Origin: a virus
Lineage: Duplodnaviria; Caudoviricetes
IMG/VR virus record: IMGVR_UViG_3300005985_000001
Span: 1 to 64,000 of that record
Reading direction: 5' to 3' (one strand)
Length of the DNA stretch: 64,000 nt
Shown here: one piece after another, positions 1 to 64,000 of the stretch
Layout: each line of letters opens with the position of its first letter
Position numbering within the stretch: the first letter of the stretch is position 1
Position numbers and translations under genes: made by a program
Notes under the pieces: generated by a model
Told to the model about the DNA's origin: nothing
Seen by the model: the letters and a program-made list of their open reading frames with translations, nothing else
Database searches by the model: none

Positions 1-1909
1 GTGAACTGCTTTCAGAATCCATATTGATGAGCGCAGTCATTCTACGGCATACTTTATAAACCGAAGATTTCGAGTGCGATGGAAAAGCCCGATACACATC
101 GGCAGTTGTTTTTCCTGTGCTGAGCATGGTTCGAATCGTTTCCATTTCTGCATAGGAAAACGGGTTGCCCCGGTTGGTGATCGGTACAATCACAAAGGGC
201 TGACAGGGAACCGTCTGATCTCGCCAGTAAATTTCAAAATGCATCGAGCCGCGAGAATCAAAATCCGTCAGAATGATACGGTCAACAAGCTCCTGCAAAA
301 TGAGATGCTGGCCGTTTCGGTCCAGTCCTTGCCACCCATGTTCAATCAGTTCTTCGCCGAAGTGTGCTCGAAGGCGTGTCAGATCGTCTAAGGTCAGCTT
401 GCGGACTTGCTTGGGTTCGAGTGCTGCAAGCATCCGGTCGCGTTCCGCTTTATAGTCCCGATACTTGGTTTGACTGCGCTGTATCCAGTCCGGGTCATCA
501 TAGAACTCCATCCCATTGAGCAGGGTTTGCATCTTCTGTTCAACTTCATGGAGTTGACGTTCCAGCAGTCTTCGTTCTGGATGATCTTCTTCCTGGAGAG
601 AAGCCTGCATCTGCGCCCAGCCTTCTTCGGAGAAGGTCACTCGTAGCTGGTTCAGGACGTGATAGACCACCGCCTCATCAATGGTGGCTGCTTGCCGACT
701 CCAGCGGGTTCGAGTAGTTGAGGTTTCAGGATCATAGGGGGAAAGGTAATAACAGTAATGCTTTTGTGTCGGTCTCCAGGCGGCCTGGATCGGCAGGAGT
801 GCCTCGTCTATTTGGCTATAAAGTAACCCCGTACAGAGGGGTCGTTCAGTACCTCGGCGCACTTCAACGCTGGGTCTTGCGTTCTGGCGTACCGGACGAT
901 AATCTGGGTTGGGCGACCCATCGAGCAGGATGGGTGACAGGTAATGAAACGCTCGCCAGTAGACCTCCTCAGAAACTATCGGTTCGTGGTTATTCCAGCG
1001 CACGACCACGCCATCATGCAGCCAGTGCCCGATATAGACCGGATTGATGAGCATCTGGCATAGCCCAGGGCGACTGAGATACCAGCCGCCCTGTCGGGAT
1101 TTGATCTGAAAGCTGAACTTAAAGCCAGTGGGCGGCTGAATGGTTGCTGGATCAGGGAATGAAACATGGTGTTCGTAAATATACTGCTGGGTTCGGGCGA
1201 TATTTCCGCCGAACATGAGAAAGACACGGAAGTATTCTCGGACCACAGCAGCGAAGGGTTCCAGTGGGAAGATACGTCGATGATCGGGATTCGCCAAGCC
1301 AGGTTCGAGTTCCTTACGGGCATCGACCATGTAGCCAATGGAGGGTCCCGCACCGGCCCAGCGTCCTGTTTTCATGAGGTATTTCCGAGCGCCGTTTAGC
1401 TTACCGAGAATCTGGGTGTTGATGTATTCTGCGCCCATTTCGCATTTGAAGCGAAATTGCCGGGCATAAAAAGTGCCCATCTGTGGATGGGCAAAATCAT
1501 AAATGACGGTCGGGGTAATCACCTTCACGTTGGCTTCTTTACAGGCTGCGATGAAGGTATCGACCTGGATCATGGTTTCGTCACGGAAGAAACGATCTTC
1601 ATCCTGCGCGGCAACGGCTCCCACGCGATGATCAAGAATCATGCCAAAAAGCTGACGCATCCCCTCACGTTCGTCAATACGTAGCTTACCACTGACTGCC
1701 ATATCCACATCGATGAGCTTGACTCGTTCTTTTGCCCAGCCCATACCGAGCAGACGTTCATACATATCCACCGTCTGAATAGTGGTCGAGACGTTTCCGA
1801 TCTGTCCCTCAGACGATTGTCGGTAGTATAAGGCTATGTCTCGCTGAATGGGGAGTTCGCTGGAGTGTTGGGGTTCAGCTTCCTCAGCATTTCTAAACTT
1901 TCGGGACAT
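1..1909 (-). CDS. int: Large serine recombinase (phage integrase), 3' end truncated by window edge
   Basis: Manual translation from ATG 1909 (absent from ORF track: no stop before base 1). Catalytic LYYRQS, VSG..R.G..L, DEDRFFRD; recombinase domain MLINPVYIG...NHEPIVSEE; coiled coil; QELVDRII; C-terminal HTH-like tail. Confidence 0.9.
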   Translation of the reverse strand, partial: MSRKFRNAEEAEPQHSSELPIQRDIALYYRQSSEGQIGNVSTTIQTVDMYERLLGMGWAKERVKLIDVDMAVSGKLRIDEREGMRQLFGMILDHRVGAVAAQDEDRFFRDETMIQVDTFIAACKEANVKVITPTVIYDFAHPQMGTFYARQFRFKCEMGAEYINTQILGKLNGARKYLMKTGRWAGAGPSIGYMVDARKELEPGLANPDHRRIFPLEPFAAVVREYFRVFLMFGGNIARTQQYIYEHHVSFPDPATIQPPTGFKFSFQIKSRQGGWYLSRPGLCQMLINPVYIGHWLHDGVVVRWNNHEPIVSEEVYWRAFHYLSPILLDGSPNPDYRPVRQNARPSVEVRRGTERPLCTGLLYSQIDEALLPIQAAWRPTQKHYCYYLSPYDPETSTTRTRWSRQAATIDEAVVYHVLNQLRVTFSEEGWAQMQASLQEEDHPERRLLERQLHEVEQKMQTLLNGMEFYDDPDWIQRSQTKYRDYKAERDRMLAALEPKQVRKLTLDDLTRLRAHFGEELIEHGWQGLDRNGQHLILQELVDRIILTDFDSRGSMHFEIYWRDQTVPCQPFVIVPITNRGNPFSYAEMETIRTMLSTGKTTADVYRAFPSHSKSSVYKVCRRMTALINMDSESSS

Positions 1910-2019
1910 GATTCCACGTACCTTTCGTAACCGGCAAGCAATAACGAGTAGATTAATGAATAATCAACCGTTGGCATCATTGTGACGTGTTCTTCAGAGG
2001 CTGTCAATTCCTGTTGCAT
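1834..2019 (-). CDS. Small hypothetical protein overlapping the integrase start
   Basis: 61 aa ORF with GAAGGAG SD and a CACCAC hairpin upstream; overlaps int by 76 nt. Confidence 0.5.
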   Translation of the reverse strand: MQQELTASEEHVTMMPTVDYSLIYSLLLAGYERYVESCPESLEMLRKLNPNTPANSPFSET

Positions 2020-2054
2020 GATGGGTTTTCTCCTTCATTGACCGGTGGTGACGG

Positions 2055-2504
2055 TCATTCTGCGGAACGTTCCGTTGATTCGCGTTCTAAGCGTCGTGAA
2101 AAACTAATGGCTCTCGTCGGGATGTAATCCGTGCCGGGTTCAAAGCCCTGCTCCTGAAGCTTCTGGTTGGCTTCTTTGGAGCGACGGCGATAGTCCTTAC
2201 CGTAGGCGCGGCGCTGTTGCACCTCAACCCAGGTCCAATATTTCTTCCAGATCTTCTTGGCTCTGCGCTCCAGATCCGGTGGACGCGGGACTTCCTGACG
2301 ATACATATACTTATAGGGTGCGCTGTTATAGCCATATACAGCACGGACCAGCGCCATCAGTTGATTGTCCTGCTGCACGAGAAGGTTATAGCGTTCACGG
2401 TTGGCAGCAGCGCGTTTGGTTAGCTCGGCACGAAACCAGCTCTCAAAATTTGGATCGGCGAAGTTGCGTTCGGATACTGCGGGCACATCGTAGTAGGTAT
2501 TCAT
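2055..2504 (-). CDS. Hypothetical protein
   Basis: 149 aa ORF, start overlaps upstream stop. Confidence 0.7.
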   Translation of the reverse strand: MNTYYDVPAVSERNFADPNFESWFRAELTKRAAANRERYNLLVQQDNQLMALVRAVYGYNSAPYKYMYRQEVPRPPDLERRAKKIWKKYWTWVEVQQRRAYGKDYRRRSKEANQKLQEQGFEPGTDYIPTRAISFSRRLERESTERSAE

Positions 2505-2873
2505 TTACGTATCTCAGCATAAACTAAGAGTAAGAGTAGTCCAACCAGAAACAGGATCAGTCCCACCAGGAACACGAAGAATGCTTCTTTCGTGGTAATC
2601 ACGAGAATATTGCTGGCGAGCACATGGTTCATCATGTCTTGGGGGTCCATCGGAACGTTCCGGCTATCGAATCGAGAGCTTGGTGATAATGAAGGCGATG
2701 AAGGTGACAATCGCAGCGAGGATGAACGCTTCGATGAACTTCCCGATCAAAGGTGGACGCTTGGGAATAGGCTTAGGCGTCTTCTTGGGCATCAACCAAT
2801 TCTTTCGGTGAAATACATTTGATTTCGGTGAGCCTGCCATCACGGAAGGTTGCTCGATACTCGTACCAGACAT
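2501..2873 (-). CDS. Two small predicted membrane proteins (2501-2710, 2664-2873)
   Basis: Hydrophobic stretches FFVFLVGLILFLVGLLLLLVY and FIEAFILAAIVTFIAFII; true starts uncertain. Confidence 0.45.
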
Positions 2874-3120
2874 TCGTTTTGTTCCGGTAGTCTCCAGTCA
2901 GCGTATAGAAAAGTACATCGCCATCGATATTGATGATGGTGTCTAAGTCTTTTTCATTGACTACCTGTGAAGATCGGCGGCGAACCAGTAAACCATCAGC
3001 ACGGATGATGTAGAGATCAAGAAGGCTGTCCAAGTCCTTCGTCTGGAAGCGTTCGCCTTGAAATAACTCAGCGAACTTCGGTAGCGGATATTCACAGAGG
3101 ATCTCGTCGTACATGCCCAT
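2773..3120 (-). CDS. Conserved-looking phage hypothetical protein
   Basis: MGMYDEILCEYPLP...FQTKDL...Y.I..DG.L pattern resembles a recurrent phage family. Confidence 0.6.
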   Translation of the reverse strand: MGMYDEILCEYPLPKFAELFQGERFQTKDLDSLLDLYIIRADGLLVRRRSSQVVNEKDLDTIINIDGDVLFYTLTGDYRNKTNVWYEYRATFRDGRLTEIKCISPKELVDAQEDA

Positions 3121-3199
3121 TATTCTTCATCCTCACTGCCAAAAAGCTTCTTCAGGCTGATACGGTAGTCACTATCCCGAAAACGTACATCATCGAATT

Positions 3200-3671
3200 T
3201 CATTTCATCTCCCTGAGCATCTGCTCAATCTGTTCTAAGGCACTACAGAGTTCCTGTTTTGCCAGGAGTAAGGCCTGCTTCCTAGCATCTTTATGCTTGA
3301 AGCGTCCTTCAGAACGGATCATACCGAAGGACACAATCCGAATCTTGCTGGCCTCCTTGAACTTGTCCACAATCAGGGTCATCAGGTCGCCGACTTGGAG
3401 TTCGTCGTAGTGAGGACGTTCATGCCATTGCATTGTCATCGTTGTAAACAAACTCATAAGGCGCACCGTCCATGAAGAAATGATCGACTGAACTCATACC
3501 GATAAACTCTTCCTCAAAGTTCTCCTTTACATATGCCATTGCAGCATTCCAGTCATCGACAAAATCTCCACTCTCGAAACGGGTGATTTCACCACCGAGA
3601 GGATTGACCATCACGCCGCGATAGGTCTCTGGTTCGAATTCGTCGTAGTCAATACCGACAAACGCTTTCAT
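3200..3671 (-). CDS. Two hypothetical proteins (3200-3466, 3420-3671)
   Basis: Tandem ORFs on the arm's coding strand. Confidence 0.55.
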
Positions 3672-4177
3672 ACCCGATCCTCTCCTGAATAATCTTGGAA
3701 GTGTTTCACATCAGCCTCGGTTAAAGCGTACCATTCACGTTCGACCTTGCGTTCCGCAAAAACAGCTTTGAAATGCTTTTCGAGTGCGTGCCGATCTGTC
3801 GTATAAATTACATGGGTGAAATCGAGTACTTCTGCGTGGGCTGTTTTGTATGATCTCAGTCTCTGCTTGAGATCATGTGTCTTACCCAACTTCCAAAGTC
3901 TGTTAGGCGCTTTTAGAAGATAGACGTAACCCTTAGCACTTTTGGGTTTTGCGGGCTGCCACAGGTTAATCGAAATTCTCAGGGAACAGATTACAAAAGC
4001 AGTCGAAGTCGTGACTGCGATAGCGAGTAAAAACATGGACCATTCATCAGTGTGTCCGAGAGCTTGGATATACCATTGGTAGATGCCCAAAAAACCAAGT
4101 GATAAAATCGCTAAAGGTGTCTTCGCTAACTCACGAATGTTATCGTAGATGTGAGTATTCTTCTTCTTTATGCCCAT
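3668..4177 (-). CDS. Membrane-anchored GIY-YIG (T5orf172/MUG113-like) nuclease-domain protein
   Basis: Two N-terminal hydrophobic helices, then GYVYLL...WKLGKT...RL..Y...LEK.F...F.ERKVEREWY. Confidence 0.75.
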   Translation of the reverse strand: MGIKKKNTHIYDNIRELAKTPLAILSLGFLGIYQWYIQALGHTDEWSMFLLAIAVTTSTAFVICSLRISINLWQPAKPKSAKGYVYLLKAPNRLWKLGKTHDLKQRLRSYKTAHAEVLDFTHVIYTTDRHALEKHFKAVFAERKVEREWYALTEADVKHFQDYSGEDRV

Positions 4178-5018
4178 TCGTTCTTTTTAACTCCTCAATG
4201 ACGTTATAAACAGTTGACTTTCCAACGCCGAGATGTGCTGCAATTTCCAATGGTTTCCCGTCAACAAGCAGTTCTGGATGCTCTTGGAAGAAGGCAATCG
4301 TCATCTCTCTTGCCATTGGTTGCTTCTTATGTCCAAGCGTGGAATTTGATGGAATGATTTCCATGCCCTGTATTCCATTGGAACTTCCATTGGAAGCTGC
4401 TGGAACTTGTTTGGAATCCTGAATAGACTTTCTGTATTTCCGAAATGCGGTTAAAACTGTCGCATCCCACTGCTTTGAGTCCTCGCGGTATTTTTCCTGT
4501 GCTTCTGTATTGGCTTTGGTCTGACTAAGGTGCATATGAACAAACATCTCACCCGCAAGTAGTGCGATCAATGGCGCACCAAAACCTAAGATAACGCCTA
4601 CGGCTGTAATCCAGACATCGCCTTGCGCCGAAAGCGCCCGGAGCACAGAGTTGATATTACTGATCAGCGCAACAGCAAAGACGACAATCAGCATAATCGT
4701 GACGACAGTACGATTGCCTCGAAGACGTGCATAGGTTGCGATAAAGATCGCCAAGTCAATGGCAACAAAAGCTGCCAGTGCCACCAGTTGACGCACCCAT
4801 TCTGCAACATGCTCCTGCTCGATTCCTGCATATGCTGTTGGAACGGTATGAACACCAGAAAGAAGTGCGGCACAGACAAACATAAAGATCACCACACTGC
4901 GCAGCCACCAGGGATATTCACTTGAAATATCCTCTGGCTTTATTGGTACACTGGCAGGATGCTGTTGATTGAACTCTTCTCGGAACTCGTCATAGTTCAT
5001 AGCGGAACGTTCCGTCAT
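4140..5018 (-). CDS. Multi-pass membrane protein with coiled coil and C-terminal HTH (DUF2637/SpdA-like architecture)
   Basis: About four hydrophobic segments, then PLEIAAHLGVGKSTVYNVI HTH. Confidence 0.7.
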   Translation of the reverse strand: MTERSAMNYDEFREEFNQQHPASVPIKPEDISSEYPWWLRSVVIFMFVCAALLSGVHTVPTAYAGIEQEHVAEWVRQLVALAAFVAIDLAIFIATYARLRGNRTVVTIMLIVVFAVALISNINSVLRALSAQGDVWITAVGVILGFGAPLIALLAGEMFVHMHLSQTKANTEAQEKYREDSKQWDATVLTAFRKYRKSIQDSKQVPAASNGSSNGIQGMEIIPSNSTLGHKKQPMAREMTIAFFQEHPELLVDGKPLEIAAHLGVGKSTVYNVIEELKRTNGHKEEEYSHLR

Positions 5019-6139
5019 TCGTACTTTTCTTTCAACTTCAGATAGAGATTGTGCTCCTGCTGTTCACGGCGTTGGTGTTCTCTTTGTTCACGTTCTTCGA
5101 TAGCTTGTTTTTCCGTAGTCCACTTTTCAATGCATTCTTTGCGCCAGTCAGACCAAAGCCAACGCGTCGGGAATGAAATTCGCTGATAGTCTTCTTCATC
5201 GAAGCTAATCCACTCTGGATTGATTTCATAGAAGTAAGGGCTTCGATACTTTGAGATAAAGTCTTTACCCCAAAATTCTTTGTAGAACTTCTCGTACTCA
5301 GAGAAAAGCTTATCGCTTAACTCCACGATCTCTTCTCGAGCGTCAATAAGCGCCATGATGTATTGCTCGTTCATTCGTCATCTCCTCGCTCAATCCATTT
5401 CATCAAATTGCTCATCCAGGCGACCCAGAACTACGACATCGAATTCCGTCGCGTCCTCGAACGTGATGCCATCCTGCCATCGCCAATACAGAACACAATG
5501 TTCTTCGCCCCAGCCATCGGAGAGTTGACCCATAAACTCATCGCGGTCTGCTTTGCTTTTGAAGTGAAGTGTGATACTGATCACGATTCGTTGAGTCCTA
5601 GCAACTCTTTGACCAGATGCAGAATGACGTACACGCGTGTCCACTCAGTCGTTGGCTTGAACCCGTTTTCGTTCACTTCGCCGCGACTGTCGAATTCCGC
5701 AGCCGAATCCAGCACATGTACTTCCAGATCATACTCTGCGAAAATGTCCCAGAGATCGCGTAGCTGCTTCATGGCCTCATCACGTTCTTCGCGGGCCATA
5801 CGCAGCGCCAGCAGAAGTTCCGCAGGCTCTAGAGACTCCACATTGAGATTACGATCAAAATCACCGCGCACCAGTTCTTCCAGGAGATGCGCTAAGGCGC
5901 TGGTCTGTGCAAATTCCTGTACCGTCAATTTACTCATCGTAAAACGCTCCTATAAGCTCTTCCTGCTCCTGTGGGGTTTCACTGCGATGCTGAAGTTCCC
6001 AGATGATTTCCTTGATGCAGTTCTCAATCTTTGCGGCGTCCTTCGGCTTGTATTCTTCATAGAGAAACTCGTAGGTGTCTCCGAGTAGAAGTGCAGCGGC
6101 AATCCCACAGGCAATGCGTTTCGCATCTCGTTTGATCAT
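5015..6139 (-). CDS. Four hypothetical proteins (5015-5374, ~5390-5584, 5581-5937, 5930-6139)
   Basis: Abutting or overlapping start/stop junctions. Confidence 0.6.
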
Positions 6140-6378
6140 ACCGTTCGCAGCTTTCTCCCAACAATCCGCAGGCTGTTGGGGTAATTGACGTTGAAGTAAA
6201 CAATTTCCCGATGTTTCATGATATTGAGCGTATGCTGCACTGTTGCGGCATTACAGCCAAAGTGTTCCGCGATCTCTTTCCGAGTCGGTGCTTGTCGGTG
6301 TTCGTTCCAGTAGTCCAGAATAAAATCGCGCATCGCTGGAATTCGCGCTTCAATACGCTGTTGAGCTTTATTCAACAT
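6136..6378 (-). CDS. LexA-type DNA-binding-domain-only protein
   Basis: RDFILDYWNEHRQAPTRKEIAEHFGC...TVQHTL..M...I matches the LexA N-terminal wHTH; no peptidase domain. Confidence 0.75.
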   Translation of the reverse strand: MLNKAQQRIEARIPAMRDFILDYWNEHRQAPTRKEIAEHFGCNAATVQHTLNIMKHREIVYFNVNYPNSLRIVGRKLRTV

Positions 6379-6577
6379 CCACGACCTTCAGGTGTCCACG
6401 CCCGTTCCGTTCCAGAAAGCCGATACGGATCAACTTCCGAATGTGGAAGTGGATGGTACTCGGACTTTTATTAAACTCATTCGCAATGGTGCGAATCGTC
6501 GGTGCATAGCCGTATTGCTGATCAAAATCGACAATGAACTGGAGAATGCGTTTGCGCATCTCGGTGAGTCTGGGCAT
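6368..6577 (-). CDS. LexA-type DNA-binding-domain-only protein
   Basis: RILQFIVDFDQQYGYAPTIRTIANEF.KSPSTIHFHIRKLIRIGFLER; no peptidase domain. Confidence 0.8.
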   Translation of the reverse strand: MPRLTEMRKRILQFIVDFDQQYGYAPTIRTIANEFNKSPSTIHFHIRKLIRIGFLERNGRGHLKVVDVE

Positions 6578-6625
6578 TGAAATTCTCCTTCATAACCCGC
6601 GTGGTGGGCGGGTTTCGGCAGTGGT

Positions 6626-6844
6626 TTAGAGCTTTAGTCTTCCTAATTCGGTAATTCTATACCTCGTATTCCGGGTCGTACCCCAGACCCTTTCGATGTC
6701 ACCAGAATTCAAAAGCGCCTGGCGCATTTCGTTGATCTCCTGATCGGTATATTCAGGATAGTTCGTCTTGAAGCTGGAGATCAGGCGCACTTCCTGGAAG
6801 TGCTGCAACAGCCTCTGTCTCAACTGCTGTTTCCGTTCCGACAT
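6626..6844 (-). CDS. Small winged-helix-like protein
   Basis: L..L..SGDIER......TRYRITELG wing pattern. Confidence 0.5.
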   Translation of the reverse strand: MSERKQQLRQRLLQHFQEVRLISSFKTNYPEYTDQEINEMRQALLNSGDIERVWGTTRNTRYRITELGRLKL

Positions 6845-7925
6845 GGGATTCCTTTCGCTGTCGTGCGATATGCTCAGTCAGTAATGTTTCAAGCTTGGTG
6901 AAGAGACCTACATCCTCGAAGAGAAGCTGCTCCAGGGCATTACGTCCATGTGCGAGTTTTTCTTCGCCAAAGTAATAGTGAGCACCCCGTTGCTCGATCA
7001 GGTTTACGGCGATTGCTGTGTCTGCCAGGTCTGCTACATAGTTGATGTAGCTCTCCGGATAGATCATCAACCCGAACTCGAAACGACTAGGTGCAGGCTT
7101 GCCGGTCTTGTTCTTGTGGATCATGCCTTTGTGTCGCTTGCCGATGATGAAGCCTTTTTTCAGTTTCTCGCCATCGGGCATGATCGTGTCTTTGTCCAGC
7201 GAGACCTTCAGCGGCGGTTCCATGTAGATGCGCAGGGACGCCAGATAGGGGATGCTGTTCCCGCCACTGGAGACAACCATCCCGCCTTCGGGCTTGAGGG
7301 CATCGTAGAACGGCTGCTGTGTGGTCACATAGACCTGATTGACGATCACCACCGCAGCGTTGCCTTTGGCGGCACGGGCGAAGAACAGGGTCTTGAAGGT
7401 GCTGCCGACCCGCGCCAGCTTCATCATGGTCGCGTCTTCCATTGTGCCTTCGGCGGCAGAACGCACCGGCGAGCCGCCGAAGCTGTCCAGGACGATCAGA
7501 CTGTACTTGTTTTCGGCGTAGAGTGTGAGCAGGGTTTCCAGGGCGCTTTCCAGATAGGACGGATGCCACACATGCAGGTGACAGTCTGCCATCTCCTTAT
7601 CTTCTTCGCCCATGTAGACTTCTTCTTCAGGGATTCCTAAGCGTTCCAGCCATTTCAGATCCAGCGCCGACTCGGTTTCCAGCAGCGCCACATACTCACC
7701 GCGTTCAATCGCTTTCGCAGCGGCGATCAGGACCAGCGTGGTTTTGCTGGTGGCTTCACGCCCAGAGATCTCTGTGACACGCCCACGCGGGAAACCGCCG
7801 CCGATGGCAAGATCGGCCGCGTAGATGCCCGTAGGGATAAACTCGATCTCAGGCGTCTCGCCGGGCATGGCTTTACGAGCGGAGAGCTTCTTCAACGTTT
7901 CAGGACTTAAAAAGGTCATCAGCAC
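6753..7925 (-). CDS. recA: RecA-family recombinase
   Basis: IPTG..AADLAIGGGFPRGRVTEISG; Walker A variant GREATSKT; LIVLDSFG; VVIVNQ; SSGGNSIPY.ASLR; KNKT. Confidence 0.93.
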   Translation of the reverse strand: MLMTFLSPETLKKLSARKAMPGETPEIEFIPTGIYAADLAIGGGFPRGRVTEISGREATSKTTLVLIAAAKAIERGEYVALLETESALDLKWLERLGIPEEEVYMGEEDKEMADCHLHVWHPSYLESALETLLTLYAENKYSLIVLDSFGGSPVRSAAEGTMEDATMMKLARVGSTFKTLFFARAAKGNAAVVIVNQVYVTTQQPFYDALKPEGGMVVSSGGNSIPYLASLRIYMEPPLKVSLDKDTIMPDGEKLKKGFIIGKRHKGMIHKNKTGKPAPSRFEFGLMIYPESYINYVADLADTAIAVNLIEQRGAHYYFGEEKLAHGRNALEQLLFEDVGLFTKLETLLTEHIARQRKESHVGTETAVETEAVAALPGSAPDLQLQDELS

Positions 7926-7928
7926 TCC

Positions 7929-8114
7929 TCATTGTAAGTAACCGCTGTAGGCGGGATATTGAATCTGATCGACCCAGCGATAGACCAATTCCAGTTCTTC
8001 ATCGTTGAACTGGAGTGCATCGATGGCTTCGCCGAGGGTCATGAAGGGGTAATCCGCGAGATAAGAAGTCACGATCATCCCAAAGAACCGCACTTCCGTC
8101 ATATATTCTTTCAT
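7929..8114 (-). CDS. Hypothetical protein
   Basis: 61 aa ORF in tandem. Confidence 0.55.
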   Translation of the reverse strand: MKEYMTEVRFFGMIVTSYLADYPFMTLGEAIDALQFNDEELELVYRWVDQIQYPAYSGYLQ

Positions 8115-8458
8115 TCATTGATCCAGACTGGCGTGTGCATCACCGCTTGCAAGCGGGCTAAAGCGGTTTCGACAGCATTGCGCCCCCAAAGATTGATATT
8201 AAACTGCCAGAGAGCTTTGTCCACATCCACCTCACCAGCGTGCTCGTGGCATTCAGCACAGAGCAATGAGCAAAGTTCCTTCTGGAAACTGAGTTCTCGT
8301 GCCTCTGGATTGTTGACGGTTTTACTACGGGCAATCAATTCATGCATCTGATAACCCAAACGACGATGACAGTAATCACAGGGCGGCATTTCTTTCAACC
8401 ATCCACTGCGACGGATGATCATCTTGCGCTTTTGTTCATCACGCTGGCTCATGGGCAT
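8111..8458 (-). CDS. HNH-like (His-Me finger) zinc-binding nuclease
   Basis: CDYC...MHE.I.RS.....LLCAECHEH. Confidence 0.6.
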   Translation of the reverse strand: MPMSQRDEQKRKMIIRRSGWLKEMPPCDYCHRRLGYQMHELIARSKTVNNPEARELSFQKELCSLLCAECHEHAGEVDVDKALWQFNINLWGRNAVETALARLQAVMHTPVWINE

Positions 8459-10150
8459 AGGCGATTCCTATTAAACGCAGACCAAAAGTATCTGTGTTCC
8501 ATTCTTCTTTCAGTGTCGGGATACAGGGTGTTGAATCGACCTGTACCAGATAGTTCTCGATGTCTGACCACTCCAGCCCTGAGAAGTATTCCCAGAGTTC
8601 ATCGGCGCTGGCATTTCGGTAGATGTCTTCGTACTCTTCGTCGTAGGTACATTCAGTCACACCGTCCATGAGAAAGTAGCCCATACTCCCGACGCTGGCG
8701 AGATAGCCTTCGATGATGACGACAACGCGGATTTGCCAGATCCCCGAAATCGCCTGAAATTGCAGCACTTTATTCATCTTCGGAACGTTCCGCTAGATGC
8801 ACCCAAATGCGACTGGTCTTGATGGCTTGTGGGAAAATTGTTTCCAATTGCTTTCGGTTAATTATCGGCACATGTACCAGGAATTCATCCAGATCCTCGT
8901 AGCTGATTTCATTGCGGAGATAGTCGATCAGGAAGGCTTCATCCTGCATCGCAGCATTGACATACTGCTCGATCATGTCCGGGCTTGCGGTTTCGCCCAA
9001 TGTTCGGACGGTATAGGCTTCCGCCACCAGTTCGGTGGGAATGCGATAGAGTTCATCTTCGATGTAGAATTCCATATAGTTCATCTGAGGATCGCCATCC
9101 CGAAGTGCCTCAATCGACAGATAGCCATCCAGGATGCGATCTTTTGAAAGGAGTTGATTGAAGCACAGTTGCAGCGCCTGTCCGATAGTTTGCGCGTCTT
9201 CCTCAGTTGGCATCAGGATACTGCCGATCATCAGGTTCACGGTCATCGCCAGAGCTTCTGTGCTATGTTTCAGAAGCTGTTCTGCGGCTTCCTCGCCCTG
9301 CGCCGTGAGTTCAAATTGTCCCGGCGAGACTTCCAGCATATCGCCGTCATCGATGGCTTGCTGCATCCGTTCTTCGAAATCTTCGGGCAAATCATCATAA
9401 TCAGAATTGATAGACAAGAGCTTTGGTCTCCTCAATGAATTGAACGAATTTAGGATTGGGTTCCCAGTTGGGATTGACGCCCAGTTCCAGGATGGCGGCG
9501 GCTTCGCCTCGTGTCAGGTCCTTCGCAGAAGTCATCCTGCGAGAGAACCAGAGCTTAAGCACCAGCAGCCGCTCATCCCGTGAAGTCGTGTGCGCGTCCA
9601 GGAATCGTGCAACGGCGATGGACTGTTTCATTGTCGCCGGAACGTTCCGAGACTCATGGGATCGCGCTAAAGAAAGTAGCTGGTCGAGCACCGGTCGTTC
9701 TCCTTCATCGCCCTGTGGTGGAGGGCTGCACAGATGTACTTATTCTACTACGAATTCGTACATTTTGCAACGGTTCGATGTTCAGAGTTGCTTAGGTAGC
9801 TTAGTTTCCACCTTCTATGAACTCAGAGACGATAGAAGGTGTTGATGTCTTCAAACATTGGAATCCTCTCGTTTGACGAGTTGATACTTCGAAAGTAATG
9901 CGTTCCCGAATTCTGCCATCAGTGCCTTGAAGCGGATGTCGATGTCCTGACCACCAAAAGGATGTAGATAACTTGCATAAAGACAATCACTAGCGATGCC
10001 ATGAAATTTCAACCAGTCCAAACCAAACTTCTCTGTGCCTTCACTCATTACACGGTAGAAAATCTCACCGGCGTTGTAACGCGATTCCCGATCCCAGGTA
10101 TCCCAGGCTGATTCGACTGGCGTATCTTCAGAGTCGCGATAGATAGACAT
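8439..10150 (-). CDS. Four hypothetical proteins (8439-8777, 8770-9435, 9401-9691, 9851-10150)
   Basis: Tandem ORFs; 9401-9691 has hairpin, SD and promoter motif upstream. Confidence 0.6.
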
Positions 10151-11652
10151 TAGATTAATCTCCTTGATGCATCTTTCAGGTCTTCATCGAACGATTTGAC
10201 TTGCTCCTGGGCGAATAGCGGGAGTTCCCAGGTCGCCGCTTTTGAAATGTCGGTCATGATGAAAAAAGCATTCTCCACCAGCGCATAGGCTTGCGTGGTG
10301 TCATTGTCATTGGCGCGGAGAATGTCGTAGCGAATGACGCTCTGGCGCTTCTGCTTGCCTTCGGTCTGCCAGGAACGATCTCGTCCAAGCGCGTCCTTGA
10401 AGGGAACGCCGTTCTCATCGGTGAAGAGGACGCTTTTGGTCGCATTCAGCACTCGTAGAGCGATATGAATCTGCGCTACGAAGATCGGTGTATTGGAGCC
10501 GTGAGCACGGCTATCACCCTGTTCTCGGTTCGCACCGGTGAAGCTTTCCTGTGAGAGCAGAATGATGTGACATTCGTAGCGTACCGCGATGTCCTTGATG
10601 TAGTTGGAGATCAGGGCAATGGCTTCGACATCCGATTTATTGCTGGCTTTGGTAATGCGCTGCAAGTAGTCGATGATGACCAGGAGTGGACGATTGCGGG
10701 CGTCTGCCATGCGCTTGTGGATGCGGATCTTGGTGGTGATTTCGCTGAGCTTAGAGCCAGCGATATACTCGAAATACATCCGACCACAGGTATTCCAGTG
10801 CTGGCGCTGTTCTTCGAGATAAGCCCGATAGGGCGCTTCGAAGGGTGGTTTATGCAGATTGACCTTGCCATCGCGGAGTGCCTTGCCGGGGATGAGCAGA
10901 TCACGCGCCAGAAAGCGTTCCTCGATGGTGGTGGGTGAGGTTTCCAGCAGCAGCACTAGCACATCGGTGTCATTCTCTAAAGCGTTGTATTCGGCAATTT
11001 CCATTACCGATCCGGTCTTTCCCGCTTTAGGGGCGGCGGTAATAAGTGTAAGGTCGCCCGGCGTGAGTACAGGTGCAGCTTCTCGCAGTGCTGCCAGATG
11101 CAGTACTGCACCTAGTGCCTGACCCTGCTGGGCGCGTTCTACGCGCTTGCGCTGCACGTCCTGAAACATCTCCATGAGTTCAACCCGGTTGTAGCTTTGC
11201 TGCACATCGGCAATTGGCAGGTTGATCAGCGAATCGAGCATCCGATCCCGCTTCTCGCCAACATCGCCGTAGTCCATCCCTGCTACACGCATCACTTCTT
11301 TCGCCGCTTCGCTGAGAAGCTCCTGCTTGACCCACGAGGTAAACCAAATCGCTCCAGCACGAATTAAAGGGACACTGGAAGCCTCTCCGGCAAGCTTCTC
11401 AATCTTTTCACGAAGATTCTGATCATTGCTTCGACAGAGTAACGTAATGTTATCTACATTTGGGGGCAATCCTTTCTCTTCGGCGAGATAAAATGCTTCC
11501 AGAACTTGTTTCTCAAATTTCAAGTCAGCAGGGATGAGATCTGGTGTTACTGAATCTGAACCCATGTCCCCCAAGCGACTTGTTGTTTCAGAGAACAGGT
11601 CTGCGAGTAGATTGCGTAGAACACTGACTGTCTGGGCAGGCGTTTTTGCCAA
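10150..11652 (-). CDS. dnaB: DnaB-like replicative helicase
   Basis: Walker A AAPKAGKT, LLLET, Walker B LLVIIDYLQ, IILLSQ; two-domain 500 aa layout. Confidence 0.9.
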   Translation of the reverse strand: MAKTPAQTVSVLRNLLADLFSETTSRLGDMGSDSVTPDLIPADLKFEKQVLEAFYLAEEKGLPPNVDNITLLCRSNDQNLREKIEKLAGEASSVPLIRAGAIWFTSWVKQELLSEAAKEVMRVAGMDYGDVGEKRDRMLDSLINLPIADVQQSYNRVELMEMFQDVQRKRVERAQQGQALGAVLHLAALREAAPVLTPGDLTLITAAPKAGKTGSVMEIAEYNALENDTDVLVLLLETSPTTIEERFLARDLLIPGKALRDGKVNLHKPPFEAPYRAYLEEQRQHWNTCGRMYFEYIAGSKLSEITTKIRIHKRMADARNRPLLVIIDYLQRITKASNKSDVEAIALISNYIKDIAVRYECHIILLSQESFTGANREQGDSRAHGSNTPIFVAQIHIALRVLNATKSVLFTDENGVPFKDALGRDRSWQTEGKQKRQSVIRYDILRANDNDTTQAYALVENAFFIMTDISKAATWELPLFAQEQVKSFDEDLKDASRRLI

Positions 11653-11696
11653 GTGTATTCTCCTTCGGTGAGTTCCGGTGGTGACGGAACGTTCCG

Positions 11697-12029
11697 TTAG
11701 TCGAGCAAAGGTCTGAATTTTTCTTCAATCGTGCCATTACAGTAGAACAATTCATGCCCCATCACATCCAATCGAAGAATGACCTGGTAGCCCTGCATTT
11801 CGCCGCGAACCTCACGAGGATAGAAGATGGCCCGGATGCCCAGGATTTCAGCCTGCTTTGAGGCGGTATCCTCGACAGGACGAATAAAAGCAGATTGAGC
11901 AAACGAATCCAAATCCAGGGCGTCTTGATCAATATGCCAGCACATCGTCGTGCGATCCCAGTGATAGCCCAGTTCAGAGGCTTTCTGATGCATTCGGTAA
12001 AAATCGTTGAAGGTCAATTTAGTGTGCAT
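11697..12029 (-). CDS. Hypothetical protein (likely start MHTKLTF at 12029)
   Basis: Track ORF 11697-12167 overlaps the initiator gene; internal ATG preferred. Confidence 0.55.
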   Translation of the reverse strand: MHTKLTFNDFYRMHQKASELGYHWDRTTMCWHIDQDALDLDSFAQSAFIRPVEDTASKQAEILGIRAIFYPREVRGEMQGYQVILRLDVMGHELFYCNGTIEEKFRPLLD

Positions 12030-13188
12030 CACTCGTCTCCAGGATAACCGGCGCTTTCTTAAATACAATCGAAGAGACTGCACCTTCTGGAACAGGTTCT
12101 GGGACAAAGGGCACTTCAGGCAGTGAAGTAGGCTGCTCAGGACGTTTATAGAGGTCTTCATAGGCAAACCATCCGTGAGGGTGTGTATAGTTGCCGAGCA
12201 TATCGATCACCTGCGAAGCCCCTGCGCCATTGGCGATCATGGTAGACGCTTTCTTGGTGGCAAAGTCCTTGAAGATGGGATCGCTGTCGAAGAGGTCATT
12301 CGGAGAAGGATGCATATGCCGGTCGCCGAATTGGTCGGGTACAGGCACATCCCGATCCAATTGATCTCGCATGTTGTCGGTGAGCTTGTTTCGTCCAAGT
12401 GCCTTGAGGAGATACTGCTCCAGTGAAGAATACTTGGGGGGTTTTGCGTCTTCGCCCACAGAGGTACTGCCGGAGAAGTGATTTTGTTGTTTGCGCTTTG
12501 GCTTGTTCTTCGCCGCAGGAGCGCCCGCTTGCGGGCCGACTGCATCTTTAAGATCTGTTGTATTCTCTGAAGTGCTCTTTGTAGTGTTCTCTGTATTAGA
12601 TTCGGTATTTAATACCAGGGGGGTGGTATCAAATACGGAGGGGGGTGTATTTGGTACCAGGGGGTCTGTATCTGATACCAGGGGTGTCGGCTGAAATCCA
12701 TCGATTTTGAAGATATTGATGATCGTTTGATAGTCTTTTTCAACTACTTCAATGCCGACAAACTCCATCCAGATCTTGATGCGTCGTTCAAATTCCGGCC
12801 AGTTCACTCGCAACCAAGGCGTCTTCAATCCAACCTCACCATGTAATTCATAGAAGATCAAGGAACGTTCCGTCAAACGTTCAAGCGAACGACGCACGGT
12901 TTCATTTTTAACACGGGTTTCTGTAAACCAGTCCTTGTGATTCTTGGTAATCCAGTAATGCCCGTCCTTTTGACGACGAAGACGGCTTTCCCCTGTTTCC
13001 TGATTAGGTCCATGCCAGTACATAATCTGCGAAAACACCAGCCCATCAATCAGATTGCCATCATTGATGTCGATATAGGGCAATGCAAGATAAACACCTC
13101 GACGTGCCTCAAACTGAGCGCGTACCCACTGACGGCCAAACTCGTTGTCGATGGCTTGTTCAACTGTAATCACTCGAGTGCCCTCCAA
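12019..13188 (-). CDS. Phage replication initiator / replisome organiser
   Basis: N-terminal wHTH (SQIMYW...W..K....WF.E......TVRRSL..L), low-complexity linker with DNA repeats, located upstream of dnaB. Confidence 0.75.
   Translation of the reverse strand: MEGTRVITVEQAIDNEFGRQWVRAQFEARRGVYLALPYIDINDGNLIDGLVFSQIMYWHGPNQETGESRLRRQKDGHYWITKNHKDWFTETRVKNETVRRSLERLTERSLIFYELHGEVGLKTPWLRVNWPEFERRIKIWMEFVGIEVVEKDYQTIINIFKIDGFQPTPLVSDTDPLVPNTPPSVFDTTPLVLNTESNTENTTKSTSENTTDLKDAVGPQAGAPAAKNKPKRKQQNHFSGSTSVGEDAKPPKYSSLEQYLLKALGRNKLTDNMRDQLDRDVPVPDQFGDRHMHPSPNDLFDSDPIFKDFATKKASTMIANGAGASQVIDMLGNYTHPHGWFAYEDLYKRPEQPTSLPEVPFVPEPVPEGAVSSIVFKKAPVILETSDAH
12613..12686. repeat. Iteron-like direct repeats (TACCAGGGG x3 plus one variant) inside the initiator gene; probable origin
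   Basis: TACCAGGGG near 12614, 12655 and 12676 and TACGGAGGGGG near 12634, about 21 bp apart; lambda-O-like arrangement. Confidence 0.6.
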
Positions 13189-14535
13189 GCATCCTTGTTA
13201 TCGTCAATACCTATTAAGCCATCACATTCAGCAATCAACCGAAGAACCCGGATAGCAGCTTCTTCGCCACCGAACTTGGCAATAGCTTTTGCTAACCAAC
13301 CATGCATCCCAACAAGGCTGTGATAGTTCTCATTTTCTGCCGCGCTATCGAGATACTCTGCTAATTCATCAAGTGCGACTTCAGTTACAAGCTCAACCGA
13401 GCCATCTTCATCGCTGGTTCCCGGCTTGTAATGCTCTGAGGTTGATAGATATTCGTAGATCTCCATTTCATCGGGGTCGTCATCGAAACGCTCAATTTCT
13501 TTTACACGCACTAATTGGTATCGCATATCGTCTCCTTTGCATCTGGAATGTCGGTAAAATAGACCCGATATTTGGTGCCGGTGATGCGCTTCCACTTGCC
13601 GGTCCAGGACCAGCGATTGGTGCCCAGTACCTGCATATCGGGCTGATACACCGGAATATCGCCAGCAAGTTTCAGAAACACTTCACCGACAATATCCGCA
13701 GGCAGGATCATCACGATGATGTCGGGGATGCCAAATTTCGCGGTCATCTCACCAAAGGCTTGACCGCCACTCTGCCAGCGTTGGGGGTGGGGTGAGGTCA
13801 ACCAGCAGACCTCATAGCCCCGTTGATTCAAGTATTCGACCTGCTCTTGTAAAGGTGCGTGATCCGAAAGCCAGACGCATCTCATAACCGTGTATTCGCA
13901 ATCTCGGTAATTAACTCTTCGAAGACATGCAGAAACTTCTTGTTGATGGTCGCGGTAATGTGCAGAATGCCAGATAAAGCGCCTTCGGATTTGATATTGA
14001 AGCTGAAGTCCTGATCCACATAGTTTGCAAGCTGCTGCACTTGTCCAATGGTTAAGGTATATTCACGGGTGACACGTTCAATACTGCTCATAGGTATTCA
14101 CTGTTTCTCCTTTTTACGAAGATGTAAGTTGTTCTTCGCCTGTCCAGAAATCGGCAATGCGCTCTTCATCAAAGCCAATTAGAGCCAAATACCAGTTAAT
14201 AGTTTCAGCGCAGTCGTTTAAGTCGAAGCCATCAGTTTCGTCAAACTGAACACCCTTTTGACGGCAGGCGTCCACCAAGTTCATGAACTCGCCAATCAAG
14301 AAGTGTAGACTTTCTCCGTAAGTTGTATCGTTCATTGTGCTTTCTCCAGTTTAACGGAGGCGATCACTTCGTCGCCTTCAATCCAATCCCATTGAAACAA
14401 AGAGACTCGCGTATAAAAGCTGAAATACTGCTCGATGCATTCCATCGCTTCCTGGCGAGTCCGTCGAAACAGTTGGGGGAACTCCTGATTGCTCCCCCGA
14501 TGAATGTAGATGACGTTCCAGAGGGTATTGCTCAT
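13170..14535 (-). CDS. Five hypothetical proteins (13170-~13526, 13511-13885, 13882-14091, 14114-14335, 14332-14535)
   Basis: Tandem ORFs with overlapping junctions. Confidence 0.6.
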
Positions 14536-15626
14536 CGCAGCACTGGCTCTAAACCGAATTGCTTCGTTAACCAGGCATTCCCCATGCCCGCCTGCAAAAC
14601 TTCTCCCGAATCCTTGTACTCTTTTGGAGGTGCGATGATGCGTCCCCGATTGAGAATCTGATGTAACTTCTCCGCCTTCTTTAGCCCAGGCTCGTCATTG
14701 TCCCGAACAATGTAGAGCATCGGAATGTGCTCGAAGATCTTCGGCAGCATTGGGTTCAGTTCTGCTGAGAGAGTCACGCCAGCGGCGGGCCAGCCCGCGT
14801 CCATCATCGCCAATGTATCCATCTCTTTGGGTTCGGCATGAATCAACAAAAACGGCTGACTGCGCTTGAGGATCTTGCCTTCCTGCGCTTCCGCGACCAT
14901 CTGCACATTGAAGACTCGCGCGACACTCCCTTCTTCTCGGCGATACTTGGGACCACCACAGTGCTTCAGGATGTCCTCATTGGTAATCGTGCGTCCAAGT
15001 TTCTTGAACAAATCATCAATCACCTCAAAGTAGCGGGGATGATCCAGAAAGGTATCGAGGAAGTGCTGGTCATCACGGCGATAGTTGATCTCACGGACTT
15101 CACCGTTGAAGATGTTGGGCAGTGCATAACGCGGTGCTTTGAACCAGACAACTTCGCCAGTGGTCATGGTGTAGGCGGTTGGGAAATCCGTTTTCACGCC
15201 GAGCATGGACGTGTGTGCTGTAGGATCAGTGATCTGGCGCTGCTGATAGTAAGGCAAGCCCAGATCCAGATGCCTGAAATTTGCTTCTACGATACTCATC
15301 GGAATCGAGGGCTTGCGCGGTTCCACCGGCTGCTGAGGACGTGCCGGACGGGGTTCCAGCGGAACGTTCCGTGAAAGCGCCTCAATCGCCTCTTTGATAC
15401 TAAGGTTGTCATACTCCATAACAAAATCGATAATCGTGCCATGCCATTCACAGCCGTAGCAGTGGGCATGGTCTGCCCAGACAGTGAAACTCGGCCGATC
15501 ATCACTGTGAAATGGACAGCAGTACTGGGTGTACTGGGTCGAACGAATTCCCTCTCCAAGATAGGGAGATACGTAGTCTCTCAGGTCATAGGATGACCGG
15601 AGTTGGTCCAGATCGATATTGGACAT
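14532..15626 (-). CDS. dnaG: DnaG-like primase (CHC2 zinc finger + TOPRIM)
   Basis: CCPFHSDDRPSF...HCYGC; AEPKEMDTL; VRDNDEPG. Confidence 0.88.
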   Translation of the reverse strand: MSNIDLDQLRSSYDLRDYVSPYLGEGIRSTQYTQYCCPFHSDDRPSFTVWADHAHCYGCEWHGTIIDFVMEYDNLSIKEAIEALSRNVPLEPRPARPQQPVEPRKPSIPMSIVEANFRHLDLGLPYYQQRQITDPTAHTSMLGVKTDFPTAYTMTTGEVVWFKAPRYALPNIFNGEVREINYRRDDQHFLDTFLDHPRYFEVIDDLFKKLGRTITNEDILKHCGGPKYRREEGSVARVFNVQMVAEAQEGKILKRSQPFLLIHAEPKEMDTLAMMDAGWPAAGVTLSAELNPMLPKIFEHIPMLYIVRDNDEPGLKKAEKLHQILNRGRIIAPPKEYKDSGEVLQAGMGNAWLTKQFGLEPVLR

Positions 15627-15636
15627 GTTGTAAACC

Positions 15637-16272
15637 TTAATCTAAGTGTCGAACAATCAATTTTCCGAGACGGCGAATCACCAGATCCACCTGTTTTCCA
15701 TCCAGGTTCTCCATCCAGCAGGTGGTGGTGCCGTCTGCGTTTACGCGCTCGATAAAAGGAATGGTGATCAGGATCTGCTCTTCCTGAATCGTTTCGGCGA
15801 CGTTCTGTACATCGATGCGAGTGCCCAGGAAAGCTGCATCAAATAACGCGCGTTTCTGGGCATCGGTGGTGCAGGTGGGCAGGCATTGCGAAATGGTGAT
15901 CAGCTTGCCGATAAAGCGTGGCAGCCCGATTAGCTTATCTACGGTAATCTTCTCGTGGGTCTTGGGATGACGCACGGGTGTGTTCTCGTGCAGCTGCTCA
16001 TGCACGTAGCGGAAAGCACGGTCTACCACCAATACCAGCTTACGCAGGTAATCCGGGTCTTCAAAATACTCCACGACTTCGGCATCAATGAACTCATTGA
16101 AGTCTTCGTAGTTCCCAACCGTCACATGAAGCTGGCGTTCATAGACAGTCCACAAGGATGCCAGGATCTTATTGCCCATTGTGGAATGTTCTTCGCCATA
16201 GGCTTGCAGATTCAGGCGTTCGTGAGTAAAGGCTTTTTCGCGTTCTCTTACTTCATCGTAGGCAACAGACAT
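15637..16272 (-). CDS. Hypothetical protein
   Basis: 211 aa; hairpin and SD upstream. Confidence 0.7.
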   Translation of the reverse strand: MSVAYDEVREREKAFTHERLNLQAYGEEHSTMGNKILASLWTVYERQLHVTVGNYEDFNEFIDAEVVEYFEDPDYLRKLVLVVDRAFRYVHEQLHENTPVRHPKTHEKITVDKLIGLPRFIGKLITISQCLPTCTTDAQKRALFDAAFLGTRIDVQNVAETIQEEQILITIPFIERVNADGTTTCWMENLDGKQVDLVIRRLGKLIVRHLD

Positions 16273-16885
16273 CAGCTTTATTCTCCTTCAAACCTGGTGG
16301 TGTCAGGTAAGCGTCGTAGAACGGGTGAGACACAGGCACAGTCCAGTGTCCTTCCCAGTGCAATTCCAAATCTGCCCAAAGCGTACAGGCGTCATAATGA
16401 TTCGCCTGCATCTCCAAGAGCATTCCTTTCTGAACTTTGTACGGCAGACTTCCCTGGGGAAGCAAATCACGCACAGTAACTGCTCGTTCGTAAGGAACCA
16501 AAAAAGCGGCACGCGGCAGCTTGCCCTTACCGCTGGTTTTGCGAAGCATGGTTGTCCAGCGCGTGAGCGGCGTTTCGAAAATCACCGCCAGCCAGTAGCG
16601 GCAGCCGGTATCGCGTTGAAATTCTTCCGCCCACTGCTGCTGACCTTCACGCCAGCCATTCTCGGAGATAAACGAAAACACGCCCTCATGCGCAGTTTTC
16701 ACTTCAATCGCCAGGGATGGCGATCCCAATACAAAGATGTCAGCACTGTTAGGTTCCGACAATGCAAAAAACCCCGCCGCTGCTGAACGGAACCGCCACT
16801 GCGGATGGTTGACCAGGGGGGTGATCTCCCCCTGGTAAATGTCCTTCCCATTCGACCGTGCTTTGCGCTTGGTCGTCTTCGTCAT
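16253..16885 (-). CDS. PD-(D/E)xK nuclease, possible Holliday-junction resolvase (RecU-like)
   Basis: NSADIF...LAIEVKT; likely start ATG 16885. Confidence 0.6.
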   Translation of the reverse strand: MTKTTKRKARSNGKDIYQGEITPLVNHPQWRFRSAAAGFFALSEPNSADIFVLGSPSLAIEVKTAHEGVFSFISENGWREGQQQWAEEFQRDTGCRYWLAVIFETPLTRWTTMLRKTSGKGKLPRAAFLVPYERAVTVRDLLPQGSLPYKVQKGMLLEMQANHYDACTLWADLELHWEGHWTVPVSHPFYDAYLTPPGLKENKADVCCLR

Positions 16886-16889
16886 TGGC

Positions 16890-17996
16890 TCAGGACTGAG
16901 CATGAGCCACCAACTTGGCGAAAAGTTCGTCCCGTCCTTCGATGGTAAATTTCTCGCCAAGCACTGCCACTGCCTTTGCAATCGCAGCGGCATTTGGGTA
17001 ATGCCCATTGCTGATGAGATCCTGGATAAACGCATTCCGCGCGGTATTGAGTGCAACCTGGGCATCAGCCTCCGCTTTGTTCAAGTCGATCTGCGCCTGC
17101 TCGTCGGCAGAAATTACCTGTATGGATGGATCGTGCTCTACCGTGTTCAAATCGCCATAGTCGGCTTGTGGGGCTGCCATGTAGCCAGCAATCAGTTCTG
17201 GGTAAGGTTGTCCGGCATATTCCGGTTCCAGGCGCACCGGCAGCAGTTCGCGGAGAATTGGGCGGGTGCGTTTATCTTCAGGCTTGCCCCAATCCCACCA
17301 GGTCAACCGTGATTTCTTGACCATTGCCCAATGTTTCCCTTCTGGAGTTCGATCTAGCCAGAGCACCAGCGTAGCGATTTCCATGAAATCTGCGCCTCTG
17401 GCGGCTTTCTGGCCCGTTTTTACATTGTTGTTGTAGACATCCTTGATGTGCGACACAAACACGGTGGTCTGGAACCGCTGAGCCAGTTCGAGAGCCAATT
17501 GTTTCCAGTAGAGTGCGGTATCGCCCCACTGGGCCTTAATGCCCATCTCGCCGCTGTAACGCTGGGCAGTTTTGCCAAAAAGTTCAGGGTGTGCGCCCAC
17601 GTACATGAACGCGCCCTGATAGAGATCGCTCACTGGATCTACGCCCAGGACTGTGTATTGTCCCGGCTGAATTGCTAGAATCTCATCACGCCATACCTCG
17701 AAGAGATCCTTAAACGTATAATCTTTCCCAATCTTTTCACGGGTAATTTTACGGATGTCAAGCAGATCAATCGGCGCTTGGGTTGCAATGGTTTCCTGCG
17801 ACATTTCCAAATCCGTCACCAGTGTACGTGTTGGTGTACCTGGACGAACCGGATCAACTGTCGCAATAAATGTCGATTTCCCAGTTTTATAAGCCCCGAT
17901 AATCCAAATAAAAGGAATGGGACTTAAACCTTGTACATCACTTACATTTTGGATAAATGTAGACGGCCAAATCGCAGAAACCGCAGGGGTCTGCAT
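16890..17996 (-). CDS. AAA_24/Sak4-like ATPase (ssDNA annealing protein candidate)
   Basis: Walker A GAYKTGKST, VLGVDPVSDLY, VFVSH; near an exonuclease gene. Confidence 0.7.
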   Translation of the reverse strand: MQTPAVSAIWPSTFIQNVSDVQGLSPIPFIWIIGAYKTGKSTFIATVDPVRPGTPTRTLVTDLEMSQETIATQAPIDLLDIRKITREKIGKDYTFKDLFEVWRDEILAIQPGQYTVLGVDPVSDLYQGAFMYVGAHPELFGKTAQRYSGEMGIKAQWGDTALYWKQLALELAQRFQTTVFVSHIKDVYNNNVKTGQKAARGADFMEIATLVLWLDRTPEGKHWAMVKKSRLTWWDWGKPEDKRTRPILRELLPVRLEPEYAGQPYPELIAGYMAAPQADYGDLNTVEHDPSIQVISADEQAQIDLNKAEADAQVALNTARNAFIQDLISNGHYPNAAAIAKAVAVLGEKFTIEGRDELFAKLVAHAQS

Positions 17997-18040
17997 CAGG
18001 TGTATCCTCCTTCTTGTGCCGGGGTGGTGTCCCGGTCAGT

Positions 18041-18487
18041 TTACAAATAGACCGCTTGCTCCAGTATAGGGTTGTTTTTGCTGTCCACAGGCATAATGAC
18101 GGGGAATTGACGCCAGTCCTGCCCGAACTGCTGAATAAACTGCTCTCCTTTCCTGGTTAATTGATATGGCATTTTGCCATTGTCGGACGATTCGAGGAAC
18201 CCGAAGGTTCGGAGCTTGTCGATGTGGGCTTGTAACACCCAGTTGGAGGTGACTGGAAGCGTGCGGTCTTCTTTGATCCCATGTTCGTAGATAAAGGTGT
18301 TGAGATACGACATGAGGCGTTCGCTGGTTGGAGGTTTTCCAGCACTTGTGGTAATATGTATTATACTCGCTAAAATGAGCAAATCAATGAATTGCAAGCT
18401 TTGATTTGCCTTGAACAATTCCTGCCACCTCAACGGTTCAAAAAGCAATTTGCAAGCCCTCCTCAGTGTACAATGCCCCATTTTCAA
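18041..18487 (-). CDS. Winged-helix DNA-binding protein
   Basis: HIDKLRTFGFLES....YQLTRKGE wing motif. Confidence 0.55.
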   Translation of the reverse strand: MKMGHCTLRRACKLLFEPLRWQELFKANQSLQFIDLLILASIIHITTSAGKPPTSERLMSYLNTFIYEHGIKEDRTLPVTSNWVLQAHIDKLRTFGFLESSDNGKMPYQLTRKGEQFIQQFGQDWRQFPVIMPVDSKNNPILEQAVYL

Positions 18488-19340
18488 TCACTTCGGGAGC
18501 AGAGTGGCACCAATAGGCGCAGGCAGCATCGATGATACCCGGTGCGCCGTTTTTTGGATACTTTCTGATCGAGCGGCATTGCCAAGCATGATCGCCATCC
18601 ATCAGGTCAATCGGTGGTTTGGTTTCGCCGTTGAGATACTGCATCTGGTACATCACTTCGCCGACGAGTGTTTCACGGTTGATGTGTTCTGGCGTATTCA
18701 GCGGATGTGCCCATGAGTAGCCATGCTCAGAGACCAGCGAGTAGCCGCCAGACACCGGCACCAAGTCCCAGATCTCCATCATACTCATCGGATCGGTGAA
18801 ATCACGGTAAGCGGGGGTGTTCAAAATGACTAGATGCCCAGCGCAGTTGTGCCCGATCATGTCCATATAGGCAAGTAGCTGGAACACATCCCCGATACGG
18901 GGCTGCGGGAATTTGTCCTTATACGTAGGCAGCCGGTGCTTGACTTCGATAGCGTGACTTTGTTTCGGAGTTCTCACAAAACCATCATAGCGCCCTTGCA
19001 GCGGAAGTGTAGGATGCTGAAGAACACGCTCGACAGCACCAACCCAATCTCCGTAACGCGCTCCAAAGAGAATGCTTTCCTGAAAGGCTTCTGCTGAACG
19101 CACGCCCAACTGCATCCTGTGCATCAGTGAGACATTTGCCCGTTTGGTCAGATGTTCAAAGACCGGCGTTCTGCCGGAACGCTCCGCAGCCGCTTTCAAT
19201 GGGCAGTCCATTAAGGATGATGCATGAACCAGCCCTTCGGTATAGTTATGATCTTCGGTGAACGACATACGTTCACCGCCGTCATCGAGATAGAGTAAAT
19301 AGTCGTAATACTGTTTTCGCAGTCGTTCTGAAAACTGCAT
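18438..19340 (-). CDS. Cas4/RecB-like PD-(D/E)xK exonuclease
   Basis: HASSLMDCP; GRYDG; AIEVKH; QLLAY; C-terminal Cys cluster. Confidence 0.8.
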   Translation of the reverse strand: MQFSERLRKQYYDYLLYLDDGGERMSFTEDHNYTEGLVHASSLMDCPLKAAAERSGRTPVFEHLTKRANVSLMHRMQLGVRSAEAFQESILFGARYGDWVGAVERVLQHPTLPLQGRYDGFVRTPKQSHAIEVKHRLPTYKDKFPQPRIGDVFQLLAYMDMIGHNCAGHLVILNTPAYRDFTDPMSMMEIWDLVPVSGGYSLVSEHGYSWAHPLNTPEHINRETLVGEVMYQMQYLNGETKPPIDLMDGDHAWQCRSIRKYPKNGAPGIIDAACAYWCHSAPEVIENGALYTEEGLQIAF

Positions 19341-19416
19341 TGAGTAGTCTCCTTCATGGAAGTCCAGTGGTGGTGGACTAAAAACCTGTACTGATTATAC
19401 TACGAAATGGTGAAAA

Positions 19417-19914
19417 ATGGAAACTGAAATTCAAACCGTGCATGATCTCCTTCCGCTGACGCTTTTAGCCGAATACCCACAACTCCCGATTGCCATTCGA
19501 TACTTGCTGCTTCGGGATGACCCCGAGCATCTCCAGATGGGGCAAATTCTGGAAACGCTGCAAGACGAATTCCCGGATATGCCGAAGACCATATCGGGGA
19601 TGTACGGCAGGGTCGAACAGTGGCGGCGTGACGGCACGCTGGACAAAGCCAATGAGATTGTAGTCGCGCCCAAGATCGAAGAACTCCGTGCGGCTGTGTA
19701 TCGCGTCATCACTGCGATGCCCAAGATGCTGGATAAACTGGTCGATGACGTGCTCTCAGGCACCGCGAAGAGCAAGACCCTGGAGCACGTCATGTACCTC
19801 TACCAGGAAATTGTGAAACCGGAAATGGCAACTCAGGAAGAACCAGGCGCAAAAGAGAAGCGGTTCCTGGAACGTACCACCAACTTCAATCCTCTGGATA
19901 TAGAGGAGGTTTAG
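19417..19914 (+). CDS. HTH-like protein; only rightward gene in the left arm (TerS-like or regulator)
   Basis: 165 aa helical ORF flanked by divergent promoter elements at 19374-19406. Confidence 0.65.
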   Translation: METEIQTVHDLLPLTLLAEYPQLPIAIRYLLLRDDPEHLQMGQILETLQDEFPDMPKTISGMYGRVEQWRRDGTLDKANEIVVAPKIEELRAAVYRVITAMPKMLDKLVDDVLSGTAKSKTLEHVMYLYQEIVKPEMATQEEPGAKEKRFLERTTNFNPLDIEEV

Positions 19915-20318
19915 TCTCCTTCATAACCACCGCTCAAATCTGACAAATCCATTGCAATCCAGTGAGCAGCAACTAAGGCTCTGCGATTACTACGTTCATC
20001 TTCGGTTTCTGCTGTTTCAGCCCAGAGATTATAGAAGTCTTTGTAGATTTCGTTATCAACTTCTTGCTGGGTAGGATAGGGATACCTGAATTGATCTTTC
20101 CCAAATTGATCAAAAACCGCAATACGCTCTATGCGACCGTCTACATGGTAGATTTTTGTCCAGAACCGGTAGCCACCTTCTAGGCGTTCGATTTCATCGT
20201 TTACATTAACAACGAAGTGCCCGTCCTGAAATGCAAGGTTATATCCACCCGTGACTACGTTTTGATTGTGAAATAACTTTGCCAGCACTTTAAGTTCTTG
20301 TTCATATCTTTCGTGCAT
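19911..20318 (-). CDS. Hypothetical protein
   Basis: 135 aa, AT-rich. Confidence 0.6.
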   Translation of the reverse strand: MHERYEQELKVLAKLFHNQNVVTGGYNLAFQDGHFVVNVNDEIERLEGGYRFWTKIYHVDGRIERIAVFDQFGKDQFRYPYPTQQEVDNEIYKDFYNLWAETAETEDERSNRRALVAAHWIAMDLSDLSGGYEGD

Positions 20319-20360
20319 TTTCCCCTCACCAGAAAACTAAGGCTTTATAACCAGTATAAC

Positions 20361-20513
20361 TCAATTTGTATTTATAGATAGATTTAGAATGCGTCCTGCC
20401 TTTGCACCCTTAGCAGCTTTTACACGTTTTACACGCCCAATACTGCTAATTTCATAAACGCCTTCGTAATCTACAACTGGAAGCCACATTTCAGGAGTAG
20501 TAGTTTCCTGCAT
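20361..20513 (-). pseudogene. Truncated NUMOD4 (homing-endonuclease N-terminus) remnant
   Basis: EMWLPVVDYEGVYEISSIGRVKRV then stop after 50 aa; TGYKALV continues in another frame. Confidence 0.7.
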
Positions 20514-20573
20514 TTGATATTCTCCTTCATGAACCATTGTGGTGAATGGATTATTACTGGATGTTACAGAGGA

Positions 20574-21903
20574 CTAAAGCACTCTCACAGTATCTACTGG
20601 TTGCCATGTCGTCAGGAAAAGCACCTGCTCATCGGCTTCACCCTCTGCGAGTTCGTCACAATCACTGGACATCAGGTGATAAGGGCGTACATCGAACTTG
20701 ATGAAAAACTCTGCTACGCCCTCATCCACATGAAAATCCAGAATTTCTCCTCGTGCTCCCTGTGGCACAAGGGTGTACTTGTCCTTGAGAATCGCAGTTC
20801 TTCCGATTAGTTCTTCATAGTTAAGCATAGTTTTTCCCTTTCATGGTTTGATGATTAATATTACCTTTTTAATCCACTGGATGTTACGAAAGCTTAGTTC
20901 CAGTCCAGTGGCCAGTCCCTGATTTTCTCACTGGGTTCGAACTCACACTCAATCCCGAATCGAGCATACCATTCACGCACCTTTGCTTTGAGATGATCCA
21001 ATGTCGATGCCTCGAAGTTATTCTCATTGTCAAATGTAAAGTAAAGCTCGTCTGTGCCGGTATGCGGCATGAATGTGTGCTGAACTACGAATATGAGCTT
21101 TGCTATTTTTGCCATGTATCCTCCAGTCAAGGTTTTATCACTAATATAACATCGTGTTGTTCTAAACACGTTAGTGCCTCAATCTGATCGCGCCAGGTCG
21201 AGCACCAGCGCAGAATGCCCAGCAGATTGCCCGGATACGGGTCTGCCAGCGGGATTAAGACAATTTGCAGCACCCACCAAAGCGCCAGAATTAGGATGAT
21301 CAACCCAATGGTCAATCGAAGACTTGGAGCCGCCATCATTCGCCCTGAAGGTATTTCCAGTATTCAGACCATTTGGCTTCGTCATCGAGCAACTCGATCC
21401 AGTGATGGACCTCGCTGGATTCCGTGTGGAAATTGGCATCGCTCAGAGCTTCCGCGAAGACTTCCATGATGCGTAATCCATCCCACTCTGCCCATGAGGA
21501 AATGGCGATACCGAGTACCAGATTTTCGTTCTGTCGCAGACGATCTGGGGTTTGGTATTTCTCCACAATCGTGGTGGGTAGATGCTGATTAATCAGAGCT
21601 TGAATCAAAGCAGCTTTGTCAGACATTGAGAAATTCTCCTTCAGGTTAGTTTGTGGTGGTTTGAGATTGCGAATTAATGTGAGGTGGCGTTTCCCGTTCA
21701 AATTCGGACACCCAGCCTAGAGATGCTTTGACCGCATCTTCGCCCTGCTCATAGAACATCTTGAGGCAGTCCAGGGCACATAGAGCAACGGTTGGGTCTT
21801 CAGCAAATTCATCACAGTGCCACATCACAATCTCACGACCTTCCTTGTCGTAAATGTAGATACCGCCTTCTTCACTGCCGTAGATTCGAACCTGTTCGTG
21901 CAT
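20574..21903 (-). CDS. Five hypothetical proteins (20574-20828, 20894-21169, 21127-21339 membrane, 21336-~21628, 21646-21903)
   Basis: Tandem ORFs. Confidence 0.55.
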
Positions 21904-22574
21904 CAGTCCTCGTCTCCCTCGGAACGTTCCGTCGCTTGGTAAATCTTTTCATAGGTAAACAACCGAAGCACTTCTGGGTCACATTCATCGACGTTCTTAA
22001 TCTCGTTCCAGAACGCATCTCCGGTATCCACATCTTCATAAAGGGCAGCTTCACCTTCAGGGTCTTCCTGCATCGCCTTGATGAATTCATAGGCATCATC
22101 CGCAGTCTCGGCTTCGACTAGGGTATACCCGTAGATCGTCCATTCGTGCCGCACGTTAAAGATGGGCATCGTCAACTCCATCCAAATCAGATTCCAATTC
22201 GACAATTTCATCTACGCCGCGATAGTGCATATCGTGCATGTCCAGTGAATCCAGCAAGTTTAGGTACTCGCCATTGACTGCCATATCATCGACCAGTTCA
22301 TGCGCATCATCTACGCTCTCTGCTTCCACGTCGATCTCGCCGTAGACGGTGTAAGTGAAGGTCACTTTGTAGTAGTTCATTTGGTCTCCTCACTGATAAA
22401 TGTACTTCCTGCGAACTGTGTTTCTATCGGAACTGGATTGACCAATGCAGCACGGATGTTTTCTTCAGTCATCCAATCCAGCGCATCGTAGGCATCATCC
22501 AGAGTTTCTGCCTCAATCAAAAGATTGCTGGTCAAGCTAAAGTCAATTGAAAACCGATATTTAGGCATCTTCAT
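21903..22574 (-). CDS. Three tandem paralogous small proteins with an [VI]EAE[ST]xDDA motif (DpnD/PcfM-like)
   Basis: TLVEAETADDAY, IDVEAESVDDAH, LLIEAETLDDAY; ORFs 21903-~22168, 22156-22380, 22377-22574. Confidence 0.65.
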
Positions 22575-23210
22575 CCTCCAGTTCCAGAGCTTCGCGCTCT
22601 TCGTCAGTCAGTAAAAGCTCTGGGTAGTTTTGCTCGATTTGCCACTCCAATCCGACCCAGAAGGCTTCTGACATCGCCTCACCGTAAATCCTGTCTGCGA
22701 GATGATGCATATCTGAATCACTGAGTGCAGCAACCCGTTTCTCGCTGCACCAGGGTTCATCTTCATTAGGTCCCAGTAAATCATTCCGATGTAGATGTGT
22801 CACCGGGAACCACTGCTGGATGATCTCCGCATCGCCAGCTTCTTCACTGGCATAACGAAGCTCGTACTCCTGATACCCGCCAAAAACCATCATCTGGGCA
22901 AGTTGCTCTGGATCGCAGATTTCGGCGCATCGTTCGGTTGCTTCGAAGAGTACATCACCATTGAGACTGTTGTAAATCACGGTGCCACGTTCCCAGTCAA
23001 ATTTCGCAGCAAGTACGATTCGCATTAATATTCTCCTTCTTCTAAAACAGCGACTCGTCGTTCCAGATCCTTGATCCGCTGATCGAGTGGCACGACAATG
23101 CCATCGATGATGTCGCTGATTTCGGCATAGGTGTCTGAATCCACGCCGAGTCCAGCTTCTCGCATCAGCATGATGATGTAGTGTTGCAGGAGATCCGTTG
23201 GCGTAAGCAT
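22561..23210 (-). CDS. Two hypothetical proteins (22561-~23026, 23025-23210)
   Basis: Tandem ORFs. Confidence 0.6.
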
Positions 23211-23213
23211 AAC

Positions 23214-24314
23214 TTAACCTCTTTTCTGGCGAATAACCGGCATAATCAGGGCAAGTCCACGAGAAGCGACCGGACGCATGACAATCGCTTCGTTCCACTG
23301 GTTGCCTTTAATGCGAATAACATCCTCGGTAAAGCTGTTCAGCACATCCTGCATATATTTCAGGTTGACATCGACGGTGAGACTTTCGCCAGTGAAGTCA
23401 CTTTCCATCTGGTCTTCCAGATCCCCACGTTCTGGAGATACGCCATAGATTTCCACGCCCTGCTCGGTACTGACGATCTTACTGGCAAGATTGTCATCTT
23501 TGGCGAAGATTGCTGCACGCTTCAGGGCTTTCAATAACTGCTTACGGTCCAGATCCAGTTCAGTGACATAACTCTTGGGAATAATTGCTTCGAAGTCTGG
23601 ATACTTCCCTTCAAGCAACTGGCTCACCAGTACCATATCGCCAACCATGAAGTAAGCTTTTTCCTGATAGAGGTCAAAGTAAATGGTCTCGGCATCCCCT
23701 CGCGCAGCTTCTTTCCAGATTCGTGCGGGAATCACCGCTTCGTATTCAACCCCTTCAATGTTCTCAATGTGGACATGGCACTGAGCCAACCGATACCCAT
23801 CTGAAGCTTCCAGCTTCATGATGTTGTTTTTGATGACGACATGAACGCCAGTCAGGATTGGACGTGCCTGTTCTCTGGCAACCGCATAGATCACTTCACG
23901 GACCGCTTCCCGGAACGTTCCGCCATCGATTAAAATGGCATATTCGGTAATCGTTGGAATTGGCGGAAACTCTTTCGCGGGCTTCCCCTTGAAACGATTC
24001 TTTGAAGTGCCATTAAGAACAGTCGTGACTTCAACCCCTTCATCCAGATCAAAATCGACCCGTTCTGGTGAGAGCAAATGCACGACTTCTTTGAACGTTT
24101 TGGCATGAAGGGTGGTTGAACCTTCACGATCTACTTTGGCTTTAATCCGGCTCATAATCGTGAGTTCTAGGTCTGTACCCACAAGCCAAACGCCATCACC
24201 TTCGGTTTGCACCAAGATGTTTGCCAGAATCGGCAAACGGGGCTTGGTCTCCACTGCCGCAGATGCCTGCTTGAGTGCTGTTTCCAACGTATCTTGCAAA
24301 ACCGAGAATTTCAT
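23214..24314 (-). CDS. dnaN: DNA polymerase III beta sliding clamp
   Basis: 366 aa; LPILANIL, GTDLEL, RPILTGV, ASDGYRLA, LLEGKYPDFEAIIP, LIMPV. Confidence 0.95.
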   Translation of the reverse strand: MKFSVLQDTLETALKQASAAVETKPRLPILANILVQTEGDGVWLVGTDLELTIMSRIKAKVDREGSTTLHAKTFKEVVHLLSPERVDFDLDEGVEVTTVLNGTSKNRFKGKPAKEFPPIPTITEYAILIDGGTFREAVREVIYAVAREQARPILTGVHVVIKNNIMKLEASDGYRLAQCHVHIENIEGVEYEAVIPARIWKEAARGDAETIYFDLYQEKAYFMVGDMVLVSQLLEGKYPDFEAIIPKSYVTELDLDRKQLLKALKRAAIFAKDDNLASKIVSTEQGVEIYGVSPERGDLEDQMESDFTGESLTVDVNLKYMQDVLNSFTEDVIRIKGNQWNEAIVMRPVASRGLALIMPVIRQKRG

Positions 24315-24841
24315 GGAGTTTTCTCCTGTGTGCGTGAATATTCGATATAGTTGCCATCAGATTGAGAGCCGTATTTGCTGGAGGTATAGCCAGAAGTCCA
24401 GAAACGAATCAGGCCTGGCGCTCGCTTAATCAGCCGGTTGAATCCCCGTTTGGCATCCGCGTTGAGGATGTAGTCATAATCCATCCATTCGGGTTCATAT
24501 TCTGGCTTGTAGCGTTCCCAGCGACGGTAGGTTTTTGGCTTCAGATAGAAGCAAGGTGATCCGTCTGCACCAGTGGCGTCGATGCCAATGTAAAGCCGGT
24601 CAGTTTCTCCGATGAGGAGTGTGTTATGCTTATCAGGATCAAGCCGTCGAATCGCCCATGCATTAAAACATTCCAGTACGAGATTTTGGAACCAGTCGTA
24701 GGCATCACTTTCCAGATCAGCCTGTTCCCAGTGGGCATCTTCGGCATTTTTGTCGAAGTCTTCTGGCAGGGCATCTTCATAAAGCTGGTATAGATCGAGA
24801 ATGATGTGATGATCGTACTGGTAGGCCACACCTGCACCCAT
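24311..24841 (-). CDS. Hypothetical protein
   Basis: 176 aa, start overlaps upstream gene junction. Confidence 0.7.
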   Translation of the reverse strand: MGAGVAYQYDHHIILDLYQLYEDALPEDFDKNAEDAHWEQADLESDAYDWFQNLVLECFNAWAIRRLDPDKHNTLLIGETDRLYIGIDATGADGSPCFYLKPKTYRRWERYKPEYEPEWMDYDYILNADAKRGFNRLIKRAPGLIRFWTSGYTSSKYGSQSDGNYIEYSRTQEKTP

Positions 24842-25005
24842 TACTGCACCTCCACATCTTCGATAAAATAGCCACCTGGATCACGATGATCCATCCGAAA
24901 ATAGTGATAGTCTTCCTCCTGAGCTTGTAGCTCATCCAGTAAGTTTGTGATACCCAACTCTACTTCTTTGAATAGTTCATCCAGAAAGTTCACAGGACGT
25001 TCCTT

Positions 25006-25515
25006 TCAGCTTTTGTAAATGCGATAGAGGGTGTTGAAGTGCCTGACTTGCTCGGCAGTGGTGCCTCTGAACCTGCCAGAAAACACCCAGTTGCCAATCT
25101 GCTCCCAGTAGGAGGCGCTGCCGATCTGGTTGGGTGAGCCATCGGATGTACCCGAAAGATGCGACAGTTCGTGGATCATGAGTCCGCCTTCTACAGCGTC
25201 ATTCTCATAGACCCGTACAAAAGCGATGTCTGCCTTCACAGAAGCCTTCGGGTCTATACGCTGTTCTTCAGCGTTCCAGCGTTGGCGATGCAGCCCGAAG
25301 CTGACGTAGCCCAGTTCTGTGAGCCAGTTGCGGCTGTACCCGATGATGAGATCAAGCTGCCGCTCATCATTGAAGAACACCAGAATGTGCGGGCGTCCTT
25401 TGTCCGAGCAAACCGTTCGCAGATAAGCATCCATCTGCTGGAGCTTGGCGTCGGTTAAACCAGGGATGCCATGATCGGCACAGTGAATGACCGTGAGCGT
25501 ATCGCGCGTGGTCAT
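25006..25515 (-). CDS. Putative zinc metallopeptidase (HExxH + GTxD, aspzincin-like)
   Basis: LMIHELSHLSGTSD; hairpin and SD upstream. Confidence 0.55.
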   Translation of the reverse strand: MTTRDTLTVIHCADHGIPGLTDAKLQQMDAYLRTVCSDKGRPHILVFFNDERQLDLIIGYSRNWLTELGYVSFGLHRQRWNAEEQRIDPKASVKADIAFVRVYENDAVEGGLMIHELSHLSGTSDGSPNQIGSASYWEQIGNWVFSGRFRGTTAEQVRHFNTLYRIYKS

Positions 25516-25565
25516 CGAGCATTCTCCTTCACTTGTTTCGCTGGTGGTGTCAGCGAGAAAACGAA

Positions 25566-26642
25566 TTAGGCGACTGAATCCACTGAACCTACCGTATTGC
25601 TGTAAGCATTGTTGATGGTGATAAATTCCGTATCAAAACACTCGTTCAGATAGAACTGTGCAAACTCGGCAGCAACTTCCGAATTGGCAAGATAGAAATA
25701 GGCCTCACTTGCACCATCTGGGCTATCCTCATCCGGGACGACAAATCCAATCATGTCATCATTATCATCCCGCAGATGAAACGGCGGTATCCAGTCCTGG
25801 TTCTCAGATGTGGCACGAAATTCACTGTCCGGGATGAACATCTCTACGAACCGACTGCCATCCCAGGCTTGGACAATCTGATGATCACTTTCATAGGCGG
25901 ATACGGGATTTGGATTTAATGGGTCAAGCACTTCGAGTCCCGTAATGACGCGCAGAATGAAATCGCCTTGCTTCTCATTCGGCTGACGCTGGAACTGCTG
26001 TTGTGCTTCGAGAGATAGATAATTACCCATTTACCATTCCTCCTCGTCCAAATCAATTCCGTCTGATCCGCCAGCATATTCCCATTGTGCAAAAATCTGT
26101 GCTACAGCAGCAAGAACATCTGATTCAGTATGTCCTGCCACAAGTAGTTTCATGATGGTAGTCCACAGAGGTTGATATTCTTTTTCCATCTATTTCCCCT
26201 TGAGTTTGTCTAAGAACACGGTGAAATCATCCATTGTGACCACTGGATAGAGCCAGTAGTGCCGTGCCTTGATACGATCATCGACCCAATCGACCCAGTA
26301 GCGCATCTGCTCCATTTCTGGGGTCATATCACTGTGATCATCGTAGAAAATACAGGGCATCAAGGGTGCAATCTTGACATGGTTATTCATGAAGAAATAG
26401 CCATGTTCCAGTACGCGAAACCGGTAAAGATTGTGATCCTCAAACACCTGCAATTCGACGGTATTGTTCTCCAGCCAGTGCATGAGTTGCTTAATATCTT
26501 CTGCGCTGACGGAACGTTCCGAAGGTTGTAGAACATCAGCCTTCAGAAGCGGATACTCATCGACATACAACTGACGCAAGTTCTGACTGAATGTCCACCA
26601 GTCTTTTCGCTCGATGGTGTAGAGTGTGAGACGTGTACCCAT
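25566..26642 (-). CDS. Hypothetical proteins (25566-26030, 26190-26642)
   Basis: Tandem ORFs. Confidence 0.6.
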
Positions 26643-27049
26643 TATTCTCCTTCCGTTTCATCATCCCAGGGCGTAATGATAAAATCCACATCTTTACTGA
26701 GCACAGGCATTGACCACTGTTCAAACACCGGTGCTTCGCCTTCGTAACCCATTTCTTCACGACTGGCGATCAATACCGGACCATGTAAATCCCAGGATGC
26801 GCCTTCCGGCACGGGACGCAACCGATCCACCAGTTCAGTCGCATCGTGGTTTTGAAGCATTCCATTGAAGCGCCCTTCTTCGTTAAACACTGCGACCAAT
26901 CCTTCATTGAGATCCATTACTTCAATCCATCCATGCACATGCTGCTGGAGTTCTTCAAGCGTAAACACCTGACCGTTATTTGGAACCCATTCCACTGAAT
27001 ACTCAATGATGTCGCCTTTGATCTCACTCATATCATAGAGGGTTGCCAT
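26642..27049 (-). CDS. DUF3846-like protein
   Basis: LEELQQHVHGWIEV....FNEEGR..G...N..AT...LHGPVLI. Confidence 0.7.
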   Translation of the reverse strand: MATLYDMSEIKGDIIEYSVEWVPNNGQVFTLEELQQHVHGWIEVMDLNEGLVAVFNEEGRFNGMLQNHDATELVDRLRPVPEGASWDLHGPVLIASREEMGYEGEAPVFEQWSMPVLSKDVDFIITPWDDETEGE

Positions 27050-28460
27050 TAGTTATTCTCTCCTTTTTCGCTGTGATCTTCGTTAAAATCAGTAGACCGA
27101 GCGACACTCAGATTTTCCCAGCCACCTGCAAGCTCGATCAGCCACTCCGGGTAGATTTCATCTACGAACTGAATATCATTCTCGCGGTCTTCGGTTTCGA
27201 TCATGTCCTGCAACCACTCGCGAAGGGTGCAGTTGCCTTCGGTGAGACGTTCTAGGAGTTCATTAGGAACACCTGTGAGGAGATTTACGCAAAGTACGGC
27301 TCGTTTCATATCTGCTTTTGCGCGATTCTGTTCACCGGGACGAAACTGAGCCAATGCGATCACATCGGAACGTTCTGCCGCAATATGAAAACCACTGTAG
27401 GCTGTTACCCAGGGTTCGGGAGTGTGACTATTCATTAGCTATTGCCCTCCATGAATAGGTTGAACTTGTTGATGAGTTTCTGAAGATCGCCAAATGCCTG
27501 AAGCTGTTCATTAGTGAATCCGGCACAGAAATTCACACATGCTGCGGAACGTTCCGCGTTTGCCAGTGCCGACCCATACTGACGGTAGCCAGCCGGGTAA
27601 TCGCTGCTGTAGACACCTTGTAGGTTACGCTTACGTTCTTCGAAGTCGTATTCCGACCACTGTGATTCAACCACTTGTGTCACCGGTTCTTCAAAGGTGG
27701 CAATTTCCACCGGCTGCATGAACTCTTCTTCACGGTCATATTCAATCCGCACAGGAACAGGGCGAATCCCAACCGTCCGATCTCCTGGCTCATAGGGCAT
27801 GGCATACCAAGGTTCGGGGGTCCAGTCTTCAATTCTCGGCATTATGATCCTCCGCAATGGCTACTTGGTTGATTTGTAATTCGACACCGTTTTCTAACTT
27901 GATGCCGTTGAAGACGTTTAAGACTTCGAAAATCTGGTCATCTTCCATGAAGCTCACTTGTTCAGCAGCTTCCTCAAGCGTCTCAGCTTCAATGTCTAAA
28001 ATCATGAACAGACTCATATCGACCCAGAAGGGAAACTTAGGCATTACTTAACTCCATTGAGTAACTTATAAATTAAATCTCGGTCTTGGAGATTGAGATG
28101 CACTAGACACTCATTGATTCCGCCGAGTGTCCAGGTTTGGTTGTAGATATAGCGCAGCATGGAACGCATCAGTGCATTTTCTTCTTTGGTTTGTTCCAGT
28201 AACGTATTGAACAGTTCGAAAGTCTGAATGGCTGGTTCTGTCATCTGTTCACGAGTTAAGCCTTCGCAGAAATTGACGCATTGAACGATATGCCGGGCAT
28301 CGTTATTGTATAGATCGATAGCAACCGTATTATTATCGGCATCGACAATCACAGTTTCGCCAAAAGATTCGACGCGCCAGGGAAGTGGGCTAAGTAGATT
28401 ACTCATCATTTGGCTCCCAGCTAAATTCGCTTTCGAGGCAGTTCCACACTTCGTTTTCAT
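27049..28460 (-). CDS. Three paralogs with a TP.PW...CVN.C.G motif (27049-27435, 27435-27857, 28044-~28409) plus a fourth EAET paralog (27829-28044)
   Basis: HTPEPW/WTPEPW/LSPLPW and VLCVNLLTG/AACVNFCAG/VQCVNFCEG. Confidence 0.65.
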
Positions 28461-30095
28461 CGCGGTCAGTCAAAAATCTTCCGTTGTAGAGATAGTAGTA
28501 TTCGAGGAAAGTGACTTTTCCGTTATAGGTATGCATGAAAGCCACTTCAGTGAAATGTGGACTTTCGCGTTCTAATGCCGCTTTCCAGCCAAGAATCAAA
28601 TCGTTGTAGCTTTCAGCCGGATACCAGTGATCACCAATCAATTCGATGAACGTCACAAGTTCTTCATGCATGAAGCATCCTTTCTAATTTCATTTGGAGA
28701 TTTGCCGGTATGTTGATGCTGGCTTTGTAGATTTCGAAAAGCTCTTGTTTCTGTGCTTCTGAGAACACGCCATTAGCAACGCGATTCAGTTCAAAGCACT
28801 CCTGAGCATGTTCCCAGTCGAATGGAAATTCGCTAAAATGATCAAGCTCGTTATCCACGCCATAATCGGTCAGCGTGTAATCCAGAAGGCAATGACAGTT
28901 CTCGCATATCTCGCTACCATCTTCCTCATAGGCGTAGCCGCCCCGGTAGTCTTCGAGCCACACGGCATTGGGGCGGAGAAGAAGAATGCAATCATGGCAG
29001 TAACTCAGCCCTTCATCGTCACCGTCATTACAGAACCAATAGGGCGGCGGCGGAACCTTTTCTCGCTGGGATAATTTGTGTTCGCAAGCACTGAGAAACT
29101 CGTGAAGATCGATTGAATCAATCACTGAGCATTTCCTCCTGTATTGCCATCACAAGCTGCTTACGGGTATAGCCTTTTCGGAGCAGATACCGGACAAAGG
29201 CACGGAAGATTTCAAGAAGCATCTTCGTCATCTTCTTCTTCTGGAGCCGGAACATTCCGCCAATAGAGAATCGTGCGTAAGCCAAGTGCGTCTTCTTCTG
29301 TATGACGAAGTGCATCTGCAATGGTCATAACTTCATCATCAGTGGTTGCCATAGCTAACATGTCTGCAATAAAAACCCAGGGATTGTCAACGGCAACACC
29401 TAGACATTCATTGCCATACATTCCTCGCCCAGAGTAACTACGAGTGTCATATCCGGCTGATTGAATCAATTCAACAAACTGCTCGTTATTCATAGCTCGA
29501 CCTCAAACTCCTTCTCCAGCAGGTTATGCTGGTCATAGGGCGACATGGATTGCATGTCCTGATACATCTGGATCACCAGTTCGCCGATGTGCTCCTTGCC
29601 ACTTTTCAGCAGTCGGGAACGCACTGAAGCATCGCCATCCTGCTTGGCTTTTACCCGCAGCCAGAGTTCAATCTGCGAGGCAATGGTAAATTCAGGGAGA
29701 TCGTTCATTTAATTCAACTCACCTTTCGGCAAAAACCAGTCCAATTCCATCCACGATAACTGTTCCAAATCTCGCTTGTAACTAGAACCTACACGGATGT
29801 TATGGGAACAATCACGTAGAATTAAATCTGCGCTTTTGGAAAGTACATCTTCTGGTGTATCAATACGTAGCAGAGTGCAGTATGAACTATCGGTTACTTG
29901 TTCCCACATACGATCATTTGGGTGATAGAAATAGACCGAGAAGCGTAGAAGTGGCTCATCATCAGGGTCATCAGAATCAAAATAACCACCGTATCCTTCG
30001 TCAAGGTACTCCCATACCACTCGGATACCTTCTCCATCCTCATATTCTTTTTCTTCAAAAGCTTCGATGAGAGCTTGCCAGTCTTTAGTCATCAT
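28399..30095 (-). CDS. Six hypothetical proteins (28399-28671, 28664-29125 Cys-rich, 29118-~29231, 29212-29493, 29490-29708, 29709-30095)
   Basis: Tandem ORFs. Confidence 0.55.
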
Positions 30096-30098
30096 TAC

Positions 30099-31127
30099 TT
30101 ATTTCCTTCCCAGTTTCTTCGCCTGCTTGACGACCTCTTCCACTGCTTTGTCCAGATTCCAATCCCGTTCAACCACAAGGTCAGCATCCTTCGCATCGGT
30201 GTTGTTGCCGATACTGAGCACCAGATCCGCGTTCAGGTTCTGCCGTGCCCAGTTCACAGCATTACCGCCATCCATTGCACTGAAGACACAGCCGTATTCT
30301 GCAAAACGTGGATTCATGCCTTCTACGAGACAAAAGCCCTCATGTGCCCGGTGATCCGCAGATTCCGCGCAGATCTTGGCATAGCGATATAGGTCCCGAT
30401 GAAACAATGCCCCGTACAAAGACATGGGCATGGTTCGAAATGGATCGGCGATGATGTGCGCACGAGTAGCTTCGGTGTAACCACTGCCGGGGACAGGCTG
30501 GTTGCCTTCGACCAATGCCGCGTAAACCTGCATTCCTGCTGCCTCACATGCCCATTGAACGCCAAGCGTAATGCGTACAATCTTGGGAATGAAGTTCGCA
30601 TCTGCCCACATCTCTCCCATCCCCGCACTGGCAACAATTGCAATCACAGGGGTTTTTGCAGGTGCCGAGAGGGTTTTACGAAACGGACGAATACGGTTGG
30701 GATCATAGGTTCCGGCAGCCGCCGCTTCGACCACTTCACTGAGCTTGCGTCGGTCCAGCTTGCCGTGTGGCAGGTCGCGGATCGTGACCATCGTAGCGAC
30801 TTTCTCAAAGGCACTCACCAATCGACGGGCTGCACGAGAGGCTTCCTGACGAATATCTTCGGGCAAATGAAAGTTTTCAACGGCTCGAATCGCATCTGCG
30901 CGATTATGAATCTGCTGAGGAATGTATTTGTTTCCTTCGCAGGAAAACCAATCATCCTTTCTCCGCTTGTGGTATTTGGGATCTTCTCTTGGATAAACAG
31001 CTTCATCGCGCATATTCACTTTGAAAGACAATGCGAGTCCCTTTTTGCCAGCATAGGACTCGATTTCAAACAATGGTTTATGAACGGTATCTTGGGGCTG
31101 TGTAATCAGTTCTGGTAATGCATTCAT
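30099..31127 (-). CDS. VWA-like / CobT-like partner of MoxR AAA ATPase
   Basis: Directly downstream of the ATPase; GKLDRRKL and PVIAIVAS pattern typical of such partners. Confidence 0.6.
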   Translation of the reverse strand: MNALPELITQPQDTVHKPLFEIESYAGKKGLALSFKVNMRDEAVYPREDPKYHKRRKDDWFSCEGNKYIPQQIHNRADAIRAVENFHLPEDIRQEASRAARRLVSAFEKVATMVTIRDLPHGKLDRRKLSEVVEAAAAGTYDPNRIRPFRKTLSAPAKTPVIAIVASAGMGEMWADANFIPKIVRITLGVQWACEAAGMQVYAALVEGNQPVPGSGYTEATRAHIIADPFRTMPMSLYGALFHRDLYRYAKICAESADHRAHEGFCLVEGMNPRFAEYGCVFSAMDGGNAVNWARQNLNADLVLSIGNNTDAKDADLVVERDWNLDKAVEEVVKQAKKLGRK

Positions 31128-32242
31128 CGGAGAAGTCCCTGATCTTCGACTTCGACGCGACTGAAAAATGCGCGATTCGCAGCATCTGCAAGTGAGAAGT
31201 TTTTCACGGTCATCAGATTCGCCATCCGTGCCAGTGTACGCGGCGAAACATTCAGGCGCAGCGCATTCTGGTCAATCTTCTCGCGCATCTTGATCGCCCA
31301 GGCCTCCAGGGTTTTGGCAACTTTTCTGGGATAACCTTTCGACTCCAGGATCAAAGCTTCGTTTTCATAGCCGGTCTGGATATAGGCGAAGCGATCCAGT
31401 TGAGCCGCATCCAATGCGTTGCGCCCCACGTAGTGCCGATTTGCCCCTGAGCCATAGGTGTTCATCGTGACGATGATCTGGCAGGGTCCCTGCGGGAAGA
31501 TACGATCATGCTCCGGTGCGCCAGGCGTAGTGACATAGCGGGTTTGTCCATTGATGCCAGGGTCCTGAAACACGGATTGCAGGCACATCACCGCACGAGG
31601 ATTGGCTGCATCGTATTCATTGATGACGACATCGCATCCTTCACGGAAGGCACGAGTAATCGCACCATGGATCCAGACATTGCCCTGTTCCGGGTGATAG
31701 CTCATGCCCCCAACTAACTCAAATGGCTCGATGAACTCGGTAATGTCAATCACATAGAAAGAGCGGTCTAGTGAATTGAACGCTTCGTATGAAACGGTCG
31801 ATTTGCCGTTTCCGGTGGGGCCCACAATCGCAATCGCTGGATAAACGTCAGGATGCTGGAGATAGAAGATCAGTTCATCGAACCACGAAGGCGGTACAAA
31901 GCCGATGGGTGTAGGTTTTGGCTCGGCATAGAGCATGGGATGGTTGCGGCTGTGACTTCTACGCCAGCGGACTCGCCAGTGTTCTGCTTCAATGGAAGGT
32001 GGCAGGACTGGCTCTGGAACAGGCGCAGGTGCAACTTCACCCAATGGTTTTACATATTGACAGTAGTAGCGCAGGCGATCTGGGAGTTCCTTGCCCCGAT
32101 ACACATTTGCCCAGAGATTCGGGTCAAAAGTCGCGCCTGCACTTTCCAGTTGATTTCTGACTTTAAACGTGCCGCCCAGCAGCACCCATTCCAGTGGGGC
32201 AAGCTGCAACGCAGCAATCGGTTGTGCCCGTTCACTCGGCAT
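31124..32242 (-). CDS. MoxR/CbbQ/CobS-like AAA+ ATPase
   Basis: Walker A GPTGNGKS, Walker B VVINEYD, TMNTYG, LDAAQLDRF. Confidence 0.88.
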   Translation of the reverse strand: MPSERAQPIAALQLAPLEWVLLGGTFKVRNQLESAGATFDPNLWANVYRGKELPDRLRYYCQYVKPLGEVAPAPVPEPVLPPSIEAEHWRVRWRRSHSRNHPMLYAEPKPTPIGFVPPSWFDELIFYLQHPDVYPAIAIVGPTGNGKSTVSYEAFNSLDRSFYVIDITEFIEPFELVGGMSYHPEQGNVWIHGAITRAFREGCDVVINEYDAANPRAVMCLQSVFQDPGINGQTRYVTTPGAPEHDRIFPQGPCQIIVTMNTYGSGANRHYVGRNALDAAQLDRFAYIQTGYENEALILESKGYPRKVAKTLEAWAIKMREKIDQNALRLNVSPRTLARMANLMTVKNFSLADAANRAFFSRVEVEDQGLLR

Positions 32243-32278
32243 TCAGATTCTCCTTCTCCGTTGTGGTGACGGATACAG

Positions 32279-32494
32279 TTAGCGAGAATAGGCATGAGGA
32301 ATAATTGTGAGACACAGTTCTTTCAAGGCTTCAGGAATTTCTTCACCTATATAGACGTGTGCCCAGAATTTTTCTTGATCAAATATAGCACCTGCTTTAG
32401 CAAATTCTTCTCGTACCAGATAGGTGCCACCAACGAAAACCCACTTTTGAAATTCCACTTCAACGGCAACGATTGGGGATCTATTTTCTGTCAT
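32279..32494 (-). CDS. Stand-alone paralog of the ATPase N-terminal domain
   Basis: WVFVGGTYLVREEFAKAGAIFD..FWAHVYIG aligns with WVLLGGTFKVRNQLESAGATFD..LWANVYRG. Confidence 0.7.
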   Translation of the reverse strand: MTENRSPIVAVEVEFQKWVFVGGTYLVREEFAKAGAIFDQEKFWAHVYIGEEIPEALKELCLTIIPHAYSR

Positions 32495-32520
32495 TCCTGA
32501 CCTTTCTTCAGAACGTTCCG

Positions 32521-32832
32521 TTAACGATGTTCTTCCAGCCAGCAGTCAGCATTCTCGAAGACAGCCTGGATGAGATAGCCGAAATTACGTGAAATGTGTT
32601 TACGCTGAACGTATTTGCACCAGAGTCGCCGTGTTAACGCAAGAGCTTCTTCGGCAAATTGCCGATGATCTCGGAAATACTGTCCCCAATCGCTAAAGTT
32701 ACAGTCGGCGAGAATTTCCAGAGCAGCCCATTTTTCTGCTGCACACTCTCCAAATTCGGCAGATTCGAGTATTCGAGCAGGCGTTCTCGATCTCATAAGT
32801 AATCGGTAATCTTCAAGACGCATGTTGAACAC
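32521..32832 (-). CDS. Hypothetical protein
   Basis: 103 aa. Confidence 0.6.
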   Translation of the reverse strand: MFNMRLEDYRLLMRSRTPARILESAEFGECAAEKWAALEILADCNFSDWGQYFRDHRQFAEEALALTRRLWCKYVQRKHISRNFGYLIQAVFENADCWLEEHR

Positions 32833-33343
32833 TTTCTGGGAAATTCAATAAAGCAAATTCGCCAAAAAGCTCTTTCGCGGCCTTATCATATGCTTTTGCA
32901 GCTTCTATCTCGTCTTGAAAACTTCCAAGTGAGATTGTCTTGTAATTCACCATGATTCGAGAATGCCAACGCTTGTCCTTTTTACTCCAATAAACTCCTT
33001 TAAAGCTCGAACTGTACCGTCCATTTCGTTTTCTTTGATTGCGTGTATTTTCTGCATTAGTACAGAGTCTTAAGTTCTCCTTTCTGTTATCTAAGGTACG
33101 CCCGTTTATATGGTCAACTTGTAAACCTTTGGGAGCATTAAGGATCTGTCGATGCATATATACCTTTTGAGAATGCCTTCTATCGATATAAACATTTCGC
33201 CGGGCATACCCATCTGAACAGAGCCAATTAAACTGGGATAGTTCTTCATAATTCTCTGCGTCCACTAATGCAATTTGTCCATTTGAAAGGACAATTACGT
33301 TGCAAGTCATCATGTTCGTTTTACTCCACCACAAGCATCTCAC
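32813..33343 (-). mobile_element. HNH-AP2 free-standing homing endonuclease
   Basis: VDHINGRTLDNRKENLR..T.AEN; FKGVYW...W.SRI...LGSF..E.EAAKAYD.AA..LFGEFA.LNF; AT-rich relative to flanks. Confidence 0.9.
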
Positions 33344-33935
33344 GGAGCCGGACTTTACTCGTTACTGCGCGACGACTGTTGTGGCACCATTGAATATTCT
33401 TGGTGAGTGGATCGCGGCGGTAATGCATTTCGTAGATCTGCTGTCCATTTTCTTCGACCACATGGGTTTGATTCCCGCACTCCGGGCATTCCGTCTCATA
33501 GTAGTTAACTTTACGGTAAGGCATCAGGGTTTCTCCTTCTCTGGGCGTGGTGTGCCCTACGAACGAACAGCTATAGCATCCAGCACAGTCTCCAGCATCT
33601 CGGCAAACGCTTCGGCATAGGCTTCCGCTTCTTCTGCCCAGAGATACAAGTAAGGCAGAACCAGACCTGCAACATCACCTTCAAACCAGATCAGTTCACG
33701 ACCTACCGTGACATGCACACGCGGACAGTATCCATGCAGGTTCATACTTCGAAGGGTTTGAGTCGCCTGGTTTAAGCCAGCAAGAATAGCTTGTATATCA
33801 GCAATCGATTCCTCGCAGATCACAAAATGCGAATTGTCGAACCGTGAGTAAGGTATGGGTTCAGAGCCGACCAATCGCTCGATATGTAGTTTGACGCCGA
33901 TCCAAGGAACTACTTCAACACGAGTGTTGAGCATG
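33321..33935 (-). CDS. Zn-ribbon small protein (33321-33524) and hypothetical protein (33557-~33935)
   Basis: CPECG motif; both have hairpin and SD upstream. Confidence 0.6.
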
Positions 33936-33977
33936 AGGTTTCTCCTTCGTTTATGCTCGGTGGTGACGAGTTTTGAA

Positions 33978-34613
33978 CTAAGCTTGTTTCTCAAACTCGG
34001 CAAGGATCATGTTTTCTAGGCGAGTATTGAACTCATCTAACTCCGCATCCTGTGCAGCAGCCCACGCAGCAGCCCGTGCAGCATCCTGTGCAGCAGCCCA
34101 CGCAGCAGCCCGTGCAGTAGCCCACGCAGTAGCCCACGCAGCAGCCCACGCAGCATCCCACGCAGTAGCCCAGTCTTCATCAGTCAGTTCGCCATTAATC
34201 CATTGCTGCTTTAGATCAAGCAGTTCATAATGAAGCCGATTTGCAGTTTGAACTTTTGGATTTGTGCTAGACGGCGAAAACAAATCAAGAGCTTCACGAG
34301 CAACATCGACTGAGAATTGATGCAAAATTCTTTCTACATCGAGCATCCAGAGCGTTTTGCGGTATCGTGCAACCAGCTTATCGCTGCCTTCAACAACATC
34401 ACCCCAACATTCGACACGGCAAACGACAAGCGCATTGTTGCTGGCATAACTCAATGCATCAATCACTCGTCGGCTAGCGTGAAGCCCATATGCGCAAAGT
34501 TCAAGCTCGCCTTCTACAGAGAGTGTTTCTCCAACCTGGACAATGCGATTATCGCCATGTTTCAGTTTGCGATCCGAACCAATGAAATGCCAAGCCAGAA
34601 TTGAATCAGACAT
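33978..34613 (-). CDS. Phage protein with AAW[AD] tandem repeats
   Basis: LCAYGLHAS...DAL.YA....VCRV...G...DKLV.R pattern plus repeat tail. Confidence 0.75.
   Translation of the reverse strand: MSDSILAWHFIGSDRKLKHGDNRIVQVGETLSVEGELELCAYGLHASRRVIDALSYASNNALVVCRVECWGDVVEGSDKLVARYRKTLWMLDVERILHQFSVDVAREALDLFSPSSTNPKVQTANRLHYELLDLKQQWINGELTDEDWATAWDAAWAAAWATAWATARAAAWAAAQDAARAAAWAAAQDAELDEFNTRLENMILAEFEKQA
34045..34172. repeat. 12-bp tandem repeat, about 10 degenerate units (GCAGCAGCCCAC type)
   Basis: Directly visible; encodes AAWA/AAQD units. Confidence 0.85.
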
Positions 34614-34680
34614 TTGAAGCTTCTCCTTCTAACCTTGTGGTGTAGGTGTTTATACTGATTATACTACGAAAACGTACAAA

Positions 34681-36509
34681 TTAAAAGAGATGACTGGCAA
34701 CCTCCAGACTAATAAACGCACGATTGCGTGTCGGCGAGAAATGATAATCGATGCCCATAATGAAGGGATCCAGTCCATCACTGGGAATCCGTGCAGAGAG
34801 CAAGGCTTTATCCAATTCTTCTTCAATGTACTCGAAGTTCATTTGTTCCGGTTCCAGATCCACCCACAGAAACATCCAGCGCCGGGCGTAAAAGCCTTTG
34901 CTGTCATAGTGCGGATTGCTGGATACAACCAGGTGAAACTTCGGGATGCGATTGCACAAGTCGGAACGTTCCGCTTCGGTGAGGTTAAGCATGGATTACT
35001 CCTAAAGTCAGGATAAGCGGTTAATTCGCATTTCCAGATTGTGAATGTACTGTGCCAGTACAAGATTATCAGGGATACCCATCACGCGAGCCAGTATAGT
35101 GATTAAGGCGTACTGACCATTAGCGTCTATCAACAGCCTTTCTGGTGCGTGACTACTACGAGGTCGCTCTGATTCACCTAATTCACAAAGCCAATAACCA
35201 CCCGCCGGATCAAGTTCGGTAATATGGAATAGCTGGTTTTGAACGTGTTTTGTGCTAAGATCGTCTGCAATCAGCACCCAATCTCCAACTTTAAACTTAT
35301 GTGTTGTTTGCATCTTATGTTTACTCTCCGTCTTCCAGATATGCTTTACGAAGAATTGCAATGATTTCTACGACAGAGAACTGGTCAAGTCCTTCTCTTG
35401 TGTCATAGTATGCTTCATACAAGTCGTCAAGGAACTCAGCCAGCATTTCCTGTTCTTCATCGCTGAACATGTTTACTCCGATGCGCTTGTGCCAGTCTTC
35501 AACCGCTTGCTCTAGTAGTCCCAAAGCAATGTGTTCTGGAAATGCCACGTAGAGATCGTGGGTGGTAACAATCATCTTGGCGATGGGATCACCCGCTGCT
35601 TGTGCGGCCAGCAGTATCTCCTTGTTTGTCTTACACCACTCGAATACAGTTTCATTGGTGAGCATGTCTACTCCTTTTCGTTACTACTTTCGGCATCGTC
35701 GGACAAGATATTCGTATCCAGCACATTCCATTCCTGAAGTGCATCCAGTATCTTGTCCATCTCCTCTCGCATGTTGGGCTGTACCAGGCGGCGACAAAAC
35801 GCAAGCATTGACCAGCACGCTTTATGCAGTATGCGAGAGCGTCGATACAGTTCGGTAAGCCGCTCGTTCTCATCTGTGGCAGCGGAGAGCACAGTTTCGA
35901 GGGCGGTTATATATCGCTCGGCACAAGCCGCTTCTTCAAAGTACGCACGTAACCATCCAGGCGTATCCGTAATGTCATGCAAGCGACGGCGCTCAACTTT
36001 GGCGTCATTGTAAGCTTTCGCCAGCGCGTCATCGGAGGTCGAAGGCGTGGGGTCGGTGGTCATCATCATTCGTCCTCCCGAAGAATTCCTTCTTGCTTAA
36101 GCCAGGTTTTGGCTTCCTCAACAGGAAGCTGCCATATCCGATTTGGCACAAGCCAGGGGACAAATGCCTTATCCGAAGCCCAGGGATCAGGTAGTTCAGT
36201 GTCATCTTGTGCAGGCATTGAATGAATATAGTCCGATAGTGTTTTAGGGTCGGTGGTCATCGCTCGTCTCCTATGCCTCTGCTGTTGGGTGGTCGGTGCT
36301 AATTACCGCAGAATCAGAAAAGCAATACCCATTCCAACTGCCATGCTGATCAGAAACGCTGTGAGTACAATTAGACAGCCAACCCCTGCCTGACTGCCAT
36401 CCTGTTCCATCTGATCTTCGTATTGCAACGCATAGTACAGTTCAGCTTCATCATCCAGATTATAATCAGACATGATATTCTCCCTGAGAAAATAAAGGGG
36501 CAGGATCAT
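34681..36509 (-). CDS. Run of small hypothetical proteins (34681-34992, 35008-~35313, 35321-35665, 35668-36069, 36066-36260, 36303-~36475)
   Basis: Tandem ORFs with SD sites. Confidence 0.55.
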
Positions 36510-36518
36510 CCTGCCCCT
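36489..36518 (-). terminator. Intrinsic terminator after ssb
   Basis: Minus strand AGGGGCAGGAT-G-ATCCTGCCCCT followed by TTATTTT. Confidence 0.75.
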
Positions 36519-36539
36519 GTTGACGGAACGTTCCGTAAG

Positions 36540-36965
36540 TTAGAACTGCACCTCTTCGACCACTGATTCCTGAATGGCTTCTGCACCTGCCTGCTCAGTG
36601 CGATCCTTCCATTCCTTCACATAGACTTCTTCGACACGAATGGTCACATCGCTGGCGTTATCGCCATTATTGGTGGTATAGCAGCGCGATCCCATGACTT
36701 TGGCAACCACTGTGACAGACTTCCAGCGGCGAAGAATCTTGTCCAGCCCTTCGGCGCGAGTGCCGTAGACCGCACAGTTGAACCACACCGGCTGCTTGAC
36801 GACCGTGCCATCTTCTTTGGTGTAGTCCTGATTGTTGCAGACCGAGAAATTGAGCACAGCATTCCCGTTCTGCATATAGGTCAGGTCTTTGATCTTGCCC
36901 AGATTGCCATCGAAAACGAACAGGTTCAGATTACGGATTGCGACTTCGTGATTGTTGTTAGCCAT
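36540..36965 (-). CDS. ssb: Single-stranded DNA-binding protein
   Basis: LNLFVFDGNLG...L.Y..NG.AV.NFSV.NN...WFNC.VYG.RAE; acidic tail EEVQF. Confidence 0.9.
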   Translation of the reverse strand: MANNNHEVAIRNLNLFVFDGNLGKIKDLTYMQNGNAVLNFSVCNNQDYTKEDGTVVKQPVWFNCAVYGTRAEGLDKILRRWKSVTVVAKVMGSRCYTTNNGDNASDVTIRVEEVYVKEWKDRTEQAGAEAIQESVVEEVQF

Positions 36966-37021
36966 TGTGGTTACTCTCCTTCTTGGTTAGCGAATGGTGT
37001 TGGTAGTGCTGCGAACGAAAA

Positions 37022-39667
37022 CTACTGATTGAGCCACTTCAAAAACTCCTCATCAGACCCAAGCCTGATACGAACAATACGTGCTGCAACTAAAAGTTCA
37101 TGGCGTCCTTTCTCATAGCCGCTTTTGTAGATGCCGTAGATACGGTCGTTTTCTGACTGGTCATCGACTGTTAGTGTGCGACCCAATCCAAGCTGGTGAG
37201 CATCAACCATCACTGCTCCAGAAAGACCATCATCATAGCCAATCATGTAAAACAAGTATTCCTGTGATAGCTCTGGCATAATTACTCCTTATCTCTGCTG
37301 AAGCACGGCACTGAGGGTATAGCTCAACGCAGCCGCGACGGAATCACCCACCAGCCGGTGATTCAGGTAGCGGTTCTGGAAATTATCCTGCTGGGGCACA
37401 TACTGACGGGCCTGCTCGTCGGTCAAGGCTTTCACATCAGCGATTTCATCCCAGGTTTGGGTGACGTAGTTGAAATATTTCATGGGTTTGTCTTTCAGCT
37501 AATATCGCCTGTTGGGTTGATCTCATCATCTTCTGTGAGATCAATAACTATTACTTGTGCATCTGGCTTCATCCGCTGTAGTTCCTCAATCGGATCAATT
37601 ACTTCGTGATCCTCAAAGTGAATCGGACGCACTTCATGCCATTCGCCATACTGCATAGCCAATGCTTGCAGGCGAGTTTCCCATTTTGACCAGTCCTTAA
37701 CACCGCGAAGATCTTCTAGGCTGATTTCGTCCAAGAACGGATGTGCCTCAAGAAGATATGGCTTACATTCCTGACTTACACGCGGCAGGGCATGGGTATA
37801 GAGGTCGTCACTTGTCATGAAGTTCAGGATGTCATAGACGCAATCAATCGGATATTCAGTCCCAGGAACAGGGCAAAGAAATCCAGTGGTAATACTGAGT
37901 AATGCATTTAAATGGAACTGGCGCATTGGGCCTCTCCTTCTCTCCTGTGTGGTGCAGGATGTCTATTACTTGTTCGAGAACTGCAAGACTCTGGAATACA
38001 AATTGCTATCGTTTCTCGGATTTTACGGAACGTTCCGTCATGAACCTCCTAAAAGTGCCTGCACCATGAGAATGACTAAGCCAATGAGCATAACGCCAAG
38101 CATGGACCAACGAATAGTGGCGGCGAAGAACCCTTCATACTCAATGTCTTCGAGATACTTGTCGACGATACGATTAATCAGGCGCTGCATCAGGTTTTTC
38201 TCCTTCATTGAATAGGCATGTGGTGGATGTCAGGTTAGGCTTCTTCGGTCAGTGTCACCTCGATAAATTCAAATGTATCGTCCGGGAATAAAGAGGTCTG
38301 AAGCCAGTGCTTGTGCGCTTCAACTTTCTCGCGGGAAATCCAGTGCAGGTCATAACGATCAGGATCAGGTGAAAAGTTCACATAGCCTTCATGTTCACCG
38401 TAGGTTGGATAGATCCAGAAGGCATACATGTCTGCATCTTCTCGAATCTCATACCGATGGAGTCGTTTACGCTGCACTGCATCAGGATACAACCGGCGTG
38501 ATTTTAGCTCGATGAACAGTGCCTCAGACCAGTCATAATATTGCTCTGTGAACCCTTCTTCATCGAGATATTCCCACTTTGAAATAAGCGTGGCATTATC
38601 CATCGCTTCAACAGTTGCTTCGATGCTTTTCTTCTGTGCTCACCAATCTTCGAAGTTCATAGGTTTATTCTCCTTATCTACTCGGAACGTTCCGGGCGTA
38701 GTTTGGTAAACACCAGTACCTGTTTATGTTCCAGGTAGCTGCTTTTCCACTCTTGGTCAGTCAAAATAGTTTCGACCAAGAGCCATTGGGCATGAGGGCA
38801 GAATCCGGCTTGATACAGCCCATTAGGACCATAGAACTCTGCGACTTGAGGCATGGGATAGTAGAAAATCTGATTGACCTGATCGTTGATTTCCATTGTT
38901 TCTTTTACCTTTCCCAGCGCCAGTAAATGACGTTTTTGCCTTGATGGTCTTCGTAGAAACCCATCTTGAACATAATCTTGCGCAGCCAGCGACGACGATT
39001 GGTTGAGATCACAAACATCTTAGGCATCGTACAATCGCGGTAGACAATCACGCGATTTTCGCCGAATGTCCCTTCGTAAATCATGATCACATCATGCATT
39101 CTACTACTCCTTGTTTATCCAGATCAAGACGAACGGGGGATTAGTTCTCTGTGTTAAAGAACCTGCTCAAGCGTTGAACCAAGTCATACAAATGCTCATC
39201 CCGATACCGATACGGAATCTTCAAACTCTTGCCAAGTTCGTTTTCCGTGAAATGGCTGTTGCTGTGATGCCCCCAGCATCTCCCATCGGAATAGTAGTAT
39301 CCGATCTCTACGCCATCCAGATAGATCGGATACCGTTTGTCCATGCCCACTGCTTTTGTGGGCGTGCCATGTGTGATTTCCATAGATTTATCCTCCAAAT
39401 TAGAGAACGGATGATTAGTCTCTCTTCCTTCTCCCTCCCCGCCTACCGGTCCATCAACGCGGTTTCAATCTGGGCATAGGCACGAGAAGCAGCCTGATAC
39501 AGCGGATGATCTTCCGGGTAAAGCGTCTGCACGTTACGCAGCACTTCAATGAAGGCATGGGTGGCGGAAATCACCACCTGGAGGGCATCCAGACGGGTAC
39601 TGAGATCCATCTGTTCATCGTAGAGCAGGGCATACAGATTGAGGATATTCTCGGTGATGGTGAACAT
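37022..39667 (-). CDS. Run of small hypothetical proteins (37022-37279, 37289-37483, 37495-37926, 38235-38603, 38678-38896, 38905-39099, 39141-~39381, 39443-39667)
   Basis: Tandem ORFs, several with hairpin and SD. Confidence 0.55.
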
Positions 39668-39698
39668 GGGGGTATTTCTCCTTCTGCCTGAGTGGTGG

Positions 39699-39920
39699 TC
39701 AGGGTGTTTGAAATGCGAGTTCTATGAGTTTCTTGATCGAGCGATGATGCTTTTTGCCGTTCTGTGTGAGTACCACCGTATCATCAACCGAGAGATACAC
39801 AGCTTTCTGGATCCTGCGAACTCTCCCTTTATTCGATATTTCATAGTCCGGGAACTCCGAGATTGACTTCCAGAGCTCTTCAACAATGGGTTGTTTCTTG
39901 GGTCTTGGCCCTAAAAGCAT
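39699..39920 (-). CDS. NUMOD4-only small protein
   Basis: ELWKSISEFPDYEISNKGRVR...VVL..NGK......KL+..AF; no HNH domain. Confidence 0.7.
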   Translation of the reverse strand: MLLGPRPKKQPIVEELWKSISEFPDYEISNKGRVRRIQKAVYLSVDDTVVLTQNGKKHHRSIKKLIELAFQTP

Positions 39921-40035
39921 GTTACCTCCGTTACATTTCTTCCCTCATCCTATGGTCTAACCCCCCCCCTAAATACACATTTCTTCCCGTGAGGTGTTAC
40001 CGAGGTTACAGGACTGCGGAACGTTCCGCGCATGG

Positions 40036-43000
40036 TTAGGCATTGAGTTTTGAGTTGATCCAGACTTCTGCGCCAATGACATAGAAAGGCGCATGGGTAT
40101 CCAGTACCCATCCATTAACCTGAAGCATGTCGTGGATCTGGGCAAGGCGCTTCTCAGATGCTTCGTAGTAGCGAGGTTTTTCGTTAGTCCGCTGAAAAGA
40201 GACGGTGAGGAATCCCCATGACCAAAAGATAATGCGTTCGAGCATCGTGTATTCTCCTTCAAGGTCTGTGTGGTGCAGACGATGTACCTATTATACTACG
40301 AATTGCTGTGGAGAACCATGCAGGTTTCGCAGACCGGGACGGTTCCTCGTCCTGGCACGGTCATAGTCCTTCAGCGGTCAAAGTCCTGTTGCGTACAAGG
40401 GGTACAGGGGTCGGAAGCATGGTGGCTAATCCCCGAATTCAAGGATGAACTTCTGCCCGAATTTGGCATTGCCCACCACCTTGATCTGCTCCAGGATCAT
40501 CGGGATGTATTGGTGAAACACGGGAAACTTGAAGCCAGTCTTCAATAGATAGGTCATCTCCGTTGCTTTACCGCCGAACAAAAATGAAGCCACATGCCAG
40601 ATCGACTCTTCGCCACCACAACTGGGATCATTGACCGGTGTATAGAAGCGTTCCCAGTTGTTTGGGATGACCACGGGTGCAGGCTTGGACACGGGCTTGG
40701 GAGGTGGAGCCACCACATTGGTGGCTCCCTTCGGTGAGTACACTGGCAGCAATGCGGCGAGATCCGCAGGCACTGCCGAGAACAGACCCTCGTTACTCTG
40801 CATCATCCACCTTCCCGAAGGTCACGAGACCGGATAACTTGGCTAACTCACTGCGATAGGCTTTGTCCATCTTGGTGATCACCAGATCAAGGAACTTCTG
40901 CACGCCTTCTGCATCCTTCGCACGAGTGAAGATCTCGAAGGCAGGCAGGGTACGCCCCAGCAGCAGCCAGGCTTCCAACTGGTACTTGTTGACGATGCTG
41001 TTGACATTGATGTGGGTCAGTCGATGATACTGAACAATCTGATTCTCGTTCAGTCCGGTGAAATCGCGCTTGGAGACCAATTGCTTCTGGTCGTCAGATG
41101 CTTCACCACGCGCAACCGCTTTTAATGCGGCATTGAACTTGTCTGTATATTCATTCCAGTCATTAGTGCGCTTCTCAATCGCCACGTTCACCGGATGCGC
41201 GTTGCCGGTGGTGAGACCGATCAACTGCCCGAAGTCATTGAACTGCTTGCTGGCATAGTGCGCGGTGTAGTACACCTGCTTGTCGATCTCGTTGCGACGA
41301 CCGACCACTGCCCGATCCTGATCGCCTTCCAGGTCCAGCAGGTTGAGGATACGCACATCTGCACTCAGTTCCGCAGCAAAGGCACGATGAATGCCTTCGC
41401 TATGATAAGCCAGCGCACGGGCAATCTGATCCATCTGGATGTTGTTCTGGTACACCACTGGTACCCCCGCTTTGCGGCTGCCCTGGGTGGTGCGGGTCAG
41501 CCCGATCATGCCCAGCGTCAGCAGTTCTTCGAAATGAGCACGCACGCTCATGGCGTCAATCTGTTCTTGGGTGTAGCTCAGCCGAGCCGGAAGCGCGGAA
41601 CGTTCCGCCCAGGTACGGATCGACGGGTTGACAGGCGCAACTTCGGTCACGGGGGTTTCGGTGATAACTGCTTCCATATTCACATTCTCCTCATTGATAA
41701 CCGGCGCAGGGGTGTTACCGTTCATGCCAAACAGGGTGTTCTTGCCAGTACGACGATTAGCCATTAGATTTCTCCTTCTTAGAGTGTGGTAAACGCGAGT
41801 AGATCAAGAGGCTGTGAAACAACCATGCGAATACGCCGAAGCGTCCGACCGAACCGTACTTCTTCTGCCAACTCCTTCCAGCACAAGTTGGATATAAAGT
41901 CCTCTTCCCAGGCCCCACAGGGAAGATTCGCCTGATTGACAGCACGGACTTCTGCCATACGCTTCATAAACTGGATCTGTGCTTCAGTGAACATGATGTA
42001 TGTAGCGACCTTTCTATAGGGGATGCTCTATGGACATGTATATAGGGCGATGCTTATCCATCGCCCATTGTTGGGTATATGCTTACCTACTGACGGTTGC
42101 GGAAGTTCTTGAACACTTCACTGTCCTGAATACGCTCCAGGTGACGCTGAGCAGCCATCTCATGCCCATAGACCTTTGTCACCTTCCGGTTGAGGATGTT
42201 CTCAGTGCGACCCGTGCGAGGGTGATACTCATAGGTTGCCAGGAACACAGCATACCCACCATCAAACGACTGCACTTCGAACTTGCTCGTGCGTTGAATC
42301 CTGTTTGCGTTCATTGTTGATACTCTCCTTCATATAGCCTGCATGGTGCAGGCAGAACCCACTTAGCTAGACTTCTTTGCTGCAAGACGAACAATCGGGG
42401 TGATTTCAAGCGTGTCCGCATCGATGACAAACAACCGTTTCTCAGTAGCAGCATCTGCGACATAGTGCTTGGTGATGCCATTCACGGAGACCGAGCTAAT
42501 CACGAACTTCTGCTGAGCAGCCTTCAGCAGCACCATATCCTCAGTGGTGAGCAGGGGCTGTGTGGCTGCCTGACCGACAAACTCTTCGTCCGAATGACGC
42601 TTGCCCACGATGACGTTGATGACCACGAATACGATGAGGATGGTTGCCATGCCTGCGATAAACCATTCCATGTGTATGCTCCTTAGTCCTGATACATCCA
42701 GCCAAATTGCATTTCATGCTCGACTGCCTTGAGGCGCACCAGATCGCCCTGACGCAGCACCAGAATTTCCATCTGCGTGCAGGCGTCATCCATCGAGCAG
42801 CCTGTACGAACCATCAAGGCAATCGCCTCATCGACCCGAACATCCTGCGTATCAATGAATGGCTTGACCGACTTTGCCGCTTTGTTGCCCCGTACCATGC
42901 TCAACAGACCCATTTCAACTGCTCCTTGTGTAGGACCCACCGAATAAAGAGGACATGCAGGCTCCAGATCAAAAACACGCCTCAGAGGACGTGTTTCACT

Positions 43001-43689
43001 GATGGAGTTATGAGGTTGTGTACTGGTTTATTGTTGCTCGACGGTACGCCGTACTCTCGCGGTCAACATATTCCTGCGGAGAGAGTCTGGATGCGGACAA
43101 ACTACTATCGCGCACCAAAGATGATGCACTTTATTCTCCTTTCCTAATGGATCTCTGAAATAGAGACGCCAAAACCACAGTGGGGGAATTGCACCCCCAC
43201 TATGTCCTACTAGGACTGTGGTTAGTAATGATGGATTTCACCATCTTCGACCAGGATAATTAATTGGACCTTATCCCAGTCGTCGCCAAAATCATCAGTC
43301 ACAGTTTCTGTGACACTGACTTCAGTAGAGTGGTCATACATTTCCCCTTTGCAGTCAAAGAGCATTGTATGCCAGGTCGATATAATCACACTGCTTACGT
43401 CATAAACAGAGCGTGTGCATCGCTCTGCCCTGCCGTTCGTGTGAAATCTCCAACGAGCTACACCGAGGTCAACAAATGCGCGATGACCCGCCTCGTTGCC
43501 ACCCAATTCCATGACAAACTTTTCGCTGTCATGAAACATATTCTTGAATTCGGACACTGAAAGCCCTGCCCGAACAAGATCTTGGCGCATGAATACTGAA
43601 GCCGATTGACGCAGTTCTCGCGTCACGTTTGTTGCTGAGTTAGTCACGATGTGACCACCCTTTCCCGCCTCGCGGCGAAATTCGAGCAC
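40036..43689 (-). CDS. Run of hypothetical proteins (40036-40245, 40426-40806, 40793-41764 [323 aa], 41779-41994, 42087-42314, 42363-42671, 42683-~42913, 43222-~43647)
   Basis: Tandem ORFs with strong AAGGAG SD sites. Confidence 0.6.
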
Positions 43690-44098
43690 AATCCGGTGTT
43701 CGTCGGTTGCTGCACACGCAGCGAAGATAGAGGAGGCCCCCTAGCTCACTTTTGCCTCGAACCTCTTTCTTCACTAGGTGCTTCTCCCTCGGAAGGGTCA
43801 AAAACAAAAGGGGTTGCAGAATGACCACATCTTCGCTAGGATCAGCAGTGGAGCAGACAACCGTCCGCAACGTACTCTGCTCCGATGAGTGACTCAGGAG
43901 ACAGGGGTTTTTAACCATGTGGCGTGGCATCCCCTGTCTCCGCTTGTTGTAACCTTCGATGAATCGATCAAAAACCTACGAACAAACTACGTATTACCGC
44001 TTCCACTTAATCTTAAGGGTTTGTGAATCCAGTGAGGACTATGATGTAGACATTGCAAGAGACTTAGGAAGGGATTTGCGAGGTGCATTACAGATCGC

Positions 44099-44128
44099 TT
44101 GATTTTCCATAAAGACTTGTTATATAAT
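44099..44128 (+). promoter_or_regulatory. Sigma70-like promoter for the virion operon
   Basis: TTGATT-N18-TATAAT upstream of the CACCAC hairpin, SD and ATG 44185. Confidence 0.5.
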
Positions 44129-44184
44129 TGAGCCAAATGTTCTAAACAGGGACACCACCCCTGTCGAAGGAGAATACATCCAAT

Positions 44185-44592
44185 ATGCGACGGGTTCACT
44201 GCGAATGCGGCTGCGGCACAAGCTACCCTCCATCACAGATTGTTGTGCGCAGAAACAGCTACGGGCGTGAATTCCTGTATATTCCTCATGCCCTTGATCT
44301 GATGGGGTTATTTCGTCCTCCGCAGGAAATTCGTGTTAAGCTTGACGCCTGTCAGGTAGGTACCCACGAATACATTCTGCCGGGGGACGATTTTTATGCC
44401 TGTGCCTTAGCAGGCTGCCTCCCCGATGATTTTGTACGCCATGAATCGCAGTATGGACCCTATTGGGTACGGACTATTCCGCGAATTCGTGCCCAATGGG
44501 TAACAGCTACAGAAGTATCTGGCACGATAACTATTAATAAAAACCCGCTTATTGCATCGCCCTCTGTGCCCCTTCAGATCAAGCTTAAATAA
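44185..44592 (+). CDS. Hypothetical protein, first gene of the virion operon
   Basis: 135 aa, N-terminal HCECGC; hairpin and GAAGGAG SD; abuts terL. Confidence 0.7.
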   Translation: MRRVHCECGCGTSYPPSQIVVRRNSYGREFLYIPHALDLMGLFRPPQEIRVKLDACQVGTHEYILPGDDFYACALAGCLPDDFVRHESQYGPYWVRTIPRIRAQWVTATEVSGTITINKNPLIASPSVPLQIKLK

Positions 44593-46331
44593 TGGCGAAA
44601 TCCTTATACCGTTTAACAGAAGGCGACAAGGCGATCTTTGCAAAGATCCCTGAATCGCCGAACTACTTCACGGATTACTATATACGCGGGGACGCAACCG
44701 GAACCTGGTGGCGACCGGTCGAAGAACACTCCAGTGTTCCAGAAATTCAGGAAGTCATTGACAAGTGGGTACGCGGCTACGACATCCTCAATAACAAGTG
44801 GCGATCACTTGGTAAGCCCGATATTTTCGAGCACCGAAATCGTGAGTACATCGTCCATTACGAATTGGACTTTGAGTATCCGGCATTTCATGATCATCAT
44901 GGGTTTATCTTTCTGCCCTGGCAATTGCAGTATTGGAATGCCAAGCAAACGACAAAAATAATTATTGGTGGCTATGGGAGCGCGAAGACATCTGGCACAT
45001 TGGTTGCCAATTTGATTCGTATGGCAACTCTTCGCCAGTACACCTGCTATGTGGTTGCGGAATACTCACGTCAGGCACAGCAGGTATTCATTGATGCGAA
45101 GAACCTGCTCACGGGTACGGAATACGAAAAGCGATTCCTGCTTCGCTCCAGCAACGACACCGGCTGGGTTACGAAACCTACCTACAAGCTCACCGTGAAG
45201 AATAGTCAGTGTATTGAATCGACAATGGAATTCCTGTCGATTGAGCAGGACCCGGCAAGGATCAAAAACCTTCAGGGGGATGCCTTCCACATCGAGCAAG
45301 CTGAGCAGTTTAACAATCTGGATCAGGTGATGGAGTATCTGGGTTCCCGCTTGCGTGGGCAGGTGGGTGGACGCCCGCGCCTGGGATTGATGGAGTTTGT
45401 CGCCAATTCTGAAGAGTCTGGAAATCCTCAGCTATGGGATCTTGCCGACGAAGCTCTGACAGATCCAAAAGGCTACTTTTTTCTTCAACCAGAAACCTTC
45501 GACAATATCTACATCACACCAAAGCAGTTGATCGACATCGAAAAGCGAATGCCCAAAGACCCGGAGCATAAGGATCGTGCGCTCAAGGGCGCGCGTCCGC
45601 TGGGCAGCGGTGAGCATTTTCCGAAGAAAAGCCTCGAAAGATGCCGCTCTAAAATGCTCGATGACAAGATGCAGACAGGGCGTGAGGCGCAACTACCGGG
45701 TTATGTGCTCAAAAAGAAGGAAAAGGCACAGGTGGTTGAATGGGCAATGCCACCTGAAGAGGATCATCTGTACATCCTGGCGGCTGATCCCGGCTACAGT
45801 AATCCCCCCTATCGAAACTCGCCTGCATTATTTGTCTTTGACATCACGGATTACCCGCATATTCCCGCGCATCTAACCGCCTTTGCCTGGCCAGATGGGA
45901 ACAATTCTCCCGAACCCTGGATTGCGAAGTTTCTGGAATTTGCGGCGACTTATAAGTGTCAGAATCGCTGCGCCTTTGATGCGACTGCCTGGCAGTCGGG
46001 CTATGAGCGTGAGTTGCATGGTTTAACTGATCTCAATCCCTGGCCGGTGAAGCTGAATATTGCGACCAAAGCGACCTACCTGAATGCGCTGAAGACTTTG
46101 ATGAGTCAGGGCAAACTTCAGATCCCGGATATTCCGTTGGTTTTTTCACAGTTATCCAATTACAAGTTGCCGGATGACAAGCTGCGTCAGGATTTGGTGA
46201 TGGCGCTGCTCATTATCGCCGGACAGATTGATTTCATGTTCTCGGGTTTTACCGATGATCAAGAGAAGAAACCCACTCAGCAAGAAGAACGTTATGGCTT
46301 TCATAGCCGAGCAGGAGTACACGCACGATGA
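44592..46331 (+). CDS. terL: Terminase large subunit
   Basis: 579 aa; LPWQ, Walker A-like IIIGGYGSAKT, RNase H-like ILAADPG, FDAT, C-terminal QDLVMAL; upstream of portal. Confidence 0.85.
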   Translation: MAKSLYRLTEGDKAIFAKIPESPNYFTDYYIRGDATGTWWRPVEEHSSVPEIQEVIDKWVRGYDILNNKWRSLGKPDIFEHRNREYIVHYELDFEYPAFHDHHGFIFLPWQLQYWNAKQTTKIIIGGYGSAKTSGTLVANLIRMATLRQYTCYVVAEYSRQAQQVFIDAKNLLTGTEYEKRFLLRSSNDTGWVTKPTYKLTVKNSQCIESTMEFLSIEQDPARIKNLQGDAFHIEQAEQFNNLDQVMEYLGSRLRGQVGGRPRLGLMEFVANSEESGNPQLWDLADEALTDPKGYFFLQPETFDNIYITPKQLIDIEKRMPKDPEHKDRALKGARPLGSGEHFPKKSLERCRSKMLDDKMQTGREAQLPGYVLKKKEKAQVVEWAMPPEEDHLYILAADPGYSNPPYRNSPALFVFDITDYPHIPAHLTAFAWPDGNNSPEPWIAKFLEFAATYKCQNRCAFDATAWQSGYERELHGLTDLNPWPVKLNIATKATYLNALKTLMSQGKLQIPDIPLVFSQLSNYKLPDDKLRQDLVMALLIIAGQIDFMFSGFTDDQEKKPTQQEERYGFHSRAGVHAR

Positions 46332-47704
46332 ATTGGAACGAATTCTGGTCAAGACCTTTTACGCTCCTCAAAGGCGAAGAAGTCTATGGCGAGGGTGTTG
46401 AATTCTCGAATGGATTTTGCGCCATTCTGTTCCACGAAGATCGTCCAAATTTAAGAGCTTATCTCGATTTTACAGCAATGTGGGATGAAGAAGTTCAGGA
46501 TAAAAGCGATATTACGTTCATAGGGTGGATTGAAGAATGAAACAACGAATCGCAGGACTTATTTTTGACCTGAAACAGAATTTCTATCGCGGGCTGTACT
46601 TCAACTGCTGGGCGATCATCAACCGGCTCAGTGATGTTGCGGAATGGGCAGGGCGGCGAACCGCAACGGCGCAGAAGCGTGAAGATGGCTACGAAGGCGG
46701 AGAACGTTACCCCTGGCGACCGAGATATTAGATGAACTTTATCCAGCTTCGGAATGCACTCGAATTTATTGAAGCGGAGTTACGAGAAGAAATTCTTGAC
46801 CACTTTTGGTCTGGGAAATTGAAGTCTGTGACTTTTCACTGCGATCTGGGTGATTTAGAACATCAGTTAGATTCAGTTGAGCCAAATTCGTATAAGACAC
46901 TTCATCGCTATGTTACTTACGAATTGCACGATTGAGGACCTATGGCACATCTTCTCCGAAGTCTTCGACGCCTGTTTCCCCGATGTGTCGGTTCTCGCGG
47001 TTTTCCAATTATCGCCTGGGAGATTCCTTTTAGTGGCGGACGCACACTCGTTGCGTATTGTGCTGGCGGATTACGCTTCCGAGACAGAATTACACTTACG
47101 CAAAATCGCCTGGATTCATCAGATACTCGATAGTTTGGAGGAGTAGATATGTCAGATTTTTCAGAAGCAGTAACATCAACCAGTTTTGGCGTCGGCTGCA
47201 TAGTCGGTATCGCTATTACACAGTTGGACTTCGAATGAATCTCATTTCATGGCAGGATAAGGCATGGATGTGGTTTGTCTGGAAATTGCCCCGCACCTTG
47301 ATTTATTGGGCAGTCAATTTATGCCTGGGCAAGAATACTACGTGGATTTTACGCCCGCAGACAGTCAATGACGGAACGTTCCGTGAGGGATTAGGATCGA
47401 TTTTGCCCTAATCCCTCTTGACAATTCAAAATAAGGCATTACGATTAAGTCATCCTCTTAATGTAACACCTCAACTAAAGGCATTCACCACATGCCCTTT
47501 GATCCAACCTTCGACAACTGCGCGGATTTTTTCCCAAAAGGTTGGCTCTGTCCCGGCTGTAAGACCGTTCATGCGCCGTTTGTGAGCACATGTGACTGCC
47601 AGAAGCCGAAAACCCAGGTGGTAAAGTTCCACACCATGATCGCCAATCCCTTTTTCACCTTTGTGTTTGAGGACTCCGGCGAAGTCCCTGCGTTTGCACT
47701 CTAA
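46328..47704 (+). CDS. Accessory small ORFs between terL and portal (46328-46540, 46537-46731, 46732-46935, ~46931-47146, ~47236-47411, 47492-47704)
   Basis: Tandem rightward ORFs with coupled junctions. Confidence 0.5.
47418..47445 (+). promoter_or_regulatory. Sigma70-like promoter upstream of the tRNA cluster
   Basis: TTGACA-N16-TACGAT in an AT-rich intergenic region. Confidence 0.55.
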
Positions 47705-47707
47705 TAC

Positions 47708-47780
47708 ACTTTCGTAGCTCAGTTGGTAGAGCACCGATCTCCAAAATCGGAAGTCAGAGGTTCGAATCCTTTCGAGAGTG
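47708..47780 (+). tRNA. trnW: tRNA-Trp (CCA)
   Basis: Acceptor ACTTTCG/CGAGAGT; D arm GCTCAGTTGGTAGAGC; anticodon arm CCGAT-CTCCAAA-ATCGG; T arm AGAGG-TTCGAAT-CCTTT. Confidence 0.92.
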
Positions 47781-47897
47781 CCTTAGCCCGACTGGGCTAA
47801 ACACCGAAAACCGTCCGTATGGCGGCTGTTCTCATCGAGGAACTAGGTGCTGCCATGTCTCTGTGCATGGAATCGTCGTCATGACAGCGACGAAAGT

Positions 47898-48018
47898 CTG
47901 ATGATGGCTGAGCGGTTGAAGGCAATGAGATAGAGATGCGCTATCTCTGGGGCGCTGTGATGCTGTTCGCAACAGCAGGATACAGTTGCATTCGCAGGTT
48001 CGAATCCTGCTCATCAGA
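47898..48018 (+). ncRNA. tRNA-like RNA with an expanded, non-canonical anticodon/variable domain
   Basis: Acceptor CTGATGA/TCATCAG; class-II-type D arm TGGCTGAGCGGTTGAAGGCA; perfect T arm GCAGG-TTCGAAT-CCTGC; about 69 nt between D and T arms. Confidence 0.65.
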
Positions 48019-48062
48019 CGAGTTTTTCCTCGCAGTATCCCTCAAAGTTATATCTCCTTTTT

Positions 48063-49733
48063 ATGGCGCAGAACGAATTCTCCAATCCGGTTCCGGTGAA
48101 TCCGCTGGGGTCGCTAAACTCGCTGACGGGCAATCGTTTCGAGTCTACGCCTACAGTCGCTTCGATTTATGCGCTGACAGAGGACACGCTTCCCCCTGCT
48201 TTTCCACTGGCTCAATGGCAGGATCAGGCTGCACTCTACTATGCATACTGGGCTTGGTTCAATGGGGATTACATCAACCAGACCAAGCAGGGAGCCAATG
48301 GGGAAACGCTGTATAAGTTCCCCCTGCGCATTAACACCCTCCGCGATATTGTCCGTAAGCACGCCAGTGTCCTGTTTGGCGAAGCCCCGGACGGTCCCCG
48401 TCCGTTGGTCGAAACCTCGATCACGGCACGCAACGGTCTGACCGGCGAAGCTGCAACCGATGAGCAAAAGAAGTTTGCCAAGCTCTGCGAAGCGATTGTG
48501 AATGAGGTCTGGTTCCAATCCAACGGTCGAGCGATCCAGCAGGAAGGCGGCGAACTTACCCAGTTTCTCGGCGGTCATGTCTACCAACTCAGTTTTCAGC
48601 CCTGGCGCAAGGATTTACTCGTGCCAGTGGTGCTGCGAAGCTGGAAAGCCGACATGTTCCTGCCGATCTGGGAGAACGGCGATTACTGGAATCTCTCCGA
48701 AGCCTACATCGTCTGCCGGATTGAAGCGGCTCAAGCCAAGAATCAGTATGGCATCGAAACGACTGCTGTGTTCTGCACTTATGTAGAACACTGGACGCGC
48801 AAGAAGTATTCGATCTTCATCGACGGCACACCCGTAACTCTTGTCGCTGATGGACGATCCGTAACCTACAAAGATGTTGAGAACCCCTTTGGGATTGTGC
48901 CGTTCTACTACATCCCGCACCTGCGCGAAGGTGGATTTTTCGGCAGCAGCCATGTCCCGGATCTGGTCGGTCTGATCCAGGAATACAACTACTCGATGGC
49001 GAACCTCGGCGATGCGATTGCTGATAATATCGACCGCGACATCTACATTCGCAACTCTTCGCAGCGCACCAAAGTTGAGCTTCCCAATAGCAAAGAAGCC
49101 GTCAATCTGGGGATGCAGAATCCCTCGAATAACCACCCTCCAGATGCCTTTGCCATTGATCCCCCGCAGCTAGCGCCGGGTCTCACCAATCATCCGCAGC
49201 AGATTTACAACCAGATTCGCCGCACTGCATTTCTCCCAGCGGTTGCTGAAGGCGAAGATGAAGGTTCCCAGCGTTCCGGCGTGACGCTGGACATCCGTTT
49301 CTGGCCTGCCACTGCGCACGCCAAAGCGGAACGTTCCTTCTGGGAAACCGGACTGAACCTGATTGCCAAAGGCATCCTGACCATCATCCATACCAAGCGG
49401 CTCTGGAGTAAATACATCCCTGAGCTTCAGCAGGTGAAGGATAACTTCATGACCCAACTGAGTATTTCTCAGGATTGGTTCCCGCAGATCCCTCGTGACC
49501 GCGCCAGTGAAGTCAACGAAATTCTGGCTCGTGTCGGACAGTTCGGGATGAGTCCGGCAACCGCGCTGGACAAGTTTGGGGACATCGAAGACAAGGAAGC
49601 TGAACTCGAGGAAATCCGCGAATGGGCTGCTTTCCTGTCATCTCTGAAGACACCGGCTCAGGAACCTGGCAAGACCACTCCCCTCAATTCAAACCGTTTC
49701 GCTGAAAACAGCGATGCGATTGATAACAATTAG
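48063..49733 (+). CDS. Portal protein
   Basis: 556 aa between terL and scaffold; ENPFGIVPFYYIPH, GSSHVPDLVGLIQEYN, SG.TL, SPP1-like portal pattern. Confidence 0.85.
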   Translation: MAQNEFSNPVPVNPLGSLNSLTGNRFESTPTVASIYALTEDTLPPAFPLAQWQDQAALYYAYWAWFNGDYINQTKQGANGETLYKFPLRINTLRDIVRKHASVLFGEAPDGPRPLVETSITARNGLTGEAATDEQKKFAKLCEAIVNEVWFQSNGRAIQQEGGELTQFLGGHVYQLSFQPWRKDLLVPVVLRSWKADMFLPIWENGDYWNLSEAYIVCRIEAAQAKNQYGIETTAVFCTYVEHWTRKKYSIFIDGTPVTLVADGRSVTYKDVENPFGIVPFYYIPHLREGGFFGSSHVPDLVGLIQEYNYSMANLGDAIADNIDRDIYIRNSSQRTKVELPNSKEAVNLGMQNPSNNHPPDAFAIDPPQLAPGLTNHPQQIYNQIRRTAFLPAVAEGEDEGSQRSGVTLDIRFWPATAHAKAERSFWETGLNLIAKGILTIIHTKRLWSKYIPELQQVKDNFMTQLSISQDWFPQIPRDRASEVNEILARVGQFGMSPATALDKFGDIEDKEAELEEIREWAAFLSSLKTPAQEPGKTTPLNSNRFAENSDAIDNN

Positions 49734-49785
49734 CGACCACCGAGCAATCCCGCCGCTGGTCATTTATTAAAGGATAAGTTGAGCA

Positions 49786-50448
49786 ATGCCCGAAGATGAA
49801 ACTGTGGTGACGCAGCCGACTGAGCCTACTCCGGCTCCAGCGACTCCGAGCAGCACGAGTACGACCGATTGGGAAGCGGAATACAGAAAGCTGAAGCGCA
49901 CGCTCGATGGGAAAGAAGGTTTCATTAGCAATCTGAAGAAAGAGCGCGATACAGCCCGCGACGAACTGACCAGTCTGAGCGTCGAATTTGAGACGTTCAA
50001 GCAGGAAAATTCTGGTGTCACGCAGTCTCTTACGACAACCAAACAGCAACTGGAGCAGGCGAATGGCACGCTTGCGAAAACCACTGGCGCATATGAGTCT
50101 CTCAAGTTGGTCGCCACTGAGTTCCCGGATCTGGTGAAGTATGTCGCCAAAGGCATGATTGACCCAGGCAACAAGCAGGGTGATGAACTCCGCACGTTCC
50201 TCACGGACTGGAAGACCGAATTCGACTCGCTGGGGATCCAGCGGGCGCAGCAGGATCCTTCCGGTAGTACACCCCCTGCACCGAGCGGCGACGGTCAACC
50301 GACTTTGACGCTTTATGAGATTCAGGACAAAAAAGTGGAAGCCTATCGGCTCTATGGTCCTAAATCAAAAGAGTACATCGAGTTGGCGAAGCTCGAATCA
50401 CAAGCACTCGGCGCAACTGACACTCAGAAAGTTCGCGCACGAGCGTAA
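49786..50448 (+). CDS. Capsid scaffolding protein
   Basis: Acidic, Pro/Thr-rich N-terminus, coiled coil, immediately before the capsid gene. Confidence 0.7.
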   Translation: MPEDETVVTQPTEPTPAPATPSSTSTTDWEAEYRKLKRTLDGKEGFISNLKKERDTARDELTSLSVEFETFKQENSGVTQSLTTTKQQLEQANGTLAKTTGAYESLKLVATEFPDLVKYVAKGMIDPGNKQGDELRTFLTDWKTEFDSLGIQRAQQDPSGSTPPAPSGDGQPTLTLYEIQDKKVEAYRLYGPKSKEYIELAKLESQALGATDTQKVRARA

Positions 50449-50495
50449 GAAATTCTCTTCCTCGTACTTAAATCCCCGTTTTGGAGTACCCTCTC

Positions 50496-51902
50496 ATGTC
50501 TTACAATGTGAACGACACTTACGCTCTCGATCCCTGGGACGGGATCACCCTCAATGAGCGCACCTGGTACGATGGCGTTCTCCGCGAACGTTATACCCGT
50601 ACTTCGATCTATTCTCGTCATGTAACGATGAAGGTGGATCTGGCAGCTAAGCAGAGCCGCACCATCATCTTCAATGATCTCATTCCGCCCCACCCTTATG
50701 TTGGCGCACTGCCGAACCGCGAGATGAATGCCAGCCGTCTGTACGGCGATTCATTCCAGCGCAAGGTAACGGTTGAGCGTCAGGGCAACGGTATGTCGCT
50801 GCACCGTGAAAGCCAGATGTTCAATTACTGGACTGAGGGTGGCAGCCCGGATCTGCGTGCGATCATCAACCGCCAAATGGGACAGGTTGTGATTGATCAC
50901 GTCGATTTACTTGCACAGTATGCCTATCTGCGTAACTTCTATGCCATGTTTGGACTAGGCTCCGCGACCGGCTTCGGTGGTATCAACACTTCAACCGACC
51001 GCCTGACGACCGATTTGGTCGATGCGATCTGGCTGGGCATGATGGACCGCAAGCGCATCTGGACGGATCTGCCAGTCGATAATCTGCCCGACGAGATCTA
51101 CTGCATCACGACTCCAGGTGCGATTTATGACTTGAAACGTGAAGTAGACACCAACGCGCGTGCAGCCAACAAGTTCGTCAACATCGCCGAGTATGCTGCT
51201 CCCCAGCTTCTGTTTGCCCATCCAGGTGAAATCGGCAGCTATCGCGGGATTCGCTTCGTCGGTACGCAGCTTGCCGAACTATGGAACTGCGGTACAGTGA
51301 CGACCCAGACAGCGATTAAGGCAGCCGTGCAGCCCGGTGATGGCGCTGCCGACCCCGATCTGTATGCCGTCGATGATACCTTCTATGTTGGTCAGCCGGG
51401 CGCAACCCATAGTGTGACCGTTACGAGTACGACAGGTTTTGTGGTTGGTGATAAAGTCACGCTCCATAAGCTGCGTCACGACGGCACCAACCCGCGTGGC
51501 GTGCTGAACGGCGTGAACTATGAAGATCCGATGCGTGAAGATCTGGAAATCTTTGCGATTCCAGATAGCACCCATCTGGTTTTCAAGGCACCCTACACCC
51601 GCGTTGGACTGGACGGAAAAGGTCTGGAGACTGACCTCGGCAGTACGGTCTACGGCTATGTCACGAAGGGCGCGAACATTCATACTGCACTCTTCCTGAA
51701 CAACCGCTTCTCGCAAGGCGTGGTGGCAGGTGTGGCACAAGCGCCACGTTTCTATATGCCACCTGCCATTGATGACTTCGAATCCATCTATCGTATTACC
51801 TACGATATGTGGATGAAGTTCCAGCCATACGACCCTGCATCCTTCGAAGTTGCCTTTTTAGGAGGCTCGAACAAGCTAAAGGGTGGTGTGTTCGTTCGCT
51901 AG
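50496..51902 (+). CDS. Major capsid protein (HK97 fold) with a beta-rich insertion
   Basis: Position after scaffold; YCITTPGAIYDL, GEIGSYRGIRFV; GGAG SD before ATG 50496; terminator follows. Confidence 0.85.
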   Translation: MSYNVNDTYALDPWDGITLNERTWYDGVLRERYTRTSIYSRHVTMKVDLAAKQSRTIIFNDLIPPHPYVGALPNREMNASRLYGDSFQRKVTVERQGNGMSLHRESQMFNYWTEGGSPDLRAIINRQMGQVVIDHVDLLAQYAYLRNFYAMFGLGSATGFGGINTSTDRLTTDLVDAIWLGMMDRKRIWTDLPVDNLPDEIYCITTPGAIYDLKREVDTNARAANKFVNIAEYAAPQLLFAHPGEIGSYRGIRFVGTQLAELWNCGTVTTQTAIKAAVQPGDGAADPDLYAVDDTFYVGQPGATHSVTVTSTTGFVVGDKVTLHKLRHDGTNPRGVLNGVNYEDPMREDLEIFAIPDSTHLVFKAPYTRVGLDGKGLETDLGSTVYGYVTKGANIHTALFLNNRFSQGVVAGVAQAPRFYMPPAIDDFESIYRITYDMWMKFQPYDPASFEVAFLGGSNKLKGGVFVR

Positions 51903-51915
51903 TCTCTCTTCTTCC

Positions 51916-51946
51916 AGGGTGAGCCGAAGCTCACCCTTTTCTTCTT
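51916..51946 (+). terminator. Intrinsic terminator after the capsid gene
   Basis: AGGGTGAGC-CGAA-GCTCACCCT followed by TTTCTTCTT. Confidence 0.85.
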
Positions 51947-51962
51947 ACGGAACGTTCCGTCG

Positions 51963-52616
51963 ATGGCAATCACCTGGGGCAACTTCAAAGATCAGCTTCG
52001 TCGCCTGCTGGCAGATGTTACAGAAGCCAAATGGCAAGACGAACATCTCCTCGACTTCATTGGCTGGTCGTTGGATACCTTCTGCGGGCATACTGCGCTG
52101 GCTTCGGCAACCGGCTTCACGGCCGATGGCGAAACCTCGATCTATTTTGTTCCCGGCAATGCTTTTGAACCGATTGATAAATCGGGGGCGGTGTACGTCG
52201 ATAACGGCACCACACTGGAGTACCTCAATCCGGTGCGCTACAACCAGCGTGCCCGTGCTACTAATGGCTACTATTTGATGCCCCAGAACCAGATCAACCT
52301 GGTTCAAACGCCGGAACTCGACAGTGCCATCACGGTGTACTACTTCGCTTACTATCCGCATCCCACTCAGGATAGTGACGAGCTTCTCTGTCCTCAATGG
52401 GCAATCACGGCCCTGCTCTATCGCTGTGCCGCTCATGCGCTTTCCTCGAAGGGCTGGAAATCCGCCAACATTCGTCAGTTCGGACGCCGACCGGATACCG
52501 GCAAGCCCACCGATAACGTGGTGCAGGATCAATCCGCCTGGTTCTTCCAACTCTACGAAGATGAACTCTGCAAAGCGCCGAGACAAGAGCGTGAGAACTA
52601 TTTCCGGGAGCAGTAA
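51963..52616 (+). CDS. Head-tail adaptor-like protein
   Basis: T+G.F...LRR.L.D.....W.D..L..+I N-terminus; position after capsid. Confidence 0.7.
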   Translation: MAITWGNFKDQLRRLLADVTEAKWQDEHLLDFIGWSLDTFCGHTALASATGFTADGETSIYFVPGNAFEPIDKSGAVYVDNGTTLEYLNPVRYNQRARATNGYYLMPQNQINLVQTPELDSAITVYYFAYYPHPTQDSDELLCPQWAITALLYRCAAHALSSKGWKSANIRQFGRRPDTGKPTDNVVQDQSAWFFQLYEDELCKAPRQERENYFREQ

Positions 52617-53143
52617 TGGCGTACCAGGATGAGAGCGTCCTCAACATCCTCATCGATGCAATGGATGAGCGCCTGAATGAAGTGCTGGTGGGCGAATCCA
52701 ACGATGAGACCAAAGCCGGTCTGGTGCGTCCGGGCAACCTTCAGGAAGACCCCACCGATGCTGGCATCAACATTCTGATCCACGAAGGCGGCGTGGACTG
52801 GCAGGATGAACTCTATGTCGAGCAACACGGCATCGATGCGCCCACCTACGAAATTGGCGGTGTTGAATACTGGTTCCGTCGCTTTGAGATTGAACTGGAA
52901 CTCTTCTTTGATGGCGAAGACCAACGCGAACCTCCACGACGAAAAGCTTTGATCATTTACTCACGTGCCAAAAAAGCCCTCACCAGCATGGACATTCCTA
53001 CTGAAAAAGACAGTTTTGGAGAGCAGGCGCACATGATTCAGGTACGCAAAGGCTACACCTCCGAAGGCGGCGGTGAAGGCACGTTCATCTGGAATTGCTA
53101 CCTCTTTGTCGAATTTCTGACGAGTATCCGCGCCAATGCCTAA
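52616..53143 (+). CDS. Neck / tail-terminator-like protein
   Basis: 175 aa acidic protein, position between adaptor and tail tube. Confidence 0.55.
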   Translation: MAYQDESVLNILIDAMDERLNEVLVGESNDETKAGLVRPGNLQEDPTDAGINILIHEGGVDWQDELYVEQHGIDAPTYEIGGVEYWFRRFEIELELFFDGEDQREPPRRKALIIYSRAKKALTSMDIPTEKDSFGEQAHMIQVRKGYTSEGGGEGTFIWNCYLFVEFLTSIRANA

Positions 53144-54218
53144 TGTGATTGCGATCTTTCCCGGCAAGGAACGCACACCGGGAGGCTGTGAGATTTACCG
53201 CACCACCATGCCCTACTATCATCTTCAGAAGAAACACCCTGACTGGAAAGCGGACTGGGTATTTGGTGAAACCCTCTGGACGGACATCATGACCCGAGGA
53301 CCCATTGCCGCCAAGCAGTTTGCCGATCAGTATGACATCTTTGTGTTTCCCCGAAACTACGTCAAAGATGAAACAGGATTGGATAACTACCGTGAAATCA
53401 CTGATCTTTTGCATCATCTGGGTAAGCGCCTGATCTACGAAGTGGATGATGATCTGACCAATCAGGAACGTCAGGTCATTAACGGTGATGCAGTGAGTGT
53501 TGCCAAGCTCTGCGATGCTATCACGGTTACGACCAAAGCCCTCGGCGACCTGATGAAAGCCAGAACCGGCAAGCCCGCCTACGTGCTGCCGAATATGTTT
53601 GCCCCAGAAACCTGGCTGGAGCCTTTTGCCGGAACGTTCCGTTATGCCGACAAGATCACGATTGGTTTGACCGGCTCTCCCACACACGAACGCGATTGGG
53701 AAGTGCTCAAAGATGTGCTGCCGAAAGTCGTTCAGGATAATGGTGTGCATCTGGTGCTCATGGGCTATCACCCAGAGTATCTTCAGGATTTACCAAATAC
53801 TTCCTATATTCCAGGTTTGCAGTATAATAGATATGCGCAAGTCATCCAGACTTGCGACATTATCCTCGCTCCACTCAATCACGAAGTTTTCAATCTTAGT
53901 AAATCCCCGATAAAAGTCCTTGAAGGACAAGCTGCCCGACGCTTCATTGACAAGCGTCCCGCAGGAGCCGCCTGTATTGCCACTGATCATCCGGTCTATC
54001 GACTTGCCATAAAGCCTGAAAAAACCGGATTGCTCGTTGAGCATACGCCGAGCGCCTGGCAGGAAGCTCTGGATCGCATGATCTATGATGAGCGCCTGCG
54101 GCATCAGCTTCAATTCAACGGTCATGAATGGGTGCAGAAGCACCACGACATCTCCAAGACCGCAACCCTCTGGCGCAACGCCTACGAAAGCATTCTCCGC
54201 AAACCCATCCCCGCTTAA
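53136..54218 (+). CDS. GT-B (family 4-like) glycosyltransferase
   Basis: IYEVDDDL, CDAITVTTKALGD, VLPN, IGLTGSPTHERDW, DIILAPL...FN.SKSPIKVLE, TGLLV. Confidence 0.88.
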   Translation: MPNVIAIFPGKERTPGGCEIYRTTMPYYHLQKKHPDWKADWVFGETLWTDIMTRGPIAAKQFADQYDIFVFPRNYVKDETGLDNYREITDLLHHLGKRLIYEVDDDLTNQERQVINGDAVSVAKLCDAITVTTKALGDLMKARTGKPAYVLPNMFAPETWLEPFAGTFRYADKITIGLTGSPTHERDWEVLKDVLPKVVQDNGVHLVLMGYHPEYLQDLPNTSYIPGLQYNRYAQVIQTCDIILAPLNHEVFNLSKSPIKVLEGQAARRFIDKRPAGAACIATDHPVYRLAIKPEKTGLLVEHTPSAWQEALDRMIYDERLRHQLQFNGHEWVQKHHDISKTATLWRNAYESILRKPIPA

Positions 54219-54239
54219 TACTTAGTAAAGGTTTTTATC

Positions 54240-55346
54240 ATGTCTGTTTCTGCGCAGCTAGGCGACTTTGGATTCGCCATTCAGCCTTCTAAAGTCGGTC
54301 GAACTGGAACCTATACCGGTTCCGGTTACAAGTGGTATCGTATGGACCCGCTCACGGTCCGTATGGATATTATTCAGGGCGACCAGGTGCTTCCACCCGA
54401 AGTTTCGCCGGACATTGTGCCGAAAGGCGCGTATAAGGACGGCTATTTCGGTGCAGGTCAGGCCGACCTGATCCCGCGTCTTCAGAACTCCTTCGGCGCA
54501 CTGCTCTGGGGCTTGATGGGCAACGCCTCATCGGTCACAGGCAAGGACACCGATGGCGTGTCTGCGACGAACGTCAATACTCACATTTTCAGTTACAACC
54601 CAAGCGACAAGGCAGATCAGCCCTGGATGTCCTTCCGACGCCTGATCCCTGGCAAAGTAGCCGCAGATCGCTATGGGCAGACCTTCTTCGATGCCAAAGT
54701 TGCCAATGCGCGTATTACTATCCCGCAGAAGGGCAAGCTGATGGCGCGAATCACGATGGTGGCCCGTGATGTGGATCAGGAAGAGAACCCCACCTGGGTC
54801 TGGGATGTGGACTATGAAGACACGACTTCTACGCCACAATCCGATCAGGGTTATCTGAAGATGCAGGGTACGGAATTTCCGATCACGGGTGCGGTTTTTG
54901 AACTGGACAATGGCTTGACTACGCCAGATCAGGAACGCATCATTGGCGATCCCCGCCCTGATGACTTCACGGCACTCTATCGTCCGGCAACCCTGCGGTT
55001 TGTCTACAAGTGGGAAGACCCCAGCCTGTATCAGCAGGTATTCAATGGCGGCGACGGTCTGACCGACTGGGATCCGCTGCCGAAGATCTTCTCGACGGTT
55101 GGCGCGAACTTCGCCTTCGATGCCATGTTCGAGACGCCGTTGACTATTAGTGGTTCTTCGCCTGCACGAAAGTATGCGGTACGTATTCGTGGCAACAGTG
55201 CCACGCTTGCTCCAGATGGCCCAATTGAACTTGCAAGCGCAACCCTGCTCCAGCAGGCATTCACGCTGACTATCCTCAAAGCAACCGGCAATGCGCCGTA
55301 TCTCCAGATTCTGCTCCAGAACGGTGTCACTGGTTATTCTGCCTAA
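54240..55346 (+). CDS. Major tail (tube) protein
   Basis: 368 aa beta-rich protein preceding chaperones and the tape measure position. Confidence 0.75.
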   Translation: MSVSAQLGDFGFAIQPSKVGRTGTYTGSGYKWYRMDPLTVRMDIIQGDQVLPPEVSPDIVPKGAYKDGYFGAGQADLIPRLQNSFGALLWGLMGNASSVTGKDTDGVSATNVNTHIFSYNPSDKADQPWMSFRRLIPGKVAADRYGQTFFDAKVANARITIPQKGKLMARITMVARDVDQEENPTWVWDVDYEDTTSTPQSDQGYLKMQGTEFPITGAVFELDNGLTTPDQERIIGDPRPDDFTALYRPATLRFVYKWEDPSLYQQVFNGGDGLTDWDPLPKIFSTVGANFAFDAMFETPLTISGSSPARKYAVRIRGNSATLAPDGPIELASATLLQQAFTLTILKATGNAPYLQILLQNGVTGYSA

Positions 55347-55368
55347 GTAGACAAGGAACTTATTCCCC

Positions 55369-55788
55369 ATGCGTTTGTCCAAGAAGCCCGTTGAGAAGAC
55401 ATTTACGAAAGACTTTGGCGGGGATAAGCCTGCCAGCATCACCGTCCGGCAGGCCAACATCGGCGACATCACCAAGCGTAATGGACTCCTTTCGGAGTCC
55501 TCGCTGGTACTCAATGATGAATTGCTCGGTCAGGAAATCAAGCAGGACATCAATTACTACGAGTTGTTCCGCTTTGAAGTGTTCCTGACCCTGACGGCTG
55601 CGAACTTCGAAGACGAGGACACCGGTGAGTCTTATTTCACCTTCGTGAATGGACGCCTGCGCGACCAAGCTGCTTTCGAGAAAGCTTGGAATGCCATGAC
55701 AGACATCGAAGTCGCGGACTGGATTCACGAGTGCGTGGTGGAAGTCAACCCACAGTGGAGCCGCCAGGTAGCAGACGCGGGGGAATAG
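55369..55788 (+). CDS. Tail assembly chaperone (gpG-like)
   Basis: 139 aa acidic protein ending in the GGGGGAA slippery site. Confidence 0.75.
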   Translation: MRLSKKPVEKTFTKDFGGDKPASITVRQANIGDITKRNGLLSESSLVLNDELLGQEIKQDINYYELFRFEVFLTLTAANFEDEDTGESYFTFVNGRLRDQAAFEKAWNAMTDIEVADWIHECVVEVNPQWSRQVADAGE

Positions 55789-56111
55789 ACCGCCACTTGA
55801 AGGCAGTAGGTGATGCTGTCTTCGAGTGGCTGAGTTATCACGAGCCGACTGCTCACGACCCACACGGGATCGGAGCAAAACCTGAAGGACCCGAGCCGGA
55901 GCGACCAGAAGCCTATGACATTCTTCTGCAACTCCGGCGTTTTCACTTAACCTGGGCGCAGGGCGGCTACGAAGACCAGCCCTGGCTGCTCACTGAAGAA
56001 CTCAATGCTGCGTCTGACGCGGAGACCCGGCACAAAAACTTAATTTTATTGAATCAGAAGCGCCGAGAAGAGTGGGCGGCTTCTCAGAAAGCAAAAGGTC
56101 TGCTGACATGA
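55369..56111 (+). CDS. Tail assembly chaperone, -1 frameshift product (gpGT-like)
   Basis: GGGGGAA at 55779-55785 just before TAG; the -1 frame stays open to 56111. Confidence 0.75.
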
Positions 56112-59100
56112 GACTTCGGCGCAACATGGCGTTCAATGCCAACCTCGATGTAGACAATCAGGATCACTACCGGCACTTGATGAATCGCCTGGATCGTGAA
56201 GGCATCAAGTACGGGATGAATGATGTCGATCTGGGCTTTGGGCGGAACCTCACGGCGATCACCATCAACCAGCGCATCCGCGATAAGGACGTGCAAAGCC
56301 ACCTCTTCTATGGTCCCGAAGGTGGCTTATATGTCTCTAACCCGAACAACACGGGTGGCGTGCGTCCGATCCTGTCCACCATTCGGTTCAATAAAGATGA
56401 ATCTATCTCGCCTTCCAATCCTCTGATGTCGCCGGTGGATCGTGTGATTAACATGATCCAGAATCCAAATTGGGAAGACCCAAAGACCAAGCGAGTTTCG
56501 CAGTATGGCTTGTCTACGCTGGCACAGAAACAGGGAGCAGATAACGTCTCCTGGCAGCGTCTCGAAGCCCAACCCGGTCTGGATCGCCTGTTTCGCAACG
56601 GCGTTCAACTGAGCGGTGAAAAGTATAGTTATAACGATAAGATTGACCAGCTTAATCGCGCAACCGGAAGTGATTATGTCAACTACGCGAGAGTAGGCGC
56701 AGCATATCGGGCGAAAGATTACGAGGCGGTGATTCCCACCAACAATGCTGGTGGAATGCTCATTTCAAAACTGAAGGAAGCAAAACTTTTCACCGGTAAA
56801 GTTTCGGATGCCGTCATTGGCAGAAACATCTACGAGCCATCCCCGGAGCCTTTCTACTTTGAAGGTCAGGCAGGTCCGAATCAGTCGGTCGTGCTTCGTG
56901 GCGCATTTGATCTTTTCTCGGAAATCCCTGAAGGCGCAGCATTTACGGCTGGTTTAGGGGCTGCCAATCGCATCAGTCGTACAGTAACACTCCCAAGAGG
57001 GACGACCTATGATCCCGATACAGGTGGGTTGACGCTGGCAAATGGCACCGCCTTAAGTGCGGGAACCTATTTTGGCGGGAAGCCGCCCGGCAGTTATAGT
57101 GACTATACCCGCCTGGGTGGAAAACGTGAATATAACGACATCTTTGGCGTTTCAATGGGAAGTTATCACTCGACGCTGATCGAGAATATTGTTCCCGAAC
57201 TCAATGATCGTGGGCAGTTCACGGGTCGAGCAACCTTTGATGCGCGTGCCATTACCAAAGACGTAGCCATAAAATCATGGATAAAAGCCGAAGGGATGGA
57301 CATTCACCGTTCGGCAATGCCTTTTGACGAGGAAACAGATCGGCATGTCGATACCTGGATGCGCTTGCCCGATCTCAAGAAACTGCCTGCACTGGCTTTA
57401 AAAGCCCTTGCCGCAGATATGAATAATACAGAAGCTTTTGGGCAATGGTTCGGTGAACAGGCGTCTGCGCGTGGGATGTCAGCGGACTGGATTGCTCAGA
57501 ATTTCCAGAATGGGCAGGTCAGTAAAGAAGCCACGCCACTGGTAACAGAGGCAGCCATTCAGCGTTTATTAAGCAAGGCAACGTACAATCCACAAAATCC
57601 GCGTCGGAATGTTCCATTAGGATCAACTGAATACGAAGCCTTTCGTAATGTGACCTTTATCCATCAGGGACAGTCCTACAATGTACTTGGAAATGTACAA
57701 GCCCGCGATGATGGAACCTATCTTGCGGAGACTTTCCATACACCCCGGATTGTCACCGACTACGCGACTAATGTGCGTACTGAACATGTGCGCGATACGA
57801 TGCGAATTAAGCCGGGAACGCTGTCCATCATGGCACAGAATAACCCGGAACTCTTTGATTCGCTGACATCCATTGCTCAGGCAACCCGGAAGAACAACCG
57901 CGCTTTTGCCATGACCTCGGCATTTCGCGCCAATAGTTCATCCGAACAACGTCAGGCAGTGCAGGATATATTTGGTATCGACAAACTGGATATTGCTCAG
58001 GTCGGACGTTTACGAGAAGAATATCTGTCGAATAACACGGATGTCAGTGATAGTGGCATGTTCCGTCACATTCTCAGTGGATTGGCTGAGCAGTATGGCG
58101 AGCAAGCACTGGAACTGAAGACTCCACAGGGGTCGATGATCCTACCCAATGCCCGAACGATTCGGGCAGGATTGCGACGAAACAATGATAACCCGGAATT
58201 AATCAACAACTGGTCAAAAAGTGCAGCGGGTCTGATTACTGCACTAGGGGATGATTCTATTTCTCCCGATATTATTCAGAACATGGCCAATGACACTTAT
58301 GCCAGAATGGAAGAACATTCTGGCAAGCGGGGTGTTCAGCAAAAAGCCACGAGTATTGAACTCGGGCGGTTAGGCGGTTTTGCGCGTTCAACGCCTGGTA
58401 TTCCCGATAACATGGCAATTACCTCATTGGCAACCATTCAAAAACGGACGGGTATCGAGAATCCTGATGAGATACGCCGGATGGCAGCGCAAGGTGACCT
58501 TGTGCTCTCTGGCTGGCGCTATCCCTCTACGCACGCGAAAGACTTTGCTGCATCGGTTCGACTGGGCATTTATGAAGATCAACCGCAGTGGTACAAAGAT
58601 CGCTATCTAAATCCAGGAAGGGATGTTTACACCTCTCCTGAAATCATGCGGGCGTTGCGCGGAGACAATGATGGCGACCGCTTTCAAGCTGTCCTAAATC
58701 GTTTTCGAACGCAAGCAGCCGAATTCGGGAAATCCCTTACTGCACTCACGCCAAGACAGGTCGTTCAACGTGCAGCCAATGCGTTTGAGAGCGAACGCAC
58801 CAAGTTCATCAAAACGATGGCGGAACGTTCCGGGATGGATCTGGCGAACACACCTTTGTCTGCGTTCTCATCTTTCTCCTATTCCCAGAAACAAATGCGC
58901 GAAGATTTTCTCACAGAGGAGCGAGAAGCCAAGAGTCTGATTGGCATCAACACCAACACCTTTAACCGCAGTATGGGGATGGCAGCGCGTTCTGGTGCAG
59001 AGCAGCTTTTTGGAGTCGATAGTCCGCTGACGGACCGGATTGCAGTGGCGTTTTCGAGCATTGAGAATATCACCGGCGCATCAGCACTCGACCGCGCTGC

Positions 59101-62100
59101 TAACAAGGACACTGCTCTGGAATACTTGCAGCAGGTGGGACAGGACAAGGGGCTGTATCGCACAGGTGCACGATTCTGGAACCGCTCAACCGGCAAAACT
59201 CTGACCGGACCAGAATCTCAATTCCAGGAAATTTTTAAACAACTTTCTAGTATTGGTTCTAACCTGGAAGGTGAGCCGGTGCTGGGTATTAGCCCAGATC
59301 AGGAATACCGGCAAAAACTAGCGCCTGCGATTGCGACGGCAATGCTCACGCGCGACGAGATGAAACGCCTGGCGGATTCTGGCGAACTGGATCAGCGCAT
59401 CAACCAGATGGCAGATATGCTTACTCAGCGCCGTGCCACTGGAGAAGACATCAGCACCCAGCTTTTGCCACTGACCGGCGCTGCAAAATTTGCGGAGTGG
59501 GGTGAAGGCAACGGTTCTGGATTGGGTTCACAGTCCAGTATTGGACAGTGGATTACTGGACAGATTGCCAATAACTATCGCTTGTCACAACGCAAAGATA
59601 AAAGTGGCAATAAGATGGTTGACGCCAACGGGAAACCCGTCATTATGGGTGAGTTCCCGACCGACTGGGGCGCACAGTATGAGAATGCAGGCAAGATTGC
59701 CCAGAGCATACAAGAATTTAATACCAATCTCGGCAAGCGGCGAGGGAATAATACACTGGAACAGGCGGTTCGCTCAGTAGCCGGTGGCGGCGAACGTCTG
59801 AAAAACTTCCTCGGTGGTATGTTCCCTGGACTGGCGCAGGCTACACAGCGATTCGCTGTTGCACCGGTTGATGATCCAAGTTTGTACAATCCAGGCGCTT
59901 ACCTGACCGCCTCACAGTGGACCAGTGGCACCGGAGTAGACGATGAACTGCTGCGTCTGGTGAATTTGAACACCACCTCAGCGGAACGTTCCGGCGTAAT
60001 TGCCGAACTGATGAAGTCCGGTGCATTCCAGGAGTATCGTCCCTACAGCGGTCCTGCCAATAACGCGGATAAAGTCGGGACGCGCATGGAGAATGTGCTG
60101 ACCGGCAAACTGGCAGCCCCTGAGAACCAACAGATTCTTATGGCGAATGCTCGGCGTCGTATGGGCAACTCTCGGGCGGACTTCGGGATGCGCGACAGTG
60201 CAGGCAACCTGGTAGTCGGTGACATCAAGACCAAGAGCCGCACGGGGCTGATGAGTGACCTTCTGGGTCCGTCTCTGCGTGGCGACATCATGGGTCAGGT
60301 CTCCAACTACATCACCGGTACTCGTATCGACGGCGGCGAACGTCAGACCGGCGATTACGGCGTGGTCGTAGGCGGGATTCGTCTTAGCGACAACCCGAAC
60401 ATGCCGGAATCTGAAGTCGCGGCTGGGTTCGAGCAGGCGCACGATCTGGCGATGCAGATGTACAGTAACAGCCAGATGCCGACTTCATGGGCAAATGCAG
60501 GCTGGACGCAGGAACGATGGGAGTCTCATCGTCAAGCCTCGATGCAGGCCATGCAGGACATTTACGCCGCTTCGGGGATGAAAGTGGCTGCGCGGGTTGT
60601 GACCGGTGAAGAAGCAGAACAGTTCCTCAATGCCCGTCAGGGCGACATCTACAATCTGAAGTCGATTCGTCCTGAGCATCGTGCTGCGGACATGGCGGGT
60701 CGTGCGCAGCAAATCATGGCGCTGCGTGGTGGCGGCAATATCAGTGGTTCTGGAGTAGGCTCTCCGCCCCCTCCAAACATGCCTGGCGCACCTCCGGCTC
60801 CACCTTCGGGCGACGATGGCTATGTTCCGTCCAGTGCCAGTGGAAGCGGCGGCTCGGGTGGCGGCGGCTCAGTGGTCAACAATAACACTGTCTACCGGAT
60901 GTCCAACCCACGCATCACATCCAAGCAGATTGCCGAAGCAGAGATCGCACTGGAACATCTTGGCGAAGCCGCGAAGACCTTTGCAACCGGATCTAAAGAA
61001 GCCCGCGAAGAGATGCTCAAGCACTACGATGCTTTGAAGACTGTCTCTTCATACCTGAGTGACGTGGAGCGGGCACAGCGTTCGCCGGACGGCTTCAATA
61101 CCAACAATCCTAACTATCTTCTGCTTCAGCAGCGATTGGGCAGCGGGCGTGCAGGTGGCTCGGCGTTTGGCACCATCAACAATGCCGTTTATGATCCTGC
61201 ATTGAGCAATGCGGCTTATGAAGCCCAGCTTGCCAATATGCGAGACACCGGCGAAGAGCCGCCGCAATCTCGGCTCCAGCGCATGATGCGCGGCGGGCAG
61301 GATCTCGCTGAACGTATCATCAAAACGCAGGGCTTGTTCCATGCAAAGCTGGCGTTCAATATGTTTGCAGGCTCGGCGATTGGCGCAGCCGATAACTGGC
61401 AGGATCAGCAAGCTGCACAGGGAATGATGCTGGCACAAGCCGGTCAGTTGACGTTCAATCAACTGATGGGCAGTCAATTCGGAACCATGCAGCGTCGTAA
61501 CATCGCCCTTCAGGAAGGCGGGCTTGCCTATGGGCAACAGGTCTACAGCGCCTATGCGCCGTTGATCAACTTCGCAGCCGGTCCCGACACTGCGAAAGGT
61601 CCGCTGGGCGCAATGGCAGGGATTGGCGTGCCTGCGTTTGGCGTTGCGGCGGCTGCGACGACACTTACTGGCAGTCCTCTCTTTGGTGCTGTAGCGGGTG
61701 GTGTCACAGCCGGTATCGGCACGCTTGGCTATATGTCATCGAATGCCGTAAACTATCAGGCAGTCGGCGCATTTAATCAGCAGCGCAATGCCGGGATGGG
61801 CTTACAGGCAATGTTCCAGAATACAGCCGGAGCAGCCGGGGCTTTCTGGAATGATCTGGGGCGCGGGTTGGGTCTTGTTTCCGACGAAGACTACCAGCGG
61901 TATCTGGATGCGCCTCAGTTCAACGACCTGATTCAACGTTATTCACGCGGCGAAGTTGGGCGTCAGGAAGCAATTGCTCAAGCCGAAGCCATGCGTTTCA
62001 ATGGTGGCGACCTGATGGCAGGTGGCTTGGAGGCCTGGGTGCAGTCCCAGACTCGCGCAGGTGCATCTCGTGAAACGGCATTGAGCAACTACAGCTACTG

Positions 62101-64000
62101 GGCACGTTATAATCCGAATTATATGCCAGGCGGCGACCTTGCCGGTCAGATGACCCGCATTGCAATGGGCGGCGGGGATACAGGAACGGTTGCCCAGTCC
62201 TTCGCTGGATCGCGCGGTATCAGCCCGTTTAGTCAGTCTATGATGGATAGCGTAAATCGCTATGCCATGAACATGCTCACTGATCAACAGAATATGGGCT
62301 TGTTCACGGAAGCATCCAGCTTTGTGGGACAGCAGATTGGTGGTGTCAATCAGGCACTGCGTATGGCAGGACTGGGTAGCAGCCAGGCTGATCTCCTTCA
62401 GATGGTGCAATTCCTGCAAAATGGTGGGTCACTTGACCAGTTCAATGCAGGACTTCAGAGCCGAGGTACTGCTGCCTCGCTTCGCATGAGTACACCGGGT
62501 TTCTTCGATGTGGGTGGCTATCGACTGAAAGATAACTGGGAAGTATTCTCTGGTCAGGGTGATTTTGTCACGACTGAACGCTTGCAGCAGCAGGCAATGC
62601 AAGCCGGGCAGATGTATAACCAGTTCCTCGCCAATGGCGCTTCGCCGGGAGATGCCTTTGCCAATGCTTACCGCTACGGCACGGACTACGATGAAGCCAG
62701 CGCGAACCGTCAATTCCAAATGCTTCAGGGCAATCAGCGAGTCATTTCACTTGAAGGTGTCCGAACCCAGAATGCTGCATTGCAAACGATCAATCCGAAC
62801 ACGGGGATGGGCGCATACTACAACAACGTCAATGCCGAGAATATCGCGGCGCTGAGAGCCAACAATCCCTTTGGCTTGTTCAACCTCACCGACGAAGAAG
62901 CACGCATGGGCGAGATGGGCTGGCAGAACCAGATCCTGCGCGCCAATCGCGGGCTGGAAGCTTACCAGTATGGGATGCGAGTGCGTCAGCGTGATCTGGG
63001 CTATGCGCTCACCACTGGCAATATGTTCCAGGCAGGGGGTCTGTTCGGTGCAGACGGAATGGCATTCAACCCCGGCGATGGCAGAGGCTTCTGGCAATTG
63101 GAAGATGCATCTCGTCGTCTGAATCGTGCGCAGCAGTCCTTCTCGTATGAGCAGGATACGGCACAACTGGGGATTCGTCAGCGTGAATTCGAGCTTTCTG
63201 GTTTGCAGTGGCAGACCAATTACGAATTGCAGCAGCGCCAGTTTGCATACAATACGCAGTATCAACGCGAAACACTGGGCATCTCGCGTGGACGCGAACT
63301 GGAACAGCAAAGCTGGCGACGAGAGGATCTTGCTTTTTCCAGATCACAACTCGATATTGGCTTTGCGTGGAATATGGAAGATGCAGATCGCAATATCCGC
63401 TATGCGCGTGGGCGTGAGAAGCGCGATCTGATGCGTCAGAAAGCCCGCGAAGTCATTCGCTACTCGATGGAATCGTCTCAACTGGATCGTCAGACCGAGC
63501 GCAATGAACAGCAAGTCGGCTGGTCGCAGCAGGACTTCGAGCGCCAGAAGCAGTATTTCGAACAGGGCGTTCAGTTCCAGAAAGAGGCGATGGAGAACCA
63601 GAAGAAGTTCTACGACCAGAACCGTGAACTGGATCGCCAGCGTCTTGACCTGGCAAAGCAGGCGCATGACCGTCAACTGGGCTGGATGCAGGAAGGCTGG
63701 CAGATCGAAGATCAGCGTATCCTGCTCGAACGCCAGAACTACCAGTTGTCCTACAAGCAGCAGGTCGATATGGATACCCGGATTCGTGAGAACACGCTCA
63801 CGGTGCAGCGATGGAGCGATGCGATTGATCAGGCAGGACGTGTCATGCAGGAACGGATTGCAGCGATCAATACTGCGGTGAGTACCGGGAACATCACTAG
63901 CCCACAAGCGCAACGGAACCTGAACAATTATTCCTATACAGGCTTGTCGCAGGATTCGGGTAGTGGCAGCAGTTCGAGCGGCACGGGATTGCCCGTGAAT
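56108..64000 (+). CDS. Giant tape-measure-position protein (>2630 aa, 3' truncated) with RNA-polymerase-like and PD-(D/E)xK nuclease domains
   Basis: ATG overlaps the chaperone stop (ATGA); frame read by hand over most of its length and open at the window end. RYP (aa 804-806), GDNDGD (aa 852-857), RADF...VGDIKT...QVSNY (aa 1356-1401), Pro/Gly linker, then Ala/Gly/Gln helical and coiled-coil region. Confidence 0.88.
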   Translation, partial: MRLRRNMAFNANLDVDNQDHYRHLMNRLDREGIKYGMNDVDLGFGRNLTAITINQRIRDKDVQSHLFYGPEGGLYVSNPNNTGGVRPILSTIRFNKDESISPSNPLMSPVDRVINMIQNPNWEDPKTKRVSQYGLSTLAQKQGADNVSWQRLEAQPGLDRLFRNGVQLSGEKYSYNDKIDQLNRATGSDYVNYARVGAAYRAKDYEAVIPTNNAGGMLISKLKEAKLFTGKVSDAVIGRNIYEPSPEPFYFEGQAGPNQSVVLRGAFDLFSEIPEGAAFTAGLGAANRISRTVTLPRGTTYDPDTGGLTLANGTALSAGTYFGGKPPGSYSDYTRLGGKREYNDIFGVSMGSYHSTLIENIVPELNDRGQFTGRATFDARAITKDVAIKSWIKAEGMDIHRSAMPFDEETDRHVDTWMRLPDLKKLPALALKALAADMNNTEAFGQWFGEQASARGMSADWIAQNFQNGQVSKEATPLVTEAAIQRLLSKATYNPQNPRRNVPLGSTEYEAFRNVTFIHQGQSYNVLGNVQARDDGTYLAETFHTPRIVTDYATNVRTEHVRDTMRIKPGTLSIMAQNNPELFDSLTSIAQATRKNNRAFAMTSAFRANSSSEQRQAVQDIFGIDKLDIAQVGRLREEYLSNNTDVSDSGMFRHILSGLAEQYGEQALELKTPQGSMILPNARTIRAGLRRNNDNPELINNWSKSAAGLITALGDDSISPDIIQNMANDTYARMEEHSGKRGVQQKATSIELGRLGGFARSTPGIPDNMAITSLATIQKRTGIENPDEIRRMAAQGDLVLSGWRYPSTHAKDFAASVRLGIYEDQPQWYKDRYLNPGRDVYTSPEIMRALRGDNDGDRFQAVLNRFRTQAAEFGKSLTALTPRQVVQRAANAFESERTKFIKTMAERSGMDLANTPLSAFSSFSYSQKQMREDFLTEEREAKSLIGINTNTFNRSMGMAARSGAEQLFGVDSPLTDRIAVAFSSIENITGASALDRAANKDTALEYLQQVGQDKGLYRTGARFWNRSTGKTLTGPESQFQEIFKQLSSIGSNLEGEPVLGISPDQEYRQKLAPAIATAMLTRDEMKRLADSGELDQRINQMADMLTQRRATGEDISTQLLPLTGAAKFAEWGEGNGSGLGSQSSIGQWITGQIANNYRLSQRKDKSGNKMVDANGKPVIMGEFPTDWGAQYENAGKIAQSIQEFNTNLGKRRGNNTLEQAVRSVAGGGERLKNFLGGMFPGLAQATQRFAVAPVDDPSLYNPGAYLTASQWTSGTGVDDELLRLVNLNTTSAERSGVIAELMKSGAFQEYRPYSGPANNADKVGTRMENVLTGKLAAPENQQILMANARRRMGNSRADFGMRDSAGNLVVGDIKTKSRTGLMSDLLGPSLRGDIMGQVSNYITGTRIDGGERQTGDYGVVVGGIRLSDNPNMPESEVAAGFEQAHDLAMQMYSNSQMPTSWANAGWTQERWESHRQASMQAMQDIYAASGMKVAARVVTGEEAEQFLNARQGDIYNLKSIRPEHRAADMAGRAQQIMALRGGGNISGSGVGSPPPPNMPGAPPAPPSGDDGYVPSSASGSGGSGGGGSVVNNNTVYRMSNPRITSKQIAEAEIALEHLGEAAKTFATGSKEAREEMLKHYDALKTVSSYLSDVERAQRSPDGFNTNNPNYLLLQQRLGSGRAGGSAFGTINNAVYDPALSNAAYEAQLANMRDTGEEPPQSRLQRMMRGGQDLAERIIKTQGLFHAKLAFNMFAGSAIGAADNWQDQQAAQGMMLAQAGQLTFNQLMGSQFGTMQRRNIALQEGGLAYGQQVYSAYAPLINFAAGPDTAKGPLGAMAGIGVPAFGVAAAATTLTGSPLFGAVAGGVTAGIGTLGYMSSNAVNYQAVGAFNQQRNAGMGLQAMFQNTAGAAGAFWNDLGRGLGLVSDEDYQRYLDAPQFNDLIQRYSRGEVGRQEAIAQAEAMRFNGGDLMAGGLEAWVQSQTRAGASRETALSNYSYWARYNPNYMPGGDLAGQMTRIAMGGGDTGTVAQSFAGSRGISPFSQSMMDSVNRYAMNMLTDQQNMGLFTEASSFVGQQIGGVNQALRMAGLGSSQADLLQMVQFLQNGGSLDQFNAGLQSRGTAASLRMSTPGFFDVGGYRLKDNWEVFSGQGDFVTTERLQQQAMQAGQMYNQFLANGASPGDAFANAYRYGTDYDEASANRQFQMLQGNQRVISLEGVRTQNAALQTINPNTGMGAYYNNVNAENIAALRANNPFGLFNLTDEEARMGEMGWQNQILRANRGLEAYQYGMRVRQRDLGYALTTGNMFQAGGLFGADGMAFNPGDGRGFWQLEDASRRLNRAQQSFSYEQDTAQLGIRQREFELSGLQWQTNYELQQRQFAYNTQYQRETLGISRGRELEQQSWRREDLAFSRSQLDIGFAWNMEDADRNIRYARGREKRDLMRQKAREVIRYSMESSQLDRQTERNEQQVGWSQQDFERQKQYFEQGVQFQKEAMENQKKFYDQNRELDRQRLDLAKQAHDRQLGWMQEGWQIEDQRILLERQNYQLSYKQQVDMDTRIRENTLTVQRWSDAIDQAGRVMQERIAAINTAVSTGNITSPQAQRNLNNYSYTGLSQDSGSGSSSSGTGLPVN

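Follow-up and report, generated by a model that had tools for sequence, protein, structure and literature searches.

A CACCAC-loop hairpin before the start codons of about 20 genes in an uncultured soil phage

The window analysed here is a stretch of 64,000 nucleotides from the 83.6-kb circular genome of an uncultured soil phage (rhizosphere metagenome). CACCAC-loop hairpins precede the start codons of about 20 of its genes, at a distance of about 25 bases and with a different stem each time (Table 1). Hairpin units head the first cistron of most translationally coupled gene blocks in the 44-kb non-structural arm, and a few genes outside this arm are headed by such a unit as well.

Table 1. 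Hairpins, stem-less boxes, promoter-like motifs and the giant tail protein gene in the window (loops in square brackets; positions are those of the window).
Position	Strand	Feature	Remark
2039..2057	-	TGACCG[TCACCAC]CGGTCA, then AT-GAAGGAGA; 61-aa gene just upstream of serine integrase	26.0 bits
6594..6614	-	7-bp stem, CCACCAC loop; precedes 69-aa LexA-type winged-helix gene	26.1 bits
9710..9726	-	GCCCT[CCACCAC]AGGGC; 96-aa gene, GTG start	promoter-like GTAGTAGAAT 20 nt upstream
11672..11690	-	hairpin 5' of DnaB-like helicase (TTG start)	5' arm is half of 12-bp palindrome CGGAACGTTCCG
16292..16308	-	ACCTG[ACACCAC]CAGGT	5' arm contains upstream TGA stop
18019..18035	-	CCGGG[ACACCAC]CCCGG; precedes AAA_24/Sak4-like ATPase	
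19361..19379	-	AGTCCA[CCACCAC]TGGACT; 300-aa nuclease-like gene	promoter-like GTAGTATAAT 20 nt upstream
20534..20549	-	CCATT[CACCAC]AATGG; 50-aa gene downstream	6-nt loop
21653..21658	-	stem-less CCACCACA box, 15 nt to GAAGGAGAAT, then start of 96-aa gene	
25538..25556	-	TCGCTG[ACACCAC]CAGCGA; 169-aa gene downstream	
32257..32273	-	TCCGT[CACCACA]ACGGA; AAA_5 ATPase downstream	abuts GAAGGAGAAT
33543..33557	-	GGGC[ACACCAC]GCCC	orthologous hairpin in L006
33956..33970	-	CTCG[TCACCAC]CGAG; 125-aa gene downstream	
34632..34647	-	ACCT[ACACCACA]AGGT; DUF7666 gene downstream	promoter-like GTAGTATAAT 15 nt upstream
36994..36999	-	stem-less ACACCAT box, then GAAGGAGAG, SSB gene	
37943..37959	-	TCCTG[CACCACA]CAGGA; DUF7736 gene downstream	
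38213..38233	-	imperfect: 3 bp, A.C mismatch, 1 bp; CCACCAC loop; 50-aa gene	12.9 bits
39687..39703	-	CCTGA[CCACCAC]TCAGG	5' arm contains upstream TGA stop
40264..40280	-	GTCTG[CACCACA]CAGAC	promoter-like GTAGTATAAT 14 nt upstream
40290..40299; also 34658-34667, 19394-19403, 9742-9751	-	promoter-like GTAGTATAAT, core of TTCGTAGTAKAATNAGTAYA	each just 5' of hairpin
42337..42353	-	GCCTG[CACCATG]CAGGC	atypical (better: 7-bp stem, CCA triloop)
44146..44164	+	ACAGGG[ACACCAC]CCCTGT; first rightward gene (135 aa)	ahead of large terminase
47480..47496	+	variant: ribosome site (AAGG) in 5' arm, ATG of 70-aa gene in 3' arm	
56180..64000	+	giant tape-measure-like ORF, 2731 aa; N-terminal two-barrel RNA-polymerase-like domain	ends at genome 64375

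The whole genome contains 23 CACCAC-loop hairpins, compared with a mean of 2.7 and a maximum of 9 in 200 dinucleotide-preserving shuffles of the whole genome. With AAGGAG required within 24 nt there are 19 hairpins (shuffle mean 0.01, maximum 1), and a strong GAAGGAGA ribosome site lies 0–8 nt downstream of 19 hairpins. CACCAC is also the top 6-mer 5' of sites that combine AAGGAG with a start codon (19 of 42 sites, 40-fold). An earlier note on this DNA had described 18 hairpins between 2040 and 44164, and all are present as described, 17 on the minus strand and one on the plus strand. Their stems are 4–7 bp long with Watson-Crick pairs only in 18/18 copies, and the loops read NCACCAC (n=12), CACCACA (n=3), ACACCACA (n=1) and CACCAC (n=1), plus the CACCATG copy, which exists but is atypical as it folds better in another way (Table 1). 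The gap to GAAGGAG is 0–7 nt in each of the 18, with ATG, GTG or TTG following 5–9 nt on, and the orientation with transcription that had been claimed was found for all 19 ribosome-site-linked copies, which are strand-specific and co-oriented with their genes. No Rfam family was matched by the hairpin. The CACCAC-loop hairpin is a real, undescribed gene-expression signal. Additional members in the window are the plus-strand variant, the imperfect copy and the stem-less boxes, and one further copy lies outside it at genome position 83290 (+).

The hairpin unit is placed between the upstream stop codon and the ribosome site, and the stop codons of upstream genes fall inside or just before the 5' arm. 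In 19/20 box-plus-start sites the 3' end of the box is 20–29 nt ahead of the start codon. Where the gaps are as long as 90–180 nt the hairpin still remains 1–8 nt from AAGGAG, and its closeness to this site is therefore not mere genome compaction. Given these stop positions and a single convincing terminator in the left arm, most copies appear to be internal to polycistronic RNA. Four copies were earlier predicted to lie at transcript 5' ends, which fits the four conserved TTCGTAGTAKAATNAGTAYA promoter-like motifs found 14–21 nt 5' of the box. Conserved promoters of the TATAAT type lie just upstream of these four and of the copy at 44146..44164, and in four or five copies the hairpin would be at +3 to +8 of the predicted transcript.

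Covariation of the stems was strong. In an alignment of 12 copies 79.8% of the cells are paired versus 43% in shuffles, a value reached by 0 of 500 shuffles. The four inner stem pairs are 100% paired, with three or four Watson-Crick pair types apiece, and pairing drops to 21–44% when the register is slid. The loop is constant while all stems differ. In silico the stem holds the box unpaired (0.90), and the predicted accessibility of the ribosome site is 0.37 for the native sequence and 0.38 with a shuffled 3' arm. There is essentially no G.U among the roughly 100 stem base pairs, which RNA families seldom show and which is also compatible with pairing at the DNA level. On the template strand the A.C mismatch of the imperfect copy would become a G.T wobble, and this too speaks against a reading in mRNA.

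In related phages the box is CACCAC (L001) or CGCCAC (L002/L006 and L008), often without a stem, and the stem-less form dominates in the L002/L006 phage. The L006 ortholog of the 33543..33557 hairpin is CCGC[ACGCCAC]GCGG, with two double compensatory changes, while the ortholog of 32257..32273 is a stem-less TGCCAC box with unchanged spacing. The 47480..47496 hairpin is conserved in L001 (13174-13194) with a sense-strand U.G wobble. Box position across orthologs is partly conserved; L006 retains it at only 3/6 box-bearing genes, a point against the mRNA reading. The extended ribosome box differs from phage to phage: G-AAGGAGA here, CT-AAGGAGA in L002/L006 and GC-AAGGAG in L008. In six cases in the relatives the box begins at the predicted +1 (TATAAT-N5-7-ACRCCAC), and these include stand-alone LAGLIDADG endonuclease genes on the opposite strand. 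Because TATAAT-type promoters lie just upstream of copies here and the box is at the predicted +1 in relatives, the box seems to be transcribed from host-type promoters.

The hairpin is most likely read in messenger RNA, and the best explanation, which we hold tentatively, is an mRNA element that lies at translation starts and is recognised by a factor specific to the phage lineage. We infer a two-part leader element acting in mRNA. The first part would be a C(A/G)CCAC box, kept single-stranded in the loop of a small hairpin with its 3' end 20–29 nt before the start, and the second an extended ribosome-binding box, (AT)GAAGGAGAAUA. The hairpin may dock at the contact between mRNA and 30S platform, immediately 5' of the Shine-Dalgarno duplex. 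Its loop would be read by a lineage-specific trans-acting factor, most likely an RNA-binding protein encoded by the phage, which would set translation initiation of all hairpin-headed cistrons together, by repression or activation, and possibly also their stability. The stem-less boxes, here and as the dominant form in L002/L006, suit a site that needs single-stranded RNA, and the one-base difference in the box between related phages is as expected from co-evolution with a phage-encoded reader. The interpretation in the earlier note is supported in part. It had named an RNA-binding protein or an endoribonuclease as the reader; none was recognised among the roughly 45 phage proteins scanned. 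The phage-wide regulon that it proposed is a possible reading, in which these genes would be under co-ordinate control.

Alternatively, a loop-specific endoribonuclease of phage or host might cut polycistronic early/middle RNA at or beside each hairpin, which we consider somewhat unlikely. The hairpin would then protect the 3' end of the upstream cistron or stand at the 5' end of the downstream one, so that each block has a separate half-life, and primary transcripts starting near the box would already share the same 5' end. This would suit the intercistronic hairpins wedged between stop codon and ribosome site, the few left-arm terminators, with which transcripts must be long, and the hairpins close to predicted transcript starts. 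5' stem-loops are known mRNA stabilisers (ompA 5' UTR), and Cas6/Csy4-type nucleases read hairpins by an invariant loop with free stems, which the present family resembles. Cleavage would not require a set spacing to the start codon, but the spacing observed is tight. The stem-less boxes and the 47480-47496 copy, which encloses the ribosome site and ATG, are better matched by translation control, and the nuclease candidates are limited to HNH, LAGLIDADG and PD-(D/E)xK-like genes.

A two-barrel RNA-polymerase-like domain is indeed present in the giant tail protein. The R-x-P and D-x-D-x-D motifs of this protein are invariant across 14 homologs, and a homologous giant protein is encoded by L008, a phage with the CGCCAC box. 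Nearly all of the best 50 Foldseek matches of the model are largest-subunit chains of RNA polymerases (bacterial beta', AR9 and phiKZ phage polymerases), with QDE-1 in addition (probability up to 0.99, E 0.003–0.03). That the phage has such a domain of its own, without an identified promoter, is a further observation against the mRNA reading. The box could be a promoter or initiation signal for this tape-measure-fused enzyme, which would read GTGGTG on the template strand, exposed as single-stranded DNA with the help of the inverted repeat as in N4. Starts in the 3' arm would then give short leaders that carry the ribosome site. We judge this unlikely, although the stems are all Watson-Crick. 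N4 hairpin extrusion needs 3-nt GNA-type loops, supercoiling and SSB, and stems of 4–5 bp with 7-nt loops are weak as single-stranded DNA (only -1.3 to -5.9 kcal/mol). The preference in the earlier note for an RNA-level signal over an N4-style DNA hairpin promoter is favoured by these weak stems, by the tight box-to-start distance, by the stem-less copies and by the box at the predicted +1 in relatives, but the polymerase-like domain keeps the promoter alive as an explanation. The distance from loop to ribosome site differs by 9 nt or more, and copies are found directly 3' of TATAAT promoters. About 12 other sense-strand CACCAC occur inside left-arm genes, with no sign of avoidance. Thermus phage P23-45 offers a precedent, as its virion polymerase gp96 is fused to the tape measure and has a short motif of its own (PMC10770324), and the 47480-47496 copy would yield a leaderless mRNA as in that phage. 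However, P23-45 promoters are linear motifs rather than hairpins, and the copies here are not clustered at one end but spread over the whole 42-kb arm, before the first rightward (terminase-side) gene, inside the late region and before homing-endonuclease genes.

Very improbable is a structural or DNA-level feature without a sequence-specific reader (a ribosome-site insulator hairpin, a single-stranded DNA priming or recombination signal, or a mobile hairpin-plus-ribosome-site cassette marking gene exchange): the orientation may also match that of replication leaving the divergent region near 44 kb, and the extended ribosome box is particular to each relative as it would be with copy-and-paste cassettes, but an insulator needs no invariant 6-nt loop, and the ribosome site is predicted to be no more accessible with the stem than without it. 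The copies are irregularly spaced along the genome (0.4 to 6.7 kb), they stay tied to the start codon in long gaps, and they are not recent cassette duplicates, since all stems differ.

The preferred mRNA element can be compared with several known systems. The MS2/PP7 coat protein-replicase and E. coli thrS operators are likewise small hairpins, located at the ribosome-binding site or immediately 5' of it, with loop bases that a protein reads and a stem of free sequence as long as it pairs. In the 47480-47496 copy the ATG lies in the 3' arm, as it does in the MS2 operator. T4 RegA controls many early mRNAs at once, as the proposed reader would. Each of these hairpin operators occurs once per genome, the RegA targets do not form hairpins, and no homologs of the MS2/PP7 coat, thrS or RegA proteins were found among the roughly 45 proteins scanned. 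PeSL (promoter-early stem-loop) cassettes of T4-type phages are repeated promoter/stem-loop units before early genes, but their stems are conserved copies tied to gene shuffling, whereas all stems differ here. Enterobacterial mRNA enhancers are C/A-rich single-stranded elements just 5' of the ribosome site that raise translation, with loose ACA-type motifs instead of an invariant hexamer.

N4 virion RNA polymerase promoters share small hairpins (5–7 bp stems) with partly free stem sequence and recognised loop bases, and a polymerase brought in the virion. The three N4 promoters lie together at one end of the genome, have 3-nt loops and are recognised on the template strand by a single-subunit enzyme of the T7 kind, whereas here there are about 20 copies over 42 kb with 6–8-nt loops, some 4-bp stems and stem-less copies, and the polymerase-like domain is of the two-barrel type. 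P23-45 shares the giant tape-measure protein with an N-terminal two-barrel polymerase and a short phage-specific motif before many genes, which tracks the fusion in relatives (PMC10770324). Its motif, TTATTCCTTTA, is linear and AT-rich, unlike the C-rich box that usually lies in a hairpin loop here, and is found at 14 start sites, clustered pre-early, where it ends at +1 and abuts the ATG to give leaderless mRNAs (PMC10770324). Here the box is 20–29 nt 5' of the start with a strong ribosome site between.

Among described systems, the SAS/ESAS repeats of Cluster K mycobacteriophages come closest. They occur in 11–19 copies per genome, in one orientation and only in the non-structural half, each a conserved box that includes the ribosome-binding site and lies immediately 5' of a start codon, with an inverted repeat just upstream in about half of the copies. 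Their consensus varies by subcluster, and the suspected role is translation initiation. The sequences are unrelated, and the hosts are Actinobacteria, compared with probably Chloroflexota here. ESAS repeats have conserved 17-bp arms around a variable spacer, whereas the CACCAC family has free arms around an invariant loop, a pattern that marks a folded strand and not a duplex binding site.

All the CACCAC-loop hairpins listed in the earlier note are present, and its claim that their stems covary under a fixed loop is borne out. Counting stems of 4 bp or more with loops of 6-8 nt that carry the CACCAC box, the whole genome contains 23 hairpins; 200 dinucleotide-preserving shuffles average 2.7. 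For 19 of them an AAGGAG site lies within 24 nt (0.01 in the shuffles). CACCAC is also the most enriched hexamer 5' of AAGGAG sites followed by a start codon (19 of 42 sites, 40-fold). The arms are 4-7 bp long and all different, with three stems of just 4 bp. When 12 copies are aligned, the four inner pairs are paired in 12/12, each by three or four Watson-Crick pair types; the observed pairing and covariation score was reached by none of 500 shuffles, and pairing collapses in slid registers. One listed copy, with the loop CACCATG, folds better with 7 bp closing a CCA triloop. Approximately 20 copies are distributed from 2 to 47 kb, with one more at 83 kb.

A covariance model of the hairpin (R1) recovers the 12 copies used to train it, plus two others at E < 0.05. 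Since R1 was trained on the NCACCAC class only, and the CACCACA class scores merely 9-11 bits, its match list undercounts the family. Members beyond the original list are included in the table. Rfam (cmscan, E ≤ 0.1) returned two tRNA matches in the window and no family for the hairpin, and chance-level matches only in genome positions 64001-83741 (E ≤ 1). A literature search for the motif found no description. The antisense hairpin within the giant tape-measure-like ORF falls inside the chance expectation of ~2.7 per genome.

Coordinates of the features discussed (window positions unless marked otherwise)
Feature	Position	Strand	Remark
Hairpin beyond the original list	47480-47496	+	encloses ribosome site and ATG
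Imperfect hairpin beyond the original list	38213-38233
Stem-less boxes beyond the original list	21658 and 36999
Hairpin beyond the original list	genome 83290
CACCAC-loop hairpin	62333-62353	-	18.9 bits; antisense within giant ORF; no ribosome site
Promoter-like motif TTCGTAGTAKAATNAGTAYA	9742-9751, 19394-19403, 34658-34667, 40290-40299	-
Palindrome GGAACGTTCC, examples	2064-2073, 11686-11695, 38684-38693, 59983-59992
tRNA-Trp (CCA)	47708-47782	+
Second tRNA-like match	47898-48018	+	Rfam 34 bits over 121 nt; no ARAGORN call
Giant tape-measure-like ORF	56180-64000, end at genome 64375	+	N-terminal two-barrel RNA-polymerase-like domain
ORF-less unit	genome 83275-83366 (L009:19275-19366)		outside the window, beside integrase end and presumed attP
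LAGLIDADG genes of two relatives	L001:16700-17245; L002:17118-17885	-	inserted backwards between scaffold and capsid genes

The hairpin is part of a larger unit with a fixed order: hairpin, 0-7 nt, (AT)GAAGGAGAAUA, 5-9 nt and the start codon. The (AT)GAAGGAGAAUA sequence precedes ~20 starts, almost all in the leftward arm, and its conserved stretch exceeds a plain Shine-Dalgarno sequence. The ribosome site is the only flanking box found to be shared near the hairpins. In most copies the stop codon of the upstream gene lies within the 5' arm or a few bases before it, and the stems all differ because each 5' arm is taken from the tail of the preceding gene, with the 3' arm complementing it.

A survey of the gene junctions in the left arm showed that gaps of at least 30 nt with an AAGGAG site nearly all carry the box, whereas overlapping (coupled) genes have none. 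The unit thus heads blocks of coupled genes. Even in gaps of 90-180 nt the distance from hairpin to AAGGAG is still just 1-8 nt, so the tie between them is not a by-product of tight packing. Of the 20 sites with both a box and a start codon, 19 have the 3' end of the box 20-29 nt upstream of that codon. The left arm has one convincing terminator. The copy with its ribosome site and ATG inside the hairpin resembles a classical repressor operator; all other copies leave the ribosome site outside.

Four copies are preceded, at a distance of 14-21 nt, by the 20-nt promoter-like motif TTCGTAGTAKAATNAGTAYA, whose conservation reaches far past a plain -10 hexamer. Related forms (TATAAT-N-AGTATA) are found in three relatives (L001, L002/L006 and L008). 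Either a strong early promoter of host type or one specific to the phage would fit TTCGTAGTAKAATNAGTAYA.

The window is the first 64 kb of a single contig of 83,741 bp, assembled from a rhizosphere metagenome, with a 123-bp overlap at its termini; the genome is therefore a circle of ~83.6 kb or terminally redundant. Leftward genes occupy the first 43.9 kb, and rightward genes follow from 44,185 on. The leftward genes identified encode a large serine integrase, whose gene spans the contig junction, a RecA/UvsX-like protein, a DnaB-like helicase, a primase, a Sak4-like ATPase, a sliding clamp, an SSB, an AAA_5 ATPase, and HNH and NUMOD4 proteins. The rightward set comprises the large terminase, the portal, the major capsid protein, tRNA-Trp and the tape-measure-like protein of 2731 aa. 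The second tRNA-like match may be an interrupted or degenerate tRNA. Neither a DNA polymerase gene nor a second, non-virion RNA polymerase was seen in the annotated parts of the genome, and Pfam and PHROGs searches with ~45 proteins turned up neither RNA-binding proteins nor sigma factors nor a second polymerase.

Neither the phage collection (megablast) nor the viral-contig collection yielded relatives, and an Atlas search with a conserved 323-aa early protein gave no match. Relatives were found through the large terminase, in metagenome assemblies only, the closest being uncultured contigs of 81-87 kb. A distant terminase relative (L007, 36% identity) lies on a contig of an Anaerolineae MAG, and the AAA ATPase has matches in Chloroflexota. 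On these grounds the host is, tentatively, probably a member of the Chloroflexota.

The box is also found in relatives. The phage of L001 (terminase 65% identical) has CACCAC hairpins 5' of AAGGAG, and its ortholog of the hairpin at 47486 contains a U.G wobble on the sense strand. For the L002/L006 phage (60-65%) and L008 (48%), it is CGCCAC that is enriched before ribosome sites (10-fold). Their hairpins have new stems (CCGC/GCGG, CTGAT/ATCAG, CCGA/TCGG, TGTGA/TCACA), and their boxes are stem-less more often than stemmed. Upstream of the ortholog of gene 33321-33524, the hairpin shows two double compensatory changes and an A-to-G change in the loop. The flank of the ribosome box is phage-specific as well (G-AAGGAGA, CT-AAGGAGA or GC-AAGGAG). 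The box was not found in the parts examined of L003 and L004 (53-54% terminase identity) and L007, which are too short to call it absent.

In six cases in the relatives the box starts 5-7 nt past a TATAAT hexamer, i.e., at the predicted transcription start. In two of these cases the gene that follows encodes a LAGLIDADG homing endonuclease and lies reversed in the late region. Each of the two genes has its own TATAAT, phage-specific box and ribosome site; the window phage has no such insertion at the scaffold-capsid site.

One unit lacks an ORF. Its parts, in order, are a candidate CATAAT promoter, an extended hairpin (GCGCCG..AACTT[CACCACA]AAGTT..CGGCGC), ATGAAGGAGAAUAC and a strong intrinsic terminator, after which a second CCACCAC with a ribosome box heads an ORF of only 8 codons. 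This unit might be a decoy small RNA or a relic; on one reading of the hairpin family as a whole, a phage-wide translational regulon, the unit would be the decoy of that regulon. The loop end of its terminator (genome 83336-83359) is a palindrome, GGAACGTTCC, usually in the full form CGGAACGTTCCG, which occurs in ~31 exact copies in 83.7 kb, within genes and in gaps. One copy overlaps the 5' arm of the hairpin at 11672-11690. The relatives have 11 copies in 21 kb (L001), 7 (L002) and 3 (L003), with none in the parts examined of L004, L007 and L008.

We tentatively favor the box-hairpin as an mRNA element of the translation-initiation region, a reading that is plausible and somewhat short of probable. 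The loop would hold the box at the contact of the 30S platform with the mRNA, on the 5' side of the Shine-Dalgarno helix, and the box would be read there by a lineage-specific factor. This reader is probably phage-encoded, as a single base of the box differs from one related phage to another. The earlier note had preferred an RNA signal to an N4-style DNA promoter. Three features speak for this preference: the fixed distance to the start codon, the boxes without a stem, and the weak stems with large loops (single-stranded DNA folding energies of -1.3 to -5.9 kcal/mol for typical copies). The position of the box at the predicted +1 of host-type promoters and the copies before late-region and selfish genes also count for the RNA level. 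Against a purely RNA reading stand the near-lack of G.U pairs among ~100 stem pairs and one copy with an A.C mismatch, equivalent to a G.T wobble on the template strand. In a folding test the box was unpaired at 0.90, while accessibility of the ribosome site was 0.37 vs 0.38; the stem frees no ribosome site, and the job of the hairpin thus seems to be to display the box. The same test led us to reject passive insulation of the ribosome site by the stem.

A role of the hairpins in RNA processing or stability is unlikely. It fits the punctuation pattern less well than an initiation element does, because it does not need a fixed distance to the start.

It is rather improbable that the box is instead the initiation signal of a virion RNA polymerase, displayed by the hairpin. 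In its favor, the phage encodes a putative two-barrel RNA polymerase fused to the tape measure, as in P23-45. SGWRYPSTH and LRGDNDGDRF motifs occur in the giant ORF. Across 13-14 giant homologs (1805-4304 aa), R-x-P and D-x-D-x-D show little or no variation, with D-x-D-x-D invariant in the 14 counted. A model of residues ~500-1140 (pLDDT 74) gave, among the best 50 Foldseek matches, almost only largest-subunit chains of RNA polymerases, including those of phages AR9 and phiKZ, with weak E values (0.003-0.03). Sequence and profile searches of the domain against PDB sequences gave no match; the fold search alone did. We keep the promoter as a rival because the box is spread over 42 kb, stands ahead of the first rightward (terminase-side) gene and of genes in the late region, and follows TATAAT promoters. 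If the promoter reading were true, hairpin promoters like those of N4 would have been invented a second time, independently, in an unrelated polymerase family and with genome-wide use.

A tRNA anticodon-arm mimic of the thrS-operator type fits in geometry (5-bp stem, 7-nt loop), and the phage tRNA-Trp loop CUCCAAA matches CACCACA at 5/7 positions; the majority NCACCAC loops set CCA one position out of register. Intrinsic terminators are ruled out by the missing U tract (3' flanks are ATGAAGG, CAGAAGG, etc., with no T run), and a terminator scan of the gene strand found no hairpin copy, the single overlap being on the opposite strand at 37943-37959. A lambda-type nut site (boxA + boxB) has one hairpin per operon and a GNRA-like pentaloop, in contrast to ~20 copies with C/A-rich 6-8-nt loops and no extra flanking box. 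Also rejected were a T4-style late promoter in a hairpin masking the ribosome site (outside the hairpin in all but one copy), pairing of the loop with the ribosome site or colinearly with the 16S 3' tail (not complementary by inspection) and even spacing along the genome.

The N4-type hairpin promoter has a 5-7 bp stem and a 3-nt loop and extrudes from supercoiled DNA, a geometry unlike the 6-8-nt loops and 4-bp stems seen here. It also occurs in few copies at the entering genome end and is used by a T7-like virion polymerase, whereas this phage has copies throughout 2-47 kb and at 83 kb, and a two-barrel domain only. The P23-45 gp96 promoters are a linear AT-rich motif that ends at +1 and clusters before pre-early genes (PMC10770324). 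The motif sequences are unrelated, and the box described here is tied to the start codon and spread over the non-structural arm.

Whether the box proves to be an mRNA operator or a polymerase promoter, either outcome would be informative on this little-known phage clade, probably of Chloroflexota, with its putative tape-measure-fused RNA polymerase. By analogy, the closest described counterpart is the SAS/ESAS system of Cluster K mycobacteriophages, with the same genomic logic and the opposite conservation. Both have an asymmetric conserved box with a ribosome site, at a subset of non-structural starts and in one orientation. The SAS/ESAS box is GGGATAGGAGCCC and differs from (AT)GAAGGAGAAUA; ESAS has 17-bp inverted repeats upstream with conserved arms and a variable spacer, whereas here the short arms all differ and the loop is invariant. 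To our knowledge, repeated signals at phage translation starts (SAS/ESAS and similar) have gone fifteen years without a mechanistic explanation. The present family is unusually clean, and its invariant loop, free stems, fixed start-codon distance and one-base box variant in relatives give a direct handle on finding the reader.

Follow-up and report, generated by a model that had tools for sequence, protein, structure and literature searches.

A dispersed 12-bp palindrome in a temperate siphovirus and a LexA-type winged-helix protein as its candidate reader

The genome of the uncultivated temperate phage G000 carries 28 exact copies of a 12-bp palindrome, CGGAACGTTCCG, which lie both within genes and at gene boundaries. 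Single copies are kept by purifying selection, and the word has diversified across the phage lineage. Judging from the sequences, and with a confidence only slightly above even, we favour the reading that the palindromes would be high-affinity sites of a phage-encoded homodimer, the best candidate being the product of gene 6368-6577, perhaps together with that of 6136-6378, and that they would form an array of roadblocks, insulators or address labels at boundaries. The record of G000 comprises 83,741 bp (about 84 kb), and counts are given for two scopes, this whole record and the window, which is the whole 64,000-nt stretch of DNA that was analysed. The preliminary description spoke of a prophage; the record, which comes from IMG/VR, represents a complete viral genome that was assembled as a circle and encodes a serine integrase. 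The phages of this lineage are siphoviruses with an RNA polymerase fused to the tape measure. Their TerL had no match among GenBank phages, and the lineage is unrelated to the Cluster O phages.

The perfect copies reported in the preliminary description, at least 22, number 22 in the window and lie at the coordinates given there (Table 1); dinucleotide shuffles gave an expectation of 0.01 exact copies. Six further copies have one mismatch each. There is a single two-mismatch copy, and at up to two mismatches the window holds 29 matches versus 2.1 expected. In the whole record the palindrome is the commonest 12-mer, and the reversed control word does not occur. The consensus ends at 12 bp with all 12 positions invariant, and the longer form ACGGAACGTTCCGT is reached by five copies, as had been described. 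The codon-preserving shuffle proposed earlier (500 rounds, proteins unchanged) produced a mean of 0.40 coding copies and a maximum of 3, against 18 observed. Because 28 copies stand against 0.01 expected, and 18 against 0.40 in genes, the enrichment does not come from composition or coding. All three readings of the word are indeed used (ERS 13, GTF 3, RNVP 2).

For 12 of the 28 copies, the distance from the centre to a gene boundary is no more than 15 nt, compared with an expectation of 2.1 copies (binomial p 4e-7). Ten copies are wholly intergenic, where 2.0 were expected, and the remaining 18 are in coding sequence. The junction positions listed earlier were all correct on re-check, and the junction bias is significant. 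The word is a perfect palindrome without a spacer, its half-sites CGGAAC and GTTCCG abutting. All word variants found in related phages are perfect palindromes too, and folded as RNA they give only weak hairpins (0 to -4.8 kcal/mol). Perfect palindromy combined with such weak folding suggests that the reader has two-fold symmetry and recognises double-stranded DNA.

Table 1. Copies of the palindrome and the LexA-type genes in the window
Feature	Position	Context
exact copy	2063..2074	last codons of 2055-2504 (-); CACCAC hairpin and SD of next gene 9 nt further 3'
exact copy	2651..2662	intergenic, adjoins ATG 2650 of gene 2501-2650 (-)
exact copy	5003..5014	junction of 5015-5374 and 4140-5018 (-); codons 2-5 (TERS) if start is ATG 5018
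exact copy	8781..8792	last codons of 8770-9417 (-); 3 nt 5' of ATG 8777 of next gene
exact copy	9638..9649	in 9401-9691 (-), frame RNVP; orthologous site L074 8888
exact copy	11685..11696	immediately 3' of TAA of 11697-12029 (-); 5' of dnaB hairpin and SD leader; orthologous copies at L074 7127 and L075 7185
exact copy	15360..15371	in primase gene 14532-15626 (-), frame RNVP; orthologous site L074 449
exact copy	21920..21931	last codons of 21903-22169 (-); adjoins SD of gene 21646-21903
exact copy	23911..23922	in beta-clamp gene 23214-24314 (-), frame GTF
exact copy	26510..26521	in 26190-26642 (-), frame ERS
exact copy	27545..27556	in 27435-27842 (-), frame ERS
exact copy	34962..34973	close to 5' end of 34681-34992 (-), frame ERS
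exact copy	36524..36535	intergenic; 4 nt past stop of 36540-36965 (-); immediately 5' of terminator hairpin 36518-36496
exact copy	38026..38037	immediately 3' of TGA of 38038-38190 (-)
exact copy	38683..38694	last codons of 38678-38896 (-); AAGGAG 7 nt further 3'
exact copy	40017..40028	intergenic; 7 nt past stop of 40036-40245 (-)
exact copy	41596..41607	in 40793-41764 (-), frame ERS
exact copy	47372..47383	intergenic; then hairpin, then tRNA-Trp promoter TTGACA-16-TACGAT (47418-47445)
exact copy	51948..51959	between capsid-gene terminator (51916-51937) and adaptor-gene ATG 51963; orthologous copies at L005 18674 and L006 18983
exact copy	53630..53641	in glycosyltransferase gene 53136-54218 (+), frame GTF; orthologous copies at L005 20365 and L006 20722
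exact copy	58821..58832	in giant tape-measure gene 56126-64375 (+), frame ERS
exact copy	59982..59993	in tape-measure gene 56126-64375 (+), frame ERS
one mismatch, AGGAACGTTCCG	12861..12872	in DnaD/O-like initiator gene 12019-13173 (-); beside partial repeat GAACGTT
one mismatch, CGGAACGCTCCG	19175..19186	
one mismatch, CGGAACGTTCTG	27366..27377	
one mismatch, CGGAACATTCCG	29248..29259	
one mismatch, CAGAACGTTCCG	32509..32520	immediately 3' of stop of 32521-32823 (-)
one mismatch, CGGAACGTTCCT	49327..49338	in portal gene
candidate reader, 69-aa winged-helix protein, LexA DNA-binding domain only	6368..6577	(-); PF01726 E 6e-12, above cut-off
second, divergent LexA-type winged-helix gene, 80 aa, tandem	6136..6378	(-); PF01726 E 5e-4 to 1e-4, under curated cut-off

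A comparison with related phages had also been proposed. Relatives of G000, found via the terminase, carry either the same word or a private variant (GGAACGTTCC, GGAATATTCC, CAGAATATTCTG, AGAACCGGTTCT, CTCCAAGCTTGGAG or TTTCGACGTCGAAA). The identical word occurs in L075 (6 per 21 kb, 41% GC). The L005/L074 phage has MGGAACGTTCCK (22 per 42 kb), the L006/L088 phage GGAACGTTCC (15 per 42 kb), L087 GGAATATTCC (4 per 2.6 kb), L007 CAGAATATTCTG (5 per 17 kb), G001 GAACCGGTTC (21 per 54 kb), G002 CTCCAAGCTTGGAG (8 per 37 kb), G003 TTTCGACGTCGAAA (6 per 28 kb) and L091 TTCYGCGCRGAA (9 per 10 kb). The same 12-mer is present at GC contents as different as 41% and 51%, and its core also occurs in phages with 44-47% GC; it is supported that the word tracks phage lineage and that it follows neither base composition nor a host genome among those sampled. 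Five sites have orthologous counterparts in relatives, with 90-100% identity over the 10-bp core, whereas the 60-nt flanks share 17-28% identity in intergenic and 35-68% in coding DNA. The core has been kept while the flanks decayed, and therefore single sites are under selection at the DNA level. The claim of such selection in the preliminary description is thus upheld by this contrast as well as by the synonymous shuffles.

Two of the binders suggested earlier, the LexA-type winged-helix products of 6368-6577 and 6136-6378, are the sole regulators of G000 that Pfam allows to be recognised as sequence-specific DNA binders, which makes them candidates for reading the word. The best solved relative of the first is LexA (3k2z, E 8e-7), and syntenic homologues are present in relatives. 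The paralogue pair is found in L074 and L088 too, and in the L005 and L006 phages it sits after recA. Neither a DNA methyltransferase nor ParB nor an HTH_3 (Cro/CI) repressor was found in G000 at the level of Pfam detection.

Helix and word were compared in six phages only. Those with a GGAA..TTCC core share the recognition helix, KSPSTIHFHIRKL in G000, KSPSTIQFHLKKL in L074 and KSLSTIHWHLCKL in L088, despite an overall protein identity of only about 40%; other words go with other helices, NPNTAQGWLKAL in G001 and GMSTVNYHLLKL in L091. L087 has the helix of G000, yet the centre of its word is TA instead of CG, so the full 12 bp cannot be specified by the helix alone. Many cellular LexA-like proteins have a helix of the same type, KSPSTVHFH, and LexA of the Gram-positive type reads GAAC half-sites. 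The centres of the half-sites are just 4-6 bp apart, which is unusual among helix-turn-helix dimers, and we know of no dimer interface for the LexA N-terminal domain without the C-terminal domain. One copy lies 17 nt upstream of the ATG of the homologue in G001, and two copies flank the homologue's gene in L087. In G000, L074 and L088 there is no copy within 1 kb of the winged-helix gene, and autoregulation is therefore unsupported in these phages. In the L075 phage, the word matches that of G000 exactly, and no winged-helix homologue was detected in the 21-kb fragment; conversely, no palindrome array was found in L078, L079 and L092 despite their LexA-like proteins.

In the preferred reading, two recognition helices would read the abutting half-sites head to head at about 28 sites favouring cistron and operon boundaries, that is, after stops, in first or last codons and beside terminators. 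Once bound, the sites might serve across the genome as roadblocks or insulators, or they might label the DNA as the phage's own, comparable in this to mycobacteriophage stoperators and the unexplained repeats of Cluster O. With its own word in every phage of the lineage, the reader-and-word pair would be phage-specific. We infer the binding, the identity of the binder and the consequence of binding alike. The copies do not coincide with the promoters of G000, and because of this a silencing or roadblock role is put no higher than plausible.

A wider generalisation, which we regard as possible but doubtful, is that throughout the lineage a minimal LexA-type protein devoid of the C-terminal domain is paired with its own gapless 10-14-bp palindrome, present in 20-30 copies, codons included, the two co-diversifying as a determinant of immunity or self-recognition. 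If so, abutting half-sites would represent a new DNA-binding mode for the LexA domain, and the unexplained palindrome arrays of phages, including those of Cluster O and Cluster EG, would obtain their first named reader. To our knowledge, dispersed invariant dyad repeats have stood in a few phage clusters for more than ten years without a reader or a function. The present case adds proof of purifying selection on single sites, in and between genes, evidence of a fast-evolving, phage-private word across a lineage, and a cheaply testable 69-residue candidate of the LexA type; across the six phages compared, the recognition helix of this protein goes with the word. Confirmation of the preferred reading would help to explain the insulation or silencing of long operons in large temperate phages, and it would supply genetic parts in the form of a family of small, orthogonal DNA binders that have a 12-bp operator each.

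Tens of near-invariant dyad-symmetric copies across a phage genome, conserved in the same place in relatives despite divergence of the flanks, are what characterises the repeats of the Cluster O and Cluster EG type. The Cluster O mycobacteriophages (Corndog and relatives) possess the 17-bp dyad repeat TGTTCGGNNNCCGAACA, for which the authors inferred a dimeric binder (PMC4351075). As here, about 30 invariant copies and few one-mismatch copies are spread over a siphovirus genome of 70-84 kb, within genes, at their 5' ends and in the short gaps between them, mostly off promoters, and the positions are partly kept among relatives (PMC4351075). The Cluster O word does not occur in those host genomes that were checked for it (PMC4351075). 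Repeats of this type have two arms with an unspecified spacer of 2-3 bp, and in Cluster O the arrangement is 7+3+7 (PMC4351075); the 12-bp word has no spacer. All five Cluster O phages use one word, while here the word changes from phage to phage and coding sequence contains two thirds of the copies. The Microbacterium phages of Cluster EG carry the 18-bp inverted repeat GATCAACCNNGGTTGATC, likewise a short dyad repeat kept amid diverged DNA just upstream of start codons, but there are only 8-10 copies at one genome end, all intergenic and start-associated (PMC7302621). This placement matches the copies of G001, 18 of 21 of which lie 7-126 nt upstream of a start codon, those of G003 and some copies of G000.

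In Cluster A, the phage repressor (L5 gp71) blocks elongating RNA polymerase at stoperators, and repressor and site co-diversify. The comparison with L5 stoperators made in the preliminary description holds as an analogy of function only, because stoperators are asymmetric and oriented with transcription. Some 30 sites dispersed in early and late operons and enriched at gene junctions are common to both, but stoperators are monomer-bound 13-14-mers, nearly all intergenic, and their reader is a known immunity repressor; the word of G000 is a perfect palindrome and has a candidate reader only. The SOS box of LexA in Gram-positive bacteria (Cheo box) is GAAC-N4-GTTC. The word holds the same inverted GAAC/GTTC, and the candidate has the LexA_DNA_bind winged helix with a helix like that of many cellular LexA-like proteins. 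However, GAAC and GTTC abut in CGGAACGTTCCG (spacing 0, not 4) and are 2 bp apart in G001, the 69-aa candidate has no C-terminal S24 cleavage/dimerisation domain, and the palindromes are not upstream of damage-inducible genes. In KorB/OB of plasmid RK2, ParB/parS and Noc/NBS, the dimer of a global regulator or organiser reads dispersed sites, and they resemble the present array in that one replicon has at least a dozen scattered, almost perfect palindromes of 13-16 bp and one dimeric reader. The parS/Noc-like analogue proposed earlier was discarded, as no ParB is encoded in G000: the search for its N-terminal CTPase domain (PF02195) in six frames of the whole genome gave no match at E 0.1, and control genomes did match.

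It is unlikely that the word acts in cis in DNA transactions instead of gene regulation, serving the titration or loading of the initiator 12019-13173, a phage nuclease or nickase, or recombination as a hot spot of cassette exchange at gene boundaries. The phage does have a full replication and recombination set (O/DnaD-like initiator, DnaB, primase, RecA/UvsX, Sak4-like protein and SSB) and several nuclease genes (HNH-AP2, T5orf172/MUG113 and a nuclease-like segment in the tape measure). A one-mismatch copy and a partial repeat within the initiator gene recall the lambda origin in gene O, copies sit at gene boundaries of the highly mosaic early region, and indels of Cluster O phages were apparently made by recombination between repeats (PMC4351075). 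Against this, no origin-marking cluster of copies or half-sites was found in G000, where the smallest gap between copies is 588 bp; 12 bp are short for homologous exchange, for which a palindrome is not needed; and the genes to either side of orthologous copies are themselves orthologous, which places these copies away from mosaic breakpoints. A host mark, be it an epigenetic or self tag targeted by a host methyltransferase or another host protein, or a HIP1-like inheritance from a word-rich host, appears quite unlikely. The cores are classical 6-bp palindromes of the restriction type (AACGTT, ACCGGT, AAGCTT, GACGTC, AATATT), and since the phage encodes no recognisable methyltransferase, any methylation would be host-derived. 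Nevertheless, the identical 12-mer spans phages of different GC content and close relatives differ in their word, outside the long word the 6-bp cores show no consistent avoidance, and phages are normally depleted of restriction targets, not 2000-fold enriched. None of the 401 sampled genomes of Chloroflexota, the phylum of the only genome-binned relative, has more than three copies of CGGAACGTTCCG; this result is independent of the unpublished G232, which is one of them. The HIP1-like analogue of the preliminary description is therefore disfavoured, for want of host-wide enrichment in these genomes and of an encoded methyltransferase. A HIP1-type word would have a comparable density over the whole host chromosome and would be shared by unrelated replicons of one host clade whatever the phage lineage; this one follows the lineage, the relatives having private words.

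An action of the word in RNA (processing, pausing or translation at cistron junctions), or as promoter or terminator for the tape-measure-fused RNA polymerase, is considered highly improbable, even though the boundary bias, the several copies that adjoin leader hairpins, SD sequences or terminators, and the GGAGG with its complement in the word of G002 speak in its favour. In Thermus phage P23-45, whose polymerase is likewise fused to the tape measure, iterated private motifs serve as promoters and terminators, but those of the promoters are asymmetric and found in the pre-early region only (PMC10770324). The class is marked by an oriented motif immediately ahead of transcript starts; the word of G000 is palindromic and genome-wide, also within long genes, and so was not assigned to it. 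RNA needs a perfect palindrome only for folding, and the hairpins are marginal. A palindrome gives a promoter no direction, and copies are present in leftward and rightward blocks alike, also deep within long genes such as that of the tape measure. A promoter or leader role is better fitted by a separate oriented leader element of G000, composed of TTCGTAGTATAAT, a CACCAC hairpin and then AAGGAGA.

The 12-bp perfect palindrome CGGAACGTTCCG is the commonest 12-mer of the phage genome G000. The window, which is the first 64 kb of the 83,741-bp record, contains 22 copies and the whole genome 28, against 0.01 expected from dinucleotide shuffles; six further copies in the window differ by one base, and the reversed sequence, used as a control word, has no occurrences. 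No conservation of the flanks of the G000 copies was found outside the 12 bp. When synonymous codons were permuted within each gene, which preserves all proteins and the codon usage, 500 shuffles gave a mean of 0.40 and a maximum of 3 copies in coding DNA, where 18 are observed. The preliminary description of the array was right in every particular checked: the enrichment stands under the codon-preserving shuffle, and the word is indeed used in all three readings (ERS 13, GTF 3, RNVP 2).

The gene calls made in this analysis define two blocks in G000. The leftward block extends from ~43.7 kb down to the integrase and contains some 97 genes, mostly small, including RecA/UvsX-like, SSB, DnaB, primase, DnaD/O-like initiator, beta clamp and AAA_24/Sak4-like genes. 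The rightward block (44.2-83.1 kb) encodes the terminase, portal, capsid, adaptor, glycosyltransferase, tail tube, tape measure (2749 aa) and tail proteins. The gene of the integrase, a 658-aa large serine recombinase, spans the record ends (window 1-1909 and genome 83551-83741). This indicates that G000 is circular or circularly permuted and that the 123-bp direct terminal repeat of the record is an assembly overlap, not a physical genome end. The terminase has no tblastn match among 50,697 GenBank phage genomes, so metagenomes are the only known source of the lineage.

Ten of the 28 copies are fully intergenic (2.0 expected at 92.8% coding density), and 12 of the 28 have their centre no more than 15 nt from a gene boundary (2.1 expected, p 4e-7). 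The copy at 83341, outside the window, occupies the loop of the hairpin separating the two convergent blocks. The remaining copies are deep within genes, including those of the primase, clamp, glycosyltransferase and tape measure. The minimum distance between copies is 588 bp (with random placement, P = 0.002). Counts of sigma-70-like sites show no enrichment (15, 9 and 17 against 18, 26 and 16 expected) and the tRNA promoter is the only promoter-like site close to a copy; classical operators at sigma-70-type promoters were rejected on these grounds.

For five G000 copies, a relative carries a copy at the corresponding orthologous position. At these sites the identity of the 10-bp core is 100% (90% in one case), while that of the 60 nt flanks is 17-28% in intergenic and 35-68% in coding DNA. 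Conservation of the core amid diverged flanks indicates that the word is kept at particular places through purifying selection on DNA. No indel is seen where the orthologous proteins are aligned across the primase and glycosyltransferase sites; the word therefore does not derive from mutational bias or from insertion of a mobile 12-bp unit.

A search with the large terminase (TerL) protein found 77 relatives, several on contigs of 76-87 kb, and words were counted in stretches retrieved from these and from IMG/VR relatives. An iterated perfect palindrome is present in many of them, either exactly that of G000 or a private variant. Weaker cases are L030, L021 and L046, and no array was found in the pieces examined of G004, L008 and L061. 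In G001, 18 of the 21 copies lie 7-126 nt 5' of a start codon, several of them just 3' of a -10-like hexamer; G003 has its copies 10-15 nt 5' of the SD. Another G001 sequence, CTGCGCAG (11 copies), was rejected as probably compositional, because its copies share no consensus in their flanks and fall within codons, in a genome of 58% GC. The words of closer relatives have a GAA-N2-TTC architecture (GGAACGTTCC, AGAATATTCT), and a second architecture, T(T/C)C-N6-G(A/G)A, is seen in the more distant relatives G003, L091, L030, L021 and L033 (for example TTCGACGTCGAA, TTCTGCGCAGAA, TCCAGCGCTGGA, TCCCCCGGGGGA).

Copies of the palindrome and candidate reader genes in G000, with words and winged-helix recognition helices of G000 and its relatives
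Feature or phage	Coordinates in G000	TerL identity	GC	Word	Copies	Recognition helix	Remarks
Copies directly 3' of stop codon	11685, 38026, 36524, 40017, 47372						
Copies within last codons of gene	2063, 8781, 21920, 38683						
Copies abutting or just inside start	2651, 5003, 51948						
Copies in or adjoining terminator hairpins	36524, 47372, 51948, 83341						
Orthologous site, GTF codons of glycosyltransferase gene							three phages
Orthologous site, capsid-adaptor intergenic gap							three phages
Orthologous site, dnaB leader							three phages
Orthologous site, RNVP codons of primase gene							
Orthologous site, gene 9401-9691	9401-9691						
Candidate reader gene, 69 aa	6368-6577 (-)						LexA_DNA_bind E 6e-12; nearest solved relative LexA 3k2z, E 8e-7
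Candidate reader gene, 80 aa	6136-6378 (-)						weak LexA_DNA_bind match
G000				CGGAACGTTCCG		KSPSTIHFHIRKL	
L005/L074		65%	44%	GGAACGTTCC core, outer base mostly A..T	22 per 42 kb	KSPSTIQFHLKKL	
L006/L088		60%	46%	GGAACGTTCC core	15 per 42 kb	KSLSTIHWHLCKL	two samples
L075		54%	41%	exact G000 12-mer	6 per 21 kb		link to TerL P0006 presumed
L007		53%		CAGAATATTCTG	5 per 17 kb		
G001		38%		AGAACCGGTTCT	17 per 54 kb (10-bp core 21)	NPNTAQGWLKAL	one copy 17 nt 5' of homologue's ATG
G002		27%		CTCCAAGCTTGGAG	8 per 37 kb		
G003		23%		TTTCGACGTCGAAA	6 per 28 kb (10-bp core 8)		
L087				GGAATATTCC	4	KSPSTIHFHVEKL	2.6-kb contig; two copies flank the gene
L091				TTCYGCGCRGAA	9 per 10 kb	GMSTVNYHLLKL	

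The placement of the copies at cistron and operon boundaries across both transcription blocks, off promoters and never paired, resembles that of stoperators. In a lysogen, for instance, a protein bound at the copies would stop or insulate transcription running through the long operons. The array also resembles the unexplained phage arrays of Cluster O (PMC4351075) and Cluster EG (PMC7302621). Dispersed, invariant dyad repeats that lack an assigned reader were already known from phage genomes. New here are the absence of a gap in the word, its extensive writing into codons, its diversification between phages of a single lineage with single sites staying put, and a concrete candidate reader for such a repeat.

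It is somewhat probable that the word is read on double-stranded DNA by a phage-encoded dimeric protein. Pfam detected no DNA methyltransferase or Cro/CI-type repressor in any of the 97 early proteins of G000, in 30 late proteins or in the larger structural ones, and a six-frame search of G000 found no ParB domain. The only recognisable sequence-specific regulators are encoded by two tandem genes just downstream of recA, whose products consist of a winged helix-turn-helix domain and nothing else; the L005 and L006 phages likewise have the pair after recA. Among the binders proposed earlier, this pair is of LexA type, and the product of 19417-19914, a lone plus-strand gene in a CI-like position, belongs to no recognisable family (no Pfam match, no informative Atlas neighbour). 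Homologues of the 69-aa protein were recovered by an exhaustive search, a word-indexed one having returned only the query itself. The G000, L074 and L088 proteins share only ~40% overall identity. LexA of the Gram-positive type reads GAAC half-sites, and the winged-helix domains of heat-shock factor can bind abutting inverted 5-bp units (nGAAnnTTCn). Comparison of words and helices makes the winged-helix pair a tentative candidate reader, with somewhat less than an even chance of being the right one. The helix type KSPSTVHFH is common among cellular LexA-like proteins. Several points count against the pair: L087 combines the recognition helix of G000 with a different central dinucleotide of the word, no copy lies near the winged-helix gene in G000, L074 or L088, and the 21 kb read from the L075 phage yielded no homologue. 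LexA-like phage proteins occur without an array in L078, L079 and L080 (from an IMG/VR pattern search) and in L092, so the domain family alone does not predict an array.

The word might instead be a mark read or written by the host, akin to HIP1. This is improbable. Against a host-wide word stand the retention of the identical word in phages spanning 41-51% GC, the difference in words between close relatives, and the finding that none of 401 Chloroflexota genomes has more than 3 copies, a count that serves as a stand-in for one in the actual host. Chloroflexota is the phylum of the sole genome-binned relative, an Anaerolineae MAG contig with 36% TerL identity (from one scan of genome contigs), in which the array was not found; the set includes one unpublished genome, G232, on which the conclusion does not depend. 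The beta-clamp taxa in the ESM Atlas were uninformative. A restriction-type avoidance of the 6-bp core was rejected as inconsistent: outside the long word, AACGTT (10 against 20 expected) and AAGCTT (1 against 7.5) fall below expectation, and ACCGGT (22 against 17) and GACGTC (12 against 9) exceed it.

Service as a site for a replication initiator, a nuclease or recombination is also unlikely. Outside full sites the half-site CGGAAC occurs 48 times (40 expected) without a dense window, which ruled out a half-site or origin-like cluster. An RNA signal or a signal for a phage polymerase is the role given very little credence. The palindromes fold poorly as RNA (0 to -4.8 kcal/mol), on which ground an RNA hairpin was ruled out, a palindrome cannot supply promoter orientation, and in phage P23-45 the promoters served by the tape-measure-fused polymerase are asymmetric and regional (PMC10770324).

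The expression signal of G000 itself seems to be an oriented element distinct from the palindrome, composed of TTCGTAGTATAAT, a CACCAC hairpin and AAGGAGA. Upstream of ~20 genes (for example at 11653-11684, 6578-6640, 19341-19410, 34614-34680, 40246-40310 and 44120-44184) there is a short hairpin, its stem covarying and its loop reading CACCAC, 5-12 nt 5' of AAGGAGA and the start codon; at several genes the conserved, promoter-like TTCGTAGTATAAT lies 5' of it. Copies 2063 and 11685 are immediately 5' of such hairpins, and the stem at 11685 reuses the half-site GTTCCG/CGGAAC. Sigma-70-like matches are depleted in window 20001-40000 (9 against 26 +/- 5 in shuffles), and the small leftward genes there may owe their transcription to read-through or to a phage polymerase. 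The region 19340-19420 looks like a lysis-lysogeny switch, with divergent promoter-like sites, (-) TTTCCA-18-TATAAT and (+) TGGACT-16-TATACT, flanked by gene 18438-19340 and by 19417-19914 (165 aa, no family), the sole plus-strand gene of the early block; it holds no exact copy of the palindrome. In G002 (L065/L066) the 14-16-bp word CCTCCAAGCTTGGAGG includes GGAGG and its complement, and this GGAGG is the SD of the next gene in two cases (e.g. 35605, 36564), where the word could also make the ribosome-binding site inaccessible in RNA (-4.8 kcal/mol).

A DxDGD-type polymerase signature, LRGDNDGDRF, is found at residue 847 of the tape measure (56126 to genome 64375), whose N-terminal region 240-1000 is homologous to the G001 tape measure. 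These features fit a fused virion RNA polymerase like that of Thermus phage P23-45, which is joined to the tape measure (PMC10770324). A GT1-type glycosyltransferase gene (53136-54218) lies within the head-tail module, nucleotidyl-transferase and GT2 genes close the late block (genome 79631-83138), and relatives carry additional methyltransferase and epimerase genes at its end. This suggests that the virions are glycosylated, something reported of some mycobacteriophages. Inteins occur in the TerL of P0010, P0014 and P0018 (PF14890; 877-907 aa) and in the L088 DnaB (4441-7011, 856 aa; LAGLIDADG/Hom_end), and the early block of several relatives includes HNH/NUMOD4 homing-endonuclease genes.

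Follow-up and report, generated by a model that had tools for sequence, protein, structure and literature searches.

A phage tape measure protein that probably begins with a single-chain two-barrel RNA polymerase module

We analysed a 64,000-nucleotide stretch (the window) of the complete, siphovirus-type genome of an uncultured phage (83,741 bp, ~84 kb), in which genes for terminase, portal, scaffold-like, capsid, adaptor, glycosyltransferase and tail tube proteins, followed by two overlapping small ORFs, precede one giant ORF. This ORF runs from an ATG at 56108, which overlaps the stop of the preceding ORF and is also the start picked by the source record's gene caller, to 64375 and encodes 2755 aa; the window stops at aa 2631, and 56108-63998 was translated for motif reading. 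An in-frame GTG lies upstream at 56072, and the ORF extends past the span given in the first-pass annotation (56108-59400). The phage also encodes a large serine recombinase and a DnaG-type primase; no second phage polymerase (gp64-type) was found in this genome. The tail region contains the following features:

54240-55346, + strand: tail tube protein gene (PF18906 Phage_tube_2, E 1.3e-9)
55369-56111, + strand: two overlapping small ORFs in the tail-assembly-chaperone position (55369-55788 and, in the -1 frame, 55731-56111)
56108-64000 (continues to 64375), + strand: giant ORF, comprising a putative RNA polymerase module, a middle region, a Pro/Gly linker and the tape measure proper
60730-60880, + strand: linker rich in Pro/Gly/Ser, seen directly in the translation, that joins the putatively enzymatic N-terminal ~1540 aa to the tape measure proper
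61598-61747, + strand: Gly/Ala-rich hydrophobic segment (aa ~1831-1880), the sole stretch with a Kyte-Doolittle value >1.4

When all proteins in a set of 1.84 billion representatives were read, 12 metagenomic homologues emerged, each of 1805-4304 aa and none a stand-alone form; the alignment counts given here take in 13 sequences, the giant protein and these homologues. Gene order is common to five contigs, those of the present phage and of homologues P0003, P0014, P0013 and P0010, and the overlapping pair of small ORFs precedes the giant gene in all four relatives as well. Family searches gave no match for the two ORFs in the chaperone position. The translation of the giant protein contains a Q/R-rich helical tail, and its Gly/Ala-rich segment is one of the best-conserved blocks. 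This segment is a membrane-type stretch of a sort that many tape measure proteins have.

The family profile matched the lambda gpH tape measure (8iyk_H, E 3.5e-8) over a C-terminal GGxTGxG...VHxGExV motif. Position, the gene order kept in four relatives and this match support the tape measure identity that had been proposed for the C-terminal half. The giant protein matched no tape-measure family in Pfam or PHROGs and its first ~1540 aa clearly do not belong to the tape, which would suit a separate injected pilot protein, with another gene setting tail length. We regard this as extremely unlikely: in 5 out of 5 contigs examined, the present one included, the gene comes directly behind the tube gene and the pair of chaperone-type ORFs, the gpH motif is present and a further long helical ORF is absent from the tail module. 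Farther downstream, the ORFs of 868, 393, 491 and 964 aa matched only tail-protein or unknown-function entries.

The giant protein's N-terminal part contains the following features, with "model" denoting residue numbers in the AF2 model:

56711-57799, + strand: beta/Rpb2-like half (aa ~202-564), where barrel B is expected; model 13-375 aligns to second-largest RNAP subunits
56924-56935, + strand: IPEG (aa 273-276) with the candidate barrel-B carboxylate E275; G276 invariant, E275 in 12/13
57272-57286, + strand: K389...K393, candidate barrel-B basic pair; K389 invariant
57935-59164, + strand: beta'/Rpb1-like half (aa ~610-1019); model 421-830 aligns to largest subunits
58361-58765, + strand: barrel A, a predicted double-psi beta-barrel (aa ~752-886); model 560-712 aligns to beta'
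58517-58525, + strand: R804-Y-P806, the RxP of barrel A; P806 invariant, R804 in 12/13
58664-58678, + strand: D853-N-D855-G-D857, DxDxD (predicted metal-binding); three Asp invariant in 13/13
58886-59011, + strand: long helix (aa 927-968), a bridge-helix candidate; model helix 738-779, low pLDDT
59915-60577, + strand: optional insert with a PD-(D/E)xK-like motif series (aa ~1270-1490), in 7/13 homologues

Translation placed GWRYP at aa 802-806 and LRGDNDGDRF at aa 850-859, with 49 residues from R804 to D853, so both the RxP and the DxDGD site lie exactly where the first-pass annotation had put them. Both shuffling and conservation indicate more than a chance occurrence. The pattern R.P.{30,60}D.DGD arose in 69 out of 20,000 shuffles of the giant protein, and D.DGD alone in 871; the motif also passes the filter of Chaban et al., [RK]xPx{20,100}DxDxD. 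In the alignment with the 12 homologues (21-40% identity), G852 is nearly invariant and the DxDxD block is the best-conserved 15-residue block within the N-terminal 1500 aa. The top hhalign match of the family to E. coli beta', a weak one (E 0.063), pairs the DNDGD block with NADFDGD. No RNA polymerase was matched by the giant protein in Pfam, PHROGs, NCBIfam or PDB phmmer/hmmsearch, or by the PF00623 and PF05183 profiles on the phage genome, and no gp96 relatives were found outside Thermus phages.

We built an AF2 model of aa 190-1050 from the 13 sequences (pLDDT 72.8, pTM 0.65). In Foldseek against the PDB, its top 50 matches were all Rpb2/beta-type (best E 2.5e-4, probability 1.00). A Foldseek-independent alignment to 48,161 PDB chains returned only two-barrel polymerases in the top 20, including QDE-1 (Z 8.5, 372 aligned), P74-26 gp62 (Z 7.4, rmsd 3.5) and gp96 (8h2m, Z 7.0), and a BFVD search gave three phage proteins without polymerase annotation first, then mostly giant-virus RNAP beta subunits. 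The proposed two-barrel fold thus withstood this test, with two-barrel RNAPs leading the three independent structure searches. The suggested comparison with gp96/gp64 gave a structural match for gp96, with model 22-678 aligned to chain 461-793 over both barrels (207 aligned); hhalign of the family gave no link to gp96 or gp64.

Beta-type and then beta'-type chains are collinear with the two halves of the model. The beta-like half, with pLDDT mostly 80-94, aligned to Rpb2 (2nvx_B residues 750-1100; Z 7.4, 239 aligned), and the beta'-like half to E. coli beta' (3lu0_D residues 22-503; Z 7.3) and also to M. tuberculosis 6edt_D and vaccinia 6rfl_A. The superposition of barrel A on beta' has an rmsd of 3.5-3.6; the barrel matches residues 358-513 of the P. 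gingivalis subunit (Z 7.4, rmsd 3.6, 122 aligned) and residues 620-786 of the T. thermophilus one. Model 563-697, the part within which RxP and DxDxD lie, is also where isolated double-psi beta-barrel domains align (CDC48-N; the designed 7dww, Z 5.0). The model therefore supports a layout of beta-like half, connector and beta'-like half carrying both motifs. Several beta' alignments stop at beta' ~806-811, facing model ~772-782, and the predicted helix at aa 927-968 may be the bridge helix. Taken one by one, the Z values (7-8.8) are middling, and the TM-scores of 0.13-0.19 are low, since one half alone aligns at a time. As pLDDT falls below 50 precisely in two loops, RYP (model 616-625) and DNDGD (model 663-687), the model does not fix the geometry of the Mg site.

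IPEG and K389/K393, previously picked out as tentative beta-like elements, were found where proposed, conserved and in the right order within the beta-like half. AIKSWIKA (aa 387-394) contains both lysines, and 13/13 sequences have another K/R at position +4 or +5 from K389. By comparison with Rpb2 K979/K987 and QDE-1 R738/K743 (PMC2919709), K389...K393 may be the counterpart of the Rpb2 pair; judged from order alone, E275 may be equivalent to Rpb2 D837. The candidate carboxylate is Glu, whereas all known members have Asp. This substitution, the poorly modelled catalytic loops and the lack of sequence similarity to active enzymes would fit a non-polymerising relic whose role in the tape measure is structural or in ejection, such as a plug or envelope anchor. 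We consider such a relic very unlikely: a dead enzyme would not retain the three Asp, RxP, G852 and the K...K pair at 21-40% identity, and DxDxD is the most conserved block of the N-terminal 1500 aa.

The optional insert conserves D...DxK and QxxxY and gave a weak profile match (E 0.6-1) to nuclease domains of UvrD/AddB-type helicases; its AF2 model was unusable (pLDDT 46). The TTCGTAG heptamer, proposed earlier as a promoter element, is indeed enriched (24 observed versus 4.5 expected), but its promoter role is the weakest part of the first-pass reading: the sequence of its four extended copies, TTCGTAGTATAAT, is that of an ordinary -10 box, which makes them resemble host sigma-70 promoters more than sites for the phage enzyme. 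Sigma-70-like promoters are present on both gene arms, and an injected polymerase is therefore not obviously needed.

With these ordinary promoters for both arms, no evident separate promoter class, and the nuclease-like insert adjoining the polymerase in 7/13 homologues, the module might be an active two-barrel enzyme other than a promoter-specific transcriptase, acting in a primase-like or QDE-1-like manner on DNA (or RNA) that is single-stranded or entering, for example in priming replication or making RNA that counters host defence. QDE-1, the best structural match (Z 8.5-8.8), is an RNA/DNA-dependent polymerase that prefers single-stranded templates. However, no more than about 1.5 Z units separate QDE-1, gp62 and gp96, and their order gives no template preference; the phage already has a DnaG-type primase, and gp96, the one tape-measure fusion to have been studied, is a transcriptase (PMC10770324). 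We think such a role unlikely.

Taking these results together, we favour, at a probability of roughly 80%, the reading that the giant protein is a tape measure whose first ~1050 aa form a single-chain two-barrel RNA polymerase with a gp96-like mechanism. Because the giant gene appears to begin with a one-chain relative of cellular RNAP, the phage is likely to inject a transcription enzyme of its own. By analogy with P23-45 gp96, the giant protein would be assembled into the tail with the help of the two upstream chaperone-type ORFs and, on infection, be expelled into the cell envelope. The module, packaged in the virion, injected and catalytically active, would then transcribe the phage's first genes as the DNA comes in, from promoters of its own and without recourse to host RNA polymerase, which would later take over at the sigma-70-like promoters.

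Among known systems, lambda gpH (PDB 8IYK) shares the C-terminal motif and the position after tube and chaperone genes, but has 853 aa and no enzymatic N-terminal extension. In crAss-like phi14:2 gp66 (PDB 6VR4) and in N4, a polymerase within a giant virion protein is delivered with the DNA, and gp66 is likewise a two-barrel enzyme. Uncultured crAss-like phage proteins were among the weaker BFVD matches; the gp66 structure was absent among the matches listed, which excludes nothing. By contrast with the present phage, both are podoviruses, in which a protein other than a tape measure is the carrier; the T7-like fold of the N4 enzyme is unrelated. P23-45 gp64 / P74-26 gp62 (PDB 8F72/8F5M), the second-best representative match (194 residues aligned), is a small phage single-chain two-barrel enzyme with RxP...DYDGD, but these are non-virion, free-standing early proteins of 590-616 aa with no sequence similarity. 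The best matches over both barrels in one chain were QDE-1 (7y7r_A, Z 8.8, 292 aligned, rmsd 4.5; 7y7p_A, Z 8.5) and plant RDR2 (7w84_A, Z 6.9), eukaryotic single-chain two-barrel RNAPs of RNA silencing. Each is a single polypeptide with a DxDGD loop, although these are cellular enzymes with no virion-protein fusion and no sequence similarity (no PF05183 match).

The precedent cited in the first-pass annotation is real: P23-45 gp96 (also in P74-26, G20c and TSP4) is a tape-measure-fused virion two-barrel RNAP (Chaban et al. 2024, PMC10770324; PDB 8H2M/8H2N). In both systems, the polymerase module is N-terminal in a protein in the tape-measure slot, with the order barrel B, connector, barrel A, an RxP 40-50 residues ahead of DxDGD (779-783 in gp96, 853-857 here) and a siphovirus-type genome of about 84 kb. 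They differ in that gp96 has no detectable sequence similarity to the giant protein and is longer (5002 versus 2755 aa), no metallopeptidase domain was found here, ~190 aa separate the barrels instead of a short disordered connector, 7/13 members of the present family carry the nuclease-like insert, and the present phage has a large serine recombinase and no gp64-type second polymerase. Tape-measure-fused RNA polymerase has hitherto been published for one group of hot-spring Thermus phages only, and the probable polymerase of the giant protein is a new, sequence-unrelated lineage of the kind known from P23-45.

The giant ORF of the window encodes a tape measure protein that carries, with a probability we put at roughly 80%, a functional-looking two-barrel RNA polymerase module. 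The first-pass annotation had proposed such a fusion at the N-terminus of the tape measure protein, and predicted fold, conservation and gene context, on which our reading rests, agree with it. The ORF runs on the + strand from an ATG at 56108 to 64375 (2755 aa), and its start overlaps the stop of the preceding ORF. The predicted polymerase module and the tape measure form one polypeptide, encoded by one stop-free ORF in the tape-measure slot. The source record, whose first 64 kb make up the window, is a complete genome (83,741 bp, circular assembly with a 123-bp terminal overlap), whose rightward arm contains the following features ahead of the giant ORF:

44592-46331, rightward arm: terminase large subunit
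47708-47782, rightward arm: tRNA-Trp
48063-49733, rightward arm: SPP1-type portal
Between the portal and the major capsid protein, rightward arm: coiled-coil scaffold-like protein
50481-51902, rightward arm: major capsid protein
After the major capsid protein and before the glycosyltransferase, rightward arm: SU10-type adaptor
53136-54218, after the head-tail connector genes and before the tail tube gene: group-1 glycosyltransferase
54240-55346, rightward arm: tail tube protein (Phage_tube_2)
Between the tail tube gene and the giant ORF, rightward arm: two overlapping short ORFs occupying the tail-chaperone position

The leftward arm encodes a complete 635-aa large serine recombinase, RecA, DnaB, a DnaD/O-like initiator, a DnaG-type primase and a beta clamp; the recombinase suggests a temperate life style. 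Two tandem repeats lie within genes on the - strand: at 12604-12684, 3.9 copies of a 21-nt unit, GGTATCTAATACCAGGGGGGT, stand within the DnaD/O-like replication initiator gene (12019-13188) and probably serve as origin iterons, like those of lambda O, and at 34054-34172, 9.9 copies of a 12-nt unit, GCAGCAGCCCAC, fall within a 211-aa ORF (33978-34613).

A HMMER search of all 1.84 billion representative proteins with the first 1100 aa identified 12 homologues (E 4e-194 to 3.5e-12), giving a family of 13 members at 50% clustering. All homologues were metagenomic and rare, with five on contigs of 81-86 kb; their lengths were 1805-4304 aa throughout, and no free-standing polymerase domain occurred among the 12. 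The neighbourhoods of the four relatives examined all contained portal, capsid, adaptor, tube, two small ORFs and giant gene, in that order. The glycosyltransferase gene keeps the same place in two of these relatives (L004 and L008), which suggests that a virion protein is glycosylated. Searches of known phages gave no match to the polymerase module and no recognisable relative of the terminase, and scans of IMG/VR and GTDB genomes found no relatives. In a word-indexed protein search, the giant protein matched only itself, and the tape-measure half alone matched nothing.

In its C-terminal half, the giant protein has the features of a tape measure. The family profile matched lambda gpH (8iyk_H) with an E value of 3.5e-8 across the GGxTGxG...VHxGExV motif, and aa ~1831-1880 form the protein's single hydrophobic stretch, rich in Gly and Ala. 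The N-terminal ~1540 aa are set off from this half by a Pro/Gly linker (about aa 1541-1590). The ~1165 aa of tape after the linker would correspond to roughly 175 nm at the usual 1.5 Å per residue, an ordinary length. Nucleotides 59915-60577 (aa ~1270-1490) encode an insert with a PD-(D/E)xK-like motif series, D...GDIKTK...QxxxY, which is present in 7 out of 13 family members and cleanly missing from the other six. The insert gave a weak profile match (E 0.6-1) to nuclease domains of UvrD/AddB-type helicases, and its AF2 (AlphaFold2) model, with a pLDDT of 46, was too poor for a structure search.

Translation confirmed the positions of the proposed catalytic motifs: GWRYP at aa 802-806 (R804-P806 at 58517-58525), LRGDNDGDRF at aa 850-859 (D853, D855 and D857 at 58664-58678) and, upstream, IPEG at aa 273-276 and AIKSWIKA at aa 387-394. 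P806, D853, D855 and D857 were invariant in all 13 sequences, whose identity was 21-40%; R804 was present in 12 out of 13 and G852 was nearly invariant. The DxDxD block is the best-conserved block within the N-terminal 1500 aa, and its first Asp lies 49 residues after the Arg of R804-Y-P806. The giant protein passes [RK]xPx{20,100}DxDxD, the filter applied by Chaban et al. (PMC10770324). Shuffles of the giant protein produced the composite RxP...DxDxD motif in 0.35% of cases; we rejected a chance motif, against which both conservation and fold speak. Upstream of RxP, G276 and K389 were invariant, E275 was present in 12 out of 13 sequences, and a second Lys or Arg followed K389 at +4 or +5 in 13 out of 13.

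Searches by sequence returned almost no trace of an RNA polymerase. None was found by Pfam, PHROGs or NCBIfam in the N-terminal 1100 aa and its sub-pieces, by Pfam in all 13 family members, or by PF00623 and PF05183 in six frames of the genome. Likewise, phmmer and hmmsearch with the family profile, run against the full set of PDB sequences, among them gp96 (the tape-measure-fused virion RNA polymerase of Thermus phage P23-45), gp64 (the non-virion polymerase of that phage), QDE-1 and all cellular enzymes, found no RNA polymerase, and the family profile gave zero RNA polymerase matches at E values up to 10 among PDB sequences including 8H2M. Using hhalign, we obtained nothing for the family against the gp96 family (gp96 probability 0.6%), gp64 or rpoB. 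Against rpoC, the DxDxD block gave a weak match of 23 columns (E 0.063); this best match to E. coli beta' sets GDNDGD on NADFDGD and is the sole sequence trace.

We modelled aa 190-1050 with AF2 from the 13-sequence alignment, obtaining a mean pLDDT of 72.8 and a pTM of 0.65, with blocks of 80-94 over most of aa ~240-800. In a Foldseek search of the PDB, the best 50 matches were all second-largest RNA polymerase subunits (best E 2.5e-4, probability 1.00), from Pol I, II, III and IV, vaccinia, ASFV, plastid and cyanobacterial enzymes and phage AR9. An alignment independent of Foldseek, to 48,161 representative chains, placed only two-barrel polymerases in its top 20, including RDR2 and beta and beta' from many organisms, with PolD further down. 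In this alignment, QDE-1 (7y7p_A) reached Z 8.5 (rmsd 5.2, 372 residues aligned), P74-26 gp62 (8f5m) Z 7.4 (rmsd 3.5, 194 aligned) and P23-45 gp96 (8h2m) Z 7.0 (rmsd 5.2, 207 aligned), the last matching model residues 22-678 to chain residues 461-793, a range that takes in gp96's DFDGD as well as both barrels. The RNA polymerases were followed directly by isolated double-psi barrels (CDC48-N, VAT-N and designed DPBB proteins), which mapped to model residues 563-697 (aa 752-886), which contain RYP and DNDGD.

Re-alignment of the 1000 best Foldseek chains was a third search. It gave Z 8.8 for QDE-1 (7y7r), placed Rpb2 750-1100 on model residues 17-372 (Z 7.4, 239 aligned), where pLDDT is 80-94, and placed E. 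coli beta' 22-503 on model residues 422-708. Matches in the predicted model cover both barrel A and, N-terminal to it, the beta/Rpb2-type module that should hold barrel B. Barrel A (model residues 560-712) aligned with the beta' barrels of P. gingivalis and T. thermophilus at rmsd 3.5-3.6 (8dkc_D, Z 7.4, rmsd 3.6, 122 aligned; 4wqt_D, Z 7.0, rmsd 3.5) and with the isolated DPBB domain 7dww at Z 5.0; D853, D855 and D857 fall inside the barrel-A match. Beta-type chains always lay on aa ~200-565 and beta'-type chains on aa ~610-1020, the collinear order expected for a single-chain enzyme. Individual Z scores were middling; the fold is supported because the lists are uniform, the two halves are collinear and the match coincides with the conserved motif. 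The crAss gp66 structure 6VR4 and YonO were absent among the matches listed, which is not evidence against a relationship.

The N-terminal ~1050 aa are thus predicted to adopt the architecture of a two-barrel RNA polymerase and keep the conserved residues of its barrel A. The catalytic loops (model residues 616-625 and 663-687) have pLDDT values below 50, and the Mg-site arrangement at RYP and DNDGD is putative. A 42-residue helix at aa 927-968, after barrel A, is tentatively a candidate bridge helix; beta' alignments reach beta' ~806-811, and pLDDT is below 50 there. Known members have an invariant Asp and two basic residues in barrel B (Rpb2 D837, K979 and K987; QDE-1 D709, R738 and K743; PMC2919709). 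E275, K389 and K393/394 lie within the beta-like half in the right order and form a candidate triad by order and conservation, with Glu as the acid, whereas all known members have Asp (PMC2919709).

Against BFVD, a library of viral models, the best match was an uncharacterised protein of Microcystis phage MaMV-DC (A0A075BUT7_2, E 5e-11), followed by a "minor tail protein" of Siphoviridae sp. ctnpt50 (A0A8S5SD80_1, E 2e-9, 998 aligned columns), an Acinetobacter phage protein and then mostly giant-virus RNA polymerase beta subunits. The ctnpt50 and MaMV-DC proteins may be further unannotated tail-borne polymerases, and the arrangement looks widespread but invisible to sequence annotation.

The first-pass annotation had also listed TTCGTAG promoters, hairpins and a palindrome as candidate cis-elements in the same genome. 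TTCGTAG was indeed enriched (24 observed against 4.5 expected), but TTCGTAG-type sites and the start of the rightward arm (TTGATT-18-TATAAT, 44099-44128) look like host promoters rather than promoters of a phage enzyme. Four TTCGTAG copies on the - strand (9748, 19400, 34664 and 40296) belong to a longer 20-nt motif, TTCGTAGTATAAT(c)AGTACA; every copy holds a perfect or near-perfect -10 box and lies upstream of a leftward gene block, followed by a CACCAC hairpin. With their conserved -10 box, these copies probably drive the operons of the early/replication arm.

Some 20 GAAGGAG ribosome-binding sites are immediately preceded by a hairpin with a CACCAC loop. Of these hairpins, ~18 lie on the - strand (2039-42353), one on the + strand at 44146-44164 and one at genome positions 83285-83301. 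Their stems of 4-7 bp differ in sequence, the loop is fixed as (N)CACCAC(N), and the distance to GAAGGAG(AA) is 0-10 nt. Pairs of CACCAC and, at most 16 nt later, AAGGAG numbered 19 on the - strand and two on the + strand. Individual folding energies were unremarkable, and no such hairpin motif was seen at the structural-gene loci of the four relatives.

The sequence GGAACGTTCC occurs 31 times in 83.7 kb, 28 times as the 12-bp palindrome CGGAACGTTCCG, both between genes and inside them (two copies within the giant ORF). Examples lie at 2063, 2651, 5003, 8781, 9638, 11685, 15360, 21920, 23911, 26510, 27545, 34962, 36524, 38026, 38683, 40017, 41596, 47372, 51948, 53630, 58821 and 59982. Three relatives' loci have iterated palindromes in the same GAA...TTC frame: GGAACGTTCC six times in 28.7 kb (L004), GGAAATATTTCC four to five times in 27 kb (L012) and GAACCGGTTC five times in 20.8 kb (L008); L011 showed none. 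From this pattern, the palindrome looks like a binding site co-evolving with a lineage-specific dimeric protein. Hairpins and palindrome are both real elements, and neither is linked to the polymerase here.

By analogy with P23-45 gp96 (PMC10770324), the giant protein would be assembled into the tail and ejected into the envelope at infection, and the polymerase would transcribe the first genes of the entering DNA. We lean towards this course of injection and early transcription. A further scheme, in which the lineage would show a simpler form of the strategy, strikes us as unlikely: a single-polymerase, probably temperate phage would deliver through its tape measure a polymerase and, in 7 out of 13 members, a PD-(D/E)xK nuclease. 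The polymerase would read DNA signals specific to the lineage on the incoming genome, namely the CACCAC-loop hairpins before about 20 genes or the iterated GGAA...TTCC palindrome, whose centre differs between relatives. If true, DNA entry, processing and first transcription would be coupled within one injected polyprotein.

In the literature we searched, tape-measure-fused RNA polymerases have been described for the Thermus Oshimavirus group only. The giant protein resembles gp96 in joining a polymerase module and a tape measure in a single polypeptide in the tape-measure slot. By contrast, profile and hhalign comparisons gave no trace of sequence homology between gp96 and the family, a tblastn of the phage collection found no match, and the gp96-type domain is restricted to Thermus phages. 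By analogy, the giant protein would work like gp96 from outside the gp96 sequence family. P23-45 pairs gp96 with a non-virion gp64-type polymerase, whereas the genome of the window shows no such second polymerase: among ORFs of at least 100 aa in the 83.7-kb genome, a search for a gp64-like polymerase found other DxDxD strings only in the beta clamp and two further proteins, the three spanning 141-366 aa, and outside the head-tail module the only ORFs long enough encode the recombinase and DnaB. Further differences from P23-45 are the recombinase, the tape of ordinary length, the approximately 190 residues between the polymerase halves and the PD-(D/E)xK-like insert in 7 out of 13 family members. 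Further, gp96 has a flat architecture that lacks a clamp, is present in virions and transcribes pre-early genes from promoters of its own class, TTATTCYTTTA, no counterpart of which emerged in this genome. We dismissed the likeness of this motif to the complement of this phage's GAAGGAGAATA ribosome-binding region as a coincidence of strand only.

The family is a second lineage of tape-measure-fused RNA polymerase, sequence-unrelated to gp96, of a kind that was published in 2024. Its new sequences, which are very diverged, can help to delimit the minimal two-barrel core, and a virion polymerase can be tested here in a phage that has no second one. Carrying a cell-type polymerase on the tip of the tape measure is thus not peculiar to thermophiles with 800-nm tails; phages whose tape is of ordinary length do so too, and one of them also has a large serine recombinase.

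Follow-up and report, generated by a model that had tools for sequence, protein, structure and literature searches.

The giant tail gene of an uncultured 84-kb phage raises the question of whether a tape measure protein can bring a DNA-cutting enzyme into the host and, if so, on what substrate such an enzyme would act. Cell-wall hydrolases are known as parts of tape measure proteins. For this locus, the earlier note had proposed a triple fusion, i.e., an RNA polymerase, a RecB/Cas4-like nuclease, and a tape measure in one polypeptide, and had regarded the combination as undescribed; as possible roles of the nuclease, it had suggested the production of template for the polymerase and an attack on host DNA.

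The 2,755-aa ORF at 56108-64375 (plus strand) runs as a single open frame through the window, i.e., the whole 64,000-nt stretch of DNA analysed here. Its residues are counted from the ATG at 56108, corresponding to the database gene call P0002; the translation of the window covers 56072-63998, the GTG at 56072 being an alternative start of the gene. The 123-bp terminal overlap of the phage genome looks like a circular assembly. The following features are distinguished in the gene and immediately upstream of it:

55369..56111 (+), two small ORFs that overlap each other (55369-55788 and, in the -1 frame, 55686-56111), immediately before the giant gene
56108..64000 (+), giant tail gene, 2,755 aa, gene call P0002, continuing beyond the window to genome position 64375
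56825..59137 (+), RNA-polymerase-like region with the invariant R804-Y-P806 and G852-D-x-D-G-D-R858; DNDGD at 58664-58678
59891..60742 (+), putative PD-(D/E)xK (RecB/lambda-Exo-like) nuclease domain, aa 1262-1545, recognised by the AF2 model, its structural neighbours, and orthologue matches to PF12705, AddA, and YraN
60743..60883 (+), Pro/Gly/Ser-rich linker, aa 1546-1592 (G 18%, P 15%, S 13%)
60884..64000 (+), tape-measure part, an Ala/Gly-rich hydrophobic segment followed by Gln/Arg-rich helical repeats

Hence, the order of domains in the giant protein is RNA-polymerase-like module, nuclease domain, Pro/Gly linker, and tape, and the nuclease does lie between the polymerase-like region and the linker, as had been proposed. 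The range initially assigned to it (59880-60480) turned out to be too short, since the modelled fold extends over about aa 1262-1545.

The view that the giant protein behaves like a tape measure protein is supported by the gene order, a C-terminal motif, and a hydrophobic segment. The succession of a tail tube gene, a putative chaperone pair, the giant gene, and distal tail genes is conserved in the homologous contigs, where the giant gene is likewise preceded by the same two small genes. The arrangement of this small-ORF pair resembles that of the G/GT tail assembly chaperone pair preceding tape measure genes; a canonical slippery heptamer was not identified in it. The C-terminal motif, situated beyond the end of the window, matches residues 733-760 of lambda gpH at 15 positions out of 28, and the hydrophobic Ala/Gly-rich segment occupies aa 1831-1880 (nt 61598-61747). 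The protein is also hallmarked by the complete lack of cysteine (0 in 2,755 aa vs. 0.66% in the other proteins of the phage, P about 1e-8), a property shared over the whole length by all four homologous proteins and found in lambda gpH and in gp96 of the phage P23-45 as well. At the same time, the curated tape-measure HMMs of Pfam and PHROGs gave no match for the 2,642-aa part inside the window.

The RNA-polymerase identity of the N-terminal part is suggested by two pieces of evidence, the RYP...GDxDGDR signature and a weak hhalign match (P 0.041) placing aa 835-860 on the NADFDGD catalytic loop of the E. coli beta' subunit. The model of aa 240-1110 was of low confidence (pLDDT 54, pTM 0.31), and fold searches with it returned generic helical matches. 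Of the proposed triple fusion, the nuclease and tape parts are backed by predicted fold, motifs, and gene order, and the putative polymerase part by motifs.

A tape-measure-fused RNA polymerase as such is not new. The tape measure protein gp96 of the Thermus phage P23-45, described in 2024, contains an N-terminal virion RNA polymerase along with metallopeptidase and membrane domains, and the word nuclease is absent from the paper (PMC10770324). The two phages share the genome layout at about 84 kb, with a leftward early arm, the terminase at around 44 kb, and the tape measure gene following those for the tail. Both proteins are giant and cysteine-free, and both harbor a similar acidic motif in the N-terminal part (779-DFDGD-783 in gp96 vs. 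853-DNDGD-857 here). Still, no sequence or profile similarity between gp96 and the giant protein was detected, and Pfam finds no domain in the latter, peptidase included. A further difference is the nuclease domain located after the polymerase-like part, no counterpart of which is described in gp96 (PMC10770324). For a nuclease inside a tape measure protein, no prior description was found in the literature searched, so this part of the claimed novelty stands.

The five motifs on which the nuclease had been recognised are all present in the same frame of the ORF, in the order and at the places reported: YLTASQW (aa 1265-1271, nt 59900-59920), VGTRME (aa 1323-1328, nt 60074-60091), SRADF (D1358 encoded at nt 60179-60181), LVVGDIKT (D1372 and K1374 encoded at nt 60221-60229), and GQVSNY (Q1397-Y1401 encoded at nt 60296-60310), the last of them representing the QxxxY motif. 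They form the following elements of the domain:

59903..59914 (+), N-terminal motif LTAS with the invariant L1266 and S1269, in a position corresponding to ITAS(32-35) of lambda Exo
60077..60091 (+), helix motif G1324-x-x-M-E1328 (GTRME-N), invariant, on the model helix 103-118
60179..60229 (+), predicted catalytic beta-hairpin with D1358 (strand 2) and D1372-I-K1374-T-K (strand 3), recognised by invariance, the model strands, and the RecB register
60296..60310 (+), Q1397-x-x-x-Y1401 on the helix after strand 3, invariant, on the model helix 175-186

The homologue set comprises four sequences, all that were found among 1.8 billion representatives. In the nuclease region, the homologues are 30-51% identical, with only 15-18% of the columns being invariant, and the invariant residues include L1266, S1269, G1324, M1327, E1328, D1358, D1372, K1374, T1375, K1376, Q1397, and Y1401. 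Of these, E1328 is a candidate metal-site glutamate. A strict motif pattern (D, 9-16 aa, hh.[DE]hK[TS], 18-35 aa, Qh..Y), defined after the sequence was seen, occurred in 0.02% of 5,000 shuffles of the giant protein; a loose one occurred in 13% of the shuffles.

In homology searches, no nuclease-family HMM reached its curated threshold, and for the protein and domain of the window nothing relevant was found in Pfam, PHROGs, and NCBIfam; PF12705, PF01930, and PF09588 gave no match anywhere in the phage genome with E values allowed up to 10. However, the domain of the orthologue P0005 matched Pfam PDDEXK_1 (PF12705) with E 1.2e-3 and 19.3 bits (below the cut-off of 22) and, weakly, the C-terminal nuclease region of AddA with E 6.6e-3 and YraN with E 1.6e-2. 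Comparison of the domain profile with the nuclease domain of E. coli RecB by hhalign yielded a single alignment (P 0.047), in which the register is exact: D1358, D1372, and K1374 fall on D1067, D1080, and K1082 of RecB. A profile search of PDB sequences met Cas4 SSO0001 at the catalytic hairpin with E 2. Other searches were negative within their scope, e.g., phmmer with the nuclease domain found no match among PDB sequences, the domain profile with a full-length fourth row found only low-complexity matches there, and the profile of the full-length protein found none, P23-45 gp96 included. There was also no relevant hhalign alignment of the domain profile with lambda Exo and no meaningful one with aa 1100-2000 of gp96 or with the phage's own Cas4-like protein. 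When 50,697 phage records were searched by tblastn with aa 1-1548 and with the tape part, no match was obtained, and blastn gave none either; no relatives of the domain or its alignment were found in viral and metagenome contigs, and the domain profile retrieved no stand-alone relatives from proteins of 176-588 aa.

The structure prediction proposed as a check in the earlier note returned a restriction-endonuclease-like fold, the nearest neighbors of the model being MGME1, Cas4, lambda Exo, and RecE. The AlphaFold2 model, built from the four-sequence alignment, has a pLDDT of 64 and a pTM of 0.62, with the pLDDT of the core ranging within 65-93. Its secondary structure elements carry the motif residues in the expected order of helix, beta-hairpin, and helix: E1328 resides on helix 103-118, the hairpin strands span residues 142-145 and 151-159, and Q1397 and Y1401 belong to helix 175-186. 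The first core strand is without a confident model (residues 124-139, pLDDT below 50), and the alpha-beta-beta-beta-alpha-beta core is seen at the model level only.

In an exhaustive VIA search of 48,161 chains, PD-(D/E)xK nucleases accounted for 23 of the 25 top rows, and a second look agreed with this result. The scores (Z 4-6.6 over 140-175 residues) are in the range rated by the tool as middling. The best solved structural neighbor was MGME1 (Z 6.4-6.5, 165 aa, 14-15% identity), together with Cas4 SSO0001 (PDB 4ic1, Z 6.2-6.4), lambda Exo (Z 5.6-5.8, model residues 49-309 vs. 31-220 of the chain, the match at Z 5.6 covering chain residues 31-226), and further matches to RecE, Dna2, EXO5, AddB, and AdnA; cap-snatching endonucleases and DXO-type RNA nucleases appeared at Z 3.7-4.4. 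In BFVD, the best match was a YqaJ-domain exonuclease (probability 0.95), followed by phage PD-(D/E)xK nucleases. Foldseek against the PDB gave E values of at least 0.14, none reaching 1e-3. A control search with a poor model from elsewhere in the giant protein retrieved unrelated helical matches and no nucleases.

Thus, independent weak signals converge on one family, the PD-(D/E)xK nucleases, and aa about 1262-1545 probably represent a very divergent metal-dependent nuclease of the RecB/lambda-exonuclease branch of this superfamily, as judged by the motifs and the model. The RecB-type part of the initial assignment is upheld by the motifs, their invariance, the sub-threshold orthologue matches, and the predicted fold; the "Cas4-like" part is not. 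Cas4 enzymes are defined by four cysteines holding an Fe-S cluster. The domain has the fold and catalytic motifs in common with Cas4 (SSO0001), but cysteines are absent from it and from all four homologous proteins, and PF01930 gives no match; since the whole protein is devoid of cysteine, it is not a Cas4-type iron-sulfur nuclease. The same phage possesses a separate canonical Cas4-like early gene, with the cysteines present, beside a Sak4-like ATPase in the early arm. Hence, the tail-borne nuclease is not simply the phage's recombination exonuclease, and this candidate role was dropped.

Parallels are also seen with the lambda Exo/RecE/LHK-Exo/YqaJ-type enzymes, which lack an Fe-S cluster and share the predicted fold along almost the entire lambda Exo chain (the VIA alignments begin at model residue 49 vs. 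lambda Exo residue 31). The succession of the motifs is the same and their spacing similar: LTAS vs. ITAS, G...EN in both (GTRME-N here vs. GKQYE85-N in lambda Exo), D, (D/E)xK, and a Q-containing helix. At the last motif, the domain has QxxxY like RecB and Cas4, whereas lambda Exo has the QxQ form, and the YqaJ HMM (PF09588) does not match at E up to 10. Unlike the phage exonucleases, which are free early enzymes encoded beside an annealing protein, the domain forms part of a structural protein of the tail. With RecB, AddA, AddB, AdnAB, PDDEXK_1, and human MGME1, it shares the motifs (G)xxD, hhDhK(T/S), and QxxxY, but it scores below the Pfam gathering threshold, has no helicase partner domain, and is located in a virion tail component.

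Overall, we consider it rather likely that the nuclease domain is real, probably active, and delivered as part of the tape measure protein. By analogy with known tape measure proteins, the protein would be stored in the tail and ejected ahead of the DNA, its enzyme domains folding at the cytoplasmic side after ejection. Delivery has to be viewed with the caveat that a folded domain of about 280 aa must fit in or traverse the narrow tail tube. The domain most likely acts on a DNA end, since its nearest structural relatives are nearly all DNA-end processing enzymes; by this analogy, it may function as an ejected Mg-dependent DNA-end nuclease, the preferred substrate of which would be the leading end of the entering phage genome. 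Removal of the 5'-ended strand would leave the 3'-ended one, i.e., the template strand for genes pointing inward from that end, and host RecBCD/AddAB could also act poorly on such a 3' tail. Taken alone, this resection of the leading end, with template exposure and possible evasion of RecBCD/AddAB, is the weakest step of the argument, and we propose it tentatively, as a possible role that is doubtful at present. It is unlikely that the whole operates as an "inject, resect, transcribe" machine, where nuclease copies would strip the 5' strand and the fused polymerase would transcribe the exposed single strand; the nuclease domains would then gather where the DNA channel opens into the cytoplasm, possibly in a lambda-Exo-like ring.

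The substrate could also be on the host side. Early degradation of host DNA is a known phage strategy, and delivery with the tape measure puts the enzyme into the cell before any phage gene expression, so the domain might be an ejected weapon degrading or nicking the chromosome, plasmids, the DNA of rival phages, or a component of defence. This seems improbable: the sequence gives no hint of a host target, the copy number per virion is low, and, tethered to a membrane-spanning tape measure protein, the domain would have a short reach unless cleaved off.

There is likewise little probability that the fold serves as a non-catalytic module binding DNA or its ends, e.g., one that holds or caps the end of the genome inside the tail or where the channel opens, or as an assembly element only. 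Reuse of PD-(D/E)xK folds for binding is common, some other phages have virion proteins that protect DNA ends, and the sequence has diverged extremely, none of the HMMs scoring above threshold. However, inactivated domains normally lose some of the catalytic residues, and here E1328, both acidic residues, the lysine, and QxxxY have all been retained at 30-51% identity.

It is very unlikely that the domain acts on RNA, as an endonuclease that would assist the neighbouring polymerase by processing or terminating its nascent transcripts, or would cut the RNA of the host. The union with a polymerase-like module in one chain does parallel the polymerase-fused PD-(D/E)xK cap-snatching endonucleases of bunyaviruses and arenaviruses, and enzymes of this and the DXO type are among the structural matches noted above, but the matches that rank higher and run longer are DNA exonucleases throughout, and the QxxxY and LTAS/G..E motifs belong to the DNA enzymes RecB and lambda Exo. 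That there is no nuclease at all, the motif series being a coincidence in a long protein and the model with its matches artefacts of a shallow alignment, is hardly credible: the loose pattern turns up in 13% of shuffles and every single score is weak (Z not above 6.6, Foldseek E not below 0.14, hhalign P 0.047, and a sub-threshold Pfam score), but the motif residues are invariant, three structure libraries returned nearly homogeneous sets of nucleases and the control model none, and the orthologue sequence alone matches three different PD-(D/E)xK families.

The family is tiny (four members among 1.8 billion representatives) and missed by every curated HMM, and therefore points to a gap in the annotation of phages. 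How a nuclease of about 280 aa survives storage in, or passage through, the tail tube would be an interesting folding case. In the tape measure protein, such a nuclease would represent a further enzyme class delivered by the tail before any gene expression. If active on the entering genome end, it would offer a testable answer to how an injected polymerase lacking melting factors reaches its template and to how the genome end escapes RecBCD; should the sequence of injection, resection, and transcription be true, it would explain the template access of an injected two-barrel polymerase without such factors.

Residues ~1262-1545 of the giant tail protein (nt 59891-60742) very probably form a PD-(D/E)xK domain of the RecB/lambda-Exo type, as judged by conserved residues and the predicted fold; the domain is thus larger than the range 59880-60480 proposed in the earlier note, although it lies where it was placed. 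The protein and the ORFs preceding it are encoded as follows:

55369-56111, plus strand: a pair of small ORFs that overlap, with the second read in the -1 frame, and resemble G/GT chaperone genes
56108-64375, plus strand: giant ORF, ATG start (alternative GTG at 56072), 2,755 aa

The five nuclease motifs reported earlier (YLTASQW, VGTRME, SRADF, LVVGDIKT and GQVSNY) were all found in the frame of the giant ORF at the residues assigned to them, numbered from the ATG; the Pro/Gly-rich linker lies at aa 1546-1592. Taken alone, the motifs in their order carry little weight, since a loose D...(D/E)xK...QxxxY pattern turns up in 13% of shuffles of the giant protein; a strict pattern (hydrophobic strand context plus K[TS]), set after the sequence had been seen, occurs in 0.02%. 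Conservation is a stronger argument for the nuclease reading than these pattern counts. An exhaustive phmmer search of 1.84 billion representative proteins recovered the protein itself and only three relatives, which measure 2,791-2,894 aa, and in the four-way alignment, where 15-18% of the columns of the nuclease region are invariant, L1266, S1269, G1324, M1327, E1328, D1358, D1372, K1374, T1375, K1376, Q1397 and Y1401 are identical in 4/4 sequences.

The family signals are weak one by one, yet agree. Searches of Pfam, PHROGs, NCBIfam and the PDB sequences with the window's own sequence were all empty, and models of PDDEXK_1, Cas4 and YqaJ retrieved nothing from the whole phage genome at E up to 10. 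The same domain in the orthologue P0005 reached 19.3 bits against PDDEXK_1, where the cut-off is 22 (E 1.2e-3), and also matched YraN (E 1.6e-2) and the AddA C-terminal nuclease region (E 6.6e-3). Each of these three families belongs to the PD-(D/E)xK group, and each match falls at the motif region. A single hhalign alignment of the three-sequence domain profile with the E. coli RecB nuclease domain (P 0.047) placed D1358/D1372/K1374 on RecB D1067/D1080/K1082, and a profile search of PDB sequences brought up Cas4 SSO0001 at the same motif site (E 2).

The structure prediction proposed as a check was carried out with AlphaFold2 on the four-sequence alignment, and the closest structures to the model were almost all PD-(D/E)xK nucleases. 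Mean pLDDT was 64 and pTM 0.62 (core 65-81, C-terminal alpha/beta part 83-93, first 60 model residues disordered). In the model, E1328 lies in helix 103-118 and D1358 opens strand 142-145; strand 151-159 holds D1372 and K1374, and helix 175-186 holds Q1397 and Y1401. Next come a further strand, 200-207, and a helix-strand-helix unit. In Foldseek against the PDB all E-values were 0.14 or higher, the top of the list comprising MGME1, Cas4 SSO0001, ACE1, SPARDA, DXO1, LHK-Exo, NucS and lambda Exo. In the exhaustive VIA search (48,161 chains; Z 4.0-6.6), 23 of the first 25 rows, judged from titles, were PD-(D/E)xK nucleases: MGME1, SSO0001, 3k93, Cas4-Cas1, LHK-Exo, Hjc, lambda Exo, RecE, Dna2, Pcal_0546, EXO5, R354, EBV alkaline nuclease, AdnA, ACE1, AddB, cap-snatching endonuclease and PspGI. 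A second VIA look was concordant, with MGME1 matched along 152 residues at Z 6.5 and lambda Exo along chain 31-220 at Z 5.8. BFVD ranked a YqaJ-domain exonuclease first (E 2.2e-3, probability 0.95), ahead of phage PD-(D/E)xK nucleases and exonucleases of the lambda type. Because Z below 8 is middling, the weight rests on the uniformity of the match lists; as an internal control, a poor model of another stretch of this protein, aa 240-1110, reached equally high Z, but its matches were unrelated helical proteins.

Within the family, the motifs parallel those of lambda Exo in order and spacing: ITAS(32-35) there corresponds to LTAS(1266-1269), G81...E85-N to G1324...E1328-N, D119 to D1358 and E129xK131 to D1372xK1374. 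The series ends with QxxxY, which RecB, AddAB and Cas4 also have, and not with the lambda Exo form. Cas4, AddB, Dna2 and EXO5 carry an Fe-S cluster; the giant protein lacks cysteine in all four homologues, and therefore a nuclease of this Fe-S type is ruled out. Hence, of the earlier RecB/Cas4-like label, the RecB part is supported by motifs, family signals and model, while “Cas4-like” holds for the fold only: the domain is cysteine-free and RecB/lambda-Exo-like. A canonical Cas4-like protein is encoded elsewhere:

18438-19340, minus strand: Cas4-like early protein, 300 aa, with the full Cas4/PDDEXK_1 motif set

Its motifs are HASSLMDCP (S-x-S...CP), GRYDGFV (D), IEVKH (ExK), FQLLAY (QxxxY) and C-terminal cysteines. 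Found by phrog_1706 only (E 3e-5; no Pfam match) and adjoining a Sak4-like AAA_24 gene (16890-17996), it probably serves this phage as recombination exonuclease; no relation to the tail-borne domain was detectable.

The giant protein was accepted as a tape measure protein on its gene order, hydrophobic and helical segments, C-terminus and lack of cysteine, against which stands the absence of a match to curated tape-measure HMMs (Pfam, PHROGs). The order of tail protein, G/GT-like pair and giant gene is kept in homologous contigs; the overlap of the pair ends in GCGGGGGAATAG, and no canonical XXXYYYZ slippery site was seen. A hydrophobic segment rich in Ala/Gly occupies aa 1831-1880, the protein has long helical stretches rich in Gln/Arg, and at its C-terminus 15/28 positions of FAQGGYTGTGDPNEVAGVVHKEEYVVPQ agree with lambda gpH 733-760. 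Cysteine-free coding regions are:

Window, 56108-64000 and beyond: giant protein, one of four giant homologues of 2,755-2,894 aa, all cysteine-free
L004, 10001-18685: giant homologue in a homologous contig
L005, 5462-13966: giant homologue in a homologous contig
L008, 13288-28296: Thermus phage P23-45 gp96 (5,002 aa)
L009, 1043-3604: lambda gpH (853 aa)

At the cysteine frequency of the phage's other proteins (0.66%), a cysteine-free giant protein has P about 1e-8. Tape measure proteins in general seem to avoid cysteine, and to do so across the enzyme domains as well.

The polymerase reading of the front part is plausible and rather probable. Invariant R804-Y-P and G852-D-x-D-G-D-R858 (58517-58678) constitute the signature behind the earlier RNAP call, and a single hhalign alignment of the full alignment with E. 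coli beta' 340-520 (P 0.041) paired aa 835-860 with the beta' strand and NADFDGD catalytic loop. The low-confidence model of aa 240-1110 (pLDDT 54) contains a confident block rich in beta structure at model residues 48-143 (pLDDT about 80), with values <50 around the DxDGD loop. Overall, the motif observation is confirmed, the nuclease reading supported by sequence and model, and the RNAP + nuclease + tape triple fusion partly supported.

The window (bases 1-64000) belongs to an IMG/VR virus record of 83,741 bp, whose ends share an exact 123-bp identity (1-123 = 83619-83741). Position 1 falls within a recombinase ORF; therefore, the “direct terminal repeat” is probably an overlap of a circular assembly and not physical ends. 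Relevant features are:

2-1909, minus strand: large serine recombinase, at one end of the early arm
3668-4177, minus strand: T5orf172/MUG113 (GIY-YIG-like) domain protein, at the same end
53136-54218, plus strand: glycosyltransferase-like gene (phrog_7162, E 9e-26)

The recombinase suggests a temperate or integrative lifestyle. Minus-strand genes (~1 to 43 kb) also include RecA, DnaB, primase, the Sak4-like AAA_24 ATPase and DnaN. The plus strand from 44.6 kb carries terminase, portal, major head protein, the glycosyltransferase-like protein, a tail protein (phrog_290), the two small ORFs, the giant ORF and tail-like genes. The glycosyltransferase-like gene sits within the head-tail structural block, a position kept in L004, L005 and the contig that encodes protein P0004.

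P23-45 (genome 84.2 kb vs 83.7 kb here) has the same layout: the early arm runs leftward over about 43 kb, terminase lies near 44 kb, and another 9-12 kb on comes the tape measure gene. The tape measure proteins of the two phages have no detectable similarity. According to Chaban et al. (PMC10770324), the N-terminal part of the 5,002-aa P23-45 protein is a virion RNA polymerase (779-DFDGD-783) transcribing pre-early genes, and metallopeptidase and membrane domains are described in the rest; the word “nuclease” is absent from that paper. Full-text literature searching turned up no paper that describes a tape measure protein with a nuclease domain in it. The earlier note knew of no description of the combination; given this precedent, the polymerase-tape fusion is of a known kind, and what is new is the nuclease inserted into it.

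Alignment and model show a complete, conserved RecB-type active site within a tape measure protein. From the workings of tape measure proteins, the protein would leave the tail before the DNA, and its N-terminal enzyme modules would reach the cytoplasm. The substrate would be a DNA end, because almost all nearest relatives process DNA ends. Less likely rivals are a non-catalytic end-binding module, an anti-host nuclease and an RNA endonuclease. The preferred version, resection of the 5' strand of the first-entering phage genome end by the nuclease domain, is put forward tentatively, as a possibility short of even chances. By geometry, such resection would always leave the template strand of inward-pointing genes, and the long 3' tail may also shield the genome end from RecBCD.
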